Shown: positions 1-64,000 of the stretch, piece after piece | How positions within the stretch are numbered: position 1 is the first letter of the stretch | Layout: every line of letters starts with the position of its first letter | Assembly (NCBI RefSeq): GCF_902713615.1 | Contig: NC_052157.1 | Location: 58,354,325 to 58,418,324, forward strand | Reading direction: 5' to 3' | From: Scyliorhinus canicula | Lineage: Eukaryota | Length of the DNA stretch: 64,000 nt | The notes under the pieces: model-generated | What the model saw: only the letters and a program-made list of their open reading frames with translations | Told to the model about the DNA's origin: nothing | The model's database searches: none | Made by a program: the position numbers and the translations under genes

Positions 1-1412
1 GTATTGTCAAGATTATCCAGAGGTTTGGGATATAGGAATTCCATTCATATTGTTTGGAATTAGGGATGCACCTAATGAGTCTACCAAATTTAGTCCTTTT
101 GAACTAATTTTTGTTCATGAGGTAAGAGGACCACTTAAATTGATTAAGGACAAATTGGTGGGTGAGAAATCGGAAATTACACTATTGGATTGTATGTCAA
201 ATTTTAGGGAATGATTAAATAGAGCAGGTGAATTGGCTAGACAACATTTGAAAGTTGTACAAAACGTGATGAAACGGGTAGAGGACAAGAAATCCAAAGT
301 TCGTGGTTTTGTCAGTGGGGATAAAGTTTTAATGTTGTTACCAGTGGTAGGTGAGCCTTTAAAAGCTAGGTTTTGTGGACCGTATCAGATTGAAAGGAAA
401 TTAAGTGAGGTGAATTATGTGGTAAAAACACCAGATAGAAGGAAGACTCACCGAGTGTGTCATGTGAATATGCTTAAAAGGTACTTTGAAAGGGAAGGGG
501 AGAAAAAGGAGGTTTTGATGATTCTAACTCAAAATGATGAACCAAATCTAGATGACGGTGAATTTGACAAACCTCAAATTAAATTGGAAATGTGGATGTT
601 CTTAAAAAATGGGATGAATTGTTAAGTTAACTTCTAGAGGAAAAACAAACTGACTTGAAAGAGTTATTGATATCACATGGGCAAGTTTGTAGAGATAAAT
701 TGGGAAGTACTAAAATGGCTATACATGATGTAGATGTGGGAAATGCTGTTCCGATCAAACAACATCCATATAGACTTAATCCTTTAAAATTGGCACAGGT
801 TAACAGAGAGATTGAGAGTATGCTGAAAAATGGCATAATTGAAGTGGGTTGCAGCCAATGGAGCTCATAGTGATGGTACCTAAACCAGACGGTACCCAAC
901 GGTTGTGTGTGGACTATCGAAAGGTGAATGCAGTTACAAGAACGGACTCTTACCCAATCCCACGTTTGAAGGATTGCATTGAGAAAGTGGGACAATCTGC
1001 TTTTATTTCCAATTTCCAGACCTGGAAAGGACATTTAAAACACCATATGAAGTTCTTCAAACAATTTCAGGAGGCGGGTTTGGTGATGAACCTAGCCGAA
1101 AGTGAATTTGGAGAAGCCCGAATCACTTTCCTTGAGTAGTTTCCGATACCCTCAAGATGAAGGGAAATAATGCGATTTCTTAGCATGAGTGGATTTGATC
1201 GAATCTTTGTGCAAAGGTTTTGTGGCGTGATTACTCCACTGATGAACTTGCTGAAGGAATGTCAAAAATTTCAATGGACAGCGGACTTTCAACAGGCATG
1301 TGACTGCCTGAAAGCTGTGATAACCGATGCTCCTGTATTGGAGAATTGCAAGGGACTCTGTGATCAGATTGAACTGAAGTATCTAACTTTAAAGAGAATT
1401 GCTGAGGCGTAG
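1..1412 (+). mobile_element. Gypsy-superfamily LTR retrotransposon remnant with integrase upstream of RT (Gmr1-type order), internally deleted
   Basis: 1-625 reads as integrase C-terminus (SPFELIF..EVRGPL; ARFCGPYQIERKLSEVNYVVKTPDRRK). 655-1412 is RT/RNaseH in shifted frames (PIKQHPYRLNP, SQWSS, LCVDYRKVNAVT..DSYPIPR) with the YxDD block missing. Confidence 0.8.
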
Positions 1413-1654
1413 AGGAATGGATGGATCATGCATTGACTTTCTTGATCAAAGAGGCTGTCAATCGAGAAGGATTTTGGATGGAGGAAGAAGAACCGGAAAG
1501 ATGGACTTTATTATTATGCCTGTTTGTGTGTGTTGGGTTTTTTTGTGAAACAATAAAGTATATTTACTGTCTACATTTCTTACTGGATGGTGCAAAACTG
1601 AAAAATGAAACCATCTTGAAGTTGATGGTTTATTTATTTTTTCTTGGGGGGAGG

Positions 1655-2230
1655 TGTCCTGTGAGAGTGCCTTTAAGAAATGGATGTTTAAGCAATGTAC
1701 CTTTAAGAAATAGAGCACCTCATATTACTAAAGTGATGTCAAAGGGGGAGGGGGCAGCTGAGCTGAGCTCACTTCTGGTTTTGGTTTCAGTTTTGAAGAA
1801 AAGAGCTTGGGTGTGTCTGGGTTTGCAGTGAGACGGATGCGCTGTGATCTCTGCCATGAAAGACTATCTCTGAATCATTTGGGCGATTTAAACTCATAAT
1901 AGTAATGTCTTTAACCTGATGTGTTTCTGTTTAAAGGTGTTAAGTCTCTTGGATGTCTAAAGGAACATTTTGAGGGATTATTTAGTGTTGTATTATTTTC
2001 GGGGTTATCTTTGAAGTAAGGGGTGTTAGGTGATCCAATGTTTATTTAAAAGGTTAAGTTGAGTTCATGGAATAAACATTGTTTTGTGTTTAAAAACTCA
2101 CGTGTCCATAATTGTAATACCACACCTGGAGAACAAGCCTTGTGCTTCAAAAGCAACAATCCATTAAAGGTGGGGGTTGGTTGAACTCCATGATACATTT
2201 TGGGGTTCTGAAAATGCCTCTCCCATAACA
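1655..2230 (+). mobile_element. 3' LTR of the Gmr1-type element
   Basis: Begins TGT directly after purine tract GGGGGGAGG, contains AATAAA, ends AACA at 2230 where Harbinger sequence starts. Confidence 0.7.
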
Positions 2231-3542
2231 CCAGGACACCACTACCCAGGGCACCCCTACATAGGACACCCCTACCCAGGACACCCCTACCCAGGACACC
2301 CCTACCCAGGACACTGACACACATGACACCAAAATACAGGACACTGACACACAGTGGTCAGGTGGAGGCGAACCGCCACCCCAGAGTACCATAGACTCTG
2401 AGTCGGACAATGGGCACGACACAATGCCACTGCTATCTCCAACACCCTCCACCATCGCTGAGACCCTCACCTAGGTTGGGCACTTTAGGGATGAGGCATC
2501 TGGTACACTCACTGGTGCGCACAACACAGCCGTACCGGTACAGCAGGTGGAGGTAGGAGCAGCAGAGGGGCCGGGAGGTCGGAGGGCATCCTGGCGAAAG
2601 CGAACATCTGCCGCCCAGACGGGTCCCGGGTTCCTGGAGGTACCACACCCACCCATAGACCCGATGCAGCCACCAAACCTGGGACGAGGGAAGAGGATGA
2701 TGGCTGGCCTGCAGCGGCTGCAGGTGGAGGAGTGCGCCCGCGTCCAGGAGCTGGGAGTGGTGCCGGTCATGCGTGCCACCCAGGCCAAAACCGCATGGGT
2801 GGCACCCGCGGTGGAGGCAATGGGTGTGACAGTGTCAGACATGGGGAGCAGGGTGCGAGGCCTGGGGCGTTCCGTGAGGGCGGCGTGTGTGGCCCAGGAC
2901 ATGGCTTCCCTCTCACAGGAAGCCATGAGCCAAAGCCAGCGGCAGATGGCAGAGGCGCTCAACACCATGGCCCAGTCCCAGCAGGCCATGGCGCAGTCTC
3001 AGCAGGCCAGCGCTGAGGGCATCGGCACCATTGCCCAGATGCTGGTCGGAGTTGCCCAGACACAGACAGGGATGGGCAACTTCCTGAGTTCCATGGCTGC
3101 AAACCCGCAGACCCTTGTCGATACCAGCACGGGCCTCCAGGACTGGGAGTGCCAGGTGTCGGGGGGGACGTCGGATGGCCGGTCCGTTCGCACCCCTGAC
3201 CCATGTAGAGGCCCCGGGGCCATCGGGCACCCCGAGGGAGGACGAGGTGCTGGGACCCGTCTCGGGTCCCCCTGTAGGGGAGATCCAGGAACGCAGCACC
3301 TCAGACTCCCCAATTCCATCCCAGGTGCATCTGGTGGCAACGGGCAGGACAGGCTGGCAGCTCGCCATCCCAGTTGCCCGAGCCGCAGCCTGGCCCATCT
3401 AGGCCGGGCCAACCTAGGAAACGGCCGCCAAAGGGATTCCGAGTCAGAGGGCTGGAATCGCAGGAGTCCACCTCCAGTTCTGCTGTACCATCCGGGGAAC
3501 CACCTCGGCGTAGTCAAAGGGCCCGTAAGGCCAAACAATTAG
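2231..3542 (+). pseudogene. 3' part of the Harbinger accessory (normally Myb/SANT-like) gene
   Basis: Q/A/M-rich coiled-coil-like ORF 2547-3542 (MAQSQQAMAQSQQ), similar to 32180-33545 of copy 2. The Myb domain itself is not visible. Confidence 0.5.
2232..2350. repeat. Short 15-bp tandem repeat (CAGGACACCCCTACC) in the Harbinger accessory gene
   Basis: About 5 near-perfect units followed by degenerate units. Confidence 0.8.
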
Positions 3543-4159
3543 ACACTGAATAAGTTGGCATGGGTGCAGGGCACAGACAGGTTTTAGGGGCTCGGGCACG
3601 TGTGTGGGCTGTTTGTTATTAAAATCACTTTATCACCGACAGAAGCTGTCTTTGTGCTCTGTCCGAAGCGTGTGGGGGTGTCATGTATGTTGAGCGCATG
3701 TGTGTGTGTGAGTGGTGGTCTTACGTCGGCCCCAGGTGAGTGTGCCCCCCCCCCCCTCCACCTGGGCAGCCCTCGCCATCCCCCCAGGCAGAGGAGGGGA
3801 CCGTGTGCTGCAGTGTCACGGCCGCATGCAGGGATGGTCCGGGTGGAGGGTGGTACTGTGGCCATGGGTCAGACATTGTCCAATGATGTGGAGCCAGGAG
3901 CTCAGCGCAGAGCGGGTCATCATCATCCTCCATGGCCTGCAATAGACACGCTTCCACCGGCGACCGTGTGAGCCCGGCCCGTCGTTCCGCAGGTGGATCT
4001 GCAATCGAGGGGTGTCGTGCATGCGGGTGGGGTGGGTGTGGTTGGTGGGTGGGTGGGGGGGTGAGGGTGTTGGTGCTGGGTAGGTGAGGGGGGCGTGAGG
4101 GTGGTCGGATGTTGCCATGGTGTGCGGTATGTGGCCATACTCGCAGATTCCCACGCCCC

Positions 4160-5200
4160 CTAGTCAGTGAACTGGGCAGCCATCAGCCTGTCCCGTGCCC
4201 GCTGGCCCAGCCGGTAACAGTGGGCAGCCACCCGCCCATGTCCAGCCCGTCTGTCCTGACCATTGCCGCCATCCCCCTCATCTGGGGAGATCTGCGCCTC
4301 TTCCTGCTGCTCCTCCCCTTCCCCCTCCTCTGCCTGCGGCACATCGCCCCTCTGCCGGGCTATGTTGTGCAGGACGCAGCACACCACGATGATGTGGCTG
4401 ACCCTATCTGGCGGGTACTGGAGTGTGCCCCCAGAGAGATCCAGGCACCTGAAACACATTTTAAACACGCTAAAGCACCTCTCTATCACGCCCCTGGTCG
4501 CTGCATGGGCATCATTGTAGTGTTTCTCCACGTCACTCTGCGTCCTCCGTATAGGCGTCATCAGCCACGACCGCAACAGGTCACCCCCGTCGCCCAGCAA
4601 CCAGCCCCTCAGCCGGGGATGGCGTCCCTCGAACATGCCGGGGATGTAAGACCGCGACAACACGTATGAGTCATGAACACTTCCTGGGTACCTGCCGCAG
4701 ACGTGCAGGATAATCATGCGGTGGTCACAGACCACCTGGATGTTCATGGAATAGGTCCCCTTCCTATTGGTGAACACGGCCCTGTTATCCGCAGGTGGCC
4801 ACACGGCGACGTGCATCCCATCGATCACCCCCTGGACCATGGGAATACCGATTGCCGCAACAAAGCCTGCTGCCTGGACATCCTGGCTGCACAGGGAACT
4901 GGATGTAGCGGTCCGCAATGGCATATAGGGTGTCTGTCACTGCCCCGCTGCACCGATGCACCGATGCCTGCGAGATGCCGGACAGGTCCCCACTCGGTGC
5001 CTGGAATGACCCCGTGGCATTAAAGTTCAGGGCCACCGTAACCTTGACAGACACGGGGACACGGGGAGGGAGAGGATGTCCTCCCCCAGTGCAACGCGGT
5101 GCCATGTGTGCCAGCAGATGGCAGATGTGTGCCACGGTTTCCCGGCTCATCCGGAGTCTCCTCCTGCATTCCCGGTCCGTGAGCTCCTGATACGACGAGC
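4160..5200 (-). pseudogene. Harbinger (HARBI1-family) DDE transposase, frameshifted
   Basis: VQGVIDGMHV, NRKGTYSMNIQVVCD, GSVHDS, LLGDGG, VIERCFSVFKMCFRCL motifs in ORF 4160-4924; N-terminal part (RRRLRMSRETVAHIC, KVTVALNF) is in another frame. Confidence 0.9.
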
Positions 5201-8200
5201 GTTCCTCTGCAGCATGTTCCCCTGCGGCATGATCCTCTGTGGCATGTTCCTCTGCGGCAGCCAGCACTGCTGCGGCATGTTCCTCTGCAGCATGTTCCCC
5301 TGCGGCATGATCCTCTGCGGCATGTTCCCCTGCGGCATGTTCCCCGCGGCATGTTCCTCTGCCGCCTGCCCCTCTGCAGCATGATCCTCTGCGGCATGTT
5401 CCTCTGCGGCATGTTCCTCTGCGGCATGTTCCTCTGCCGCCTGCCCCTCTGCAGCATGTTCCTCTGCGGCATGTTCCTCTGCCGCCTGCCCCTCTGCGGC
5501 ATGTTCCTCTGCGGCATGTTCCTCTGCGGCATGTTCCTCTGCGGCATGTTCCCCTGCGGCATGTTCCTCTGCGGCAGCCAGCACTGCTGCAGCATGTTCC
5601 TCTGCGGCATGATCCCCTGCGGCATGTTCCCCTGCGGCATGTTCCCCTGCGGCATGTTCCTCTGCGGCATGTTCCCCTGCGGCATGTTCCTCTGCGGCAT
5701 GTTCCTCTGCGGCATGTTCCTCTGCAGCATGTTCCTCTGCGGCATGTTCCCCTGCGGCATGTTCCTCTGCGGCATGTTCGTCTGCGGCATGTTCCCCTGC
5801 GGCATGTTCCTCTGCGGCATGTTCCTCTGCGGCATGATCCCCTGCGGCATGTTCCCCTGCGGCATGTTCCTCTGCGGCATGTTCCTCTGCGGCATGTTCC
5901 TCTGCGGCATGTTGCTCTGCGGCATGTTCCTCTGCGGCTTGTTCCTCTGTGGCATGTTCCTCTGCGGCATGTTCCTCTGCGGCATGTTCCTCTGCCGCCT
6001 ACCCCTCTGCGGCATGTTCCTCTGCGGCATGTTCCCCTGCGGCATGTTCCTCTGCGGCATGTCCCTCTGCGGCATGTTCCCCTGCGGCATGTTCCTCTGC
6101 GGCATGTTCCTCTGCAGCATGTTCCTCTGCGGAATGTTCTTCTGCGGCATGCTCCTCTGCGGTATGTTCCTCTGCGGCATGTTGCTCTGCGGCATGTTCC
6201 TCTGCGGCTTGTTCCTCTGCGGCATGCCCCTCTGCGGCATGTTCCTCTGCGGCATGTTCCCCTGCGGCATGTTCCTCTGCGGCATGTTCCCCTGCGGCAT
6301 GTTCCTCTGCGGCATGTTCCTCTGCGGCATGATCCTCTGCGGCATGTTCCTCTGCGGCATGATCCTCTGCGGCATGATCCTCTGCGGCATGTTCCTCTGC
6401 AGCATGTTCCTCTGCCGCCTGCCCCTCTGCGGCATGTTCCCCTGCGGCATGATCCCCTGCGGCATGATCCTCTGCACCATGTTCCTCTGCAGCATGTTCC
6501 TCTGCGGCATGTTCCTCTGCGGCATGTTCCCCTGCGGCATGTTCCTCTGCGGCATGTTCCCCTGCGGCATGTTCCTCTGCGGCATGTTCCTCTGCGGCAT
6601 GATCCTCTGCGGCATGTTCCTCTGCGGCATGATCCTCTGCGGCATGATCCTCTGCGGCATGTTCCCCTGCGGCATGATCCTCTGCGGCATGTTCCTCTGC
6701 GACATGTTCCTCTGCGGCATGTTCCTCTGACGCATGTTCCTCTGCGGCATGTTCCTCTGCGGCATGTTCCTCTGCGGCATGTTCCCCGCGGCATGTTCCT
6801 CTGCGGCATGTTCCTCTGCGGCATGTTCCTCTGCGGCATGTTCCTCTGTGGCATGTTCCTCTGCGGCATGTTCCTCTGCGGCATGTTCCTCTGCGGCATG
6901 TTCCTCTGTGGCATGTTCCCCTGCGGCATGTTCCTCTGCGGCATGTTCCCCTGCGGCATGTTCCTCTGCGGCATGTTCCTCTGCGGCATGTTCCTCTGCG
7001 GCATGTTCCTCTGCGGCATGTTCCTCTGCGGCATGTTCCCCTGCGGCATGTTCCCCTGCGGCATGTCCCTCTGCGGCATGTTCCTCTGCGGCATGTTCCT
7101 CTGCGGCATGTTCCTCTGCGGCATGTTCCTCTGCGGCATGTTCCTCTGCGGCATGTTCCCCTGCGGCATGTTCCTCTGCGGCATGTTCCCCGCGGCATGT
7201 TCCTCTGCAGCATGTTCCTCTGGGGCATGTTCCCCTGCCGCCTGCCCTTCTGCGGCATGTTCCTCTGTGGCATGTTCCTCTGCGGCATGTTCCCCTGCAG
7301 CATGTTCCCCTGCGGCATGTTCCTCTGCGGCATGTTCCTCTGCGGCATGTTCCTCTGCGGCATGTTCCCCTGCCACATGCTCCTCTGCGGCATGTTCCTC
7401 TGCGGCATGTTCCTCTGCGGAATGTTCCTCTGCGGAATGTTCCTCTGCGGCATGTTCCTCTGCGGCCTGCCCCTCTGCGGAATGTTCCTCTGTGGCATGT
7501 TCCTCTGCCGCCTGCCCCTCTGCCGCCTGCCCCTCTGCGGCATGTTCCTCTGTGGCATGTTCCTCTGCCGCCTGCCCCTCTGCCGCCTGCCCCTCTGCGG
7601 CATGTTCCTCTGCAACATGTTCCTCTGCAGCATGTTCCTCTGCGGAATGTTCCTCTGCGGCATGTTCCTCTGCGGCATGTTCCTCTGCGGCATGTTCCCC
7701 TGCGGCATGTTCCTCTGCGGCATGTTCCTCTGCGACATGCTCCTCTGCGGCATGTTCCTCTGCGGCATGTTCCTCTGCGGCATGTTCCTCTGCGGCATGT
7801 TCCTCTGCGGCATGTTCCTGTGCGGCATGTTCCTCTGCCGCATGTTCCTGTGCGGCATGATCCTCTGCGGCATGTTCCTCTGCGGCATGTTCCTCTGCGG
7901 CATGTTCCTCTGCGGCATGTTCCTCTGCCGCATGTTCCTCTGCAGCATGTTCCCCTGCGGCATGTTCCTCTGCGGCATGTTCCTCTGCGGCATGTTCCTC
8001 TGCGACATGCTCCTCTGCGGCATGTTCCTCTGCGGCATGTTCCTCTGCGGCATGTTCCTCTGCGGCATGTTCCTCTGCGGCATGTTCCTCTGCGGCATGT
8101 TCCTCTGCGGCATGTTCCTCTGCGGCATGTTCCTCTGCAGCATGTTCCTCTGCCGCATGTTCCTCTGCCGCATGTTCCTCTGCGGCATGTTCCCCTGCGG

Positions 8201-8948
8201 CATGTTCCTCTGCGGCATGTTCCCCTGCGGCATGTTCCTCTGCGGCATGTTCCTCTGCGGCATGTTCCCCTGCGGCATGTTCCTCTGCGGCATGTTCCTC
8301 TGCGGCATGTTCCTCTGCGGCATGTTCCTCTGCAGCATGTTCCCCTGCGGCATGTTCCTCTGCGGCATGTTCCTCTGCGGCATGTTCCTCTGCGACATGC
8401 TCCTCTGCGGCATGTTCCTCTGCGGCATGTTCCTCTGCGGCATGTTCCTCTGCGGCATGTTCCTCTGCGGCATGTTCCTCTGCGGCATGTTCCTGTGCGG
8501 CATGTTCCTCTGCGGCATGTTCCTCTGCAGCATGTTCCTCTGCCGCATGTTCCTCTGCCGCATGTTCCTCTGCGGCATGTTCCCCTGCGGCATGTTCCTC
8601 TGCGGCATGTTCCCCTGCGGCATGTTCCTCTGCGGCATGTTCCTCTGCGGCATGTTCCCCTGCGGCATGTTCCTCTGCGGCATGTTCCTCTGCGGCATGT
8701 TCCTGTGCGGCATGATCCTCTGCGGCATGTTCCTCTGCGGCATGTTCCTCTGCCGCATGTTCCTCTGCGGCATGTTCCTCTGCGGCATGTTCCTCTGCGG
8801 CATGTTCCCCTGCGGCATGTTCCTCTGCGGCATGTTCCTCTGCGGCATGTTCCCCTGCGGCATGTTCCTCTGCGGCATGTTCCTCTGCGGCATGTTCCTG
8901 TGCGGCATGATCCTCTGCGGCATGTTCCTCTGCCGCATGTTCCTCTGC
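5201..8948. repeat. 15-bp tandem array (GCATGTTCCTCTGCG), about 250 units
   Basis: Direct reading. Three 14-bp variant units (TTCCCCGCGG) at about 5345, 6786 and 7191 shift the register. Confidence 0.98.
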
Positions 8949-9177
8949 ACCCCGGCACTCTCCCCTCCTTCCCTGGCACTCGCAATGTCCCATCCTCACC
9001 GGCACTCGCATTCAACCCCCCCCCCCCCCCCCACAGAGCCCTCTCCTTGCCCCCTCCTTGCCCCCCAAACCCCCGCCCCCACAGCCCCCGCCCACAGCCT
9101 TCCCCCCCCCCCCCCACAGCCACTCCCCTACACACACTTCCCTCCGCCACACACACAGACTGCGGCCACGCCGTCAC

Positions 9178-9580
9178 TCTCATAATATACACACAAGTAT
9201 ATGATGGTGCACAGTCGGACATTGATTGACACACAGGATGACCAATGAACACACAGAACACAGCAGCCAATCATCTTACAGGACACGGCCACTATAAAGT
9301 CAGAGGGCACTAGTTTTCCCACTCTCTTGGGATGCAGCCTCTGAGACAGCCAGAGCCCGTGAGCAGCAACATGGACATCCACCATGTGGTAGCAGGATAG
9401 TCTGGTTGGTTAGCCTCAGGTCTCCAGTCAACTCAGCATAGTGTCAACCCAGAGTTTATGTATGTTTAACAGTTGGTCGTTCAATAAAATAGAGTTGAAT
9501 TTCTCCAAGTGTTGGAAGCCTGTCACTCTCACTGCTGCAGTAAACACAGTCCTCACAGACCCAGCTTACCCAACACATCA
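9178..9580 (+). mobile_element. Solo LTR
   Basis: T(c)TCATAATAT...CATCA with TATAAA and AATAAA, flanked by 5-bp TSD GTCAC (9173-9177 and 9581-9585). Confidence 0.8.
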
Positions 9581-10229
9581 GTCACCTCTCCTGTGGCCAC
9601 CCCCCACGCCGTGACCAACCTCCACGCTGTACGGTGTCAACCATCAGCACTGGTTGATGCCGTTACATAGGTGTTTTGATTTATGCCGACGTGACCCGTG
9701 GTCGCATCGGCGGGACTTCGCCCCATCCGGCTGAGAGAATACGGGCAGCCCCAGGGTCCGTAGTGTCGCGCCGGCCCCCGCCATTCTCCGAGGCGTGCGG
9801 CGCGATTGACGCCTCACCGACTTTTCAGCGTTTGGAGACTTGGGGAGACGGCGGGGGCAGGATTCACGCCGGCCCCCGGCGATTCTCCGACCTGGCCCAG
9901 CGTGGGGGGGGGGGTCGGAGAATCCCGCCCCTGATTACAGAGTTCAGTGATCTCACATTTCTGTTCATTGCTATTCAACCATGTTGGCTGCACACAGTGA
10001 GACAATATGTTGGTTATGATGTGTCCACACAGCAGGACTGGGGATCACCAGGGATCAGGAATCAGGAATAGTTTCAGCTTGCTGAGGAGGAGAAGGAGAA
10101 TCTCTGGTTCCAGGTTCCTCTCCGTACATTAAGAAGCAGCGTGCCAATGTTTCATTGCCCTCTGTCTGCTAATGATACCCTGCTTGTAAATTGCTGATGG
10201 AAACAATAAGCTTTTCAGAAACAGACGGA

Positions 10230-10545
10230 CAGTATTAAAACAGGGAGGTTATGCTGAACATTTACAAAGCTCTGGTTAGGTCACAGCTAGAGTATTGTGT
10301 TCAGTTCTGGTCACCACACATTAGGAAGGATGTGAGGATCCTCGAGAGGGGGCAGAGGAAGATTTACCAGAGTGGTTCCAGGGATGAGGGGTTAGACAGA
10401 TTGTTAATCAGTAATGGGTTGAATGGTTATGGAGAATGGGTAGGATGGTGGAGTTGAGGCTATGATAAGCCACGATCGTATTGAACGGTGGAGCAGGCTT
10501 GAGAGGTTAAATTGGCTTCTCCTACTCCTTGTTTTTAAGTTCTTA
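10230..10545 (+). mobile_element. CR1 LINE 3' fragment
   Basis: YKALVRSQLEYCVQFWSPH motif and CR1-type 3' tail. Confidence 0.8.
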
Positions 10546-10597
10546 TGTTCGAAGAAAGAATTACTCTGTCTCATTCCACCTTCCAGCTCTTGGTCTA

Positions 10598-13196
10598 TGA
10601 TGGAACCATCAACTTAACGACCACCATCTCTCTCCAGGGACTATTGCTGGCCTCTATAATCCCCTCACTGAGAAGCCTTCAGACCTCTGATCTAACAAAT
10701 ACCCTATCCTGCAGGCTGTACCGCCTGCGACGAGTGGCTACAGGTTTACAGTCCTTTGTGAGATTGGCGAAGAGAGGAGGGGGGAAGATTCGCAGCGTAG
10801 CGAGGCTGCAGATAGTGAGTGGGGGCAGGGGCCCGCCGAAGCTGAGGGTGAGGCTCTTAAGGTTCACTGAAAATCTAGACCTAATGAGAGTGGCGTGCAG
10901 AGGCCGGGCAAAATGTAGAATTGAAATTTTGCATAGCTAGCGCCTCGGATTGTGAGTGTTGCGGCGGTGCGCCCCGGATCTGGACAGAATGGGAGCCTGA
11001 AGCGAGCTAGATAGTTTGCCGCACGGGGAAAACGGGGAGCGAACAGCATCTTACCAGGTCTGGGTGTATGAAGCTCTCAGTGATCCCAGAGTCGAAAAGA
11101 GGGTTGGAATATAAAAGCAGCGATGTGCTACTGAGCCTTTATAAGGCTCTGGTTAGGCCCCATTTGGAGTACTGTGTCCAGTTTTGGGCCCCACATCTCA
11201 GGAAGGACATACTGGCACTGGAGCGTGTCCAGCGGAGATTCACACGGATGATCCCTGGAATGGCGGGTCTAGCATATGAGGAACGGCTGGCGTTCCTGGG
11301 ATTGTATTCATTGGAGTTCAGAAGGTTAAGGGGAGATCTAATAGAAACTTACAAGATAATACATGGCTTAGAAAGGATGGACGCAAAGAAACTGTTTCCG
11401 TTAGGCGAGGAGTCGAGGACCCGTGGGCACAGCCTTAGAATTAGAGGGGGTAAATTCAAAACAGAAATGCGGAGACATTTCTTCAGCCAGAGAGTGGTGG
11501 GCCTGTGGAATTCATTGCCGCAGAGTGCAGTGGAGGCCGGGACGCTAAATGGCTTCAAGGCAGAGATAGATAAATTCTTGATGTCGCGAGGAATTAAGGG
11601 CTATGGGGAGAATGCTGGGAGGTGGAGTTGAAATGCCCATCAGCCATGATTGAATGGCGGAGTGGACTCGATGGGCCGAATGGCCTTACTTCCACTCCTA
11701 TGTCTTATGGTCTTATGGAAAAGGCATGGCATGTTGTACCCGTTGATTTGGACCTCTGCCATCGAATTTCGCAGATGCTTCGGGCGCGATTGGTCCAGGA
11801 TGACTGCGCCGAGTTGCGGGCCACGTGACGAACGCCCGGGGAGGTTGTACTCTTCCGATGAGTTGTCCGAGCGTGGAGATGCAGGTCGGGCCCGTGGATC
11901 GCACGTAGCGGGCGGCGAGGAAGATGGTGTCCAAGATGGCGGCCCCCATGAGTCGCACGTGGCCGGCCGCGTGGTGGAGGTTTGCCAAGATGGCGGCCCC
12001 CATGGCTCGCACGTGGCGGGAAGGAGCAGGGTCGGGGCATAGGCCACAGTGTTTCGGGCCCCGTGGGGAGCGATTACTTCGTGCCGCTGGGGAGTTGGAA
12101 GCTGGGGCCCTTTTTGCGAGGCACACTCTCGCGTAATGGCCTTTCCGCCCGCAGCTGCTGCAGGTCGCGTTGTGGGCCGGGCAGTGCTGCCGCGGGTGCT
12201 GATGCTGGCCGCAGAAATGGCAGGCTGGAGCAGCATAGCGGCTGGCTGGAGCAGCATGGTGGCTGGGCGGCCGCGTGGCACAGGCCTGGGGGAGTCGCTG
12301 GTCGGGGGCCCATGATTGAGTCACGGGGTCCGCGGGGAACGAGGTGAGGCTGCGGAAGGAGACCCCCATTGTGGTAGCAATTTCCGCAGTTGTTTCTAAT
12401 CTTGGGCCCCCTTTTCCAGCAGTCATTGGCACACATAATTAGACCTGAGGCTCGCTACAAAAACATCGCGTACAGCAAGTTCTCTATGTTCAGCCGCGGT
12501 AACCGCTTGATAGTTACAGTCATTTGATAGATTATTGAGCTCTCTTAAAAATTCGGCGAGTGATTCTGTAAGCCGCTGGCGGCGCGTCGTGAACACATGG
12601 CGTGCGTAAACTTCGTTAATGGGCCTTACATACATCTTATCGAGTATCGCTAGCGCTGCAGTATATGAACCGGCTGAGTTTAGTTGCGTAGAGCTTCTGT
12701 GGCTCACCCTCGCGTGCAGTGGACTTAACTTCTGTTCCTCTGTTGTTTCGGCTGTGCTCGCTTCTGCCAGGTAGGCCTTAAAGCACCGCAGCCAGTGGGA
12801 GAAGATTTCTTTTGCCTCTGCATCCTGTGGGTCGAGTTCCAGGCGTCCAGGCTTGAGGGCTGTTTCCATGATCGATCCTGATTGTTCTTAAGTAGATTAA
12901 ATTGATGGAACCATCAATTCACTAGACACGTGCTTTAAGATATGAACAGTGGTTTTAATCTACTTACAACAGAGCCAGCCTGTTACCCGTCGAACTCTCG
13001 ATGAACTGCAGGATGGCTCTGGACAAGGGTATTGATACAGTAGTCCAGGGGGAGGAGTCATGGGCGGAGCCAAGGGTGGAGCCCTGTACAAACTCCTGAG
13101 CATTCCCAGAGCTACACCCCCTAGTGGTCGGATAACGGATGCGCTTACAATGGTATTGGTAAATACAGTGTGAATTACTAAGTTACATTCACCACA
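10598..13196 (-). mobile_element. Internally deleted Gypsy LTR retrotransposon (gag, protease, RT start)
   Basis: 5' LTR 13196-12903; gag (LKPGRLELDPQ) with CCHC knuckles; protease LFDSG; RT start SPWREMVVVK then only the last 14 bp of the 3' LTR. 5-bp TSD GTCTA at 10593-10597 and 13197-13201. Confidence 0.9.
11100..11718 (+). mobile_element. 5'-truncated CR1 LINE inserted in the Gypsy protease
   Basis: LYKALVRPHLEYCVQFWAP...LWNSLPQ; tail TCTTATGG repeats; GAAAAG duplicated at both flanks. Confidence 0.9.
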
Positions 13197-13239
13197 GTCT
13201 ATACCCCTGTTGGTAACAGCACCTCAAGTACAAATAAAG

Positions 13240-14830
13240 AACAAAGCAAATTGCAGCACAGGAACAGGCCCTTCGGCCCTACAAGCCTGGACCGATCATG
13301 CAGCCTGTCTGAATTAAAACCCCTTCCCTTCCTGGGACCACACCATCTATTCCCATCCTATTCATGTATTTGTCAAGATGCCCCTTAAAAGTCACTATTG
13401 TGTCTGCTCACTACCTCTCCTGCAACGAGTTCCAGGCACCCACTACCCTCGGTGTAAAAAACTTGCCTTGTACATCTCCTTTAAACCTTGCCCCTCACAC
13501 CTTAAACCTATGCCCCCTAGTAATTGACTCTTCCACCCTGGGAAAAAGCCTCGGTCTATGCCCCTCATTATCTTGTAGACATCTATCAGGTCACCCCTCA
13601 ACCTCCGTCGTCCCAGTGAGAACAAACCAAGTTTCTCCAACCTCTCCTCATAATTAATGCTGTCCATACCAAGCAACATCCTGGTACATCTTTTCTCCTT
13701 CTGGTAGTGTGGCGACCAGACTTGAACATGATATTCCAAGTGTGACCTAACTAAGGTTCTATAAAGCTGCAACATGACTTGCCCATTTTTAAACTCAATA
13801 CCCTGGCCGATGAAGGCAAGCATGTTGTATGCCTTCTTGACCACCTTCTATACCTGCGTTGCCACTTTCAGTGACCTGTGTACCTATACACCCAGATCCC
13901 TCTGCCTGTCAATACTCTTAAGGGTTCTGCCTTTTACTGTATATTTCCCATCTGTATTAGACCTTCTAAAATGTATTCCCTCACATTTGTCTGGATTAAA
14001 TTCCATCTTCTATCTCTCTGCCCAAGTCTCCAACCGATCTATAACCTGCTGCATCCTCTGACAGTCCTCATCACTATCCACAATTCCACCAACCTTTGTG
14101 TCGTCTGCAAAATTATTAATCAGACCAGTTACATTTTCTTCCAAATCGTTTAGATATACTACAAATAGCAAAGGTCCCAGCACTGATCCCCGAGGAACGC
14201 CATCAGTCACAGCTCTCCATTCAAAAATGCACCCTTGCATCTTCTATGACTAAGCCAGTTCTGTATCCATCTTGCCAGCTCGCCTCTGATCCCACGCGAC
14301 TTCACCTTCTGTACCAGTCTGCCATGAGGGACCTTGTCAAAGGCCTTACAGAGGTTCATGTACACAATACCCTACCCTCATCAATCATCTTCATCGCGGC
14401 CTTGAAAAATTCGATCAAGTTAGTGAAACATGACCTCCCCATCACAAGACCATGTTGCTCTCGCTAATATGTCCACTTTTTTCCAAATGGGAGCAAATAC
14501 AGTCTCGAAGAATCCCCTCCAATAATTTCCCTATAACTGAGGTAAGGCTCAGTGGCCTGTTATTACTTGGATTATCCTTGCTACCCTTTTTAAATAAATG
14601 AACAACATTGGCTATTCTCCAATCCTGTGGGACCTCCCCTGTAGCCAATAAGGATATAAAGATTACTCTCAAGGCCCCAGCAATTTCCTCCCTTGCCTCT
14701 CTCAGTATTCTGGGGTATATGGCATCAGGCCCTGGGGACTGGTCTACTTTAATGTTTTTCAAGACCCACTATACATCCTCCCTTTTGATCTCAACATGAC
14801 CCAAACTATCTACACACCCTTCCCCAGACT
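13240..14830 (-). mobile_element. CR1 LINE ORF2 fragment with 3' end, degenerate
   Basis: GVPRGSVLGPLLF, FADDTK, LYRTLVRSHLEY in shifted frames. Confidence 0.88.
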
Positions 14831-15156
14831 CATCGTTCAACAAGAATGGTATTCTTGATTAATAAGGGGGTTTCTTGATTAATAAGGGGAACAGGGATTA
14901 TGGGGAGAAGGCAGGAGAATGGGGATGACGAACATACCAGTCATGATCAAATGGTGGAGCAGACTCAATGGGCAGAACGCCCTCATTCTGCTCCTATATT
15001 TTATGGGGGATTTTAATTCCAAGGTTAGGTTTGGAGAAGCTGGGATGCTCTCCTTGGAGCGAAGAAGTTTGGGGAAAGATTTGATCGAGTAGGACAGGAT
15101 GATGACAGGTTTAGATAAAATAGAGAAAAAAAAGCTGTTGCCATCAGGAATTTCGA

Positions 15157-15880
15157 CCTCGCGTGACTGTCTGTGCAGAGTCTGCACATTCTCCCCGTGT
15201 CTGCGTGGGTTTCCTCCGGGTGCTCCAGTTTCCTCCCACAGTCCAAAGATGTGCAGGATTGGTTGATTGGCCATGCTAAATTGCCCCTTAATGTCCTGAG
15301 GTTAGGTGGGGTTACAGGGGTAGGGCGGGTGTCGACTAAATTATAAGTCATCACTTCGAGTTTTCGCCAAAGGTCGTTTAATTAAACACAAAGTTCATGG
15401 GGGGGTTGGAGAGACCACAGTCATTCCAATTGTCCCCGCTTTACAGAGGTAAAGGCAGGCAATTTATATGATACAGTAAGCAATATTTAGGACAGAAAGC
15501 ATTCTTTAGATTAGCAAGAGACAGAAAACCGAGCAGGCCGGAGTTAGATTTTAATGACAGGCCTTGGGTTCCTTGCCTAAAAAAAATTATTATTATATGC
15601 TGTCAGCAAAACAATGTGCAGCTGTATGCTTGTTTACATTCTATGACCTACTGACTATTTCATACAGAACTCTTGACTGAAATAAGGCTAAATATTCATC
15701 ATGCTTTGCCAAGTGCCTGTTTCCATGAAATATAGGCAAGCAGCTGGTTAAAATGAATACAGGGTATTAAGGCAACTAATACACCAACTAAAGTCCCTTC
15801 TACAGCGGGGGAGTGTGTCTAGCTGAGGTACAGACTTGATGGGCTGAACGGCCTCCTTCTGCACTGTAGGGATTCTAAAA
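15157..15880 (+). mobile_element. HE1/V-SINE-like SINE split by a solo LTR
   Basis: GTGGGTTTCCTCCGGGTGCTCCAGTTTCCTCCCACAGTCCAAAGATGTGCAGG core; tail resumes after 15809. Confidence 0.75.
15330..15804 (-). mobile_element. Solo LTR
   Basis: Minus strand TGTAGAAGGG...GTCGACA with ATTAAA near its end; 5-bp TSD GCGGG (15325-15329 and 15805-15809). Confidence 0.8.
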
Positions 15881-16295
15881 TTAGCTGATTGAGCAAGGAC
15901 CAGGGAGAGGGACACAGATTTCAGGTTTCAGGCAGCGGGGTGATGTGTGGAGGAACTTTTTTACACAGTAAGTATTAATTACCTGGAACTCACTGCCTAT
16001 AGGGTGGACGGAAGTGGAGACGATGAATGATTTCAAAAGGAAATTGGACGGAGACATGAGGGAAACAGACTCACAGAGATACGGGATAGAGCGGGCGGAA
16101 TGAGCCTGGTGGGATTGATCTCCACAGAGGGTCAGCATGGATTGGATGGGGTGAATGGCCACCTCTAGTGCTGGAACAACTCGATGACGCTAAAGTGATT
16201 CTAACCAGGACCAGTGTCTGGTTTCATTGTAACTTAACCCAACACCACACGGTATTTGGCTGCACTGGCAGACAAGATTGTTACTGCACAAAGCT

Positions 16296-16435
16296 TTAAA
16301 CAGACTGAGGACTTCCTTGAACTGTTCGTCTCTCCCAGACACAAATCCCAGCGACAGTGATAACGACAACCACAATGAATATCACAGCTCGTATTCCCAG
16401 GATCAGGATCACGTCCAGATTCTCTCCTCCACTGT
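16296..16435 (-). CDS. Terminal transmembrane exon with intramembrane Arg and short tail (activating-receptor type); candidate last exon of Siglec-like gene B
   Basis: Acceptor TGTGTTTTTCAG, phase 1; encodes (Y)SGGENLDVILILGIRAVIFIVVVVITVAGICVWERRTVQGSPQSV*. Not in the ORF track because it lacks an ATG. Confidence 0.75.
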
Positions 16436-16635
16436 CTGAAAAACACACAGAAAGAAATCATCATTTACTCTCTGCTTTCAATCTCTCACTCTGGCTGAAC
16501 AATCCAACTGAATATCACTGCGACATTTGCTGTAATATTGATCCATCCACTGGGATTAAATGGATCCTGAGTGGATAATCTGAAATCTCTCCTTAGCGTG
16601 GAACATTGGTGAGAATTGATCATTGTCCTGTTTGA

Positions 16636-17142
16636 CTCCCTGGCGTTGAGCCGCCCGGAAGGTGCGGAATCCTCCACACCTTCTGGGGCTAGGCCGGTGC
16701 CAGAGGGTTTGGTGCCACGCCAGCCGATATCAAAGGGCTTGGCGCCACGTCAACCGGCGCCGAAAGGCCTCCGCCGGCTGGCGCGAGTTGGCGCATGCGC
16801 GGGAATGGCAGCGTATGCTGGCGTCATCCCAGTGCATACGCAAGGGGGTTCGTCTCCGCACTGGCCATGGCGGAGGTCCACAGCAGCTGGTGCGGAGTGA
16901 GAGTGCCTCCACGGTACCCCCCGGGGCCAGATTCCCCCCGCCGGATGGACCGGCCTAAAACGGGCAGCCGCTCAGCCCATCGTGGGCCGGAGAATTGCCA
17001 GGGTGGGCCGCTGCCAGCGGCCGCCCATTCCTACCCCCGCCAAAACCCCGGCACCGGATAATTCGTCAGCCGGCGAGGGCAGGACTCACGCCACCCCCCC
17101 GGTAATTCTCCGGCCCGGCGGGGGGGTCGGAGAATTCCGCCC
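16636..17142. mobile_element. Non-autonomous Harbinger (MITE-like), left end unclear
   Basis: GC-rich; terminus GGAGAATTCCGCCC then CTG. Confidence 0.7.
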
Positions 17143-17341
17143 CTGGTTCATGATGCAGAGCGAGGCCAGCAGCGTGGGTTTATTTCCCATACTGGCTGAG
17201 GTTATTCACAAAATAATGTCACTGAACAGCTTCAGGGCATTCTGGAGAGGGAGGGAGATAAAACAGAGGTCATGGTACATGTTGGTACCAATGACATCGG
17301 AAGAAAGAGGGCTGAGGGGTTACATCAAGAATTCAGGGAAT

Positions 17342-17753
17342 TTTCATGATATGCAGGCACACACACACACATAATGATATACAGACAAGCAGCTAATGGA
17401 CACAGTAAACAGGACATGACCAATAAACAGGCAGGACACTCAGGGGTGGGATCTGACCATAAAAGACACGAGGCACTCACACTCCGCCTCTTTCCACTGA
17501 TGAACATCTAGAGAGTCAGTCAAGAATGTTGTTACAATCTCACACCTCCACCACGTGGCTAAGAGCTAGTCTGGTTCAGTCAGACAGAGTAACCACACTT
17601 AAGTTAACAGAGAGTCGAACTCACAGAGAGCTGTGCTAACTGTGCTATTAGTTCAATAAACCTGATTGAACTAACTTCAAGGTCTGGAGTATCTTTCTGA
17701 TCTAATCTGCATCCAGTTACAGCCAGTGTTAGACCAGTGTACCTAACGCAACA
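17342..17753 (+). mobile_element. Solo LTR in CR1 ORF1
   Basis: T(t)TCATGATAT...CAACA with AATAAA; TSD GGAAT/TGAAT (1 mismatch); layout like the 9178 LTR. Confidence 0.72.
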
Positions 17754-18316
17754 TGAATTAGGCAATAGACCTCTCGGGTTGTAATCTCTTGATTACACCC
17801 AGTCCCACGTTCTAGTGAATACAGAAATAGGAGAATAGCACAGATGAATGCATGGCTTAAGAGTTGGTGCAGGAGGGAAGATTTTAGATTCCTGGATCAT
17901 TGGGACCGTTTTTGGGGAAGATGGGACCTGTACAAGTGGGATGGTCTGCACCTTGTGGCGCTAACAATTGCACACAAAAGACTCGATACGGTACAAGAGA
18001 GGCTTTATTACAGTGAGAAGCTATTCCTTCGGCTGCAGCTGTAGAATGGCTTCTCAGGGAAACTTATGAATATTTATACTGCTCCCTGTGGGCGGAGCTA
18101 GCCGGCAGGGGCTTACCGGAAAACCTGTAATACAGGTACTGTCGTACATCCCCTAATGCAAGCACACACATATATACAGTGGTAGAGATCACCACATTCA
18201 CCCCCTGTAAAAAATGAGTCCGGCGGGGGTGACGTGAAACTATAATACATAAACGTGATCTATTTACAGAGGGGGGGGAAAAAGAACCAAGAGTCCATCG
18301 GGCAACCCAGTGCCCG

Positions 18317-20302
18317 TCACAGGTTGAGTCGGACCGGCGGTCGGACGTTCCGTTGCGAGCGGCGCAGCAGTGGTGGCGACGTCTGCACAGGCGGTGTCGG
18401 CGTCGACGGCGTAGGTGCTGACGGTGTTGGCACTGGCAAATGGCGCGATGACTCCGGGAGCGAGACAAAATCTTCCATGTCCTCTCGTGTGGGCAGGGGA
18501 ACGAGGGATGGACCTGGTGGGGCGGAATTCGGGGGTGCTGGGGAAAAGGAGAGTGGCGCGTGGGTAGGGAGGAGTGTGGGCATGGGGTCGGCACCCGAGG
18601 GAGCCAGGTCCCTGAGCGAGACTGTATCCTGGTGGCCGTCGGGGAACTCCACGTCGGCATACTGGGGGTTCGCGTGGGGCAGGCGTACCTTATCCACCAG
18701 AGGGTCTGTCTTGTGGAGTCTGACATGCCTACGAAGAAGGACTGGCCCTGGAGTAGCGAGCCAAGTCGGGAGCGACAACCCGGATGTAGACTTCCTAGGG
18801 AAGGCAAAAACACATTCATGGGGTGTACTGTTAGTTGCGGTGCACAGTAGCGACCGAATGGAATGGAGCGCGTCAGGGAGGACCTGCTGCCAGCGAGCGG
18901 CTGGGAGGTTCCTGGACCATAGGGCCAGCTGGACGGCCCTCCATAACGTCCCGTTCTCCCTCTCTACCTGCCCCTTTCCCCGGGGGTTGTAGCTGGTCGT
19001 CCTGCTGGAGGCGATATCCCTGCTGAGCAGGAACTGACACAGCTCATCACTCATGAATGAGGATCCCCTGTCACTGTGGATATATTCGGGGAAACCTAAC
19101 AGAGCGAATATGGAATCCAGGGCCTTGATGACGGTGGCAGACGTCATATCCAGGCATGAGATGGCGAAGGGGAACCTAGAGAATTCATCGACCACACTAA
19201 GGATGTACGTGTTGCGGTCGGTGGAGGGGAGGGGCCCTTTGAAATCCACGCTGAAGCGTTCAAAGGGGCGGGACGCTTTCACCAGGCGCGCGCGGTCTGG
19301 CCGGTAGAAGTGCGGCTTGCACTCCGCACAGACCTGGCAGTCTCTGGTGACTGTCCGTACTTCCTCGACAGAGTAGGGCAGATTGCGGGCTTTGACCAGA
19401 TGGTACAACCGAGTGACCCCCGGATGGCAAAGGCTCTCGTGCAAGGCACGTAGCTGATTCACTTGTGCGCTGGCACATGCACCTCGGGAGAGGGCATCTG
19501 GGGGTTCGTTGAGCTTGCCAGGGCAATACAAGATCTCGTAATTATAGGTGGAGAGCTCGATTCTCCACCGCAAGATTTTGTCGTTTTTGATCTTGCCCCG
19601 CTGCGTGTTGTTAAACATGAAGGCTACCGACTGTTGGTCAGTGAGGAGAGTGAATCTCCTGCCGGCCAGGTAATGCCTCCAGTGCCGCACCGCTTCAATG
19701 ATTGCCTGGGCCTCCTTCTCAACAGAGGAGTGTCGGATTTCGGAGGCGTGGAGGGTGCGGGAAAAGAATGCCACGGGTCTGCCTGCCTGGTATAGAGTGG
19801 CGGCAAGGGCGCCATCTGAAGTGTCGCACTCTACTTGGAAGGGCAGTGTCTCGTCTACTGCGTGCATCCCGGCCTTGGTTATGTCTGAGCGAATACGAGC
19901 GAAGGCCTGTTGTGCCTCGGCCGTGAGGGGAAATTGTGTGGACTGGATCAGTGGGCGGGCCTTGTCCGCGTATTGTGGGACCCACTGGGCATAGTAAGAA
20001 AAGAACCCCAGGCAGCGTTTGAGAGCCTTGAGGAAGTGGGGGAGGGGAAGCTCCATGAGGGGGCGCATGCGGTCGGGATCGGGCCCCAGTAGTCCGTTTT
20101 GGACTACGTAGCAGAAGATGGCTAAGCGGTCTGTGCGGAACACGCACTTCTCCTTGTTGTAAGTGAGGTTGAGGAGAGATGCGGTGTGGAGAAATTTAGC
20201 AAGGTTGGCGTCGTGGTCCTGCTGGTCATGGCCGCAGATGGTGACATTGTCTAAGTACGGAAACATGGCCCGCAGTCCGTACCGGTCAACCATTCGGACC
20301 AT
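18317..20302 (-). CDS. Gypsy pol segment: RT C-half, RNase H, integrase
   Basis: 661-aa ORF: FPYLDN, ECDTSD..VAFFSRTL..EKE, HHCC finger, SVDFKGP/HSDRG/ERENG DDE triad; no chromodomain. Confidence 0.9.
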   Translation of the reverse strand: MVRMVDRYGLRAMFPYLDNVTICGHDQQDHDANLAKFLHTASLLNLTYNKEKCVFRTDRLAIFCYVVQNGLLGPDPDRMRPLMELPLPHFLKALKRCLGFFSYYAQWVPQYADKARPLIQSTQFPLTAEAQQAFARIRSDITKAGMHAVDETLPFQVECDTSDGALAATLYQAGRPVAFFSRTLHASEIRHSSVEKEAQAIIEAVRHWRHYLAGRRFTLLTDQQSVAFMFNNTQRGKIKNDKILRWRIELSTYNYEILYCPGKLNEPPDALSRGACASAQVNQLRALHESLCHPGVTRLYHLVKARNLPYSVEEVRTVTRDCQVCAECKPHFYRPDRARLVKASRPFERFSVDFKGPLPSTDRNTYILSVVDEFSRFPFAISCLDMTSATVIKALDSIFALLGFPEYIHSDRGSSFMSDELCQFLLSRDIASSRTTSYNPRGKGQVERENGTLWRAVQLALWSRNLPAARWQQVLPDALHSIRSLLCTATNSTPHECVFAFPRKSTSGLSLPTWLATPGPVLLRRHVRLHKTDPLVDKVRLPHANPQYADVEFPDGHQDTVSLRDLAPSGADPMPTLLPTHAPLSFSPAPPNSAPPGPSLVPLPTREDMEDFVSLPESSRHLPVPTPSAPTPSTPTPPVQTSPPLLRRSQRNVRPPVRLNL

Positions 20303-21697
20303 TTCTCGCTGAAATACCGAGACCCCATTAGTGACGCCGAAGGGAACCCTAAGAAATTGATACAGTCGACCGTCTGCCTCGAAGGCAGTGTAGGGACGGT
20401 CCGATTTACAGATGGGGAGCTGGAGGTAGGCGGATTTCAGATCAATTGTGAAGACCCGGTACTGTGCAATCTGATTGACATATCAGATATGCGAGGGAGT
20501 GGGTATGCGTCGAGCTGCGCGTACTGGTTGATGGTCTGGCTGGAGTCCACGACCATCCTGTGTTTCTCCACCACCACTTGGGCCCTCCAGGGGCTATTGC
20601 TGGCCTCGATAATACCCTCCCGAAGCAGCAGCTGGACCTCGGACCTGATGAAGGACTTGTCCTGGGAGCTGTACCATCTGCTCCTGGTGGCGGCGGGCTT
20701 GCAGTCTGCAGTCAGATTGGCAAAGAGGGAGGGAAGGTCAACCTTGAGGGTCGTGAGGCCGAAAACGGTGATGGGAGGTAGGGGTCTGCCGAATTTGAGG
20801 GTGAGGCTCTGGAGGTTACATTGGAAATCCAGGCCCAGTAAGAGTGGCGCACAGAGGGTGGGGAGAACGTACAGGCGGAAACGGTTGAATTCAACGCCCT
20901 GTACGGTGAGTTTGACCAGACATAAGCCCCGGATCGGGACAGGGTGGGATCCGGAGGCCAGGGAGATCTGCTGGTTGGCAGGATGGACCGCAAGGGAGCA
21001 GCGCCTTACTGTGTCCGGATGGATGAAACTGTCCGTGCTCCCGGAGTCGATGAGACAGGAGGTCGCGTGGCCGTTGATGAGCACCATCGTAGAAACGGTG
21101 GCCAGGTTGCGAGGGCGGGATTGGTCGAGCATCATGGAGGCGAGTAGCGGGCGATTGACCGAAGAGTCCAACGAGTCCGATGAGTCGCGGCTGCGACCCG
21201 GGTCCCGTGGTCCCGTTCCAAGGGGAGGACAAAATGGCGGCGTCTGGAGTACCTGCGGAGAAGAAGATGGCGGCGCCCATGCAGCGCACGTTGCAGGGGC
21301 GGGGCAAGATGGCGGCGACCATGGAACGCACACGGAGTCGGAGGATGAAGCTGGCAGCACCATGGTGCGCACATGGCGGGGGCGGCGAAAGATGATGGCG
21401 CCCACTGATCGCACGTGGCCCCGGGGGCAGCGGACGGCAGGGCCCATTGCACGATCGGCTGCGGCGAGGGGGGGAGTTTGGGCGCGATAGCGGCAACTGC
21501 GCGGGACTAACACACCGCTGCAAAGTGGTCTTTCTTGCCACAGGATTTGCAGGTCGCGGTGCGGGCTGGGCAGCGCTGGCAGGGGAGCTTCTGCTGACCG
21601 CAGAAGTAGCAGCGGGGACCCCCAGGGTGCGTGGTGCGGCGAGCAGCGCAGGTGTAGTGCGCGGGGGAGGCTGCTGGGGGGGGGGCGGTTGCGGGGT

Positions 21698-22267
21698 TCA
21701 CGAGGGGTAGGATGGGTGCGCCGCACGGCTGGCGGGGTAGGATTGCACATTACGGGAAGTGGCCGTCATTGAGAGCGCTAAGGTCTTTGTTGCCACAAGA
21801 TCGAAAGCGGCCCCTTCCAGCAGTCGTTTCCGGATGGGGTCCGATGCAATATCCGTTACAAATACATCCCACATGAGTAGATTCAAATGTTCCATGGCCG
21901 AGACAGCCTGGCAGTCACAGTCCCGTACTAGAGGGATAAGAGCCCGCCAGAAGGCCTCAATCGACTCACCCGGTCGTTGAACGCGAGTGGCAAGTAAATG
22001 TCTCGCAAACAGAGTGTTCGTCGATTGAGCGTAATTCTCTTTGAGCAGTTCCATGGCCCGGGCGTAGGTAGGCGCATCCTGAATCAGCGGGAACACGCTG
22101 GAGCTCAGCCTTGAGTATAGGAGTTGTCCCTTCTGAGCCTCCGATGGTGCAGGGTCCGCTGAGGAGATGTAGGCCTCGAAAACAGCCAGCCAGTGGTTAA
22201 AGTCTTTCCTGGCGTGTGGCGACTGCTGATCCATCTGCAGGCGATCAGGCTTGATTCTGATGTCCAT
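21698..22267 (-). pseudogene. Gypsy gag N-terminal part ending at a premature TGA
   Basis: MDIRIKPDRLQMD...; CCHC knuckles and protease LIDSG follow in other frames. Confidence 0.85.
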
Positions 22268-23441
22268 GATGTTGGAAAATCTCACTGTAATAAATTGAGG
22301 CCCTAACAATTGCACACAAAAGACTCGATACGGTACAAGAGAGGCTTTATTACAGTGAGAAACTATTCCTTCGGCTGCAGCTGTAGAATGGCTTCTTAGG
22401 GAAACTTATGAATATTTATACTGCTCTCTGTGGGCGGAGCTAGCCGGCAGGGGCTTACCGGAAAACCTGTAATACAGGTACTGTCATACATCCCCTAATG
22501 CAAGCACAGATATATACAGTGGTAGAGATCACCACACACCTAAACCAGAGCGGAATCAACGTTATTGCAGGTGGGTTTGCTGGTGCTGTTGGGAAGAGTT
22601 TAAACTAGTTTGGCAGACTGAGAGCAGAATATGGACACAGTGTAACATAGAAAAGCCAACAGGTCATAGGGAATACAGCGGCAGTAAGTTTCAAGAGAGT
22701 ACAACAAGGCTGGAGTATTACAGGTAAAATAGATGAGATAAAGGTGATGATTGACACATATAATAGAGATCACAGAGACATGATTCAGTGAGGAGCAGGA
22801 TTGAATATCCGGGGAAATAGTATCTTCAGGCAAGAGAGAGGAGGGGATAGAAGAGGAGGAGGCTTTGCATTATTAGTCAAGGAGGCAGTTACTGCGGTAA
22901 GGAGGGATGATATCTTGAAGGGGGCATCAAATGAAACTTTGTGGGTAGAGCTAAGGAATAAAAAAGGGACAGCTATGTTGCTCGGCGTTTATTATAGACT
23001 TCCAGATAATCAGCATAAAATTGTGCGCAATTCACAGAGGGTTCTAAAAATAATAAGTGGGTAATTATATTAGGTGATTTCAACTTGCCCAAAATTAATT
23101 GGGATAGCCATCATATTAAGGTCTGAGGTGGAGTAGAGTTCTTAAAATGTATACTGGAGAACTTTTATTTCAATATGTAGAGGATTCAACAAGGGACGGT
23201 GTAGTGTTGGACCTAATTCTGGGGAATGAAGCCAGACAGGTGGTTGATGTGTTGGTGGGGGAGCATTTTAGTGATAGCGACCTTAATATGGTGCAATTTA
23301 AATTTCTTATGGACAAAGAAATGGACAAGTTGCAAAAAAAGGTTTTGGATTGGGGGAGAGCTGATTTTAACAAAGTAAGGCAGGATCTGGCCAAGGTAGA
23401 CTGGAAAGCGGTCCTTTTAGGGAAATCTGCAGATGAGCACT

Positions 23442-23474
<33 letters not shown>

Positions 23475-24578
23475 GATGAAATGGGTAGGGTACAGGCCCA
23501 ATAAGTTCCTTCAAGGGTAATGGGGAGGTGTAACAAGCCCAGGGAACCATGGGTGACCAGAGACATTCAGGATACGATGAGAAGGAAAAGAGAGGCTTTT
23601 AACAAGTACAAGGGAAGCAAATCAGCAGAGGCAATAGTGGAGTATAAAAAGTGCAAGATGGAGCTTAAAAAATCAATTAGGAGAGCAAAGAGGGGATATG
23701 AGAAAGCTCTAGCTGGTAAAAGTAGGACAAATCCCATGATATTCTACAAGTATCTAAATGGGAAGAGGATAACCATGGAAAGAGTGGGGCCCATTAAGGA
23801 TCAAGGGGGAAATCTGTGGGTGGAGCCAGAGGACGTTGGTGGGGTGTTGAACAAATATTTCATATCTGTCTTCATCCAAGAGAATGAGGAGGTAGGAATG
23901 GAACTCGAGGAGAGAGATTATGAGGTTCTTGAGCAAATTGTCAGAGGGAGTGCAAAAGTACTGGAGGTACTGGCGGGCTTAAAAGTGAACAAATATCGAG
24001 GTCCGGATGAATTGTGTCCCAGGCTGCTGTGGGAGGCGAGGGAGGAGATTGCCGGGGCTCTGACCCAGATTTTTAATTGCTCTCTGGCCACGGGGGAGGT
24101 GCCAGAGTACAGAAGAACAGTTAATGTGCTCCCACTATTTAAGAATGGTTGTCGGGACAAGCCAGGGAACATCAGACCAGTGAGTCTCACGTCAGTGGTT
24201 GAGAAACCACTGTAGAAGATTCTGAAGGAGAGGTTCTATCTCTAATTGGAGAGGGAAAGTTTTATCAGGAATATCAGCGTGGGCTTTGTCAGAGGAAGGT
24301 CATGCCTAACAAACTTGGTTGAATTTTTTGAGCATGTAACCAAGTGTGTCGATGAGGGTAGATGTAGTTTATATGGATTTCAGCAAAGCCTTTGACAAGG
24401 TCCCACATAGGAGACTTATTAAGAAGGCAAATGCACATGGGATACAGGATAACTTGATACGGTGGATTCATAATTGGCTTAGTGGTAGGAGATAGAGGAT
24501 GACGATTGATGGCTGCTTTAGTGTCTGGAGTAAGAAGTCTTACAACACCAAGTTAAAGTCCAACAGGTTTGTTTCAAA

Positions 24579-24613
24579 CACGAGCTTTCGGAGCACGGCT
24601 CCTTCTTCAGGTG
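24579..24613 (-). ncRNA. Minimal hammerhead ribozyme motif (mirror copy)
   Basis: Reverse complement of 24685-24719. Confidence 0.7.
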
Positions 24614-24684
24614 AATGGAAAGGCTTGTTCCTTTCAGGTTCCTTCAGGTGAATGGAAAGGCTTGTTGGAACAAGCCTTTCCATT

Positions 24685-24719
24685 CACCTGAAGAAGGAGC
24701 CGTGCTCCGAAAGCTCGTG
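24685..24719 (+). ncRNA. Minimal type I hammerhead ribozyme motif
   Basis: CAC CTGAAGA A GGAGC-CGT-GCTCC GAAA GC TC GTG: core boxes, stem II, palindromic mini stem III. Confidence 0.7.
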
Positions 24720-25512
24720 TTTGAAACAAACCTGTTGGACTTTAACCTGGTGTTGTAAGACTTCTTACTGTGCTCACCCCAGTCCAACGCCGGCATCTCC
24801 ACATCATGATTAGTGTCTGGAAGCCAGTGACCGTGGCGTACCACAGGGATCTGAGCTGGGCCCCCACCTTTGTCATTTATATAAATCAGTGAGAAGTCTT
24901 ACAACACCAGGATAAATTCCAATAGGTTTATTTGGAATCAATAGCTTTCGGAGAGCAGCTCCTCCATCAGGCGAGTTCAATTCACATCATTCGGGACTTG
25001 TGGGAGGAAACCGGAGCACCTGGAGAAAGTCCACACACAGACACAGGAGAACATGCAGACTCCATGCAGACCTTATCAATTGGGGCTTGACTACAAAAGC
25101 AGGGAGGTCATTATGAAGCTGATAGAACTTTGGTGAGGCCACAGCTGGCGTACTTTGTGCAATTCTGGTCACCACATTATAGGAAGGATGTGATTGCACT
25201 TTAAATGGTGCATAGAATATTCACCAGAATGTTGTCTGGATGCAACATTTAAGTTATAATGAGAAGTTGGATAGGAAACGCAGGAACGAACAGCCACGTC
25301 TGCTTGTTGCTTTTGATGGTTGCGCCACGTACATCATGCGCATGCGTGTGGGGAGATGGGGAGAAGCACCATTTTCTCTAGACAGAAAGGGTACACCATG
25401 TTAAAGGAATAAAGGAATAAAGGGATAACAACTGCCTCTGCAGTGCGGTGAGCCTCCAAAAATTGATTTATCACCGCTGAAATTTTAAAATTACTATCTT
25501 ATTTCCTTCTCT

Positions 25513-25720
25513 GGGGCAGCACGGCGGCCTAGTGGTTAGCACAACCGCCTCACGGAACTGAGGTCCCAGGTTCGATCCCGGCTCTGGGTCACTGTCCGTG
25601 TGGAGTTTGCACATTCTCTCCGTGTCTGCGTGGGTTTCGCCCCCACAATCCAAAAAATGTGCAGAGTAGGTGGATTGGCCACGCTATATTGCCCCTTAAT
25701 TGAAAAAAATAATTGGGTAA
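25513..25720 (+). mobile_element. HE1/V-SINE-like SINE
   Basis: GGGCAGCACGG head, A box TGGTTAGCAC, B box GGTTCGATCCC. Confidence 0.8.
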
Positions 25721-26319
25721 TCTAAATTTTAAAAAAATAAATTATCTCCTTCTCTGATTGGATGCCCCCATCCAATGGATGCCCGGGGCCAATGCACCGT
25801 CGCCCCCCCCCCCCCCCCCCCCCCCCCCTGCACTGTCTGGGAGGATGGTAGAGGCGGGTTGCCTCACATTCTTTAAAAAGTACCTGGATGAGTACTTGGC
25901 ACGTCATAACATTCAAGGCTATGGGCCAAGTGGTGGCAAATGGGATTAGATGGGCGGGTCAGGGCTTTCCATGCACCACTGCAGACTCGATGGGCCGAAG
26001 GCCCTTTTTCTGCTCTGTAGTAGTCTGTGATTCTGTGATGAAAGACCACCTTCTTGACCTTGCGACTCGCCCGAGGTGTGGTGATCCTCAGCTTCAATCA
26101 CAATCAGTCAGTTCTCCCCCTCAAAGAGAAAAGAAGCCTATCGTCAACAGGGACTATTACGTAGAAAAATTCATAAATGTTTAATGCAGGGTGGAAATCC
26201 ATCTCAGACATCTATGCCGATTGGGCAGGATCACAATGGTCCCAACCTCCCTATGGTTGGATTTACCTTCCCTACTTAATAACCAATTCCTATCTTTACC
26301 CAAAGAGTCAGGAGAATCC

Positions 26320-27406
26320 GGAATTCACTCCCACAAGGAGTGGGGGGAATGTGGAACTCACTCCCACAAGGAGTGGGGGGAATGTGGAACTCACTCCCAC
26401 AAGGAGTGGGGGGAATGTGGAACTCACTCCCACAAAGAGTGAGGGGGAAATTGGAATTCACTCCCACAAAGAGTGGGGTGAAACTGGAATTCACTCCCAC
26501 AGGGGGTGGGGGGTAATGTGGAATTCACTCCCACAAGAAGTGGGGGGAATGTGGAATTCACTCCCACAAGAAGTGGGGGGAATGTGGAATTCACTCCCAC
26601 AAGGAGTGGGGGGAATGTGGAATTCACTCCCACAAGGAGTGAGGGGAAACTGGAATTCTCTCCCACAAAGAGTGGGGGGAATGTGGAATTCACTCCCACA
26701 AGGAGTGGGGGGAATGTGGAATTCACTCCCACAAGGAGTGGGGGGAATGTGGAACTCACTCCCACAAGGAATGGGGGGATGTGGATTTCACTCTCACAAG
26801 GAGTGGGGGGAAACTGGAATTCACTCCCACAAGCAGTGGGGGGAAACGGGAATTCACTCCCACATGGAGTGGGGGGAATGTGGAATTCACTCCCACAAGG
26901 AGTGGGGGGAATGTGGAACTCACTCCCACAAGGAGTGGGGGGAAACTGGAATTCACTCCCACAAAGAGTGAGGGGAAACTGGAATTCACTCCCACAAGGA
27001 GTGGGGGGAAACTGAAATTCACTCTCACAAGGAGTGGAGTGGAATGTGGAATTCACTCGCACAAGGAGTTGGGGGGGGGGGGGGGAATGTGGAATTCACT
27101 CCCACAAGGAGTGGGGGGAATGTGGAACTCACACCCACAAGGAGTGGGTGGAATGTGGAACTCACTCCCACAAGGAGTGGGGGGAATGTGGAACTCACTC
27201 CCACAAGGAGTGGGGGGAATGTGGAACTCACTCCCACAAGGAGTGGGGGGAATGTGGAACTCACTCCCACAAGGAGTGGGGGGAATGTGGAATTCACTCC
27301 CACAAGGAGTGGGGGGGAATGTGGAACTCACTGCCACAAGGAGTGGGGGGAAACTGGAATTCACTCCCACAATGAATGGGGGGAATGTGGAATTCACTCC
27401 CACAAG
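26320..27406. repeat. 33-bp minisatellite (GGAATTCACTCCCACAAGGAGTGGGGGGAATGT), about 33 units
   Basis: Contiguous units with no spacers; internal CACTCC/GGAGTG hairpin. Confidence 0.95.
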
Positions 27407-27440
27407 TGATGGCTCGCTCACCACAACTGAGAAGTGTATT

Positions 27441-27795
27441 GGGGCAGCAGGGTAGCATGGTGGTTAGCATAAATGCTTCACAGCTCCAGGGTCCCAGGTT
27501 CGATTCCCGGCTGGGTCACTGTCTGTGTGGAGTCTGCACGTCCTCCCCCTGTGTGCGTGGGTTTCCTCCGGGTGCTCCGGTCTCCTCCCACAGTCCAAAG
27601 ATGTGCGGGTTAGGTGGATTGGCCATGCTAAATTGCCCGTAGTGTCCTAATAAAAGTAAGGTTAAGGGGGGGGGGTTGTTGGGTTACGGGTATAGGGTGG
27701 ATACGTGGGTTTGAGTAGGGTGATCATGGCTCGGCACAACATTGAGGGCTGAAGGGCCTGTTCTGTGCTGTACTGTTCTATGTCTATGTTCTATG
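27441..27795 (+). mobile_element. Full-length HE1/V-SINE-like SINE
   Basis: tRNA-like head with A/B boxes, conserved core, (TTCTATG)-type tail, TGTATTG at both flanks. Confidence 0.85.
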
Positions 27796-28223
27796 TATTG
27801 CGGAGGGCCTGGTATTCAACAGGACAAAGCACAATCCAACAGGCAGTGGTAGTGAGAAGTGACTGAGGAGGATTCTGGATGAAGTAAGCTTGCTCACCAC
27901 AACTGAGAAGGGATTGCGGAAGACCCAGTGTCAAATACATTTAGATTAGGAGAATGAGCAGGTTGCATATTACCTCAAAAATATGAATCTAAGTGGAGAA
28001 GAGGAACAACATGATCTGGTGAAACAAGTACACAAATCACTAAAATTAGTGATACAGCTGAACAAGGTGATTAAACAAACAAAACAAACACTCGCAATTA
28101 TTTCAAGAGTGAAATAATCAAAAGTAACAGCCAAGCCAGCGGAGACCACCTCCTTTGAATGAATAAAAGAAAATGTTGAAGAAGACTTCTGGAGAACCTG
28201 CCATGTCCTGAGCCAAGCATCAC

Positions 28224-28493
28224 CTTAAATGTGTCATTTAATCCTATTCTGAAATAATAAGGTCCTGCATCTTTCTGTGTGATATTGGTTATAGTCAGCG
28301 AGCAGTCACCATCTTTCAGGCTTCCAGACAGCCGGGCCCGATGGCGGAAACATGGCACGTCGTGATTGTGATCCTCGGAGTGAAAGGCTGCAGTTGACGT
28401 GTCTCCTTTCTTGTTATTACACCAGACTCCAACTTGAGATTGGTTTCGCGTATTTGATGGACTACTGCAATTACATGGAATCTGTACACACAT
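28224..28493 (-). pseudogene. Truncated V-set exon of a third Siglec-like paralog (C)
   Basis: CVQIPC...FRHRARLSGSLKDGDCSLTITNITQKDAGPYYFRIG; the N-terminus and acceptor are replaced by minisatellite and the final strand is missing. Confidence 0.85.
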
Positions 28494-29745
28494 CTGAGGG
28501 AGTGCTGGACTGTCAGAGTGTCAGTACTGAGGGAGTGCTATACTATCAGACGGTTAGTACTCAGGGTGTGCTGCACTGTCAGAGGGTCAGTACTGAGGGA
28601 GTGCTATACTGTCAGAGGGTTAGTACTCAGGGAGTGCTGCACTGTCAGAGTGTCAATACTGAGGGAGTGCTGCACTATCGGAGGGTCAGTACTGAGGGAG
28701 TGCTGCACTATCGGAGGGTCAGTACGGAGGGAGTGCTGCACTGCTAGCTGGTCAGTACTGAGGGAGTGCTGCACTGTGAGAGGGTCAGTACTGAGGGAGT
28801 GCTGTACTCTCAGAGGGTCAGTACTGAGGGAGTGCTGCACTGTCAGAGAGTCAGTACTGAGGGAGTACTGCACTGTCAGAGGGTCAGTACTGAGGGAGTG
28901 CTGCACTGTCAGAGTGTCAATACTGAGGGAGTGCTGCACTGTCAGAGGGTTAGCATTGAGGGAGTGCTGCACTTTCAGAGGGTCTGCATTGAGGTAGTGC
29001 TGCACTGTCAGAGGGTGAGTACTGAGGGAGTGCTGCACTGTCAGAGGGTCAGTAATGAGGGAGTGCTGCACTGTCAGAGTGTCAATACTGAGGGAGTGCT
29101 GCACTATCAGAGGGTCAGTACTGAGGGAGTGCTGCACTATCAGAGGGTTAGCATTGAGGGAGTGCTGCACTGTCAGAGGGTCAGCATTAAGGTGGTGCTG
29201 CACTGTCAGAGGGTCAGTACTGAGGGAGTGCTGCACTGTTAGCTGGTCAGTACTGTGGGAGTATTGCATTGTTGGAAGGTTAGTATTGAGAGAGTGCTGC
29301 CCAATTGCAGGTTCTGCACAGAGTGAGTGCTGGACTGTCGGAATGTCAAGACTTAATGACTGCTGCATTGTTGAAGTGTCAGTACTGAGGGAGCATTGCA
29401 CTGCCAGAGGGTCAGTATTGAAGGAGTATGTCACTCTCAGAGGGTCAATATTGAGGGAGTGCTGCACTGCCGGTCGGTCAGAACTAAGGGATTTCTACGC
29501 TCTGGATGGGTGAGTACTGAGGTAGTGCTGCACTGTCGGAGGGCAAGTACTGAGGGAGCACTGCACTCTCAGATGATCAGTGCTGCGAGGGTACTGCACT
29601 GTTGGTGAGTCAGTGCTGTGGGAGTGCTGCACTGTCGGAGGGCAAGTATTGAGGGAGCGCTGCACTGTCAGATGATCAGTGCTGCGAGAGTACTGCACTG
29701 TTGGTGAGTCAGTGCTGTGGGAGTGTTGAACTGTTGGAGGGTCCT
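28494..29745. repeat. 33-bp minisatellite (CAGTACTGAGGGAGTGCTGCACTGTCAGAGGGT), copy 1
   Basis: Same unit as 58540-61270, in the intron after the first C2 exon; degenerates to the right. Confidence 0.92.
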
Positions 29746-30241
29746 ATTGAGTCATAGACTCATGTGTCATCTTTGTTACAAGGGACTTTCAGATATTTCC
29801 ACTACCAAGTCTGTTAATAAACTCTACTCACTATTGTACCTTATATTAACCAGTACAATACAGTAAGAGGCTCTCCATAGAATTATCTATCTTCATTCTT
29901 TGTTGTCACGTGATCTTATTTAATTTCTGATGTATACCATTTATTTATATATTTACTCTTCGCACTTTATGTTATATTTCCCCCGAAGTCTCTGACACCT
30001 TAAGATATATGTACATTATTTACCTTATCCTCTTTCATAGTGGATGTTAAATCTGGGTCCCTTCCGCTCCCTCAGAAGGAGATAAATATTCCCAAGGCAC
30101 TTTGCAAGGAGAATTCACACTGGAAATATTTCTCACTGAGAAGGACAATTTTTGTCTTCAGCACATTGCTGTTTGAGGGTTCATGCTCTGCCCTCTCTAA
30201 ATTAATACAGCTCATATAGAATTCATTTTGTCCCTACTTAC

Positions 30242-30535
30242 ATTGCACAGTGAGTATGAGGGTCCGCTCCGATGAAACAGATGGATATCTCAGTCTACAG
30301 GTGAGAGTTTGTCCGTGGTGTCTGAGTGATGGGATCAGGGTCAGAACAGAAGTATAGGTCAGAGTGACGCCATGCTGAGTTACTGTATTTGAGACTGATC
30401 CAGGTACGTCAGTGGGAGTGTCCCAGGTTAAGGCAGGTGCTGTTCCGTTGCATGTTGTGTTGAAGGTGCAGCTTATGTCCACACGCTTTCCTGCAATAAT
30501 TTCAGCCAGGAATATCCTGGGTTTATCTGTGAAAT
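30242..30535 (-). CDS. Siglec-like gene B, C2-set Ig exon
   Basis: 294 bp, AG/GT, phase 1-1; DFTDKPRI...ISCTFNTTCNGTAPALTW...GQTLTCRL...LTVQ; extra Cys for the interdomain bond. Confidence 0.9.
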
Positions 30536-31280
30536 CTGACACACAGAGAATGGATATTTTTAGATAAATATAATGTGACGAGCAGTTCAAATAGAAATCA
30601 CAGTCCCACAAGTGAAAGCCCCTTTCCAAAGATGGTATGAGAACAGAAAGATTACAATGATCAATAAAGTATTTCCCATTTTCTATCATAGAGGAGTGTC
30701 TGTCCTCAGGTTCATGCCCTTTGACTCTAAGACCATTGAATTGAGATTCCTTCGTGAGAGGGGAGGAGTTCAGGCTGAACTGGCTCATTACTTTACAGAA
30801 ATCTGACAAATTAAAATTAAATCTGGACTAGAGCAAAATGGAAACTATCTGAACCATCACCTGCAACAGATGAGCAAATTATTGATCACATGGCTGTTTC
30901 TGGCATCACAGCAGAGACTTCATTTCAAGAATTATTTCACTGTGAATCGCTTTGGGATGTTCGGAGGGGGTGAAAGGCGCGCGAGAAACATGAGTCTTTA
31001 TTTTGTCGATATGTAAACTTTTAAACAAGATTCGAGAGATCGATGGGAGTGGATAACCTGATAACATTGGTGAGCACAATCAATCAATTTAATTATTGAT
31101 ATTAAAGAGAGTATTAAAGGTTGCTTTAGGACTGAAGTGGAAATATCACCAGGTTATTGATAATCAGACACTGTGTTATAATAAGCTGTTTTTTGTGTTA
31201 ATGTGTAAATGTCACAGTTTGTGATCTTTCCCATTGAGTATTAGATGTGAATTGTTGAGTAATTATAATACAGCACTTAC

Positions 31281-31649
31281 CAGAAACATGAAGCCGTGTT
31301 GCAGGATAATAGCTATAGCCGAGACCGCTGTCAAATTCTATCCTGAAAAAATAAGGTCCCGTATCTTCCCGCCTGATGTTGTTTATTATCAGGGAACAGT
31401 CTCCGTCTTTCAGGTCTCCAGACAGCCGGGTCCGATGACGGAATTTTGGTGACTCATGATTGTGATCCTTGGAGTGGAAGGCTAGGGGAGCCCAGGGAAT
31501 CTCTTCCTCAGTATTAAACCAGAGTGCACCTCGCGGTTGAGTTGCTAAATGTGACGGATAGCTGTAATGACATGGAATCTTCACACATGAACCTTCCTGC
31601 GCTGTCACCTCTCGTGGAGTGTCACCTTTCCACTCTTGTGACAGTCCAA
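31281..31649 (-). CDS. Siglec-like gene B, sialic-acid-binding V-set exon
   Basis: 369 bp, AG/GT, phase 1-1; GSCVKIPC, GDCSL, YFFRIE (essential Arg, no F-strand Cys), the Siglec V-set signature. Confidence 0.92.
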
Positions 31650-31709
31650 CTGGGGAGAGAAATATCAATATTTAACACTGGATGGTTTGTAGATCCACTA
31701 GACTCGATA

Positions 31710-34700
31710 TCCACCCCCTCTGTCTCTGGTGCCCAGTGGCTGCAGTGTGGACCGTCTACAGGAATCACAAGAGGAATCTACAGAACTCCCCAATGTTTCA
31801 CAATGGAGTTAGGAGAATCCTGGACACAGGAGTGGACAAGCTCATTCTACATTGGCTCACGATCCTCAGGATCCTGTTTAGTGAAGCCTGTCTGCTACAA
31901 GACATGTCCATTGAAGTATATTCTGTGCTGATTTGCAAAGCAGGAAAGGGCAGTCGCCGGGGTGGAGGTCAGCATTGGGCGAGGAAGGGAGAGCCCACTC
32001 ATTTGTGGTTCCCCATGACATGTGTGCCACCCCCATCCTCGACCACCAGCCTTACACCCTCCCTCCAAAACACCCCCCGTCCCTCCTCCCCAACACCCCC
32101 CCCCCCCCTCCAGCATCCCCAATCTGCCCCAGCCCATGATACAATTGTGCGTCTTGTCTTGAGTCTTGCAGGAGCTGCTGGTGATGGGACGTGCTCCTCT
32201 GATATCCCCTGCCCCTGATCCCAACCATGGACAGAACCTCAGGTGCCGACCAGAGACAAGGACGGCACCGACATGGAGAGGAGCCAGTGACTCCAATCCC
32301 AGGACTTCCCAGAGTTTGTGTCCGGGAATAATACAGATTTCTCATCACAGCTGTCTCCAACACCCTTCACCATCCCCAAGGCACTCACCTTGGTAGCACA
32401 TGTTAGTGAACAGGCTACTGGGGCACTATGTGGTGCTCACCACACGTATGTTCCGGTACAGCAGGTGGAGGTAGGAACGCCCGAGGGGGCGGGCGGTTGG
32501 AGGGCGGGCCGATCCCAGGGACTAGCTACCACCCAGACGGGTTTTGGGCTTCTGGAATGGACGGTTCCATTGATTGTGGAGTTGCCGTCACAGAGCCAGG
32601 GACTATATGAGGGGTTTTTGGCGAGCATCCAGTACCTGCAGGTGCAGTTGGACGAGTCCAACTACCTGCAGGAGCAGGAGGTGGTTTCGGCCATACGTGC
32701 CACCCAAGCCATGGTTAGCGTCCATGGTGGAAACCTTGGGGTGAAGGCTTTTGCCATGGATCAATATGTCCATGGCCTGGCGCACTCTGTGCAGGGGTTG
32801 GCCAAGACCCAGGACAGGGCTGCCCTGTCACAGGCAGCCATGTTCCAGGGCCACCTGGACATTACAGCGGTGCTCCTGAGCATAGCCCAGTCACAGTGGA
32901 TCAAGGTTGAGAGTGTGGGCGTCATTGCCCAGTCGCTGGCTTACGTGGCATAGACATAGGAGGTGGCCCACTCCCAGTGGGAGATTATGCAGTCACTGGC
33001 TGATGTGGCACAGATACAGAAGGTGGTGGCACAGAGACAGCGTTATACCGCTCAGTTCCATACAGAGGTAATCCACTCCCTGTGCTCAATGACCGCGAGC
33101 ATGCAGAACCTGATGGACATAGCAGTGGGCCTCCAGGAGTGGCAGTGGCAGTTGGCGGGAAAGCCTGAGGCGTTAGCTCCGCTCACACCCCTGTCCCTTG
33201 GAGTAGCCCGGGCACCATCGGACACGCCAGAGGAGGAGGTGGTGCTCGGGCCCGTGCAGATGACTCCTGCAAGGGAGATGTTGGAACACCGCAGCACCTC
33301 TGACTCCCCGCCCTCTTGTCCCTGGCACATCACATGGGCAGTGGGAAGAATAGGGTGGCACCATGCCACCTTGGACAGAAGCCAGGCTAATCTAAGTCTG
33401 GTCACCCCCAGAAGACAGCGGCCCTAGGGGATCCAGGCCGCAGGGTGGGAATCACAGCAGGCTGCCTCTACTCCTGATGAACCATCTGGGGATTCTCCTC
33501 GGTGTCGCGTTACATCCCGTAAGGCCAGAAAATTAGGCACCAGTTAAGTTGGCAGGTGTTCAGAGTACTGTTTAGCAATAGGGGCTAGAGCATGAATCTG
33601 TACATATGTTTTCACATTAAACCCCTGTGCACAACACTGCTACCTGCCTCGGTGCTCTGTCAGAAGGGTGTGAGCGGTAGGCAGGCCGCATGGGGGCACT
33701 GGGGCGGGGGCGGGGAAGAGGGGGGTGGATGGGCAGATGTTGGCGGTGGGCTTGGCCCAGGGACCGTGGTTCAGCCAGTGCTCACCGTTCCGGTGTGATA
33801 CCACCTCCCCGCCACTGTCCCCACCTCCACCTTCAGCCCCCCCATGGATTCGATGGGACTGTGTGATGGAATGGCCAGCTCGCAAGCAGGGATCACCCAG
33901 GTGGACGGTGGAAAATGCTGCTGTGGGCAGGAGTCAGTCATTGTCAAACGAAGCGGAGCAGCAGAGCTGATCACAGAGCAGGTCGTTTTCACGCTCATGG
34001 ACCAGACCCGCTGTTATTGCCTACCCAGGACCCAAACCCTATTGTGCAGCAGGTATGTATCACGGGGGGGTTGCAGGCGGAGGGCTGACCGGGAATGCGG
34101 GGAGGAGGGGTTGTGGGGGTGGGATGTGGTGTCCATGCCTCTGGCCAGTCCCCCTTCCCCCAGTCAATGAACCTGAAGGCGATTAGTGCATCCCGTGAGC
34201 CTTGGCCCTGATGTACACATTGTGCAGCCTCCCATGCCTGCCCGGGCCCCATGTCCTGCCCATCCTCGCCTTCCCCTGCATCCTCCTCATCAGACAAGGA
34301 CTAACGTTCACCCTTATCCTCCAGCATGTCGCCCCTCTGCTGCGCAATGTTGTGGAGGACACAGCAGGTCACCACGATGAGGGAGACTCCCACCGCTATA
34401 CTGGAGGGCCCATCCAGGCCCGTCCAGGCACCCGAATTGCAACTTCTGGAGGCTGAAGCACTGCTCGATCATGTTCCTGATTGCTGTAAGGCCGTTGTTG
34501 TGACAGGTCTCTGCGTGGGTCTGTGGCCTCCAGATAAGCATCATCAGCCACGACCGCTGTGGCTAACCACTGTCGCCCCGGAGCCAATTGCCAGATGTGG
34601 GGGAGGGAGTGGGGGGGCACCACGAAGAGGCCAGGAACCGTTGAGTGTGCCAGGGTAAAGGTGTTGTGCCCTCTGTCTGGCTATCGGGCACAGGCGTCCA

Positions 34701-36397
34701 TGATGAGTATCTGATGGCCATACACCATCTGCATGTTCATCGAGTGGAACCCCTTTCGGTTTGTGAAGACTGGCCTGTCATCTGCAGGTGCTCGCAGGGG
34801 AACATGCATCCCGTCGATCACCCCCTGGACTCAGGGCATCTCGGCAACAGCGGCGAATCCTGTTGCCAGGGCATCCTGGTGGATTCGGTCCATATGGAAA
34901 TGCATGTATCGTGCCAACTGGGCATAATAGGGCCTCCATGACGGCACAGATGCAGCTGTGCACCGAGCTCGGAGAGGTCCCCACTCGTCGCCTGAAAGGA
35001 GCCGTGGTGTATACATTCAGGCCGACTGTCACCTTGACGGCCACCGGGAGTGGGTGTCCTCCCCCATTCCCCCACGGTGCCAGGTGCACCATGATCTGGC
35101 AGAAATGTCGCACTGTGTCCCTGCTCAGCCAGAGTCTTCGACGCCATGCCCGGTCCGGCAGGTCCTCGAATGACAGGCGCCGCCGGTAGACGCGAGGCCT
35201 CCTGCAGCATCTCCTTTGCAGCTCCTCCTCCTCGGCCTGTTGAGCAGCTGGTTCTCCATCCTCAGTGGTTGTCTCCTGTTCCACTGGGACAGGCTCCGCT
35301 GCTGCAGCTTCCCCCTCCTCGGCAGCTCCAGCTCGTAAAGCCTCTGTGAATCCCCCAGAGTTGCAATGACTAGGAGGAAGGCCATCATTGCTGGTTTTAT
35401 TCGAAAAACCATTGTCTGCAGGGGTGAAAGGCTGACATGTTGGCATGGTCATACTCCCATGCCCATCCAGGTCCACCAGGCTTCACAATGGCCCTGGTTG
35501 GCACCGCGAATCCTGCTCCGCACTCCTCGTCCTGTCCGTGCCCGGCACCGTTGGGACCCCTGGCCGTGGCGCCCAACCATACTGCCAGGGTACCATTGGA
35601 TGGTGCGCCCCATGCTAGCAGTATGCTCAATGCCCCTGTCCGGCACCCCCTGTAGGGGCTGATGTGGGCGTTGCCCTTTGGCCTCGGCAGCGGGTGGCGA
35701 CCGGTCGGGGGGTGGCATGGTGGAGGGTGGGGTGGGGGCTGGGGTGCAGGAGTGGTGGGGTGGGGGCTGGGGTGCAGGAGTGGTGGGATGGAGGGTGGGG
35801 GCTGGGGTGAAGGGATGGTGGGATGGGAACTCCCATATGGTTGGTGACACTCTGCAGAACCAGGGGCTGAAGTGTGTGGTCAGAGGGGTTTGCAGCAAGG
35901 TGGCTGCCTTTGCAGGCTGCGGCTATGGCGGTTCATGCCTGGACACTCCAATCCCCTGGGGGGCCAACCCAGCCCCATGGCCCAGTCTGCTGTCACCCAC
36001 CCTGAGGCACTGGCAAGCCCCCCTCCCAGCACAGCCAGCCTGGCCAGCGTCAGGGCTTGCAGCCCACAGGCGTGCATCACCGTGTCCTACCTCCTCTCTC
36101 TCACCGTGATCAGCCACAGCGCCTGTTTCCTGATTTTTATAAGCAGAAGTGAACCTTGCCACCAGGAATTCTCCCAAGTGGAGGAGGAGAATCGCGGAGG
36201 CCCCGGAGAATGCTGGATCAGACCCGCTAATGATATGAAAATGCCGTCTACCGTAGGAACGCATTGATGCTGCTGTCGAGGGACCAAGAATTGCAATTTG
36301 CCAAGAATTCGCCGTCCGCCACGATATTGCCGTCAAAGCCGATTCTCTGGCCAATCGCGTTTCCCGATTCCGGCATGGCCAACGGAGAATCCCGCCA
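31710..36397. mobile_element. PIF/Harbinger transposon copy 2 (degenerate), in gene B intron
   Basis: Accessory gene remnants (+) about 31930-33545, transposase (-), terminus GGAGAATCCCGCC at 36384-36396; left boundary approximate. Confidence 0.78.
34160..35412 (-). pseudogene. Harbinger transposase copy 2, multiply frameshifted
   Basis: RRRLWLSRDTVRHFC, PLPVAVKVTV, IRNMIEQCFSLQKLQFGCLD, RDALIAFRF. Confidence 0.85.
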
Positions 36398-37112
36398 ACA
36401 ATCTTTTGAGCTGGGGTTCCATTCTGGAATCTTCCCGTTCACCAATAGGGATCGTCACACCCTCAAGAGGAAACATTCTCTCTGTGCCCACTCGATCAAA
36501 ACCTTTGAGAATTTTGAAGGCCTCTGATAGATCACGTACCCCTCAGCCTTCTTTTCACAAGAACAAAGACCCAGCCGGCCAATCCTTTCCTGATAAAGGA
36601 CACACAGGACAGAGAAAAACAGCAACAGTCGGATTCTTTCCATCCCCTCCCCCCCTGCTCCGCCCGTCAATTCAATCCTGCTGATATTGACAGTGCCGAT
36701 GTGGAGAGGGTGTTTCCTCTTGTGGGAGAATCTGGAACTGGGGGTGGGGAGGGGGTCACTGTTTAATCACAAAGTGGTCGCTCATTTAAAACGGAGATGA
36801 GGAGAAATAGTTTCTCCCAGGGGGTCGTGAAGAAAAGGTGGTGGAAACGGAGGCCAAGTTTTCTGGCCAGCTTGCTGGGATGATCTGGTTCTGTTGACGG
36901 TGTACATGGAATGGGAATCCTCATTGTGGCTCCCACCACCATCCAATGGTGGGCTGCCTCCACTGGCAGTGAACATCCGGTGAATGGCACGGAAAATTCC
37001 GTCCATAGTCTGTGAACATTTTTAAGGCCGAAGTGGAGAGGATCTTGGGAAGCAGGAGTAGGCGATTGGTTATCGAGGGGTGGTGGGCAGGATGCAGATT
37101 TTCCACCAGGGA

Positions 37113-37460
37113 GGTGGAGGCATAGTGGTATTGTCATTGCACTAGTAATCCAGACACCCAGATTACTGCTCTGGGATCCCAGGTTCAAATCTCACCACTG
37201 CAGATGATGAAATTTGAATTCAATAAAAATCTGGTATTAAAAATCCAGTGATAACCATGAAACCATTGTTGATTGGTGTAAAAAGACATCTGGTTCACTA
37301 ATGTCCTTTAGGGAAGGAAATCTGCCAATCTTACAGGGTCTGGCCTCTGTGTGACTCCAGGCCTGCAGCAACGTGGTTGACTCGTAACTGCCCCTCAAGG
37401 GCAATTAGGGTTGGGCAATAAATGCTGGCAAAGCCCACGACGCCACGTTCCATGAATGAA
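37113..37460 (+). mobile_element. tRNA-derived SINE of a second family
   Basis: A-box-like GGCATAGTGG and B box GGTTCAAATCT; family not named with certainty. Confidence 0.55.
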
Positions 37461-38559
37461 TGAAAAAAAAAGTACCTTCAGATCAGTCATAATGGCCCTG
37501 TGTTTACATTTTCGTATGATCTACATCTAAACTCCATCTACCCGTCTTGGTTCCATAATCGTTAATCAGCGCAACCAATTCCAAGCAAATGAGCATTGGT
37601 TAGCACTGTTGCTTCACAAGGTCTCGCGTCGTTTCCCGGCTTGGGTTACTGTCTTTGCTCCGGTTTCCTCCCACAGGTCCCGAAAGACGTGCTTGTTAGT
37701 TGAATTGGACATGCTGAATTTTCCTTCAGTGTACCCAAACAGGCGCTGGAATGTGGCAACTAGAGGATTTTCACTGTAACTTAATTGCAGTGTTAATGTC
37801 AGCCTACTTGTGACACTAATACAGATTATTGTATTATTGGTATTATTATACAGCCTCCTGAAGTGCAGTGGCCAGAACCTGAATGGGTGGCCTTGTCGGG
37901 TGCTCTTTCAGAGGGTCGGTGCAGACACGATGGGCCGAATGGTCTCACTCTGTACTGTAGGGATTCTATGATTCTAGTTGCTTCAGATGCGATCCAACCA
38001 GAACTTTGTATAACCTCAGCACAACTTCCTCCCGTATTGATTCACTATTTCCTTGCCTGTCTTTTTGAAGAGTCATGTACAAGAGTGTCACCTCTGATAA
38101 AGAGTCCATTCCCACTCCTACTGATTCATATAGGAGGGGGGGGGGGGTATAGTGGTTAGCACTACTGCCTCACAGCACCTGAGCCGTGGGAAACGTGGGT
38201 TTCCTCCAATTGCTCTACGTTCTTCCCACAATCCAAAATGTTTGCAGGTTAGGTGGATGGGCCAATCTAAATTTGCCCCTTAGTGTCCAAAAGATGTGGA
38301 GCTTAAGTGGGGTTTCAGGGATAGGGTAGGGTAGTCGGCATAGATAGGGTGACTTTTTGAAGGGTCCGTGTCGACTCAATGGGATAAATGGCCTCCTTCT
38401 GCTCTGTAGGAATTCTATGGTAAATCTATTGTAATGTTTACCTCCACATTTCTGGGATCATCCTTGTAAATCTTCTCTGCACCATTTCCAAAGTCTCTAT
38501 GACCTTTTTATAGTTTGGTCTAAAGAAGGTTTGATACAGGTTTCTAATAATAATAATGT

Positions 38560-38820
38560 TTATTAGTGTCACAAGTAGGCTTACATTAACACTGCAATGA
38601 AGTGGCTGTGAAAACCCCCTCCACTGCGGCGCCTGTTCGGGTACACTGAAGGGGAATTCAGATTGTCCAAATTACCTAACAAGAACGTCTGTCAGGACTT
38701 GTGGGAGGAAACCGGAGCACCCGGAGGAAACCCAGGCAGACACGGGGAGAAAGCCAGGAAATCGAACCCGGGTTCCTGGCACTGTGAAGCAACAGTGCTA
38801 ACCACTATTATGCCGCCCAC
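38560..38820 (-). mobile_element. HE1/V-SINE-like SINE
   Basis: Reverse complement of the SINE core (GTGGGAGGAAACCGGAGCACCCGGAGGAAACCC). Confidence 0.75.
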
Positions 38821-39325
38821 AACTTCGCTCCTTTTCAATACTATCCCTCCAGAAATAAAGTCTAGTGTTTGGTTTGTTTGTTTACAGCTTTGCTAAACTG
38901 TGATGTTCATTTTAACAATGATGTGACTGTATCCAAATATCCTGATTCTTCCACCCAACCTTATTCTGAAACCCTGGTTAACCTGGACATGGTGATGTCT
39001 GAAAAGAGGAGACCCAGACAGGAGACAAGGTGAGGCAATAGCAAAAGGACCCAAAAGATGAGTCTCAGACAGGGGACAGGAAGAGGGGACAGGATACAAT
39101 CCCAAGAGAGGATCCCCAAACAGGGGACCGAGGCAGGGTACAGGTGGGGTGCTAGTCAAGTAGAAAGACGAGAAGACGAGCAGAGAAAAGAGCTCTAAGA
39201 AAAGCCCGAAGATTGAAGAAGGCAGCAGAATAGTGTTAATTCCGTGCTGTGGGCTGTTGAGACTCGATGGGACAAATGGCCTCCTTCTGCTCTGTAGGAA
39301 TTCTATGGTAAATCGCCTTTGGACA

Positions 39326-39672
39326 TAGACATAGACATAGAATTTACAGTGCAGAAGGAGGCCATTCAGCCCATTGAGTCTGCACCGGCTCTTGGAACGA
39401 GCACCCTATCAAAGCCCATACCTCCACCCTATCCCCATAACCCAGTCACCCCACCTAACACTAAGGGCAATTTGGACACTAAGGGCAATTTATCATGGCC
39501 AATCCACCTAACCTGCACATCTTTGGACTGTGGGAGGAAACCGGAGCACCCGGAGGAAACCCACGCACACACGGGGAGAACGTGCAGATTCCACACAGAC
39601 AGTGACCCAAGCCGGGAATCGAACCTGGGACCCTGGAGCTGTGAAGCATTTGTGCTAACCATTATGCTACCG
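39326..39672 (-). mobile_element. HE1/V-SINE-like SINE
   Basis: Near-complete reverse copy of 27441-27795. Confidence 0.85.
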
Positions 39673-39954
39673 TTCTGCCCTTTAAAACAACAGGTAATTC
39701 GTGCACGATAAACCCCCAATCTTAATAACAGCCATGGGAATGGCTGGAGCAGTCATATTGAGCTGAAGTTAGGCTTGTGAGCTGGTGCTTGAGTTCATAT
39801 TGGAATTCAGGAGGCCCGAGTCTTGGTAAATGAAAATGAAACCCTGTGATGCAGGCTTTCATTGAGATTGTCTGAGTGGTAGTGAATTTTAGAGAGAAAT
39901 TCATGGTCAGATCGTCGGAGGTGAAGACTGGAAGCCCTCATGAGTGAGACAGAC

Positions 39955-40283
39955 CTTAGAACATAGAACATAGAGTGCAGAAGGAGGCCATTCAGCCTAT
40001 CGAGTCTGCACCGACCCACTTCAGCCATCACTCCCGTCCTAGCTCCGTAACCCAACAACCCCTACTAACTTTTTGGATACTAAGGGCAATTGAGCATGGC
40101 CAATCCACCTAACCTGCACAGTTCTTTGGACTGTGGTAGGAAACCGGAGTACCCGGAGGAAACCCACGCAGACACGGGGAGAACATGCAGACTCCGCACA
40201 GACAATGACCCAGCGGGGAATCAAACCTGGGACCCTGGCGCTGTGAAGCCACAGTGCTGGTCACTTGTGCTACCGTGCTGCCA
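39955..40283 (-). mobile_element. HE1/V-SINE-like SINE
   Basis: Near-complete reverse copy with (ACATAGA) tail. Confidence 0.85.
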
Positions 40284-40863
40284 TTGATAAATACCTTCAA
40301 TGAGATAGGTTTACTGAAGATATTTATTAATGCCTGGGTGGATTGCCATGAGGTCCATGAGATCTGCCTTGGTCCCATTTACTGTATAATTTGAACTGTG
40401 GGTACGAGACTACAATTTGCCAATTAATTCACATGGACTTATATGTTAGAGTATAAGGTAGGTATTGTAAATTGTTTTATCCTTCTGACCCTGAATAGTA
40501 ACGTTTATTTTTGTTTGTTCAATCCCCGTGGAAATTTGGGGCTTTATTCTCTTAGCAATTGTTGTGAATCTGAAACTTGGTCAACTTTAAACAAAACTGA
40601 ACTAACTGAAACTTGCCAAACCTTTGGGGATCTGGTCGAGGATCGTGACAATCTAGACTTGAACCTTCCAAGTAATACGTTTTTAAAAAATATATCCTCT
40701 AAGGAGAGCTGGATGTATGTTTGAAAGTGATGAATTTAGACGGCTAGAGAGATAGGACTGGGGAATAGGACAAGCTACATAGCTCTTTCAGGAGATGGTT
40801 CAGCCAAGATGGGCTGACTGGCCTCCTTCTGTGCTTTTAAATTCTATGATTCTATGTGGGCAG

Positions 40864-41140
40864 TGTCTGAGGAATCTCTTTAGATCCTCATTGTCTGAGG
40901 AATCTCTTTGCAGTCTCAATGTTTCAGTCTTCTCTTCGATCCTCATTGTCCAAGGAATCTCACTCGATCCTCATTATCTAAGGAATCTCTTGGACCACCG
41001 TTGCCGAAGGAATCTTTTTGGATCCTCATTGTCCAAGATATCTCTATGGATCCTTATTATCCGATTAACCTTTCTGGATCCTCATTGTCTAACATATTTC
41101 TTTGGATCCTCACGGTCTAAGGAATCTCTTTCTATTTTCA
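40864..41140. repeat. Degenerate ~28-bp minisatellite (GATCCTCATTGTCTAAGGAATCTCTTT)
   Basis: About 10 diverged units. Confidence 0.75.
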
Positions 41141-41406
41141 TTGTCGAAGGGATTATTTCTGATCAAAACCCCACATAGTTGGACTGTTGATTCTGATGCA
41201 GCATTGGAGACTGACATGTCCCCAAACTCAGCACTGACCCCACTCCAGCAGACACTGTGAAACACACAAACAAAGTGCCTCTAGCCTGAGATCTGCGAGT
41301 GTCGGAGGTGTCTGCTTGTTGGATTATTAACCTTCACAGATTGTCTCACTGTGTTTTGTTTAAAACTGAACTGGGCCCCACACAAAATGCTGACACCAGA
41401 AACCTT

Positions 41407-42019
41407 GGCCGGGATTCTCCCCTACCCGGCGGGGCGGGGGGTCCCGGCGGGACGGAGTGGCATGAACCACTCCGGCGTCAGGCCTCCCCAAAGGTGCAGG
41501 AATTCTCCGCACCTTTAGGGGCTAGGCCCGCGCCTGACTGGCTCCCGTTCCGCCGGCCAGTGCGAGCGGCCTTTGGCGCCATGCCAGCCGGGGCCGAAAG
41601 GCTTTCGCCGGCCAGCGGAAGTCCATGCATGCGCCGGTGCGTCAGCGGCTGCTGATGTCATACCGGCACATGCGCAGGGGAGGGGGTCTCTCCCGCCTCT
41701 GCCATGGTGAAGGCCATGGCGGGGCGGAAGAAAAAGAGTGCCCCCACGGCACAGGTGGGCCCCCGATCGCGGGCCAGGCCACCGTGGAGGCACCCCACCA
41801 GCACCAGATGTGCTTCCCGCCGGCGGGAACGGCCTGTCAGCGGCGAGACTTCGGCCCATCGCAGGTCGGAGAATCGCCGCGAGGGGCCTGCCGACCAGCG
41901 CGGCGCGATTCCCGCCCCCGCCGATTCCCGGGTGGCGGAGAAATAGGGCCACGGCAGGGGCGGCATTGATGCCGGCCCCGGGCGATTCCCCGAACCCCGG
42001 GGGTCGGAGAATTCCGCCC
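41407..42019. mobile_element. Harbinger MITE, 613 bp
   Basis: TIRs GGCCGGGATTCTCC / GGAGAATTCCGCCC; 3-bp flanks CTT/CTG. Confidence 0.85.
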
Positions 42020-43006
42020 CTGTATTCTCTGTTCTTCTCAAATATCCATGATTTCAGGAGGAAACCAAAATATTGCTGAGCAAGGAACAGTGATCATCAG
42101 ATTGTAGAATTAACCAGCACACACATAGGCCATTCAGCCCATCTAGCTGTTTGAAAGATCGATCAAATTTGTCCCCACGCTCCCCTTGCTCTTTATCCCC
42201 ATAGTGCTGCTATTTTTATCCTTCAGTTATTGTACCAATTGGCCTTTTAAAAAAAAATTCAAGTACCCAATTCATCTTGTTCCAATTAAGGGGCAATTTA
42301 GCGTGACCAATCCTCCGACCCAGCACATCTTTGGCCCACGCAATCATGGGGAGACATGCGCCGTGCTGCCCTCATCCAATTGGCCTTTTGAAAGTTTCTG
42401 TTGAATCTGCTTCCAGCACCTTTCGGGCAGTGACTCAGTGGTCTCCTTCTGAGCTGCAAAGTTCAGAGATTCTGAGAAATGTAAACTTTGCAGCAGATCA
42501 AAGATAATCATGAGAACTGGAAATATTTCACACCCTTTATACACTGACTGCTCTGCCTTCCTTCTCTTTTTCAGTTATCTTTCACCTTTATTGAAGTTTC
42601 CAGCGTGTTGAGAATGGACAGGAAGTATCCTAGCAGAGTACCAGCATCAGGAGAGACATCACCCTCCAGTTTCTGTGCCAGATTCTCTACTCAAATTATC
42701 AACCCCTGTCAATGACCTACTTACAGCAACAACACAATTTAAAAATTCTCCTCTAGTGCCACAACCCTCCCTATCTCTGTAATCTCCTCCAGTCCCTACA
42801 ACTCTCTGAGATCTCTGTTCTCCTCCAATTCTGCTGTCGGATAGGGAATCAGTGTAAACAAGTGACCAAAGGGGTGATGGGTGAATGGGACTTAGTGTGG
42901 GTTTGTCCACTGGGTCACTGCTGTATTGGTTCCCAATCAGAGCTCAAGAATGATCTTTTACAAAGAATATTAACCATAAATCTGACCAAGCTGATGATGG
43001 TATTAC

Positions 43007-43046
43007 CTTGAAGAAGTGACATGAGGAAGTAAGATTTCCCGATCAT
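43007..43046 (-). CDS. Siglec-like gene B leader (signal peptide) exon
   Basis: ATG at 43046: MIGKSYFLMSLLQ+G|GTAATA, phase 1, joins V exon to give ...LLQVGLSQEWKG; acceptor CTGCAG just upstream. Confidence 0.75.
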
Positions 43047-43487
43047 TGTCCACCTGCAGATATTTCATCAGCTTCTCACTCTCAAGCTCTGGAAGAGAAA
43101 GGAGTTAATGAGACCTCACCTCTTGTCTGACAGCTCTCGAGAGATCAGAGCTGCTTTCCGACAATGTCTTCACAGACTAATTTGATCCTGTGTGGGATGA
43201 TAGGTGCTCAGCCGAGAGTTACAATGCTTTAAGAAAGAAAAACAATGAAGGACCTACATTTCTATAGAGTCTTTCACAGCCTCAGGATGTCTGAAAGCTG
43301 ACTCTGCAAGTCACTAGTCCCTTGAAAAGAAAGAAGTACTGTTTGACAGACCTGAGCCTCACATCTTGTTGAAATAAGTAGAAATCTTTCAAAGGCATCT
43401 TTCATTGGAATCTGTCGTTATAAAGTCGCAACTTCAACAAAGAACAACGCTGTTCGTGGAAGTCAATCCAATCGTTACATTACTTAC

Positions 43488-43610
43488 CTAGGACCTGCTC
43501 GACTGCCAACTCGCTGTTCAAGGGCTGAATGAGCTCTTCCTGTGCTGCTCCCTTTGTGTGTTTAATTAGAAAGAGTTGATGTGTGACTGTGAGTCAAAAT
43601 GAGGAAGTTG
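43488..43610 (-). promoter_or_regulatory. Candidate non-coding first exon and promoter of gene B
   Basis: Donor TAG|GTAAGT at 43488/43487; AP-1 TGAGTCA 43590-43596; PU.1/ETS-like AAAATGAGGAAGTT 43596-43609. Confidence 0.5.
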
Positions 43611-44100
43611 GGTCAAAGTGAGAAAACAGCACTTTGCTTTGCCCTATCAGCAAACCCTGTGGCTCAATAACAATATAACAATATAATGGGATCAGGGGAT
43701 GGCCATTCAGCCCCTCGGGTCTGCTCTGCTATTCTATAAGACCCTGGCTGGTCTGACTGTGGCCGTAACTCGATTTGGGTTTATTGTCGCGTGTACCAAA
43801 GTACAATGAAAACTATTGTTCTTTTACTCCACTCTTCTACCAGCCCCTCATCCCTAATCACTCAAAGGTTCACCTCAGCCTTGAATATACTCAGTGAGCC
43901 GCAGCCTCTGCTGCTTTCTGTGAGAGATAATTCCACAGACTAACAACCCTGTGGGATAAAAATAAATCCTCCTCATCTCTAGCTTCTCCTACAGGGGAAA
44001 CATCCTTTCAGCATCCACCCTGCCAAGACACTTCAAATTCTTATATGTTTCAATAAGATCACCTCTCATTCTTCTAAACTCCAGTGAGTACAGATACAAA

Positions 44101-44648
44101 TTCTCCTTACTTGAGAAAGGACGTACTGGCGCTGGAGGGTGTGCAGAGGAGATTCACTAGGTTAATCCCAGAGCTGAAGGGGTTGGATTACAAGGAGAGG
44201 TTGAGTAGACTGGGACTGTACTCGTTGGAATTTAGAAGGATGAGGGGGGATCTTATAGAAACATTTAAAATTATGAAGGGAATAGATAGGATAGATGCGG
44301 GCAGGTTGTTTCCACTGGCGGGTGATAGCAGAACTAGGGGACATAGCCTCAAAATAAGGGGAAGTAGATTGAGGACTGAATTTAGGAGGAACTTCTTCAC
44401 CCAAAGGGTTGTGAATCTATGGAATTCCTTGCCCAGTGAAGCAGTTGAGGCTCCTTCATTACATGTTTTTAAGGAAAAGATAGATAGTTTTTTGAAGAAT
44501 AAAGGGATTAAGGGTTATGGTGTTCGGGCCGGAAAGTGGAGCTGAGTCCACAAAAGATCAGCCATGATCTAATTGAATGGCGGAGCAGGCTCGAGGGGCC
44601 AGATGGCCTACTCCTGCTCCTAGTTCTTATGTTCTTATGTTCTTATGT
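44101..44648 (+). mobile_element. Young 5'-truncated CR1 LINE
   Basis: Nearly identical to 49661-50210 (reverse); (GTTCTTAT)n tail. Confidence 0.92.
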
Positions 44649-44649
44649 A

Positions 44650-46060
44650 AATGGTTCAACCTTTCCTCATTAGACAATCCCAGAGTTCAGCCTCATGAAC
44701 ATTCTCTGAAATGCCCCCAATACAAATATATGTGTCCTTATGTAAGGAGAGATAAGCTGTGCACAGTGCTCCAGGTATGGTCTCCCCACTGCCCTATACA
44801 GATGGAGCAAGACTTCCTTACTTTTATAGCCCATTCCATTTTCCATAAGAGCCAAATTTCCATTTGCCATCCTAATTCTTTGCTGCACCAGCCTTGTAAA
44901 ATTTTGTGATTCATATACAACGACACCCAAACCCCTCTGTACTGCAGCATTCCGCAGTCTCTCTGCATTGAAATTATATTTTGCTTCTGTCTCTTTCGCA
45001 CGAAAATAGACAACTTCACACTTTCCCTCGTTATTTTCCACCTGGCAACTATTTTGCTTATTGACTGAAACTATTTATATCCCTCTACAGCCTGTGTCCT
45101 CCTCACAACTTGCTTTCCCACCGAGCTGACATCTTTCCCACCTACCTCAACAATACAGTCAGAAACTCTGCAGACAGTACAGTCAGTCCCTTCCTCCGAG
45201 TCACTCGTAGTTTGTAAATAGTTGAGGCCACAGCACTGATCCCTGTGGCACTCCCTTAGTTACAGTTTGACAACCTGAAAATGACCCATTTATCCTGACT
45301 CTGGTTAGCCAGTCCTCTGTCCATTCTAATATTTCACCCCAAAACCATCACATTTTGCCATGTATCTTTCGTGTGATACCTTATCAAATGTCTTTTGGAA
45401 ATCCAAATACACATCTACTGGTTGCCCTTTATCCATCCTGCTTGCTACATGATCAGGGAACTCTAATAAATTTTCCAAACATGATATCTTTGCTCTAAAA
45501 CCATTCTGACTCTGCCTGAGTGTGTGATGATTTTATAAATATTCTGCTACTGCCTCCTTGATGAATTACCAGACGTTTCCAGTGACAGATGTGAGCTAAC
45601 TGAGCTCAAGCTTCCTGCTTTCTATTCCCCCCCCCCCCCCCCCCCCCCCCCCCCATTCTGGAATCGAGGTGTTACATTGTGGTCTTCTAATCCGCTGGGA
45701 TTTCCATAATCGAGGGACTTTGGAAGATTGCAGCCAATGCTTGCACCACCCCTTCAGTCATTTCCTTTAAGACCCTCGGATTCAGGTCACCTAGCCCATG
45801 TGATTTGATAACATTTATTCCCATTAGATTTCCTCGTTTTTTTTCTTGTGATAGTGATTATTTTATTTTATATCCTATATTTGTCCCTTAATTTTCTACT
45901 GCTATGGGGATGGTTTTCGAGATGTCAGCCGTGAAGTCAGATATAAAATACTTGTTCAAATTCCCTGTAATTTCCTTATTTCCCATTACAGTATTAATTC
46001 CCCATTTCCATCCTCTATGTGTCAAATTTTTATTTTAGCTATTCTCTTAATTTACTGTTG
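44650..46060 (-). mobile_element. Older CR1 ORF2 fragments
   Basis: GKCEVVYF, LYRAVGRPYLEHC motifs in broken frames. Confidence 0.7.
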
Positions 46061-46579
46061 GCGTACGACTAAACTCCACAACACAAGGATTTATTGTTTG
46101 CAATTTTATCCCATCCTTAGTTAACCATAGATTATGGGCGGGATTCTCCGACCCTCCGTGCTGGAATCAACTTGAGCATTTTAATTCCCTACGTTAATAA
46201 ATGTAATATTATACAAAATGCAAACATTTTTTGCAATCCATCATGGAATGAACAAGCATTTAGAAAACTCTTTCAGATCAGATAACAAAGCACAGCAACA
46301 TCACATTTCTGCTCATTACTATTCGACCATGTTGGCTGCACACAGTGAGACAGTCGCTCGGTTATGATGTGTTCATACAGCAGGACTGGAGTGCATTGGA
46401 TTCAAAGGACATAATTATTAATTGACATACAATATATTTACTGCATGTCTGCTGCACATGAGCCCTGTCAAAGGAGCTTCCATGGTTCCATTCTGAATCG
46501 ATGCAGATCAACAACAACTAGCAATTATATAGCGCCTTTAATTTAGTTAAACATGCCAAGGGTCTTCACAGGATATTTG

Positions 46580-49500
46580 TTTTAAAAACATTTTCTTAAG
46601 GTATTTATAATTTTATAATAATAACAGTAAACAGGACAAATACAAATATAAACATAGTACATAAACAATCTCCATCCCTAACAAATCCCACCTACCCTAA
46701 CAGAAAATAGCCTAATCCCAGCCACCTACCCCACCCTCCCCTTTTTCTTATTGCCTCTGCTGACAGTTAGTTTTCCCAGAAGAAGATGACAAACGGCTGC
46801 CACCTCCGCACGAACCCTGGCAATTACCCTCTTCAGGCGAACTTAATTTTCTCAAGTCTGAGAAACCCACTATGTGGCTAACCCAGATCTCTGATTTTGG
46901 GGGCTTCGAGTCCCTCCACGCTAGCAATATCCGTCCCTGGGCTACCAACGAGGCAAAGGCCAAGACGACAGCCACTCTCGCCCCCTGGATTCCCGGATCT
47001 TCCGACACTCCAAAAATCGCCACCTTTAGACTCGGCACCACCTTTATATTAGCACCGTGGACGTGACATCTGTAAAATCCTGCCAAAGTCCCCTCAGCTT
47101 CAGACATGCCCAAAACATACGGATATGGTTTGCTGGCCCTCCCGCACACCTCATACACCTGTACTCTACCCCAAAAAAACCTGCTCACCTGGGCCACCGT
47201 CATGTGTATCCGGTGTACCACCTTGAATTGTATCAGGCTGAGCCTGGCACATGATGAGGATGTGTTGATTCCGCTCAATGCATCCGCCCACAGACCTGCC
47301 TCTATCTCCCCCCTAGCTCATCTTCCCATTTGCACTTTAGCTCCTCTATCTGAGTTACCTCCGACTCCATGAGTTCTTTATAGATATCCGAGACCTCCCC
47401 TCTCTCACCCCCATTCTAGAAACTATCCTGTCCTGTATCCCCCATGGCGCTAGGAGCGGAAAGGTCAAAACCTGCCTTCGCAAAAATTTCCGTGTCTGAA
47501 GATATCTAAACCCATTCCATCATTGGCAATTCAAATTTTTCCTCTAAATCCTCCATATAGGGAAAGCTGCCATCTATGAATACATCTCCCATCCTCTCAA
47601 TCCCTGTTCTCTGCCATCCCTGAAACCCTCCATTTAGCCTCCCCGGGACAAACCGGTGATTGTTACAACTTGGAGCCCAGACCGATGCTCCCTCCACTCT
47701 CATATGCTTCCTTCACTGCCCCCAGACTCCCAGGGCCGCCATTACCACCGGGCTTGTGCGGTATCGGGCCAGCGAGAATGGCAGAGGTGCCATTATCAAT
47801 GCCCCCCGACTTGTGTACTTACACAATGCCACCTCTACTCGCTCCCACTTCAAGGCCTGTGACATTATTGGGGGAAGAACACCCCTCTCCATTGCCTCAT
47901 TAAATGCCCTCACCAGCAGCGGGCCCAGCATCTCAGAGAACGTTTTGTAAAATTCCACTTGGTAGCCATCCGGTCCCAGGGCCTTGCCCGACTGCATGGC
48001 CTACAGCCCCTCTGCTATTTCTTCAATCTCGATCGGGGCTCCCAATCCCTCCACCAATCCTTCCTCCACCTTCGGAAACTTCAACTCTCCCAAAACTGCT
48101 TCATCCCCATCCCAGCTGGGGGCTCCGACTATGAAACTCCTTAAACACCCCATTCACCCCTGCTGGGTCCAAGACGGTATTCCCTCCTCTGTCCTTCACT
48201 CTCTCTATCTTCCTGGCCGCCTCCCTTTTCCTGAGCTGGTGCGCAAGCATCCTACCGGCCATCTCTCCATACTCGTATATCGCCCCCTTCGCCTTCCACA
48301 ATTGCTCCACTGCCTTCCCTGTAGACAACAGAACAAGTTCCATCTGTAGATTCTGCTGCTCGTTCAATAACCCTGAATCCGGGGCCTCCGAATATCTCCT
48401 GTCTACCTGGAGTATTTCCCCAATCAACCTATCTACCTCTGCTCTCTCCACCTTCTCCCTATGGGCCCGTATCGATATTAGCTCCCAGTGCTTCCCAAAC
48501 CGTTGCTACCTAAACTTTCCTCGTATCATTTATTTCCAGATAGTTCTGGATGGACTCCCTTTCACGCCCGCACACCCCCTCATCCGCTAACAGTCCTACG
48601 TCCAATTTCCATTGCGGGCACTGACCACTCTCCTTGCTCACCTGTAAATCCAGCCAATGTGGGGCATGGTCCTACACAGCAATCGCTGAATACTCAGTAT
48701 CAACCACCCCCGCCAGTAAAGCCCTGTTCAAGATTTTAAAAATCGATCCGGGAGTATACTTTGTGCACATGGGAAAAGAAAGAAAACTCCTTCGCTCTTG
48801 GTCATCCGAATCTCCATGGGTCTACTCCCCCATCTGCTCCATGAACCCCTTTAGTTTCTTCGCCACTGCTGGCAACCTCTCTGTCTTTGACCTTGACCTG
48901 CCCAACCTTGGATCAATGACCGTATTAAAGACCCCACCCCCCATGATCAGCTTATGCGAGTCCATGTCCGGGATCTTCCCTAACACCCGTCTCATAAACT
49001 CCACATCGTCCCAGTTGGTGCGTAAATATCCAGGAACACCACCGACATCCCCTGCAGCTTCCCGCTCACCATGATATACCAGCCCCCGCATCCGCAACTA
49101 TTTTCCCTGTCTCAAATGACACCCGATCAGGATCACAACTCCACCAGTCTTAGGATCCAACCCCGAGTGAAATACTTGCCCAAACTACCCCTTCCTCAAT
49201 CTAGTCTGATCTATTACCTTCAGCTGTGTCTCCTTTAACATTGCCACGTTTGCCTTCAATCCCCTCAAATGCGCGAACACGTGAGCCCTCTTAAACGGCC
49301 CATTCAGCCCTCTAATGTTCCATGTGATCAGCCTGGTCGGGAGGCATCCCGCCCTCCCGTCCCTGCTGATCAACCATCACCCTTCTTAGGCCAGCCTCCA
49401 GCTCGCATCCCACGCCTCCGTAGGCCCGCCCTCGGGCCCCCACCGTCCTCGACCTCCCATTTGTCTCCCAACAACAATCCCTCCCCTGTCAGCAGAGCAA

Positions 49501-52500
49501 TTCCCAAGCATAACTTCTCAAGCATACTTGTCACATATGCCCCAGCATCCAATCCCTCGCTGCCCTCCGGGAGGCCAAAGATCCTCAAGTTCTGCCTCTG
49601 GGACCTATTGTCCAGGTGCTCCAATTTCTCCTGCAGCCTTTTCTGGGGGTCCCTCATCATAAGAACATAAGAACTAGGAGCAGGAGTAGGCCATCTGGCC
49701 CCTCCAGCCTGCTCCGCCATTCAATTAGATCATGGCTGATCTTTTGTGGACTCACCTCCACTTTCCGGCCCGAACACCATAACCCTTAATCCCTTTATTC
49801 TTCAAAAAACTATCTATCTTTACCTTAAAAACATGTAATGAAGGAGCCTCAACTGCTTCACTGGGCAAGGAATTCCATAGATTCACAACCCTTTGGGTGA
49901 AGAAGTTCCTCCTAAACTCAGTTCTAAATCTACTTCCCCTTATTTTGAGGCTATGCCCCCTAGTTCTGCTGTCACCCGCCAGTGGAAACAACCTGCCCGC
50001 ATCTATCCTATCTATTCCCTTCATAATTTTAAATGTTTCTATAAGATCCCCCCTCATCCTTCTAAATTCCAACGAGTACAGTCCCAGTCTACTCAACCTC
50101 TCCTCATAATCCAACCCCTTCAGCTCTGGGATTAACCTAGTGAATCTCCTCTGCACACCCTCCAGCGCCAGTACATCCTTTCTCAAGTAAGGAGACCAAA
50201 ACTGAACACAATACTCCAGGTGTGGCCGCACTAACACCTTATACAATTGCAACATAACCTCCCTAGTCTTAAACTCCATCCCTCTAGCAATGAAGGACAA
50301 AATTCCATTTGCCTTCTTAATCACCTGTTGCACTTGTAAACCAACCTTCTGTGACTCATGCACTAGCACACCCAAGTCTCTCTGAACAGCGGCATGCTTT
50401 AATATTTATCGTTTAAATTATAATCCCGTTTGCTGTTATTCCTACCAAAATGGATAACCTCACATTTGTCAACATTGTATTCCATCTGCCAGACCCGAGC
50501 CCATTCACTTAACCTATCCAAATCCCTCTGCAGACTTCCAGTATCCTCTGCACTTTTCGCTTTACCACTCATCTTAGTGTCATCTGCAAACTTGGACACA
50601 TTGCCCTTGGTCCCCAACTCCAAATCATCAATGTAAATTGTGAACAATTGTGGGCCCAACACGGATCCCTGAGGGACACCACTAGCCACTGATTGCCAAC
50701 CAGAGAAACACCCATTTATCCCAACTCTTTGCTTTCTATTAATTAACCAATCCTCTATCCATGCTACTACTTTACCCTTAATGCCATGCATCTTTATCTT
50801 ATGCAGCAACCTTTTGTGTGGCACTTTGTCAAAGGCTTTCTGGAAATCCAGATATACCACATCCATCGGCTCCCCGTTATCTACTGCACTGGTAATGTCC
50901 TCAAAAAATTCCACTAAATTAGTTAGGCATGACCTGCCTTTTACGAACCCATGCTGCGTCTGCCCAATGGGACAATTTCTATCCAGATGCCTCGCAATTT
51001 CTTCCTTGATGATAGATTCCAGCATCTTCCCTATTACCGAAGTTAAACTCACTGGCCTATAATTTCCTGCTTTCTGCCTACCTCCTTTTTTAAACAGTGG
51101 CGTCACGTTTGCTAATTTCCAATCCACCGGGACCACCCCAGAGTCTAGTGAATTTCGGTAAATTATCACTAGTGCATCTGCAATTTCCCTAGCCATCTCT
51201 TTTAGCACTCTGGGATGCATTCCATCAGGGCCAGGAGACTTGTCTACCTTTAGCCCCATTAGCTTTCCCATCACTCCCTCCTTAGTGATAACAATCCTCT
51301 CAAGGTCCTCACCTGTCATAGCTTCATTTCTATCAGTCGCTGGCATGTTATTTGTGTCTTCCACTGTGAAGACCGACCCAAAAAACCTGTTCAGTTCCTC
51401 AGCCATTTCCTCATTTCCCATTATTAAAACTCCCTTCTCATCCTCTAAAGGACTGATATTTACCTTAGCCACTCTTTTTTGTCTTATATATTTGTAAAAA
51501 CTTTTACTGTCTGTTTTTATATTCTGAGCAAGTTTACTTTCATACTCTATCTTACTCTTCTTTATAGCTTTTTTAGTAGCTTTCTGTTGCCCCCTAAAGA
51601 TTTCCCAGTCCTCTAATCTCCCAGCAATCTTTGCCACTTTATATGCTTTTTCCTTCAATTTGATACTCTCCCTTATTTCCTTAGATATCCACGGTCGATT
51701 TTCCCTCTTTCTTCCGTCCTTCCTTTTTGTTGGTATAAACCTTTGCTGAGCACTGTGAAAAATCGCTTGGAAGGTTCTCCACTGTTCCTCAACTGTTCCA
51801 CCATAAAGTCTTAGCTCCCAGTCTACCTTAGCTAGTTCTTCTCTCATCCCCTTGTAATCTCCTTTGTTTAAACACAAAACACTAGTATTTGATTTTACTT
51901 TCTCACCCTCCATCTGTATTTTAAATTCCACCATATTGTGATCGCTCCTTCCGAGAGGATCCCTAACTATGAGATCATGAATCAATCCTGTCTCATTACA
52001 CAGGACAAGATCTAGGACCACTTGTTCCCTCGTAGGTTCCATTACATACTGTTCTAGGAAACTATCGCGGATACATTCTATAAACTCCTCCTCACGGTTG
52101 CCTTGACCGACCTGGTTAAACCAATCGACATGTAGATTAAAATCCCGCATGATAACTGCTGTACCATTTCTACATGCATCAGTTATTTCTTTGTTTATTG
52201 CCTGCCCCACCATCTCGTTACTATTTGGTGGCCGATAGACTACTCCTATCAGTGACTTTTTCGCCTTACTATTCCTGATTTCCACCCAAATGGATTCAAC
52301 CTTATCCTCCATAGCACCGATGTCATCCCTTACTATTGCCCGGATGTCATCCTTAAATAACAGAGCAACACCACCTCCCTTACCATCCACTCTGTCCTTC
52401 CGAATAGTTTGATACCCTCGGATATTTAACTCCCAGTCGTGACCATCCTTTAACCATGTTTCAGTAATGGCCACTAAATCATAGTCATTTACGATGATTT

Positions 52501-52900
52501 GTGCCACCAACTCATTTACTTTATTCCGAATACTACGAGCATTCAGGTAAAGTACACTTATGTTGGTTTTTTTTAACACCTCCGCCTCCGCCTCCAGCAC
52601 GGTTACCTGGTCCTCGTGCTCGGCCACCTTCTCCTCCGCCTTTTGGATCACCAGTCCGTGGGCTTCAGAACCCTGTTCCACCCGGTCAATCGAGACATGG
52701 ACCAGAAGTGGTCTTATAAGAAGAAATAGCCGAGCAAAGAAGGCGCGTGCCAAACCTACAGCACAGGAAACCATGGCAGAGGTGTAGGATCCTGGCTTGG
52801 TGGCCCAGTGGTCAACAGTACAGTTGGTTAAATTCATTCAGGAGAGCTTCGCCAAGCAAAAGAAGGAATGTTTAGACCCGATCAAGGCACACGTTTATTA
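46580..52900 (-). mobile_element. L1/Tx1-clade LINE, degenerate, ORF1 split by a CR1
   Basis: ORF1 LDNRSQRQNLRIFGLPEG; endonuclease LITWNIRGLN..ETQL; GKALGPDGY; C-terminal LSLIQFKVVHR. Confidence 0.85.
49661..52576 (-). mobile_element. Young CR1 LINE with essentially complete ORF2 (APE endonuclease + RT), one frameshift
   Basis: LYLNARSIRNK, GDYKG, GVPQGSVLGP, FADDTK; 1-bp deletion near 50405; ORF resumes 50375-49752. Confidence 0.95.
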
Positions 52901-53932
52901 ATCAGAGAGAAATCTGACCTGAGCCACATTAGGAAATGTTAGGTACAGGTGACCAAAACTTGGTCAAAGAGGTCAGTTATTTCAGAATGATTCATGGAAG
53001 AGATAAAGAGAGAGAGATGGAGAGGTTTAAGGAGGGAATTACAGAGCTTAGAGCCCCAGGCAGCTGAAGGCATGGCTGCCAATGGTGGAGCAATGGGAAT
53101 AGGGGTAGTTCAGGACTGAATTGAATCACAGAGTGATGAAAATCTGGGACTGCGTATTTATCTGGGATTGGGGGGGGGGGTGAGAAGCATTGGAGTAATT
53201 CAGAAGTCCAATATGACTCTTCTTCCGGACATGGAAATTCAAACCGTTTCTCCCTGAGGGCGACGGAGAGAGTTCCCCTGACCACAGCTCTGCCACATTT
53301 CAGAAGGACAATCTTACTTTTCGCTGGAGTCTTTCACCGCTCCAGGACACCCCAAAGTGATTCACAGCCAACAAAGGACTTTTTTTTCTGGCTTTGTCAA
53401 TGTTGTAATGCTGGAAATGTGGCCAGTCAGTTGCACACAGCAATGTCTGAGCAACATTGTAAACGTGGTCGGTAAACCTGCACTGGCTCACTGTCGCTAA
53501 ACAAAATCGTTAACATGAACAAAGTGCTTCTCTCAGCTGACACTAGGTATTGCCAACATTGCAAACACAGCAGAAATGTACTTGTGGCGCAAATATATAT
53601 GGCACATCGGAATTTCCCATTACAAATGAGCACACAGGATTTTAAAGTTTGTGAAGGACATATATGACACCAGGAAATGATGCTTTGAAGTTAGGAATTG
53701 CTCACTGGAATATATTACATTTTTTAAAATGTTTAAAATTGTCTGAGCATTTTAATTGCTTGTATTAATAGATATATTATCCAGAAATAACAAAGCTTTT
53801 CACAAACTTTGAAAGCATGAATGCAGCATTCAGAAAGCATCTTCAGAACTGATACAAAAGTTGTGCAATATCCTTTTTTTATTACGATTTGACCGTATTG
53901 TCTTCACACACCCCACATCCCCTCTCCCCGTT

Positions 53933-54101
53933 TCAGTTTCTCTGGAATCTGATCTCTGCGTATTCCATGACCTCGCTCCTGTGGACAGTCCTGTCACCAT
54001 TGGGCCCCTTTGAGAAGTTGATTGTGGCGTAGGGAAGGTTATCGGGTTTGTCGGTGTGCCCTTGCGAGTGAAAGCAGCTGCAGCGACTCTCGTCCCAGGT
54101 A
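53933..54101 (-). CDS. Siglec-like gene A terminal cytoplasmic exon with two tyrosine motifs
   Basis: Acceptor CTTCTCCTCCAG, phase 2; TWDESRCSCFHSQGHTDKPDNLPYATINFSKGPNGDRTVHRSEVMEYAEIRFQRN*; AATAAA about 50 nt after the stop. Confidence 0.85.
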
Positions 54102-54199
54102 CTGGAGGAGAAGGAAGGTCAAAGAGACATTGTCAAACTGTCATCTGAATTCCACAGTTTAAATTGGATTGCAGCTGACTCAAAACGATTAAACAGCAT

Positions 54200-55700
54200 A
54201 CAGAGCTCTGATTTCTAAATTCTCTTATATCTGAACCAGACAAGCAATCAATAAAAATTCGACTCGCAATTGGGAATGAAGGTCTACACAGGGTGGAAAC
54301 ATCAGGAGCTGAAGGATCCCTAAAATAAATGGACATCTTTGGAAGACCAGTTGAGATTCAGGTTAAAATTCTGTATTGATCAGTTAGATTTCTAGTAATT
54401 TCAACAACAACCTATAGAATCCATTGACCACTTTGTCAGCAGATATAGAGCAAAGGGTATGTACTGTGATTTTGCAAATGCAGAGCTAGCAGACAGAATT
54501 GGTGAGTTGGTGATCGCATCCACTCCCATGTAAGTTGTCCAGAAAGATCTGCTGGACAAGCCCAAAGCATATAACATCGAAGAGCTACTCAAGGATGAAT
54601 GTATGTGTCAAGTGATAGTCGCGAATCAACACAGTTTACAGCTTTGGTGTTCAACCATCTGAGATGTGACATCAACATGCAGGAGATCAATTTCTTCAGC
54701 TTTATTTCTTCGAGTGCTGGCATATGTCCCAATCGGAGTGAAAGAGAGGATATTGAAGTCTGGCCAAGTCCTCAAGATAAGGACAATCTTCAAAATTGTT
54801 GAGGTCTTGTTAATTTCTTGTTTCCATACATTCCCAATTTTGCTCAAAATACATTTTTGCGAAAGTGGTTGCTGAGAAATGATGTGTTGTTCCTGTCGCA
54901 CGAAGACCACCAATACCTCGCTAGGCATCTGCCAGAGAGTCATTATTAAAGGCAGCCAGGTCACCATACTGGGATATTGGTGACCTGATATTCTTCAACA
55001 TCATCACTCACACATGGGCATAGATTAGACATGAAGACTCACAGGAAAGGCAGTCTCTTCATTGGGTATGAACCTTGATATAGGAGACATGTCAAGAACA
55101 TATGCCAGGTCAGGACAAAGAACCACTGATTCCACATGCAGTTCCTACCCATTTTGATACAAAACCCCATCTGGCATCTTTCATGTCTATGGCACTGACC
55201 TCATTTTCATTTGTTTCTTCCTTTACCAAGAACCCATCCTGTGCGCACTGGCGATCAAACACCAATCTATTCTAATATATCAGCAACATCTGTTCTGCAC
55301 AGTCTCAGTGCTAATTTCCGTTTATTTCATTTGACTCGAGAGATCATTACAGATAACAGTCCATAAGTTATTGGGAATGCATTTCAGGATTTATGTGGTC
55401 AGTGGAATATCAATCAGACTACTTCTTCTCCTTCCCCTAGATCTAATGCCTTAGCTGAATGAATGAGTTGTGTGGTGAAATATCTAATTCACAAATGTAG
55501 AGCAAGCAAGTTCTAGACATCGTAATGTTATGTGCGAGACTAATGCCTTCATGTACAACTGTTCCATTGCTGGCACAACTCATGTTTGGGAGATAAGTGT
55601 GTACAAATTGACCGACTGTTACACATTCTACTGTTTCAGAAACTAAAGAACAACTTTTAAAACCGCACCGACCTCCTCAGAAGACAAACACGGGACACAA
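54200..55700 (+). mobile_element. Highly degenerate Gypsy-like remnant
   Basis: Gag-like LADRIGELVIASTP..QKDLLDKP and integrase-like pieces; no intact ORF. Confidence 0.45.
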
Positions 55701-55710
55701 CTGACAGAGT

Positions 55711-56660
55711 ACCCTTCGTCGTCCAGTACTTTCCTGGTGCAGAGAAACTACGATATCTTCTTCGTAGCCTTCAACACATCATCGATGAAGATGAACATCT
55801 TGCCAAGGTTATCCCCACACCCCCACTACTTGCCTTCAAACAACCACGCAACCTCAAACAAACCATTGTTTGCAGCAAACTACCCAGCCTTCAGAACAGC
55901 GACCACGACACGACACATCCCTGCCAGGGCAATCTCTGCAAGACGTGCCAGATTATCGACATGGATACCACCATTACACGTGAGAACACCACCCACCAGG
56001 TACGCGGTACACACTCGTGCAACACGGCCAACGTTGTCTACCTCATACTCTGCAGGAAAGGATGTCCCGAAGCGTGGTACATTGGCAAGACCATTCAGAC
56101 GCTGCAACAACGAATGAACGGGCATCGCGCGACAATCACCAGGCAGGAATGTTCCCTTCCAGTCGGGGAACACTTCAGCAGTCAAGGGCATTCAGCCTCT
56201 GATTTCCGGGTAAGCGTTCTCCAAGGCGGCCTTCAGGACAGGCGACAACGCAGAATTGCCGAGCAGAAACTTATAGCCAAGTTCCGCACGCATGACTGCG
56301 GCCTCAACCGGGATCTTGGATTCATGTCGCATTACATTCACCCCCCACCATCTGGCCTGGACTTGCAAAATTCTACCAACTGTCCTGGTTTGAGACAATT
56401 CACACCTCTTTAACCTGGGATTACCCCTATCTCTGGATCTGTAAAGATTTGATTACCTGCAAATGCTCGCATTCCAAGCATTGTCTGGCATCTTTGACTT
56501 TGTCTGTATATATGTTTCTGGAACATATCTCTTCATTCACCTGAGGAAGGAGCAGTGCTCCGAAAGCTAGTGTTTGAAACAAACCTTTAGGACTTTAACC
56601 GGGTGTTGTAAGACTTCTTACTGTGCTCACCCCAGTCCAACGCCAGCATCTCCATATCGT
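55711..56660 (+). mobile_element. Penelope-like element 3' part (GIY-YIG endonuclease + terminal repeat)
   Basis: ORF 55961-56413 NVVYLILC...WYIGKT...RMNGH...GLN preceded by CxxC-rich linker. Confidence 0.9.
56538..56572 (+). ncRNA. Minimal hammerhead ribozyme motif in the Penelope terminal repeat
   Basis: CAC CTGAGGA A GGAGC-AGT-GCTCC GAAA GC TA GTG. Confidence 0.7.
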
Positions 56661-57219
56661 AATAAATGAACCCATAGCATGTGAACCCAATCCCCTCCAA
56701 ATGATGTATGTCTCATGTCTTGCGCAACACATAAATCCAAGGTATTATATCACTATAATAACAAGACATTTGTTATTGTAGTTAATTGGTCTCAACCAAG
56801 GACTTTGGCTATTTTAAATGGAATCTAATTTCCCACTGTGTTGTGACTCTGGGTCAAGTGGGAGTGGAACTAACTGCACACTAGCCCAGGGTGTTGTGAC
56901 ACTCCATGGCTCTACAATTTATTTTCCATTCAGCTACTTATTCAATTCCCCATTTAAAAGTTCCTATTCTATCTTTCCACCGTCCTTTCAGGCAGCACAT
57001 TCTCGATCACAAGAATGATTAGAATTAGAATTCAGTTATTAGAATTCATCTGGATACAGGGCAATGAAAGACATACTCCCGATCATGAGGGAAAAAGCGA
57101 TCTCTTGCAGGCATAAGGGGTGGCACATAATCCAAGGAAACTGATTACTGATTTATGCAAGATTGAAATAAATATTGAGAAATATTGAGAAAAAGATCAG
57201 CTTAAAGCTTCACACTTAC

Positions 57220-57316
57220 TTTCTCACATACACGAAGATTAACATTCCAGCCAGGAAACAACTCAAGATGATCCCAGCCGTGATCAATCCTACTGTCCAG
57301 TTTTTAGAGTCTCTAC
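57220..57316 (-). CDS. Siglec-like gene A transmembrane exon (uncharged)
   Basis: TTTTTACAG / GTAAGT; (R)RDSKNWTVGLITAGIILSCFLAGMLIFVYVR(N); phase 1 in, phase 2 out, matching both neighbours. Confidence 0.88.
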
Positions 57317-58127
57317 CTGTAAAAACAGCCATTAGTTACTGTGTTACAGTTTCAGAATGATGCTCCGATGTGTCTCAGCAGCGACGCACTAACTCCATTT
57401 TTAAATATTCCTTCTTGGGCAATGCCAACGTTTATTGTTCATCCTTAGTTTCCCCTTGAGAAGGTGGTGGGGAGACTTTCTCCTGAACCACTGGCTTGAA
57501 ACAAACTGGGAGACCCAGTCAGAGGGCAGTTAAGAGTCAGCCCTGTTGGTGTTTGAGACTGGAGTCACATATGCACCTGTTAAAATGGGCAGGATTCCTT
57601 TGTTTAAAGATTCATCAGTGACCTATTTTATATTTATAATCTCTATTTACAGATCGACCCAACACATTAAAATAATTGATTGTCAGATCACTATCACATT
57701 GTTGTTTGGGATCTTGCTGTGTGCAAATTGGTAGCCAATTTTCCCCATCACAACATGATTACCTGTCAAATGTATTTAATTGGCTGTAAAGTGTTTCTGG
57801 ACAACCTCGTCATTATATAAATGCAGGTCTTCCTTTTAAATGTGACATTTACACAAAATTTTGATCAGTGTAATATATGAATATTAATCAAACTCCCAAT
57901 TTACTCTGGACTGAAACCTGTTAATACACCGAGTCACAGAGGAGATATTCGGGATGGATGACCAAAAGGTTGATGTAAAGAGGTGTGTGTGTGGGTGCAT
58001 GTGTGTATACGCATATGTGTGTGCATATACACACGTGTGTGTGCATGTATATGCACGTGTGTGTACGCACATTTGTGTGTGTATGTGTGTCTGTGTTTGG
58101 GAGATGTTGAAGTCTGTGTACACTCAC

Positions 58128-58409
58128 GTTCCACAATGATGGTTATGGACCCCTCCACTGCTCCATGTTCATTCTCTGCTGCACACTCATAGTCTCCAGT
58201 GTCCCTGGATGTAACGTGAGGAATCACCAACCACAGCTCATTGTTGGAACTTGTTCTGTTCATTGTGACATTGAGATGTCCCCACGTCAGGTTAGAAGCT
58301 GGGAAGCTCGCGACAGAGCAGATTATCACTGCAGAGTCACCCTCAATTATATTGATGGATGAAGTGTAAATCATATCAAAAGAATTCATTGATAGATTCT
58401 GTGGTGCAT
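58128..58409 (-). CDS. Siglec-like gene A second C2/I-set Ig exon
   Basis: 282 bp, phase 1-1; YAPQNLS...IICSVASFPASNLTW...DTGDYECAAENEHG. Confidence 0.9.
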
Positions 58410-58539
58410 CTAAAATTGAATAAAAATCATTCAACTTACATTGACTGTGAAGACATTTGAGAGACCATGAGGAAGCAAAAGGTGTGAAATCAAGATAGGT
58501 TCCTTCACCACAAAGCACATACTCCAGACAGACACTACG

Positions 58540-61270
58540 GTTCAGTACTGAGAGAGTGCAACACTGCTGGAAGGTCAGTATTGCAGGAGTGCTATCCTAT
58601 CAGAGGGTCAGTACTGAGCGAGCGCAGCACTGTCAGAGGATCAGTACTCAAGGAGTGCTATCCTATCAGAGGGTCAGTACTGAGCGAGCGCTGCACTGTC
58701 AGAGGATCAGTACTCAAGGAGTGCTGCAGTGTCAGAGGGTCAGTACTGAGGGAGCGCCGCACTGTCAGAGGGTCAGTACTGAGGGAATGCTGCAGTGTCA
58801 GAGGGTCAGTTCTAAGGGAGTGCTGCACTGTCAGAGAGTCAGTACTGGGGAAGTGCTGCAGTGTCAGAGGGTCAGTACTGAGGTGGTGCTGCATTGTCAG
58901 AGAAGAGTCAGTACTGAGGGAGCGCTGCATTGTCAGAGAGTTAGTACTGAAGGAGGGCTGCACTGTCAGAGAGTCAGTACTGAGGAAGTGCTGCAATGTC
59001 AAAGGATCTGTACTGAGGGAGTGTTGCACTGTCAGAGGGTCAGTACTGAGGGACTGCTGCACAGTCAAAGTCAGTACTGAGGAAGTGCTGCATTGTCAGA
59101 GAGTCAGTACTGAGGGAGGGCTGCAATGTCAGAGAGTCAGTACTGAGGGAGGGCTGCAATGTCAAAGGACCTGTACTGAGGGGAGGCTGCACTGTTGAAG
59201 GGTCAGTACTGAGCAACTGCTGAACTATCACAGGGTCAGTACTGAAGGAGCGCTGCGATGTTGGAGCGTTAGTACTGAGGGATTGCTGCACTGTCGGAGG
59301 ATCAGAACTCAGGGAGTACTGCACTGACAGAGGGTCAGTACTGAGGGAGTGCTGCACTGTCAGAGGGTCAGTACTGAAGGAGCGCTGCACTGTCAGAGGG
59401 TCAGTACTGAGGGAAGAAGCACTGTCAGAGGGTCAGAACTGAAGGAGCGCTGCACTGTCAGAGGGACAGTACTGAGGGAGTCCTGCACTGTCAGAGGGTC
59501 AGTACGGAAGGAGCGCTGCCCTGTCAGAGGGTCAGTACTGAGGGAGTGCTCCACTATTGGAGGGTCAGTACTAAGGGAGTGCTGCACTGTCAGAGAGTCA
59601 GTACTGAGGGAGTGCTGCACTGACAGAGGGTCAGTACTGAGGGAGTGCTGCACTGTCAGAGGGTCAGTACAGAGAGTGTGCTGCAAATTCGAAGGGTCAG
59701 TATTGAGGGAGTTCTTCACTGTCAGAGGGTCAGTACTGAGGGAGTGCTGCACTGTCAGAGGGTCAGTACTGAAGGAGTGCCGCACTGTCAGAGAGTCAGT
59801 ACTGAGGGAGTGCTGCACTGTCAGAGGGTCAGTACTGAGGGAGTGCTGCACTGTCAGAGGGTCAGTCCAGAGAGTGTGCTGCAAATTCGAAGGGTCAGTA
59901 CGGAGGGAGTTCTTCACTGTCAGATGGTCAGTACTGAGGGAGTGCTGCACTGTCAGAGGGTCAGTACTAAGGGAGTGCTGCAATGTCAAAGGATCTGTAC
60001 TGAGGGAGTGCTGCACTGTCAGAGGGTCAGTACTGAGGGACTGCTGCACAGTCAGAGTCAGTACTGAGGAAGTGCTGCATTGTCAGAGAGTCAGTACTGA
60101 GGGAGGGCTGCAATGTCAAAGGTCCTGTACTGAGGGGATGCTGCACTGTTGAAGGGTCAGTACTGAGCAACTGCTGAACTATCACAGGGTCAGTACTGAA
60201 GGAGCGCTGCAATGTTGGAGCGTTAGTACTGATAGATTGCTGCACTGTCGGAGGATCAGAACTCAGGGAGTACTGCACTGACAGAGGGTCAGTACTGAGG
60301 GAGTGCTGCACTGTCAGAGGGTCAGTACTGAAAGAGCGCTGCACTGTCAGAGGGTCAGTACTGAGGGAGTGATGCACTGTCAGAGGGTCAGAACTGAAGG
60401 AGCGCTGCACTGTCAGAGGGACAGTACTGAGGGAGTCCTGCACTGTCAGAGGGTCAGTACTGAAGGAGCGCTGCCCTGTCAGAGGGTCAGTGCTGAGTGA
60501 GTGCTCCACTATTGGAGGGTCAGTACTGAGGGAGTGCTGCACTGACAGAGGGTCAGTACTGAGGGTGTGCTGCACTGTCAGAGGGTCAGTACTGAGGGAG
60601 TGCTGCACTGTCAGAGGGTCAGTACAGAGTGTGTGCTGCAAATTCGAAGGGTCAGTATTGAGGGAGTTCTTCACTGTCAGAGGGTCAGTACTGAGGGACT
60701 GCTGCACAGTCAGAGTCAGTACTGAGGAAGTGCCGCACTGTCAGAGAGTCAGTACTGAGGGAGTGCTGCACTGTCAGAGGGTCAGTACTGAGGGAGTGCT
60801 GCACTGTCAGAGGGTCAGTCCAGAGAGTGTGCTGCAAATTCGAAGGGTCAGTACGGAGGGAGTTCTTCACTGTCAGATGGTCAGTACTGAGGGAGTGCTG
60901 CACTGTCAGAGGGTCCGTACTGAGGGAGTGCTGCACTGTCAGAGAGTCAGTACAGAGTGTGTGCTGCAAATTCGAAGGGTCAGTATTGAGGGAGTTCTTC
61001 ACTGTCAGAGGGTCAGTACTGAGGGAGTGCTGCACTGTCAGAGGGTCAGTACTGAAGGAGTGCCGCACTGTCAGAGAGTCAGTACTGAGGGAGTGCTGCA
61101 CTGTCAGAGGGTCAGTACTGAGGGAGTGCTGCACTGTCAGAGGGTCAGTCCAGAGAGTGTGCTGCAAATTTGAAGGGTCAGTACGGAGGGAGTTCTTCAC
61201 TGTCAGATGGTCAGTACTGAGCGAGTGCTGCACTGTCAGAGGGTCAGTGCTGAGGGAGTGTTGGACTGAC
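58540..61270. repeat. 33-bp minisatellite, copy 2, with higher-order duplications
   Basis: Same unit as 28494-29745; variant block GTGTGCTGCAAATTCGAAGG recurs six times; about 59060-59640 is repeated at about 60050-60560. Confidence 0.95.
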
Positions 61271-61493
61271 GGATGTGCATTCTTTCAAATGAAATATGAA
61301 ACCTTGAATACTGTGCCGTCTCAGGTGGATATAATTCATCCTAAGACATGATTTAATGGAGGGCTCACACTTGACACGATTGATAACTGAAGGCAGTTGT
61401 CCCAGTTCAAACCACTGTGCTGTTTGCAGGATTCTTGCTGTGAAAAATGGAAACTATTACACCTGATATAGAATGAAAGATACCCATACTTAC

Positions 61494-61787
61494 ATTGCAC
61501 AGTGAGTATGAGGGTCCGCTCCGGTGAAACAGATGGATCTCTCAGTCTACAGGTGAGAGTTTGTCCGTGGTGTCTGAGTGATGGGGTCAGGCTGAGAACA
61601 GAAGTATAGGTCAGAGTGACGCCATGCTGAGTTACTGTGTTTGAGACTGATCCAGGTACGTCAGTGGGAGTGTCCCAGGTTAAGACAGGTGCTGTTCCGT
61701 TGCACGTTGTGTTGAAGATGCAGTTTATGTCCACACGCTTTCCTGCAATAATTTCAGCAGGGACTATCCTGGGATTATCTGTGAAGT
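61494..61787 (-). CDS. Siglec-like gene A first C2-set Ig exon
   Basis: 294 bp, phase 1-1, close paralog of 30242-30535, open frame. Confidence 0.9.
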
Positions 61788-62755
61788 CTAACACAGAGAG
61801 AATGGATCCTTTTAGATAAATATAATGTGACCATTAGTTCAAATAGAAATGACAGTCCCACAAGAGAAAGCCTTTTTACAAGGATGATATCGGAATAGAA
61901 AGATTACAATGATCATTGAAGAATTTCCTATTTTTAGACTTGATGAAGCTCTGTCACTCAGCTGAATGCACTTTCACTCAGTGACCTTTGATTTGACCAC
62001 ACTGGGTGAGGGCGGATAAACAGCTCACAGCTCGGGGAGAACAGGTTCATCACTTTGTCCAAAATCTTCCAAAGTTAAATTGAAACCTGACCCCAGCAGG
62101 ACAGGAACAATTTGAAACCATCTCCAAAACAGCAGCTTAAACAGAATAAGAGTTCTCTTGAACCGGAATTATCAACTCTGTTTCTCTCCACACAGACGCT
62201 GACAGACCTGCTGAGGTTTTCCAGAATTTTCTGGGGGGTTTTCAGATCTCCGACATCTGCAGTGTTTTGCTTTCACTGGAATCAGGTGATCAGGTTATTG
62301 ATCACATTGCTGTTTGTGGGATCTTGCTGTGCATCAACTAGTCACAAATCAATCCAGTCGGAAATCAGAAGGTATTTATTTACCAGAGTGTTCCGAATGA
62401 ACATTCAGGAATTATTTCACTGTCTGTGAATCGATTTGGGATGTCCTGAGAAAGGTGCTGCAGAAATTTGATTCTTTTGTCGATATGTAAGACTTTTAAA
62501 CAGGATTAGAGAGATCGATAAGAGTGCATAATCCGATAACATTGATATGGACTCTCAATACATTTAATTATTGATATTAAAGAGAGTATTAAAGGTTGCT
62601 TTAGGACTGAAGTGGAAATATCATCAGGTTATTGATAATCAGACACTGTGTTATAATAAGCTGTGTTTTGTATTAATGTGTAAATGTCACAGTTTGTGTT
62701 ATTTCCCATTGAGTGTTGGATGTGAATTGTTGAGTAATTATAATACAGCACTTAC

Positions 62756-63533
62756 CAGAAACATGAAGCCGTGTTGCAGGATAATAGTTATGGCCGAGAC
62801 CACTGTCAAATTCTATCCTGAAAAAATAAGGTCCCGTATCTTCCCGCCTGATGTTGTTTATTATCAGGGAACAGTCTCCGTCTTTCAGGTCTCCAGACAG
62901 CCGGGTCCGATGGCGGAACCGTGGCAATTCGTGTTTGTGATCCTTGGAGTGGAAGGCTAGGGGCGCCCAGGGATTCACTTCCTCAATATTAAACCAGACT
63001 ATTCTTCGCGGTTGGTTTTTCAGACACAATGGATAACTGCAATGACTTGGAATCTTCACACACGAACCTTCCTGCGCTGTTACCTCTCGTAGAGTTTGGC
63101 CTTTCCACCAGAAACGGCCCTAGGGTTGCTGGCACCCCGGGCAAGCTGAACTTCGGCGCCCTTCGGTTGGGGGGGGGGGCTCCGTTCACCGAGGGAAGGG
63201 GGGGGGCGCCGGAGTGACCTGGTACATGATCGGGACCCACCGATCGGCGGGCCGGTCTTTCTGTCGGCAGGCCTCCTTTCTTCCACCGGCGTGCCTGGAT
63301 CCATCCGCCATGTTTGTGCGGGGCGGCCTGGGGGAGGGCGGCCACCGCGCATGCGCTGGTTGGTACCGGCCCAACTGCGCATGCGCGGGACCCGAGTCTT
63401 TTACGCGGCGCCGGGTCTCTGACGCCGGTCACACACTCCTTGATGGCGCCCCCTAGCACATGGCGCCCCGGGCGACTGCCCGAGTTGCCGGTACCTTGAG
63501 CCGGCCCTGCTTTCCACTCTTGTGACAGTTCAG
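62756..63533 (-). pseudogene. Siglec-like gene A V-set exon interrupted by a hAT MITE
   Basis: Removing 409 bp (insert + one TSD) restores a 369-bp exon with GDCSL and YFFRIE; leader exon lies beyond the window. Confidence 0.9.
63109..63509. mobile_element. Non-autonomous hAT-type element, 401 bp
   Basis: 8-bp TSD CTTTCCAC (63101-63108 and 63510-63517); imperfect TIRs CAGAAACGGCCC / GAGCCGGCCCTG. Confidence 0.88.
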
Positions 63534-63699
63534 CTGGAGAAAAAGATATCAATATTTACCACTGGGTGGCTTGTAGGCCCACGAGACTCAAAATGTATCT
63601 GAATTAGGGAGAAAGTCAATACTGAGGAAGACTGTGATCGCTGACTTTGGCAGGAAAAATAAAAAAGCTGAATATTATTTATTCTTTTATTTTAAAAGA

Positions 63700-64000
63700 A
63701 GAGGGACTACAGAATGTGGTGTAAAGGGATCTGAGTGTCTTTGTACATGAATTACAAAATGTTAGTATTCGTCTAGAGCAAGTGATTGGGAAGGTAAATG
63801 GAATGTAGGCCTTTATTGAAAGGGGGATGGAGTATAAAAGCAGGGAAATCTTGCTGCACCTGCACAGGGTGTTGGTGAGTTAACATTGAGAGTACTGAGT
63901 ACAGTTCTGGTCTGCATGCTTAAGGAGGGATATTCTTCCATCAGAAACTGTGAATGTTCACTATGCTGATTTCTGTGGCTGGTGGGTTATCTTATGGGGA
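63700..64000 (+). mobile_element. Old CR1 fragment
   Basis: Degenerate RDLSVFVH...GMEYKSREILLHL...VQFWS. Confidence 0.7.

Follow-up and report, generated by a model that had tools for sequence, protein, structure and literature searches.

Organization of the locus

The sequence analyzed here (the window) is a stretch of 64,000 nucleotides from Scyliorhinus canicula, the small-spotted catshark. Two neighbouring genes of the Siglec type were located in it, gene A and gene B, and every feature of both lies on the minus strand (Table 1). The window is matched by RefSeq models of S. canicula, with P0172 corresponding to gene A and P0157 to gene B, so both genes were already modelled and named by public automatic annotation, as "Siglec-13" and "sialic acid-binding Ig-like lectin 14 isoform X2" (Siglec-14 isoform X2), respectively. 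Apart from a broken V exon in gene A, the exons of the two genes have AG/GT splice sites with compatible phases and agree exactly or almost exactly with P0157 and P0172. The gene modelled as P0172 spans 26.6 kb and therefore extends ∼16.5 kb beyond the window; its V exon lies past position 64000.

Table 1. Exons, pseudo-exons and repeats of the two Siglec-type genes, in descending order of position in the window.
Feature	Position	Strand	Evidence and remarks
Broken V exon inside gene A	62756..63533	-	∼88% DNA identity to gene B V; insertion; CVKIPS
Gene A C2-set exon	61494..61787	-	Pfam; identical to corresponding P0172 residues
33-bp minisatellite, gene A intron between C2 and Ig exons	58542..61268	.	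Homologous to array 28494-29743
Gene A I-set Ig exon	58128..58409	-	Pfam Ig_3 and I-set; exact match to P0172
Gene A neutral TM exon	57220..57316	-	RDSKNWTVGLITAGIILSCFLAGMLIFVYVR; sequence, splice sites
Gene A cytoplasmic tail exon	53933..54101	-	ITIM LPYATI, ITIM-like MEYAEI, stop; exact match to P0172 end
Gene B exon 1, signal peptide	43007..43046	-	MIGKSYFLMSLLQ; ATG at 43046; donor G/gtaata; 100% vs P0157 residues 1-13
Gene B V-set exon, intact	31281..31649	-	GSCVKIPC, DGDCSL, YFFRIE including conserved Arg; Pfam, PDB, RNA
Gene B C2-set exon	30242..30535	-	Pfam C2-set_2; splice sites; V-C2 joint in RNA
33-bp minisatellite after gene B C2 exon	28494..29743	.	Homologous to array 58542-61268
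Decayed V-like pseudo-exon, gene B last intron	28200..28493	-	5' end cut by minisatellite; without G strand, without donor site
Ty3/gypsy-type retroelement ORFs	18317..22315	-	gag, protease, RNase H, integrase; inside gene B 13.8-kb last intron
Arg-TM exon, last coding exon of gene B in P0157	16296..16435	-	SGGENLDVILILGIRAVIFIVVVVITVAGICVWERRTVQGSPQSV*; short Tyr-free tail, stop

Gene B carries an intact Siglec ectodomain

The V domain of gene B was recognized by Pfam as V-set (E 5e-13) and also as Ig_CD22. In the PDB it matched Siglec-5 with an E of 2.5e-18, and the Arg of YFFRIE fell on the Arg of human YFFRVE. Further PDB sequence matches were obtained with Siglec-8, -10, -7, CD33, MAG and sialoadhesin; Siglec-5 had the best bit score (69), and MAG (53) and sialoadhesin (51) were about level with the other CD33-type domains. 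When the protein was aligned with 47 relatives, including mammalian CD33 and Siglec-12, the Arg of the sialic-acid type (R103) was invariant, as were C22, C27 and C85, and C146, C152 and C203 were nearly so. Gene B has the full Siglec cysteine pattern, namely CxxxxC, the DCSL Cys and one additional Cys located in domain 2. According to the AlphaFold model (pLDDT 93), all of the 36 top PDB fold matches were Siglecs, with TM-scores of up to 0.83. As indicated by Pfam, the fold and the signal and TM exons, an N-terminal V-set domain is followed by a C2-set domain in a type I membrane protein, and from its place in the alignment the F-strand Arg is predicted to bind the carboxylate of sialic acid.

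The Arg-TM exon encodes the TM segment VILILGIRAVIFIVVVVITVAGICVW and the tail ERRTVQGSPQSV, followed by a stop, and the tail has no Tyr, which bears out the earlier note in placing gene B upstream of an Arg-bearing TM exon with a short tail of this kind. Gene B would be an activating-type receptor, consisting of a signal peptide, V and C2 domains, a TM helix in which an Arg is buried, and a tail of 12 residues. By analogy with Siglec-14, -15 and -16 and with FcRγ-coupled receptors, this Arg would find its partner in the Asp of an ITAM adaptor.

Gene A has an inhibitory-type tail and a broken second V exon

Gene A would begin with signal and V exons upstream of the window, followed inside it by a dead second V, the C2 and I-set Ig domains, the neutral TM segment and the tail. 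A neutral TM and two Tyr motifs had been proposed for this gene, and both were recovered. In the tail, MEYAEI follows LPYATI after 24 residues, giving the proximal ITIM and distal ITIM-like motif of CD33-related Siglecs, a pattern also present in Tupaia CD33 and monkey Siglec-12. As in other ITIM receptors, the tail would recruit SHP-type phosphatases.

The V exon of gene A within the window contains a 401-bp insertion (70% GC, positions 63509-63109) flanked by an 8-bp target duplication, GTGGAAAG; insertion and duplication together add 409 bases, and the frame of the exon is thus shifted. An Rfam scan of the insertion gave no match, and its 8-bp duplication and CAG ends suggest a hAT-like element. 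The exon reads CVKIPS instead of CVKIPC, so that the second cysteine of CxxxxC, and with it the Siglec cysteine pattern, is lost. It is skipped in P0172 and absent from all 298 proteins retrieved. Use of an AG at 63101 as acceptor, giving an exon of 63100-62756, would bring back the frame. An intact V of gene A within the window was ruled out by the frameshift, the lost Cys and the skipping in P0172. The pN/pS between this exon and the gene B V was 0.41, a value by which pseudo-exon and constrained exon are not told apart. The description of both genes as having related V and C2 ectodomains with CxxxxC, GDCSL and YFFR thus holds for the intact V of gene B and, as regards CxxxxC and an intact frame, fails for the in-window V of gene A.

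Transcript evidence for gene B

The spliced RNA alignment proposed in the earlier note as a check came out in part. The joint between the V and C2 exons of gene B (30535/31281) was found in runs X2 and X4 at ∼99% identity, with a contig depth of 3-6. The acceptor at 16435 is also in use, but the upstream exon on those contigs is the V of a paralog. The sole contig across the Arg-TM junction (runs X2, X3 and X6) reads ...SYHPVTRLQVS/DSGGENLD, and X1 contributed only 8 loose letters; since the V sequence ending in SYHPVTRLQVS has no match in the window when as many as 3 mismatches are allowed, this contig comes from a paralog or from a chimeric assembly. The deepest contigs on the Arg-TM exon show differences from the window at 8-11 positions. 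At the C2 donor of gene B, the loose RNA ends (YAPQNLSITS and SPQNLSMTS) correspond to paralog I-set exons. Among the RNA contigs at the C2 donor or the TM acceptor, no B-specific junction between the C2 and Arg-TM exons was found.

The missing junction and the shallow V-C2 contigs would be expected if gene B did not work as an activating receptor, its connection with the Arg-TM exon being a modelling artefact or rare and the product a soluble V-C2 protein, a decoy or nothing at all. The last intron of gene B, which is 13.8 kb long, filled with transposons and holds a dead V exon, points the same way, as do the family members annotated without a TM segment (P0161 and P0008). However, the P0157 isoform model joins the V and C2 exons of gene B to the Arg-TM exon exactly, with compatible phase-1 sites, and the Arg-TM ORF (16433-16320) equals P0157 residues 236-273, with 100% identity over 38 aligned residues. 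The V-C2-ArgTM layout is moreover shared by P0167, P0120, P0155, P0156 and P0166, and we regard a non-functional gene B as unlikely.

Gene A and gene B compared with human paired Siglecs

In the human Siglec-5/14 and Siglec-11/16 pairs, neighbouring V-C2 Siglec genes differ in that one has an ITIM and ITIM-like tail and the other a positively charged TM residue with a short tail, and their extracellular domains are described as "highly homologous" (PMC6288428). The shark genes resemble these pairs in their endings, and the loci likewise show signs of having exchanged sequence. At the level of sequence, the two tandem Siglec-type genes with opposite signalling ends that the earlier note had described are therefore present, an ITIM tail in gene A standing against a charged TM and short tail in gene B. 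The functional V domains, unlike those of the human pairs, are not highly homologous: the V of gene B (P0157) is 65% identical to that of gene A (P0172), and the V to which it is 83% identical is the broken one, which is skipped. Among intact V domains of ITIM-bearing members the closest is that of P0158 (84%). Because the logic of Siglec-5/14 needs near-identical ligand-binding domains, its extension to genes A and B, as first proposed, is unsupported, and with 65% identity a shared ligand is not implied. Nor do the genes form a system of two: the Siglec-type family annotated by RefSeq is large and extends across sharks, rays and skates. In a poorly resolved C2 tree, sequences grouped by taxon and not by type of tail.

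A strict pair of the Siglec-5/14 type, in which conversion keeps the domains of A and B near-identical and B serves as a counter-trap against pathogens engaging A, would draw on the possible exchange between the broken V and the V of gene B. These share an identical run of 110 bp and a 300-bp tract that reaches into the intron and has 10 mismatches against ∼32 expected (permutation p ∼2e-4 or lower), within an overall DNA identity of ∼88%. Set against this are the frameshifting insertion, the lost canonical Cys and the skipping of that exon in P0172, together with the V identities given above, and we consider such a pair improbable. Judged from sequence, the locus belongs to a CD33-like Siglec family with inhibitory-type and activating-type forms, rather than being a strict Siglec-5/14-style pair. 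Our main reading is of two neighbouring Siglec-type genes, an inhibitory-type A and an activating-type B, in a CD33-like Siglec family cluster, with a probability of roughly 0.7.

Conservation of the Arg-TM exon

The TM exon with ILGIRA is kept in S. canicula, S. torazame, Carcharodon carcharias and Chiloscyllium punctatum, mostly directly after a C2 exon, and the V-C2-ArgTM design occurs in a catshark paralog and across three shark orders. FcRγ-coupled receptors have an Arg-TM segment of a pattern similar to that of the shark exon, and adaptor-dependent receptors typically have a short Tyr-free tail. Both likenesses, and the retention of the Arg with its hydrophobic flanks (VILILGI-R-AVIF) across three shark orders, make it very improbable that the Arg-TM form works without ITAM-adaptor signalling, with the Arg interfacial or serving retention or oligomerisation and the family lacking a true activating arm, even though the 18 hydrophobic residues after the Arg are enough to span the membrane alone, with the Arg possibly at the membrane edge, and a 2014 survey found no FcRγ in sharks (PMC4016189). 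No shark adaptor literature newer than that survey was found.

Repeats and the origin of gene B

The 33-bp minisatellite that follows the C2 exon of gene B is homologous to the array in gene A, and the decayed V fragment next to it is 67% identical to the V of an activating-type paralog, P0167. Gene B looks chimeric: a duplicated module of V, C2 and minisatellite would have been placed before the remnants of another activating-type gene, represented by the decayed V and the Arg-TM exon.

Relationship to known receptor families

The mammalian CD33-related Siglecs (CD33, Siglec-5, -7, -8 and -10) gave the best sequence and fold matches, with the caveat that the scores of MAG and sialoadhesin lie only slightly below those of most CD33-type V domains. 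The shark genes share with them the cysteine pattern, the essential Arg, the tail motifs and their spacing, and an arrangement in clusters of fast-diversifying genes. The shark tail pattern LLYANINF...TEYAQIRFQ is similar to the mammalian LHYASLSF...TEYSEIR, and this close likeness favours a shared ancestry of the inhibitory form. Some shark members have two to six tandem V domains, an arrangement not known to us among the Siglecs of mammals.

Siglec-15 is a DAP12-coupled receptor with a TM Lys, encoded by a single conserved gene and present in fishes. It resembles gene B in being of the activating type and in the charged residue of its TM segment, but its V is a much weaker match (E 2.5e-7 vs 2.5e-18 for Siglec-5), and the shark Arg-TM exon belongs to an expanded family. 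In KIR, LILR/PIR, PILR and the teleost NITR/LITR, related ectodomains likewise end in either an ITIM or a charged TM, with genes in clusters and with exon shuffling, whereas the shark fold is of the Siglec type and the V of PILR matches only at E ∼1e-4.

Implications for Siglec evolution

Tentatively, the locus may belong to an old elasmobranch CD33-type system, in which an Arg-TM exon conserved in at least three shark orders has repeatedly been recombined with V-C2 modules that inhibitory and activating genes have swapped, and gene B would be a fresh chimera. If so, paired Siglec signalling would either predate the split of cartilaginous and bony vertebrates or have had an independent origin in cartilaginous fishes, long before the primate pairs. 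A literature search, incomplete in coverage, found no paper on CD33-type or paired Siglecs of sharks. As both genes already carry automatic names, the gain lies in their recognition and experimental testing and not in the discovery of unknown genes. Accounts of paired and CD33-type Siglecs usually treat them as a rapidly evolving trait of mammals, tied to sialic-acid mimicry by pathogens. With the Siglec fold, the essential Arg, a very similar ITIM and ITIM-like tail and a conserved Arg-TM variant, a shark family would make this design much older, and would offer a second, independent lineage in which the evolution of such families can be studied.

Exon inventory and gene models

The Siglec-like exons all lie on the minus strand, in a window that contains no N runs and abounds in repeats and transposons. 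Six-frame ORFs searched with Pfam revealed three V-set exons (near 63.0k, 31.5k and 28.4k), each of which also matched a CD22-like first-Ig model, two C2-set exons (61.6k and 30.4k) and one I-set exon (58.3k). Two transmembrane (TM) exons, one neutral (57.3k) and one bearing an Arg (16.4k), were found on the minus strand by a hydropathy scan, and the tail exon (54.0k) was located by a motif scan. By these methods, the sequences named in the earlier note were all recovered where it had placed them.

Two S. canicula RefSeq models fitted the window. P0157 ("sialic acid-binding Ig-like lectin 14 isoform X2", 273 aa) fits gene B, the Arg-TM gene, and the segments taken from it matched the window exactly; P0172 ("sialic acid-binding Ig-like lectin 13", 415 aa) fits gene A, the inhibitory-type gene. 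The signal and V residues of P0172 were absent from the window; gene A spans 26.6 kb on GCA_902713615.2, so its start lies ∼16.5 kb beyond position 64000. In both genes, all listed exons have AG/GT sites and phases that agree; the genes lie in tandem, with 10.9 kb between the stop of A and the ATG of B. The isoform X2 models P0157 and P0167 (a paralog) end in ...WERRTV, while the exon frame at 16320 runs on as QGSPQSV before a stop; an additional exon may follow on the 3' side, reached through a donor inside the Arg-TM exon (ACA|GTTCAA).

Siglec-related exons and other elements of the window
Feature	Position	Strand	Model	Remarks
Broken V exon	63533-62756	-		
Insertion in broken V exon	63509-63109			401 bp
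Gene A C2 exon	61787-61494	-	P0172	
Gene A I-set exon	58409-58128	-	P0172	
Gene A TM exon	57316-57220	-	P0172	neutral, GLITAGIILSCFLAGMLIFVYV
Gene A tail exon	54101-53933	-	P0172	ends ...PDNLPYATINFSKGPNGDRTVHRSEVMEYAEIRFQRN, stop
LINE	50399-52837	-		endonuclease and reverse transcriptase; between genes A and B
Gene B signal exon	43046-43007	-	P0157	
Gene B V exon	31649-31281	-	P0157	
Gene B C2 exon	30535-30242	-	P0157	
Third V-like exon	28493-28200	-		
Second 33-bp minisatellite	26320-27406			32 copies; unit differs from that of the Siglec-intron minisatellite
Ty3/gypsy-type element ORFs	18317-22315	-		within the last intron of gene B
Gene B Arg-TM exon	from 16435	-	P0157	Arg within hydrophobic run VILILGIRAVIFIVVVVITVAGICVW, then ERRTVQGSPQSV, stop
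15-bp tandem repeat (GTTCCTCTGCGGCAT)	5201-8948			∼250 copies; spurious ORFs of >1,400 codons on both strands
Harbinger/PIF-type DDE transposase ORF	4160-4924	-		

Siglec identity of the encoded domains

When the gene B V domain was compared by sequence with solved structures, Siglec-5 was the best match (E 2.5e-18); Siglec-8, -10, -7, CD33, MAG and sialoadhesin gave values near 1e-13, and both Siglec-15 (E 2.5e-7) and CD22 (E 8e-4) were far weaker than all of these. The Arg of the gene B YFFRIE motif aligns with the essential Arg of Siglec-5 YFFRVE. Forty-seven V-C2 regions were aligned, among them those of Tupaia CD33, monkey Siglec-12, a frog Siglec-5, and gar and bowfin relatives; this Arg was invariant throughout, as were the three cysteines of the V domain and a few residues of the core. 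An AlphaFold model of residues 14-236 of P0157 showed a mean pLDDT of 93, and its best 36 PDB fold matches were all Siglecs (CD33, Siglec-10, Siglec-5, MAG and CD22; TM-score at most 0.83). Moreover, the gene A tail carries a CD33-type motif pair, and the shark family tail pattern LLYANINFSKLPSGDGTVHRSE.TEYAQIRFQ is similar to ELHYASLSFHGMTPQEGTSTEYSEIRTQ in Tupaia CD33. We infer that these receptors bind sialic acid.

Only one V exon of the window is intact

The earlier note had credited gene A with a V domain like that of gene B, a claim that did not hold. The look-alike V exon at 63k shares ∼88% identity with the gene B V in DNA and 83% in protein, and it is interrupted 24 bases into the exon by the insertion, which has a GC content of 70% and is flanked by a duplication of 8 bp (GTGGAAAG); insertion and duplication amount to 409 extra bases, which shift the frame. 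The exon also reads CVKIPSHC against CVKIPCHY in gene B and the family, so that the second Cys of CxxxxC, invariant in the 47 relatives, is gone. It is left out of P0172, and its peptides were found in none of the 298 retrieved family proteins. Judged by its sequence, the exon is unusable in its present form. A new acceptor is conceivable at an AG (63101), use of which would preserve the frame. The insertion has CAG-type ends and is possibly a small hAT-like element; no other copies were found in the window, and no match was found in Rfam. In the third V-like exon, a 33-bp minisatellite stands in place of the 5' part, stray cysteines are present, and both the G strand and the donor site are missing. 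Because the 63k exon is broken and the 28.4k exon decayed, the V exon of gene B is the only intact Siglec V exon in the window.

Relationship between genes A and B

Paired Siglecs have highly homologous ectodomains and opposing signalling, and their likeness is maintained by gene conversion (PMC6288428). The working V of gene A, outside the window, is 65% identical to that of gene B; the nearest intact ITIM-bearing V is that of P0158, a model elsewhere on the chromosome (84% identity). Of the proposed paired system, the opposing signalling ends stood at the sequence level but the ectodomain likeness did not, so a pair of the Siglec-5/14 type was rejected. Genes A and B belong to a family that includes both inhibitory and activating-type members, understood as broadly as for KIR or LILR.

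In this arrangement, gene A would dampen signalling via phosphatases recruited to its two Tyr motifs, and the Arg of gene B would assemble with an ITAM-bearing chain and activate. The Arg, placed after a few hydrophobic residues and before ∼18 more, resembles that of receptors coupled to FcRγ no less than that of receptors coupled to DAP12. FcRγ was not found in the shark data then available to a 2014 survey (PMC4016189). Adaptor coupling of gene B is the least secure step of this proposed mechanism.

RNA evidence for gene B

The V/C2 and TM stretches are both represented in public S. canicula RNA runs. In the region 30100-31800, contigs from two runs joined 31281 to 30535, at 2-3 mismatches over 226-288 bases; the gene B V and C2 exons are therefore transcribed and spliced together, at low depth. 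At the C2 donor, loose-ended contigs carried the I-set exon sequence of paralogs, and the contigs that matched perfectly ended at the exon edge. Contigs on 15700-17300 ended at the acceptor 16435 and then ran into ...AGTTATCACCCTGTTACCCGGCTTCAGGTTTCAG (SYHPVTRLQVS), the end of a Siglec V exon not present in the window. Catshark RNA thus shows splicing of Arg-TM exons of this type to V exons of Siglecs. The RNA-seq check suggested previously accordingly bore out the V-C2 splice of gene B but yielded a foreign V at the acceptor; the transcript joining the gene B ectodomain to the Arg-TM exon is supported by the RefSeq isoform model and by analogy, but no junction of the C2 exon with this acceptor was seen in the RNA contigs. 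The deepest TM contigs had 8-11 differences from the window, which is what paralogs would give, and the TM peptide of P0167 is identical to that of gene B.

A contig in three public runs (X2, X3 and X6) led from the SYHPVTRLQVS V end directly to the Arg-TM exon (DSGGENLD...), with no C2 or Ig exon between. Since this V is not in the window, an activating form with V alone, or with several V domains, is apparently produced by a paralog.

Origin of gene B

Genes A and B share a duplicated block made up of V and C2 plus the beginning of a 33-bp minisatellite common to both. After this array, gene A continues with its I-set exon and gene B directly with the truncated V fragment. Among intact sequences, this fragment comes closest to the V of P0167, an activating paralog (67%). 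The simplest reading would be that a V-C2 module was inserted ahead of an older activating-type gene and captured its Arg-TM exon. Within the duplicated V region, a 110-bp identical run (permutation p about 2e-4) and a 300-column tract with 10 mismatches against ∼32 expected, a value reached by none of 5,000 shuffles, were found, the tract extending into the intron. These two features suggest later gene conversion between the A and B loci, of which one partner is by now a dead exon.

The shark Siglec family

A HMMER search of the whole library with the gene B V exon gave 1,580 matches, 36 of them below 1e-30, and family names were assigned through word-index searches. Relatives in many sharks, rays and skates bear the RefSeq names Siglec-5, -7, -8, -10, -12, -13, -14, CD33-like and MAG-like, and at least nine family models lie on one S. 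canicula chromosome. Several kinds of tail were observed: ITIM plus ITIM-like, YxN type, short neutral and Arg-TM. The Arg-TM exon, conserved at roughly 75-90% over ∼45 residues by reading of the sequences, was found in S. canicula (P0157, P0167), S. torazame (P0006, P0120, P0151), Carcharodon carcharias (P0155, P0156, P0166) and Chiloscyllium punctatum (P0021); the stingray model P0210 has a different TM that also bears an Arg. Tails with two YxN motifs (DIYENC...SIYENV) occur in P0007, P0027, P0031, P0159, P0171, P0174-P0178 and others; as they recall Grb2-binding YENV sites, signalling in the family may come in more than two types. A C2-domain tree grouped by taxon, with activating and inhibitory forms mixed in each group and only three branches well supported, and it fits, without proving, an exchange of ectodomain modules between activating and inhibitory genes.

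Many family models have 2-6 tandem Siglec-type V domains before C2 (P0001 of S. canicula; P0151 and P0006 of S. torazame; P0002 of Hypanus sabinus; P0003-P0005), a layout that is not known in mammalian Siglecs. Some of these may be model fusions; gene A, with a broken V exon downstream of the V it uses, agrees with real multi-V genes.

Meaning for cartilaginous fish

A literature search of incomplete coverage found no papers that treat paired or CD33-type Siglecs of cartilaginous fish, and one shark genome paper mentions Siglecs in passing only. The genes already carry names from automatic annotation, one of which refers to human activating Siglec-14. Since the look-alike V exon (63k) is broken, the finding is weaker than first held. 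It is real and of moderate interest, and it extends a known design to sharks.

Follow-up and report, generated by a model that had tools for sequence, protein, structure and literature searches.

A catshark two-domain Siglec gene and its candidate arginine-bearing transmembrane exon 13.8 kb downstream

Gene B of the small-spotted catshark Scyliorhinus canicula raises the question of whether a leader exon and two Ig exons, followed by a long, repeat-filled intron, still form an intact activating Siglec. The window analysed here is the whole 64,000-nucleotide stretch in which the gene lies. A preliminary description had proposed that its leader, V, and C2 exons join to a transmembrane (TM) exon carrying an arginine. 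We consider it likely that gene B is a real, already annotated catshark gene encoding a 280-aa type I membrane protein composed of Siglec V and C2 domains and this Arg-TM segment. The relevant features are as follows (window coordinates; a slash marks the splice boundary).

43046-43007, minus strand: coding part of the leader exon; ATG at 43046, donor G/GTAATA, 13 codons plus 1 nt, phase 1 out
31649-31281, minus strand: V-set exon; acceptor ...TCTCTCCCCAG/ (CAG/), donor /GTAAGT, phase 1-1
30535-30242, minus strand: C2-set exon; acceptor ...TGTGTGTCAG/, donor /GTAAGT, phase 1-1
16435-16296, minus strand: terminal Arg-TM exon; acceptor ...TGTGTGTTTTTCAG/, phase 1 in, stop TAA at 16298-16296
15550-15555, minus strand: first poly(A)-like signal (ATTAAA) past the stop, about 740 nt away; from a pattern scan and a candidate 3' end only

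Joined, the four exons give 843 nt, read from the sequence as a single open frame of 280 aa plus stop over a coding span of 26.8 kb. The proposed leader-V-C2-TM frame with canonical splice sites was confirmed, its terminal residues reading exactly as claimed, and intron 3 measures 13,806 bp, in agreement with the 13.8 kb given for the distance to the TM exon. The leader was found where it had been placed, but its ATG is at 43046, 7 nt downstream of the proposed span end of 43053. Both splice sites of intron 3 are strong, the donor being /GTAAGT and the acceptor having a long pyrimidine tract. Exons of immunoglobulin-superfamily genes are normally in phase 1-1, so that an in-frame join is expected whichever V, C2, and TM exons of the family are combined, and continuity of the frame is by itself weak evidence. 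The strong evidence for the join is homology together with an identical, independent RefSeq model. The product equals XP_038669859.1/XP_038669861.1 (P0022; "sialic acid-binding Ig-like lectin 14 isoform X1", Scyliorhinus canicula) at every residue, which supports the proposed four-exon model. The leader exon corresponds to residues 1-13 of P0022, the C2 exon is 100% identical to P0001/P0022, and the terminal exon matches the P0022 C-terminus at 45/45 residues. Since the exact protein is already in RefSeq under an activating-Siglec name, the gene model adds nothing new, and novelty is confined to the possibility that the gene arose through deletion and exon capture. The "Siglec-14" label is an automatic pipeline name and is not evidence of orthology to primate Siglec-14. 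The 90% cluster of the protein contains two RefSeq entries only.

The ectodomain has the hallmarks of a Siglec. Pfam assigned V-set (E=3.4e-14) and Ig_CD22 (E=1.6e-9) to the V exon and C2-set_2 (E=3.7e-7) to the C2 exon, and the protein has a leader and one TM segment, with the N-terminal V-set followed by the C2-set, which is a type I membrane layout. The top 10 PDB matches are Siglec-5, CD33, MAG, Siglec-10, and Siglec-8 (E 3e-28 to 1e-22), with Siglec-5 (E=3e-28) and CD33 best and MAG close (E=1e-23); the two-domain match to Siglec-5 settles the fold. R116 (YFFRIE) aligns on YFFRVE of Siglec-5 2ZG2, the F-strand arginine of the V domain with an essential role in Siglecs (PMC6288428). At the level of sequence, Cys35, Cys40, and Cys98 of the V domain and Cys159, Cys165, and Cys216 of the C2 domain align with those of Siglec-5, giving the Siglec pattern of an intrasheet V pair plus an extra cysteine in V and in C2 for the interdomain bond. 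R116 is the predicted sialic-acid-binding arginine of gene B.

The terminal exon encodes a short stalk, a TM helix with R250 in an ILGIRA motif, and a 12-residue tail lacking tyrosine, ITIM, and ITSM. The helix has the highest hydrophobicity score in the window, and R250 lies ~8 residues into its ~26 hydrophobic residues. The putative "activating" label of gene B is based solely on R250 and the tyrosine-free tail. ILGIRA, including the arginine, is invariant in the 12 shark proteins compared, and the TM core is identical at 20-26/26 positions among Siglec-, CD22-, and sialoadhesin-like proteins and at 14-16/26 in two SLAM-like shark proteins. A profile of the exon searched against 1.84 billion representatives returned 9 matches only, all from sharks. 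Three other annotated genes combine V-C2-TM(Arg) with a homologous TM exon: a catshark paralog (XP_038668956.1, P0002, "Siglec-13"), one from S. torazame (P0004), and one from white shark (P0007, "CD33-like"). P0002 shares ILGIRA and 38/38 residues of the TM exon with gene B, whereas its V is 65% identical and its exon stops after ...RTV. White shark P0007 likewise has ILGIRA, with 32/45 residues of the TM exon identical, but it is a compact 4.6-kb gene. The gene B exon shares its stop position with S. torazame and white shark, and this copy retains the ancestral long tail, seven codons beyond the P0002-type stop. The same Arg-TM cassette also terminates CD22-like, sialoadhesin-like, and SLAM-like shark receptors.

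R250 would engage the aspartate in the TM segment of an ITAM adaptor resembling DAP12 or FcR-gamma. A sialylated ligand, once bound, would in that case trigger activation of the cell and not its inhibition, which is how mammalian Siglec-14, -15, and -16 behave. The preliminary description had called an arginine in the outer part of the TM typical of FcRg-coupled receptors and of Siglec-14. The arginine is indeed present, but the sentence merges two cases, because DAP12, not FcR-gamma, is the adaptor reported for Siglec-14 (PMC4042635, PMC6288428). As judged from sequence, the placement of R250 does not discriminate among adaptors. A search of the literature on shark DAP12 and FcR-gamma found nothing relevant.

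To reach the TM exon, the C2 donor at 30242 would have to skip a 13.8-kb intron of satellites, transposable elements, and a dead V-exon fragment. Repeats and transposable elements fill intron 3, a SINE-like repeat among them, and its main features are as follows.

29743-28494, no strand assigned: 33-bp satellite (TRF, 37.9 copies)
28236-28493, minus strand: truncated V exon of a dead paralog, C (Pfam V-set E=1.1e-8; ~86 codons)
27406-26320: second 33-bp satellite (TRF)
22516-17953, minus strand, sense to gene B: Gypsy-type LTR retrotransposon with 222-nt LTRs 96% identical

The Gypsy element contains RT, RNaseH (RT_RNaseH), integrase (rve), and aspartyl protease domains. The first satellite has a counterpart after the C2 exon of gene A (61268-58539; 78-85% identity in self-BLAST). 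The paralog C fragment has lost its 5' and 3' ends, adjoins the satellite directly (junction 28493/28494), and in BLAST is 72-74% identical to the V exons of genes B and A. A tblastn search with catshark C2, Ig3, TM, and ITIM-tail queries matched only genes A and B themselves and revealed no trace of C2, Ig3, or ITIM-type exons in intron 3.

Such an intron invites the view that gene B transcripts mostly run on, or are polyadenylated, shortly past the C2 exon. The main product, ending ...LTVQCK, would then be soluble or lost to nonsense-mediated decay, and the TM join would be the result of homology chaining during annotation. The unspliced frame stops two codons past the C2 donor, AATAAA/ATTAAA signals lie at 29945/29924 (the AATAAA 300 nt past the donor), and the catshark sister model P0003 (XP_038670008.1) is annotated with a read-through end of this kind. 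The sense-oriented LTR element and the AATAAA could stop transcripts early, and no assembled cDNA fragment across the C2-TM junction was present in the protein collection (query P0022:205-280). However, all three RefSeq accessions for gene B (X1 twice, X2 once) are joined to an Arg-TM exon. Isoform X1 is encoded by two mRNAs and an X2 variant exists too; in the NCBI pipeline, alternative variants normally require transcript support. The strength of the splice sites flanking intron 3 and the retention of V-C2-TM(Arg) in other sharks also stand against a soluble product, which we regard as unlikely.

RefSeq annotates two TM-exon copies for gene B. By coordinate arithmetic, X2 (P0001) ends on a second, near-identical TM exon ~46.5 kb further downstream: the gene is annotated over 73,235 bp (43046 minus -30188 plus 1), which places the X2 end on this distal Arg-TM exon, 30,071 bp before the window. 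The residues encoded by the two copies are identical over 38 codons, so junction reads probably cannot tell which was used. That gene B is activating but employs only the distal exon shared with XP_038668956.1, leaving the 16435 exon as an unused relic of paralog C, is slightly more improbable still. In its favour, X2 ends ...ERRTV as P0002 does, the gene range extends exactly to the distal exon, and the protein-level identity keeps the evidence from separating the copies. Against it, the polymerase meets the proximal exon first, its strong acceptor is intact, its frame stays open over seven additional codons as far as the ancestral stop, and use of the distal copy needs a ~60-kb intron crossing another gene.

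Returning to the four-exon protein with the proximal TM exon, we compared gene B with its neighbour gene A. The preservation of open exons among transposable elements had been taken to suggest selection, a claim that is weakly testable here. Between B and A, dN/dS is 0.37 for V and ~0.9 for C2, the latter giving no clear purifying signal in that exon; identity is 91-95% in the exons (C2 exon 95.2% nt) and 84% in the intron. The B-like V exon of gene A is 84% identical in amino acids to that of B and is interrupted by an insertion; the RefSeq model of gene A uses another V.

Did the TM exon originally belong to the lost paralog C, making B a chimera, as had been suggested? On this view, B would have lost its own 3' exons when a deletion took out the DNA between its post-C2 satellite and the V exon interior of an XP_038668956.1-like neighbour, paralog C, and would have been left with the Arg-TM exon of C. 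The satellite/V-fragment junction would be the scar of that deletion, and the lack of other exon remnants in intron 3 speaks for it. In the V tree, the C fragment is sister to the V of P0002 (support 97/95), whose TM exon is the one identical at 38/38 residues, and in this respect the suggestion is plausible. On the other side, white shark B-type V domains are joined to Arg-TM and the C2 exons evolve in concert, so that B may already have been activating before the deletion. Trees were considered as a means of assigning the B ectodomain to an "inhibitory" or "activating" lineage and proved uninformative, since tail types are intermingled in the V tree, and the C2 tree groups by species, not tail type. 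The chimeric origin is plausible and unproven, with about an even chance of being correct. A wider reading would have B rebuilt by a deletion that fused its V-C2 and post-C2 satellite to the interior of the neighbour's V exon, so that B borrows the neighbour's Arg-TM exon, and would have this exon serve in sharks as a portable "activating cassette" attached to at least four Ig-receptor families (CD33-like Siglecs, CD22-like, sialoadhesin-like, and SLAM-like). We offer this combined reading tentatively and think it somewhat more likely to be wrong than right.

Siglec-14 has three Ig domains, whereas gene B has two. The shark and human lineages have been separated for >400 million years, so the likeness between them is convergence in kind, not orthology. 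Human Siglec-14/Siglec-5 offers close parallels, with an essential arginine in V, a basic TM residue, no ITIM, and a tandem cluster in which an ITIM-bearing neighbour lies alongside and the first two Ig exons have been homogenised with those of the neighbour (PMC4042635, PMC6288428). If gene B is a chimera, it would also resemble the SIGLEC14/5 fusion allele, in which a deletion has joined the 5' part of one gene to the 3' part of the next, although the human fusion loses the activating receptor and the shark one would create or keep it. In Siglec-16/Siglec-11, activating and inhibitory neighbours have ligand-binding exons kept similar by repeated gene conversion (PMC5701461). Among catshark C2 exons, too, the grouping is by species and not by tail type; in contrast, the nearest ITIM-bearing catshark protein to gene B, P0029, is 87% identical over V-C2, and the matching V of gene A is broken.

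Our literature search found no paper naming both S. canicula and Siglec, no open-access paper on paired-type Siglec receptors in cartilaginous fish, and nothing relevant on shark Siglecs. Gene B may add to the evidence for such paired-type receptors in cartilaginous fish. Its locus may serve as a worked example of exon exchange or capture between activating and inhibitory Siglecs in a shark tandem array, the marks being a deletion scar, dead exons that splicing passes over, and C2 exons that evolve in concert. An Arg-TM exon family common to several shark receptor families suggests that these use one conserved interface for their adaptor; if the exon is a portable cassette, it would follow that the docking site is a single conserved one and that exons have been shuffled repeatedly.

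Gene B is read from the minus strand as a leader, a V, a C2 and a terminal exon with an arginine in its transmembrane (TM) helix, the Arg-TM exon.

Exons of gene B
43046-43007, minus strand: leader, coding part; ATG at 43046, donor G/GTAATA
31649-31281, minus strand: V exon; canonical splice sites, phase 1
30535-30242, minus strand: C2 exon; canonical splice sites, phase 1
16435-16296, minus strand: terminal exon; TAA at 16298-16296

Joined, the exons give one open frame of 843 nt encoding a 280-aa protein, with exactly the C-terminus given in the preliminary description. The canonical splice sites claimed there were read at every internal boundary (AG acceptor, GT donor, good pyrimidine tract, all phase 1), which confirms its observation on gene B. 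Among all open frames of the window, the hydrophobicity score peaks in the TM stretch of the terminal exon. Since immunoglobulin-superfamily exons are usually phase 1-1, frame continuity alone is little evidence for the join, and the weight of evidence is homology.

A search with the C2 exon returned P0001, 100% identical and annotated as 'sialic acid-binding Ig-like lectin 14 isoform X2 [Scyliorhinus canicula]'. The 90% cluster of P0001 also contains P0022 (isoform X1, 280 aa; XP_038669859.1 and XP_038669861.1), every residue of which is identical to the four-exon join. This identity assigns the window to the small-spotted catshark. The same model was reached independently by the RefSeq pipeline, and B as a gene is already known to databases. 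The order V-C2 then Arg-TM is also found in P0002 (XP_038668956.1, 'Siglec-13'), in P0004 of S. torazame and in P0007 of the white shark, where the entire gene occupies only 4.6 kb. The interpretation of B as an intact four-exon, leader-V-C2-Arg-TM gene is supported by the independent, identical model and by this architecture, which other sharks conserve. Because the NCBI pipeline requires transcript support for alternative variants, the three accessions of this one gene suggest such support for B. An assembled cDNA fragment spanning the C2-TM junction of B was looked for and none was found, and a literature search found no paper on catshark Siglecs.

Isoform X2 has 273 aa and the C-terminus ...ERRTV, the same ending as P0002. 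The gene range recorded for P0022 is 73,235 bp; with its start put at the ATG (43046), it reaches window coordinate -30188, at a further TM exon.

Second Arg-TM exon
about -30070 to -30188, before the window start, same strand as B: distal Arg-TM exon, 119 nt

Because the recorded range ends where this exon ends, X2 appears to be the C2 exon of B spliced to the distal TM exon, ~46.5 kb past the first. The P0002 gene has a range of 17,156 bp and would sit between both TM exons if it ends at the distal one, as the identical ...ERRTV suggests. The X2 splice thus appears to span a ~60-kb intron that crosses this neighbour and lands on its TM exon. Reads mapping to both identical TM exons may be the source of the X2 model; alternatively, the distal exon may be the copy really used by B. 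The proximal exon of B and that of P0002 are identical at 38/38 residues, so junction reads are probably unable to separate them. The proximal exon keeps a long tail that P0002 does not have, with the stop position found in S. torazame and the white shark.

It is also possible that the C2 donor goes unused and that the product of B is soluble or decays. Past this donor, the unspliced frame meets a stop after two codons, AATAAA and ATTAAA lie ~300 nt downstream (29924-29950, minus strand), and an end of this read-through kind is annotated for the sister gene P0003 (XP_038670008.1). A Gypsy element in sense orientation also lies in intron 3. A soluble V-C2 isoform of B is therefore conceivable.

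Repeats in intron 3 of gene B
17953-22516, minus strand: near-complete Gypsy LTR retrotransposon, sense to B; 222-nt LTRs, 96% identical; gag-like, protease and RT-RNaseH-integrase ORFs
26320-27406: satellite, 33-bp unit, 32.5 copies
28494-29743: satellite, 33-bp unit, 37.9 copies

The two satellites are unrelated in sequence and no more than 1.1 kb apart.

In the four-exon protein, Pfam recognizes a V-set, a CD22-type first Ig domain and a C2-set_2 domain. Among proteins of solved structure, the best matches are without exception Siglecs, namely Siglec-5 (2ZG2, E=3.3e-28, residues 25-233), CD33, MAG, Siglec-10 and Siglec-8. In the alignment to Siglec-5, YFFRIE (R116) of B lies over YFFRVE, and C35/C40/C98 and C159/C165/C216 align with Siglec-5 cysteines. 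In the anchor, R250 is part of an ILGIRA motif; the tail behind it has 12 residues and no tyrosine. The preliminary description regarded this arginine as typical of FcRg-coupled receptors and of Siglec-14. R250 does lie in the TM helix, but naming FcRg and Siglec-14 together merges two cases. In published descriptions, a basic TM residue marks Siglecs that pair with the ITAM adaptor DAP12, and ITIM Siglecs recruit SHP-1 (PMC6288428; PMC4042635). R250 is placed about one third into the helix, a position that does not discriminate between adaptors. From these sequence features we infer the function of B, with putative adaptor pairing and putative glycan binding. In P0004 ('CD33-like', V-C2-TM(Arg)), the activating-type relative from the cloudy catshark S. 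torazame, Ser replaces the essential arginine (YHFSIE versus YFFRIE), which recalls the arginine-mutated Siglecs of primates.

B and gene A, at higher coordinates, are tandem duplicates. Their homologous stretch begins ~56 nt before the V exon, takes in the V-C2 intron and stops 75 nt beyond C2, at 85-88% identity, and is followed in both genes by one same 33-bp satellite. Downstream of the satellite, A continues with an Ig3 exon and then with TM and ITIM-tail exons, where RefSeq P0040 maps.

Exons of gene A
62757-63545, 61495-61787, 58123-58407, 57219-57314 and 53936-54112, minus strand

P0040 ('Siglec-13', 415 aa) takes the C2, Ig3, TM and ITIM-tail exons of A from the window, but its V domain reaches only 58% identity with A's V exon there. 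That exon is split by a ~430-bp insertion after ...EWKA; it was evidently skipped, and a V exon past the window end used instead. Nucleotide identity between B and A is 90.9% for V, 95.2% for C2 and 84.3% for the intervening intron. V has a dN/dS of 0.37 and C2 one of about 0.9, calculated for C2 from no more than 14 differences, and these values say little on B alone because the V of A is itself broken by the insertion.

The TM exon of B had been suggested to derive from a lost paralog, C. In B the satellite ends at 28494, and immediately next to it, at 28493-28236, lies an inner part of a third V exon without acceptor, first third and 3' end. This fragment of C is sister to the V of the activating paralog P0002 (97/95 support, 71% identity), and B's own V groups with the broken V of A (84%), the ITIM-bearing P0029 (85%) and S. 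torazame P0011. The stretch between 30242 and 16435 yielded no remnants of C2, Ig3 or ITIM-type exons. In the simplest reading, a deletion from the satellite of B would have reached into the V exon of C, a gene resembling P0002, taking the 3' exons of B and the 5' end of C; the next usable acceptor for B would then have been the Arg-TM exon of C. This is the chimera put forward in the preliminary description, and it would resemble the human SIGLEC14/5 fusion allele (PMC4042635). This origin is plausible, with the chances for and against it about equal. It is not proven, because the white shark joins B-type V domains to Arg-TM, because C2 exons group by species whatever the tail type, and because C has lost its C2 exon as well, which calls for more than one event.

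The family shows three tail types in a set of 98 shark and ray proteins: Arg-TM, a TM with ITIM/ITSM-like motifs after it, and a third TM type with a longer tail, which in several members ends in an ITIM-like ...VYGNV. The C2 exons of B (30242-30535), A (61495-61787) and their relatives group by species or genus and not by these types, a pattern that indicates concerted evolution or gene conversion inside each shark lineage. A TM profile built from five TM exons and searched against 1.84 billion representatives matched only nine proteins, all from sharks. Beyond CD33-like Siglecs, the matches include multi-Ig proteins labelled CD22-like from Chiloscyllium and Hemiscyllium, a whale shark protein with a single V that is labelled sialoadhesin-like, and proteins of Mustelus and S. 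torazame labelled 'SLAM family member 9-like'.

Named members of the Arg-TM family
16296-16435, minus strand: TM exon in the window
P0099-P0105: proteins

ILGIRA is invariant in all nine matches, and the Siglec-type and CD22-type proteins have 20-26 of the 26 TM core positions in common. Conservation of the TM helix across different ectodomains fits a role in docking to a common partner, and the Arg-TM exon looks like a shuffled activating cassette.

Follow-up and report, generated by a model that had tools for sequence, protein, structure and literature searches.

Among the described Siglecs, the number of Ig domains is seven in CD22 and five in MAG (Siglec-4), and we know of no ITIM-plus-ITSM-like tail in MAG. 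The CD33-related Siglecs have a different layout, in which a membrane-proximal ITIM is followed by a membrane-distal ITIM-like or ITSM-like motif (PMC2722167). In human Siglec-7 and Siglec-9, a V-set and two C2-type Ig domains are combined with an uncharged transmembrane (TM) segment. In their tails, the ITIM tyrosine is followed 23 residues later by that of a distal xEYxEI motif (Y437/Y460 and Y433/Y456, respectively); the distal motif of Siglec-7 has Asn, not Thr, at position -2 (PMC7226588). Human CD33 (Siglec-3) has two Ig domains and a tyrosine spacing of 18 (Y340/Y358). The CD33 tail ends in ...ELHYASLNFH...STEYSEVRTQ (PMC9570199). In Siglec-5/Siglec-14 pairs, an inhibitory gene adjoins an activating-type gene with an Arg in its TM segment. 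As for fish, inhibitory CD33-related Siglecs were reported to be absent from their genomes (PMC7226832), and only Siglec-1, -2, -4, and -15 are treated as ancient in reviews (PMC9630641, PMC9008986).

In the 64-kb stretch of small-spotted catshark (Scyliorhinus canicula) DNA analysed here (64,000 nucleotides, referred to as the window), the segment under study very probably belongs to one Siglec gene on the minus strand, of which it covers the TM exon, the terminal coding exon, and the last intron between them; it encodes an ITIM and a second tyrosine motif (Table 1). When the four window exons for two C2-type Ig domains, the TM segment, and the tail were spliced, the product was identical at 280/280 positions to residues 136-415 of XP_038669858.1 (P0015), the 415-aa RefSeq "sialic acid-binding Ig-like lectin 13" of S. 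canicula, with the TM exon equal to residues 329-360 and the terminal exon codons equal to residues 361-415. The gene is an ordinary one, correctly annotated in RefSeq and of a familiar signalling design. The original prediction had called the tail hidden, which is true of a naive ORF list, from which it is missing, but not of RefSeq, where XP_038669858.1 already contains it.

Table 1. Features of the catshark Siglec gene and its surroundings (window coordinates)
Feature	Position	Strand	Length and phase	Remarks
Neighbouring gene, TM exon	16320-16433			Arg-bearing
AATAAA polyadenylation signal	53878-53883	-		52 nt past stop
Terminal coding exon	53935-54101	-	phase 2 in	one base + 55 whole codons, TWDES...LPYATI...MEYAEIRFQRN; stop TGA 53937-53935
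Distal motif MEYAEI	53951-53968	-		around Tyr407; ITSM-like, Met for Thr at -2
Proximal motif LPYATI	54020-54037	-		around Tyr384; fits ITIM consensus
Last intron	54102-57219	-	3.1 kb	GT...AG; transposon debris
GIY-YIG reading frame	55961-56413	+		Penelope-like
TM exon	57220-57316	-	97 nt, phase 1 in, phase 2 out	encodes RDSKNWTVGLITAGIILSCFLAGMLIFVYVR + two bases of Asn
Third Ig exon	58128-58409	-	282 nt, phase 1-1	I-set/C2 type
Second Ig exon	61494-61787	-	294 nt, phase 1-1	C2-set
In-window V exon	62756-63533			frame shifted

The TM exon reads acag/GT AGA GAC ... GTG AGA AA/GTAAGT (slashes mark exon boundaries). As the Ig exon before it ends with ...GAA C/GTGAGT, the TM exon is entered in phase 1. 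A scripted scan identified AAA/GTAAGT, with its G at 57219, as the sole strong donor in this exon, scoring 9.1 against 5.7 or less for every other GT on a rough in-house position-weight score, by which the terminal exon acceptor, ccttccttctcctccag/T ACC at 54101, scored 8.0. Since an in-frame TGA (54121-54119) is located 18 nt 5' of this acceptor, the terminal exon can start no earlier than 54101. Its opening phase is thus 2, and AA plus T forms the Asn codon of a direct join that reads ...IFVYVR-N-TWDES... through LPYATI and MEYAEI to the TGA. Thus, the phase 2 exit and phase 2 entry proposed from the bare sequence were supported by the splice sites, the upstream TGA, and the RefSeq identity. 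The same YVR-N-TWDES junction also occurs in two annotated S. torazame proteins, XP_072325010.1 and GCB64090.1, which were deposited separately.

An intervening phase 2-2 exon, for which the original prediction had left room, is not used in the catshark models, whereas lamniform shark relatives have extra cytoplasmic sequence. When the longer tails known from other sharks were used as tblastn queries, no extra coding exon was found in the 3.1-kb last intron, nor any trace of the additional cytoplasmic exon of lamniforms (RKTATQERVS...). Elsewhere within the window, the tail exon has no further copy. The Penelope-like reading frame in the last intron matched Pfam GIY-YIG at E = 4.6e-4, under the curated cut-off.

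The annotated product consists of a V-set domain (Pfam E = 1e-19), two C2-type Ig domains (Pfam C2-set_2 and I-set), an uncharged TM helix, and a cytoplasmic tail of approximately 58 residues, in agreement with the proposal of three Ig domains in an architecture that is neither that of CD22 nor that of MAG. The TM span WTVGLITAGIILSCFLAGMLIFVYV contains no charged residue, and LPYATI fits the applied ITIM consensus, [S/I/V/L]xYxx[I/V/L], as had been claimed; the protein therefore has the tail motif and uncharged TM of an ITIM receptor. The distal MEYAEI does resemble an ITIM or ITSM, although Met at -2 places it outside both the ITIM consensus and the applied ITSM consensus, TxYxx[V/I]. The two motifs reproduce the membrane-proximal and membrane-distal layout of the CD33-related tails, and the predicted likeness holds for CD33, Siglec-5, Siglec-7, and Siglec-9 (PMC9570199, PMC2722167, PMC7226588). 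The catshark protein, whose tail ends in ...NLPYATINFS...VMEYAEIRFQRN, has the domain order, uncharged TM, proximal ITIM, distal xEYxEI, and 23-residue tyrosine spacing (Tyr384-Tyr407) of Siglec-7 and Siglec-9, and like Siglec-7 it has a residue other than Thr at -2; from CD33 it differs in domain number and spacing.

The tail was found to be conserved among sharks and rays. Family relatives turned up in roughly 20 species of these groups, and the tail could be aligned across Scyliorhinus, Carcharodon, Cetorhinus, Pristis, Amblyraja, and Hypanus, with LLYATI...TEYAEI as the usual form; the great white shark tail (P0067) retrieved the catshark terminal exon by tblastn at E = 7e-15. The two motifs read LLYATI and TEYAEI in a catshark paralogue (P0014) and in S. 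torazame (P0007 and P0090), and TEYAEI or TEYAQI occupies the distal site in this paralogue, S. torazame, Carcharodon, and Cetorhinus. The identity between the catshark protein and its paralogue was 32/32 residues in the TM exon and 49/55 in the tail, compared with 93/135 in the signal plus V part; therefore, the signalling end is the more conserved part. Relative to S. torazame and the paralogue, Pro at -1 of the ITIM and Met at -2 of the distal motif are changes that could weaken SH2 docking.

By analogy with mammalian CD33-type Siglecs, the V-set arginine would bind the sialic acid of self glycans, whereupon Src-family kinases would phosphorylate Tyr384 and Tyr407; SHP-1 or SHP-2 would then dock on the phosphotyrosines through its tandem SH2 domains, damping activating leukocyte signals. 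The Arg of YFFRI in the catshark V-set domain is aligned to that of YYFR in MAG, the essential sialic-acid-binding residue of MAG, which in Siglecs is located on strand F of the V-set domain.

Concerning the ectodomain, the best 15 PDB matches were all Siglecs (MAG, Siglec-8, CD33, Siglec-10, Siglec-5, CD22, and sialoadhesin). MAG was the top full-length match (E = 8e-40), a score partly due to its longer chain, and over three Ig domains it tied with Siglec-8 (116.1 and 116.8 bits, respectively). For V plus the first C2, human CD33 was the best-scoring solved relative at 89.6 bits, compared with 82.6 bits for MAG, and the V-only chains of Siglec-7, the ectodomain of which is only distantly related, gave 38-39 bits. 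With V plus the first C2 about equally close to CD33 and MAG, the gene is no more than a candidate for strict membership in the CD33-related group, and "CD33-like" would describe the tail and the architecture, not a proven orthology.

Downstream, the adjacent gene encodes a partner with two Ig domains, which RefSeq calls Siglec-14-like. Since its membrane span carries an Arg, the locus looks like an inhibitory/activating receptor pair, as in Siglec-5/Siglec-14. The V and C2a sequences common to the two loci match at 84-88%, and the V domain in use (signal plus V) shares 90 of 135 aligned residues with the partner. Unlike in the Siglec-5/Siglec-14 type, the near-identical V exon of the catshark inhibitory gene is broken and skipped.

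Two readings of the family's origin have to be weighed. One is that the CD33-type signalling tail dates to the jawed-vertebrate common ancestor, and that such Siglecs were lost by teleosts but kept and expanded by sharks and rays; its parts are an ITIM, a gap of approximately 21-23 residues, a TEYxEI close to the C-terminus, a Siglec V-set, and tandem arrays with Arg-TM partners. We propose this tentatively, as a reading that falls somewhat short of an even chance. The other, in which the shark family forms a MAG-like lineage of its own and acquired its CD33-type tail independently, by convergence, is likewise less likely than not. Paired motifs of the type hydrophobic-x-Y-A-x-L followed by x-E-Y-x-E-I are shared by numerous unrelated inhibitory Ig receptors, and comparable motifs are tabulated for KIR and LILRB receptors (ITIM table of PMC7226588). 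The near-equal CD33 and MAG scores point the same way, as does the unsteady NCBI naming of the shark family (MAG-like, CD33-like, and Siglec-5 to -16). Moreover, the tail by itself retrieved no mammalian protein: phmmer with its 54 residues, run on 1.84 billion representatives, yielded two weak matches only, both to long repetitive proteins, and a word search with the tail alone among proteins of 30-95 aa gave no candidate, so that the likeness to mammalian tails is one of motif resemblance. However, independent gain has to accommodate a Siglec V-set with the essential Arg in the same receptor as the tail, the LxYAxxNF and xEYxEI[RK] motifs that human CD33 likewise has close to its C-terminus (PMC9570199), a spacing identical to that of Siglec-7 and Siglec-9, and a tandem cluster with a putative activating partner. 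Seven catshark family members are located on one 165-Mb record; within the window, only Siglec-like genes and transposons were observed, and no flanking marker genes.

If the common-ancestry reading is true, Siglecs of the CD33-related type did not first arise in tetrapods or mammals. The published statements on fish absence and on the ancient Siglecs appear to rest mainly on teleosts. A full-text search of the available literature found no paper on the cartilaginous-fish Siglec family, which is represented in databases only as automatic annotation. As the catshark gene and its relatives illustrate, cartilaginous fish have a sizeable Siglec family with a CD33-type inhibitory tail and putative activating partners, and this family can serve as a deep outgroup for dating paired sialic-acid "self" sensing.

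The V-set domain and 5' part of the RefSeq model lie outside the window. The V exon inside it also carries YFFRIE, but a 401-bp insertion that left an 8-bp target duplication shifts its frame, and it is skipped in the annotated model; as residues 1-135 of the protein match it at only 58%, the V domain must come from another exon. These data, together with the L to P and T to M changes beside the motifs, would fit a decaying gene whose own V exon was disrupted by a transposon, whose tail is starting to lose its motifs, and whose RefSeq model is a chimera with signal and V borrowed from further upstream, but this is improbable, since all four downstream exons (C2a, C2b, TM, and tail) keep open frames and consensus splice sites, the TM exon is identical to that of the paralogue, the tail exon is present in RNA-like contig sets, and the ITIM is still within consensus while human Siglec-7 also has Asn in place of Thr at the distal -2 (PMC7226588).

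Gene models, together with k-mer shares, are the evidence that points to transcription of the tail exon and to the 57220/54101 junction. Several studies provided RNA-like contig sets, whose RNA origin is a guess ("RNA?"); these contained 55-100% of the tail-exon k-mers, compared with 10-19% of those of the 3.6-kb stretch, the latter being close to its exonic share. The k-mers of 53850-54101 were fully present in contig sets X2 and X3.

The minus-strand inhibitory gene of the catshark, which carries the transmembrane (TM) and tail exons, was matched by a protein-relative search to the RefSeq record XP_038669858.1 (P0015; "sialic acid-binding Ig-like lectin 13", 415 aa). The splice joining the second Ig exon (C2a), the third Ig exon (C2b), TM and tail translates to 280/280 identity with P0015 residues 136–415, and all introns between these four exons are GT...AG. 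The tail had been described as hidden from the ORF track; it is indeed missing from the naive ORF list, but this identity means that it is present in the public annotation. Since gene and tail are already in RefSeq, the sequence feature is not new. The window does not encode P0015 residues 1–135 (signal peptide and V-set), and its V exons match them at 58–63% at best; the annotated span of 26.6 kb places the 5′ exons roughly 16 kb past the window's end. The S. torazame protein XP_072325010.1 (P0007; ...IYVRNTWDES...LLYATINFSK...TEYAEIRFQRNCA), found via the third Ig exon, has the direct TM-to-tail junction in common with P0015, and a separate S. torazame deposit, GCB64090.1 (P0090), has the identical junction.

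The TM exon is entered in phase 1 and left in phase 2 because C2b ends in phase 1. When all GTs of the TM exon were scored with our own rough position weights, the donor AAA/GTAAGT reached 9.1 and every other GT at most 5.7; the tail acceptor (ccttccttctcctccag/T ACC at 54101), which follows a long pyrimidine tract, scored 8.0. An in-frame TGA at 54121–54119 denies the tail exon an earlier start, so that it opens in phase 2. The codon across the junction is AA+T (Asn), and the translation reads ...IFVYVR-N-TWDESRCSCFHSQGHTDKPDN-LPYATI-NFSKGPNGDRTVHRSEV-MEYAEI-RFQRN before the stop at 53937–53935. The phases and both motifs were thus correctly called in the original prediction. Were the TM donor left unused (57217–57219), AAG TAA would follow and give a hypothetical tail-less receptor ending ...VYVRK.

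Positions of the exons, the neighbouring gene and the surrounding elements in the window
Feature	Position	Strand	Remarks
C2a exon	61787-61494	minus	294 nt; phase in/out 1/1
C2b exon	58409-58128	minus	282 nt; phase in/out 1/1; 3′ end GAA C/GTGAGT
TM exon	57316-57220	minus	97 nt; phase in/out 1/2; acag/GT AGA GAC to GTG AGA AA/GTAAGT
Tail exon (terminal)	54101-53935	minus	167 nt; phase in 2, then stop
AATAAA	53883-53878	minus	
Penelope-like GIY-YIG fragment	55961-56413	plus	within the 3.1-kb last intron
LINE	50399-52837	minus	812-aa frame, endonuclease and reverse transcriptase; about 1 kb downstream of gene end
Broken V-set exon	63533-62756	minus	inside inhibitory gene; interrupted by 401-bp insertion
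Insertion in V exon	63101-63517		
33-bp minisatellite	58542-61268		about 83 copies; occupies C2a-C2b intron
Identical 33-bp minisatellite	28494-29743		neighbouring gene, intron after C2a
Third V-exon fragment	28240-28491		neighbouring gene; adjoins 28494-29743 array
Neighbouring gene	16320-43046	minus	next downstream, same strand
Neighbouring gene, first exon	43046	minus	
Neighbouring gene, V exon	about 31649-31282	minus	
Neighbouring gene, C2a	about 30225-30572	minus	
Neighbouring gene, TM exon	16433-16320	minus	

As indirect evidence of transcription, 55–100% of the sampled k-mers of 53850–54101 were found in putative RNA contig sets from several studies, labelled as RNA by tool guess only, and 46% of the tail-exon k-mers in a run from a related species. 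The longer stretch 53800–57400 gave only 10–19% in such sets (X1, 35%). As the latter shares approach the exonic share of this stretch (about 11%), the k-mer pattern fits spliced RNA.

Three Ig domains, as had been proposed, were confirmed by Pfam in P0015 (V-set 24–134, C2-set_2 147–221, I-set 250–326), and the membrane span contains no charged residue. Among solved structures, whole P0015 matched MAG best (E 8e-40), followed by Siglec-8 (1e-32), CD33 (2e-26), Siglec-10 (2e-20), Siglec-5 (8e-18) and CD22 (1e-16); the three domains tied between MAG (116.1 bits) and Siglec-8 (116.8 bits), and the V plus first C2 scored 89.6 bits with CD33, 82.6 with MAG, 77.6 with Siglec-10, 69 with Siglec-5, 46 with CD22 and 37.5 with Siglec-15. 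In the structure-chain comparison, the Arg of P0015 YFFRI aligned with the essential Arg of MAG. By these comparisons P0015 is clearly a Siglec, and it may or may not fall within the CD33-related group sensu stricto. Fish have been said to lack CD33-related Siglecs (PMC7226832), and only Siglec-1, -2, -4 and -15 have been called ancient (PMC9630641, PMC9008986). Full-text searching of the accessible literature brought up no publication about members of this family in sharks or rays, and the catshark gene is an uncharacterised Siglec.

The same tail type was observed in the catshark paralogue P0014, S. torazame, Carcharodon, Cetorhinus, Pristis, Amblyraja and Hypanus. Shark tails almost always carry LLYA/T-x-I and TEYA-E/Q-IRF, with the two tyrosines 23 apart, and ray tails carry xxYAxL and T/L/V-x-Y-A/S-E-I/L, 21 apart. 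The shark spacing equals that of human Siglec-7 (Y437/Y460, 23 apart; IQYAPL and NEYSEI) and Siglec-9 (Y433/Y456, 23 apart; LQYASL and TEYSEI) (PMC7226588); human CD33 ends in ...ELHYASLNFH...STEYSEVRTQ (PMC9570199), and LHYASL has been termed an ITIM and TEYSEI ITSM-like (PMC2722167). In the inhibitory gene, two substitutions lie beside the tyrosines: Pro replaces Leu at −1 of the ITIM with the consensus kept, and the distal motif, with Met instead of Thr at its −2 position, matches neither the ITIM nor the ITSM consensus. Lamniform relatives contain additional cytoplasmic sequence (RKTATQERVS...) between VRK and the last exon; the proposed intervening phase 2-2 exon is therefore apt for the family. 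The catshark gene models lack such an exon, and a search of the 3.1-kb last catshark intron for a lamniform-type exon found none. Within this elasmobranch family a second tail type occurs at other loci (P0013, P0017, P0019, P0023, P0028, P0032 and P0084), where most proteins have Lys or Arg at the outer TM boundary (WKAGLL...) before a long tail, ending in many species in ...IYxNC...xIYANV or VYGNV, ITIM-like at the extreme C-terminus.

What the locus itself shows is the architecture, a TM free of charged residues, a pair of tyrosine motifs whose spacing is conserved and, next to the gene, a partner of the activating type. By analogy with mammalian CD33-type Siglecs, the V-set Arg would bind sialic acid, a Src kinase would phosphorylate Tyr384 and Tyr407, and SHP-1/SHP-2 would dock on the phosphorylated tyrosines, damping activating signals. 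Met at −2 has probably abolished SAP-type ITSM binding and may leave phosphatase docking intact.

The signalling end is better conserved between P0015 and P0014 than the other parts, with identical residues numbering 32/32 in the TM exon and 49/55 in the tail exon, against 86/98 in C2a, 80/95 in C2b and 93/135 in signal plus V. Such a pattern is expected where a receptor evolves fast while its signalling end stays constrained, and gene conversion could also produce it.

The neighbouring gene (XP_038669862.1/XP_038669859.1, "Siglec-14"-like in RefSeq) encodes two Ig domains, an Arg-bearing membrane span (ILGIRAVIF) and a tail that is very short. Judged by this sequence it is of the activating type, so the two genes make a candidate inhibitory/activating pair. 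Identity between its V exon and the broken one amounts to 84–88%, and between the two C2a exons to about 80–86%; the shared minisatellite marks a duplicated V-C2a-minisatellite block. The insertion in the broken V exon carries an 8-bp direct repeat (GTGGAAAG) on both sides and shifts the frame. The RefSeq model leaves this exon out, and the V domain of P0015 is only 58% identical to it; as that domain is encoded past the window's end, the insertion is not necessarily a gene knockout.

Follow-up and report, generated by a model that had tools for sequence, protein, structure and literature searches.

Two Siglec genes, an inhibitory one (gene A) and its activating neighbour (gene B), lie in the stretch of Scyliorhinus canicula DNA analysed here, the 64,000 nucleotides of which (the window) hold no runs of N. 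Their features are collected in Table 1. Pfam recognised C2-set_2 and I-set domains in the constant exons of gene A, and its transmembrane (TM) segment reads GLITAGIILSCFLAGMLIFVYV. When C2-1, C2-2, the TM exon and the tail were spliced and translated, the product was identical to residues 136-415 of XP_038669858.1 (P0210), which is named 'sialic acid-binding Ig-like lectin 13' (Siglec-13) of Scyliorhinus canicula in GCA_902713615.2. This exact match to a RefSeq protein shows that the downstream exons of gene A are intact, and the uncharged TM segment, together with the LPYATI/MEYAEI tail, assigns the gene to the inhibitory type; on both points the first-pass annotation was right. Gene A carries the sequence features of a CD33-type inhibitory Siglec, that is, a V-set domain, the essential arginine, C2-set domains, an uncharged TM segment and an ITIM accompanied by an ITIM-like motif. 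It is a Siglec by its automatic NCBI name, and binding of sialic acid is predicted.

Table 1. Features of genes A and B and of the inserted element (window coordinates)
Feature	Position	Strand	Remarks
Gene A, V-set exon V2, interrupted by the MITE	62756..63533	-	YFFRIE motif; Pfam; 84% amino acid identity to gene B V
Gene A, first in-frame stop (TAA)	62989..62991	-	+409 nt frameshift; ORF 62989..63552
MITE, non-autonomous, hAT-type	63109..63509	.	401 bp; CAG...CTG ends, imperfect TIRs
TSD copy 1	63101..63108	CTTTCCAC on +, GTGGAAAG on -	Repeat listing; fits nTnnnnAn
TSD copy 2	63510..63517		8/8 identical to copy 1; repeat listing
Gene A, C2-set exon 1 (C2-1)	61494..61787	-	294 nt, phase 1-1; residues 136-233 of XP_038669858.1 exactly
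Gene A, C2/I-set exon 2 (C2-2)	58128..58409	-	282 nt, phase 1-1; protein match; several RNA-type runs
Gene A, TM exon	57220..57316	-	No charged residue; inhibitory type; protein match
Gene A, last coding exon	53933..54101	-	Coding 54101..53936, stop 53935-53933; ITIM LPYATI, ITIM-like MEYAEI
Gene B, leader	43046..43008	-	Sole leader in window
Gene B, V exon	31649..31281	-	Paralogue of V2
Gene B, empty site, single GTGGAAAG	31626..31633	-	In gene B V exon 31649..31281; alignment
Gene B, C2-1	~30533..30243	-	
Gene B, Arg-bearing TM exon	16433..16320	-	Activating neighbour

Gene B corresponds to XP_038669859/61/62, 'Siglec-14'. Its V exon is 84% identical to V2 in amino acids, and the stretch from V2 through C2-1 is 87% identical in nucleotides between the two genes, introns included; upstream of the V exon the homology stops at a repeat (63575-63938). 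A 33-bp minisatellite of 82.8 copies fills the intron between C2-1 and C2-2 of gene A (58542-61268) and a related array follows C2-1 of gene B (28494-29743), hence the duplication that made the two genes included the array. Between them, on the minus strand, lies an intact-looking LINE-type ORF of 812 aa (50399-52837). In RefSeq the gene of XP_038669859.1 spans 73,235 bp, of which the window shows 26.7 kb, and this span fits an alternative exon some 30 kb before the window start.

The V-set exon upstream of C2-1 in gene A, V2, is interrupted by an insertion. The exon is delimited by an acceptor, ctccag|CT at 63534/63533, and a donor, CTG|gtaagt at 62756/62755, which corrects the exon end to 62756. 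It is 369 nt long, the insert bringing it to 778 nt, is symmetric (phase 1-1) as had been noted before, scores 38.9 bits as V-set and 33.3 bits as Ig_CD22 in Pfam, and retains the essential-arginine motif GPYFFRIEF. The inserted element enters after 24 exon nucleotides, i.e. 8 codons, and is flanked by direct repeats of CTTTCCAC lying 409 nt apart start to start. Eight-nucleotide repeats are frequent here (twelve families are listed within 801 nt), so that the target site duplication (TSD) taken alone is weak evidence. The V exon of gene B, which aligns base for base with gene A on either flank of the element, reads CACAAGAGTGGAAAGGTGAC, in which GTGGAAAG stands once, at the very place where gene A carries it on both sides of the 401 bp. 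With its target unduplicated in the paralogue, the insertion bears the mark of a clean transposition, and a mis-join is excluded. The earlier description of a 401-bp hAT MITE with a perfect 8-bp TSD, placed 8 codons into a V exon and adding 409 nt, is borne out in full by the 8/8 TSD, the CAG/CTG ends and the paralogous empty site. That mis-assembly put the element where it is can be given practically no credence: among the rows listed for the same-species DNA run X1 no contig spans a junction, but a perfect 8-bp duplication of a target that is single in the paralogue, together with complete termini, is what transposition, and not mis-joining, leaves behind, and among the joints listed in four runs there was no empty gene-A contig, the sole 'empty' joint belonging to another gene.

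On the plus strand the element starts with CAGAAACGG and ends with CCGGCCCTG. Its 5' terminus is CAGAAACGGCC... and its 3' terminus ...GGCCGGCCCTG, the reverse complement of the latter being CAGGGCCGGC...; past the common CAG the ends pair as an imperfect inverted repeat over ~55 nt at ~70%. With T as its second letter and A as its seventh the TSD reads as nTnnnnAn, although as one site this is weak by itself; nTnnnnAn is the target preference of the hAT transposase Hermes (PMC10368747). Of the features of a hAT MITE we found the 8-bp TSD, the nTnnnnAn target, a (C/T)AG-type TIR start, and a short, noncoding and multi-copy body. Judged by its sequence, the element is a genuine non-autonomous insertion of hAT type, having passed every such check that could be made. 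No Rfam family was found over 62000-64000, which argues that it is not a tRNA/SINE-type RNA element, and Pfam returned no family for the frame that runs open through it. Its GC content is 0.70 as compared to 0.41 in the flanks, with a CpG observed/expected ratio of 0.86 against 0.45. The element resembles a CpG island, and one frame is open across all 401 bp. The palindrome GCGCATGCGC, which we take to approximate an NRF1 site, occurs in it twice (63347-63356 and 63377-63386, 30 bp apart). A MITE family with thousands of GC-rich copies could seed promoters or CpG islands.

The 64-kb window contains no further copy of the element or of its ends, nor an autonomous partner to which these ends would correspond. 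In run X1, however, the summed contig depth on the element is 19,000-50,000 against ~8 on the unique flanks, with thousands of contigs, and many family copies in these same-species DNA contigs are at least 95% alike, which together show that the family is very abundant and includes young copies. The copy in the window departs from the family majority at a minimum of 2 positions (63259 and 63292). Contigs of a related species (organism B, run X17) reach high copy in the core alone (63211-63392), with depths of 10,000-12,000 against 2-10 in the terminal bins, whereas the termini are the deepest part in catshark contigs. An expansion in the catshark lineage of the family with these ends is suggested, and the family looks composite or lineage-specific. 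Two other repeats were noticed beside V2. The intron between V2 and C2-1 contains a second very high-copy repeat (62119-62391), with depths in the thousands in both species, which is probably a SINE-like element, judged from its loose ends ...AAACAGATTATCTGGTCA and CAAATTGGCTGC...; and the repeat just upstream of the V2 acceptor (63575-63938) reaches a depth of up to 20,912 in organism B versus 280-690 in catshark.

The 409 nt gained by insertion shift the reading frame of V2. The first-pass annotation had spoken of a frameshift with an early stop; the frameshift stands and the stop is premature, but it does not fall near the insertion: the incoming frame meets no stop within the element, and the first one comes 181 codons into V2. 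It had also allowed that splicing out the insert might restore the frame. We scanned for cryptic splice sites with home-made matrices based on textbook frequencies; in this crude scan no donor/acceptor pair would excise the insert in such a way that the frame is regained and the B-strand half of the V fold preserved, and the candidates around the element were all far weaker than the natural V2 donor. With its frame shifted and stopped V2 can, on the evidence of the reading frame, no longer supply a domain.

The exon that was hit is nevertheless not the one that RefSeq uses as the ligand-binding exon of gene A. XP_038669858.1 joins the same constant exons to an upstream V domain (V1), which together with the leader MIGKSYFFLTLLQ makes up residues 1-135 and is encoded nowhere in the window; the sole leader found within it is that of gene B, and there was none for gene A. 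V1 is 58-60% identical to V2 and has both the essential arginine motif and the Siglec-type IPC cysteine. The model is a Gnomon prediction, and V1 and the leader are known here from the protein model alone. It spans 26,597 bp, and given that the last coding exon ends at 53933 the gene would start ~16-17 kb beyond the window end; no other gene is listed inside this range or up to 10 kb from its ends, nor does the annotation treat the locus as a pseudogene. The annotated mRNA reads leader-V1-[V2 skipped]-C2-1-C2-2-TM-tail. Since it skips V2 and keeps V1, skipping V2 yields a V-C2-C2-TM-ITIM receptor and not a ligand-blind one.

To this annotation we added contig data for 61300-64000 (2,701 letters) from four runs of short Logan contigs, in which the RNA status of X11 and X14 is presumed. 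These data are weak, though consistent with the annotation: contig depth is a poor measure, and close paralogues fall on the conserved 3' half of V2. X11 contains contigs which match C2-1 of gene A exactly, at depths of 296 and 516, and at 61774 some 1100 of 1225 in depth carries the Asn codon of gene A, where the paralogues have Lys. A C2-1 contig of X11 runs past 61785 into ATCAGAAA, and its coding strand, ...TTTCTG|AT, reads as a V-exon end (HVS/HIS) followed by Asp; the letters visible from the upstream exon are 8, and do not tell V1 from V2. Since ...TTTCTG is unlike the leader end (as in gene B 43046..43008), this contig does not show a V-less form. At 62835 letters of the reference V2 type account for ~7 of 2842 in depth, at 62795-62797 there is no cover, two bins of the MITE core have depth 0, and intron contigs of gene A have depths of 6-8. 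V2-specific letters at intron depth indicate that V2 behaves as an intron in X11. C2-2 is carried by several RNA-type runs from different studies, and in X14 a low-depth (6.7) junction of V (...HVS) to C2-1 was seen, which could stem from gene A V2 or from gene B. The first-pass annotation had suggested looking for reads from the leader to 61787, and had taken V skipping to produce a ligand-blind C2-C2-TM-ITIM receptor; what precedes C2-1 in X11 is a V-type end, and the annotated product retains a V domain. Likewise its proposal of a null allele does not agree with a RefSeq protein in which the constant exons are kept with another V, nor with the abundance of the C2 exons in RNA-type runs. Gene A is probably neither null nor ligand-blind.

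One joint in X14, from 63084 to 63510 at a depth of 262 (3 in X1), skips the MITE with 16 other letters. It was rejected as an intact gene-A allele, as 9 of the 16 letters differ and it encodes EWKGEIQQLV of P0004, another Siglec gene. P0004 is XP_038670873.1, a catshark Siglec with three V domains, and upstream this same X14 contig runs into the end of another V exon, the junction ...YHPVTQLQVS|AELSQEWKGEIQQLV matching P0004. Tandem V domains, V-to-V splicing and V skipping are therefore real in catshark Siglec mRNA, beyond annotation.

It may be asked in what state the insertion found V2. Once the insert is taken out V2 reads open throughout; no further stop or frameshift occurs in it, its acceptor and strong donor are intact, and against the gene B V exon it shows a dN/dS of 0.40 at a dS of 0.24. 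As no other lesion is present, the splice sites are intact and dN/dS is 0.40, the MITE is most likely the event that inactivated V2. Among 12 homologues, however, only V2 has the invariant IPC cysteine changed to Ser and an invariant Pro changed to Leu, its V-set score is the lowest of the set (38.9 bits as compared to 45-61), and in a relative-rate test with the S. torazame V domain as outgroup it shows 12 lineage-specific changes against 6 for gene B, an excess that is not significant (p ~0.16-0.24). V2 may thus have been impaired before the insertion, given the lost Cys and Pro. At this place V2 reads IPSHC (63041-63052, minus strand) where the conserved form is IPCHY, TGT having become AGT while the Tyr two residues on has become Cys (TAC to TGC), and it appears that the inter-domain cysteine was moved by two positions and not merely lost.

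Next to the reference, X1 differs in gene A at 61786, 62797 and 62837, and probably represents another haplotype or animal. At 61786 the reference has G (GAC), and A (GAT) is found in all X1 contigs at this position as well as in the gene-A-type contigs of X11 and X14. Both codons specify Asp, and the site is probably a common synonymous SNP with the rarer allele in the reference. Among the joints listed for X1 (DNA), X11 and X14 there was no empty gene-A site, the contigs being short and rare variants being dropped from them. For organism B the contigs match the intron at ~93% identity, and none of its joints crosses the insertion site.

The explanation which we favour, with moderate confidence, is that the MITE broke a spare V exon, and that the mRNA of gene A skips V2 and joins the upstream V1 to C2-1, giving a normal inhibitory receptor. 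A hAT-type MITE from a very abundant catshark family inserted into V2 by cut and paste, duplicating 8 bp; the 409 nt added cause a frameshift and a stop within V2, and with these the loss of the V2 domain. V2 would be omitted from the mature mRNA, which its 1-1 phase would permit, and the intact V1 upstream of the window would be spliced directly to C2-1 at 61787 to give V-C2-C2-TM-ITIM. V2 would once have been in use, be it as a further head in tandem or as one spliced in alternatively, and V1 would provide ligand binding today. Against this it may be held that V2 was the only V exon of gene A and that Gnomon chained a foreign leader and V1, a remnant or part of a neighbour, to its constant exons; the gene would then be a functional null, its transcripts with V2 and the MITE being degraded by NMD or persisting as rare read-through chimeras. 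Gene B, the nearest relative across V2 to C2-1, speaks for such a view in having a leader, a single V and a first intron of 11.4 kb which contains nothing like V1, by analogy with which gene A would own a leader upstream of V2; the cluster moreover carries deletion scars and V relics (28490..28176), and V1 is no nearer the V of the inhibitory paralogue P0202 (67%) than it is to other V domains. We consider it unlikely, since gene-A-specific C2-1 and C2-2 are abundant in RNA-type runs, which is unexpected for an NMD target, a V-type exon end precedes C2-1 and V2-specific sequence stays at intron level, and no second gene is listed within the 26.6-kb range or up to 10 kb from it.

The account given in the first-pass annotation goes further, in that the sole ligand-binding exon would be lost, leaving either a null or, by skipping, a ligand-blind leader-C2-C2-TM-ITIM receptor. 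A symmetric V2 with a broken frame and intact exons downstream agrees with it, and so does human CD33, which makes a V-less isoform by skipping of exon 2 (PMC9954446, PMC6712934); but the annotated product includes a V domain, and the ...TTTCTG before C2-1 in X11 is a V-exon end and not a leader, which leaves this account very improbable. A last possibility concerns only the role of the MITE, which would be a neutral passenger if V2 was already a dead or unused spare exon, for instance after loss of the IPC cysteine. The replacements C to S at IPC and P to L, seen in V2 alone of the 12 homologues, its lowest V-set score and its lineage-specific changes, 12 as compared with 6 for gene B, point in this direction. 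They are opposed by the lack of any stop or frameshift besides the insert, by the intact acceptor and strong donor, the retained essential Arg motif and the dN/dS of 0.40 against gene B; the rate excess is not significant, and the Cys gained two residues further along (SHC) could make up for the one lost. We rate a passenger role as rather improbable, and retain the reading in which the MITE disabled a V exon that gene A could spare.

A clean transposon in a binding exon resembles a knockout, yet gene A has another head and is still annotated and expressed. V2 offers a dated, single-lesion case of V-exon death in shark Siglec arrays. V2 being a close twin of the head of the activating neighbour, a receptor pair may have been uncoupled when it was lost. 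A bolder version, which we put forward only tentatively, is a head swap forced by the MITE, in which the two receptors first formed a matched pair, V2, the near-twin of the activating head, was lost, inhibition now runs via the unrelated V1 (60% identical), and the pair was uncoupled in one step. If this is true and the insertion is segregating, there would be matched and unmatched catshark haplotypes, and a transposon would have created at this locus a parallel to the human Siglec-5/14 polymorphism, in a lineage separated from ours by more than 400 million years. The insertion also offers population studies of a model shark an easy marker, scored as present or absent. In kind the finding is real but ordinary, a V exon killed by a MITE and skipped in a multi-V shark Siglec gene; exonic MITE insertions and exon skipping are both well known. 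A search of the literature on shark Siglecs and on hAT MITEs of the catshark returned nothing specific.

When compared with known elements, the catshark MITE shares with hAT MITEs of the Ac/hobo/Hermes type the 8-bp TSD, the nTnnnnAn target, the CAG/CTG ends, short imperfect TIRs, a length of ~400 bp, a noncoding body and very many copies. It differs from them in its poor TIRs (~70% over 55 nt), in being unusually GC- and CpG-rich with two GCGCATGCGC palindromes, and in that in a related species its core is high-copy and its ends are not. In human CD33 a SNP modulates splicing of exon 2, the product of skipping being D2-CD33 without the V domain (PMC9954446, PMC6712934). Gene A is an inhibitory Siglec of CD33 type as well, and its annotated mRNA likewise omits a symmetric V-set exon; unlike in CD33, the exon is destroyed by a transposon, and the annotated product still has another V. 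The human SIGLEC14 null and SIGLEC16P are gene fusions or small deletions which remove the receptor and are segregating (PMC4042635, PMC6288428). Gene A is similar to these in carrying a discrete lesion in a cluster of inhibitory and activating Siglecs, V2 being closest to the V of the activating neighbour (84% aa), and dissimilar in that one of two V exons is lost and the gene is still annotated as coding. A likeness in organisation is found within the species itself, in the three-V XP_038670873.1, where similarly several V exons of phase 1-1 feed one constant region and some are skipped or used in tandem. Among the multi-V Siglecs of the catshark, gene A is distinguished by a dead V exon with a clean and identifiable MITE lesion and no other.
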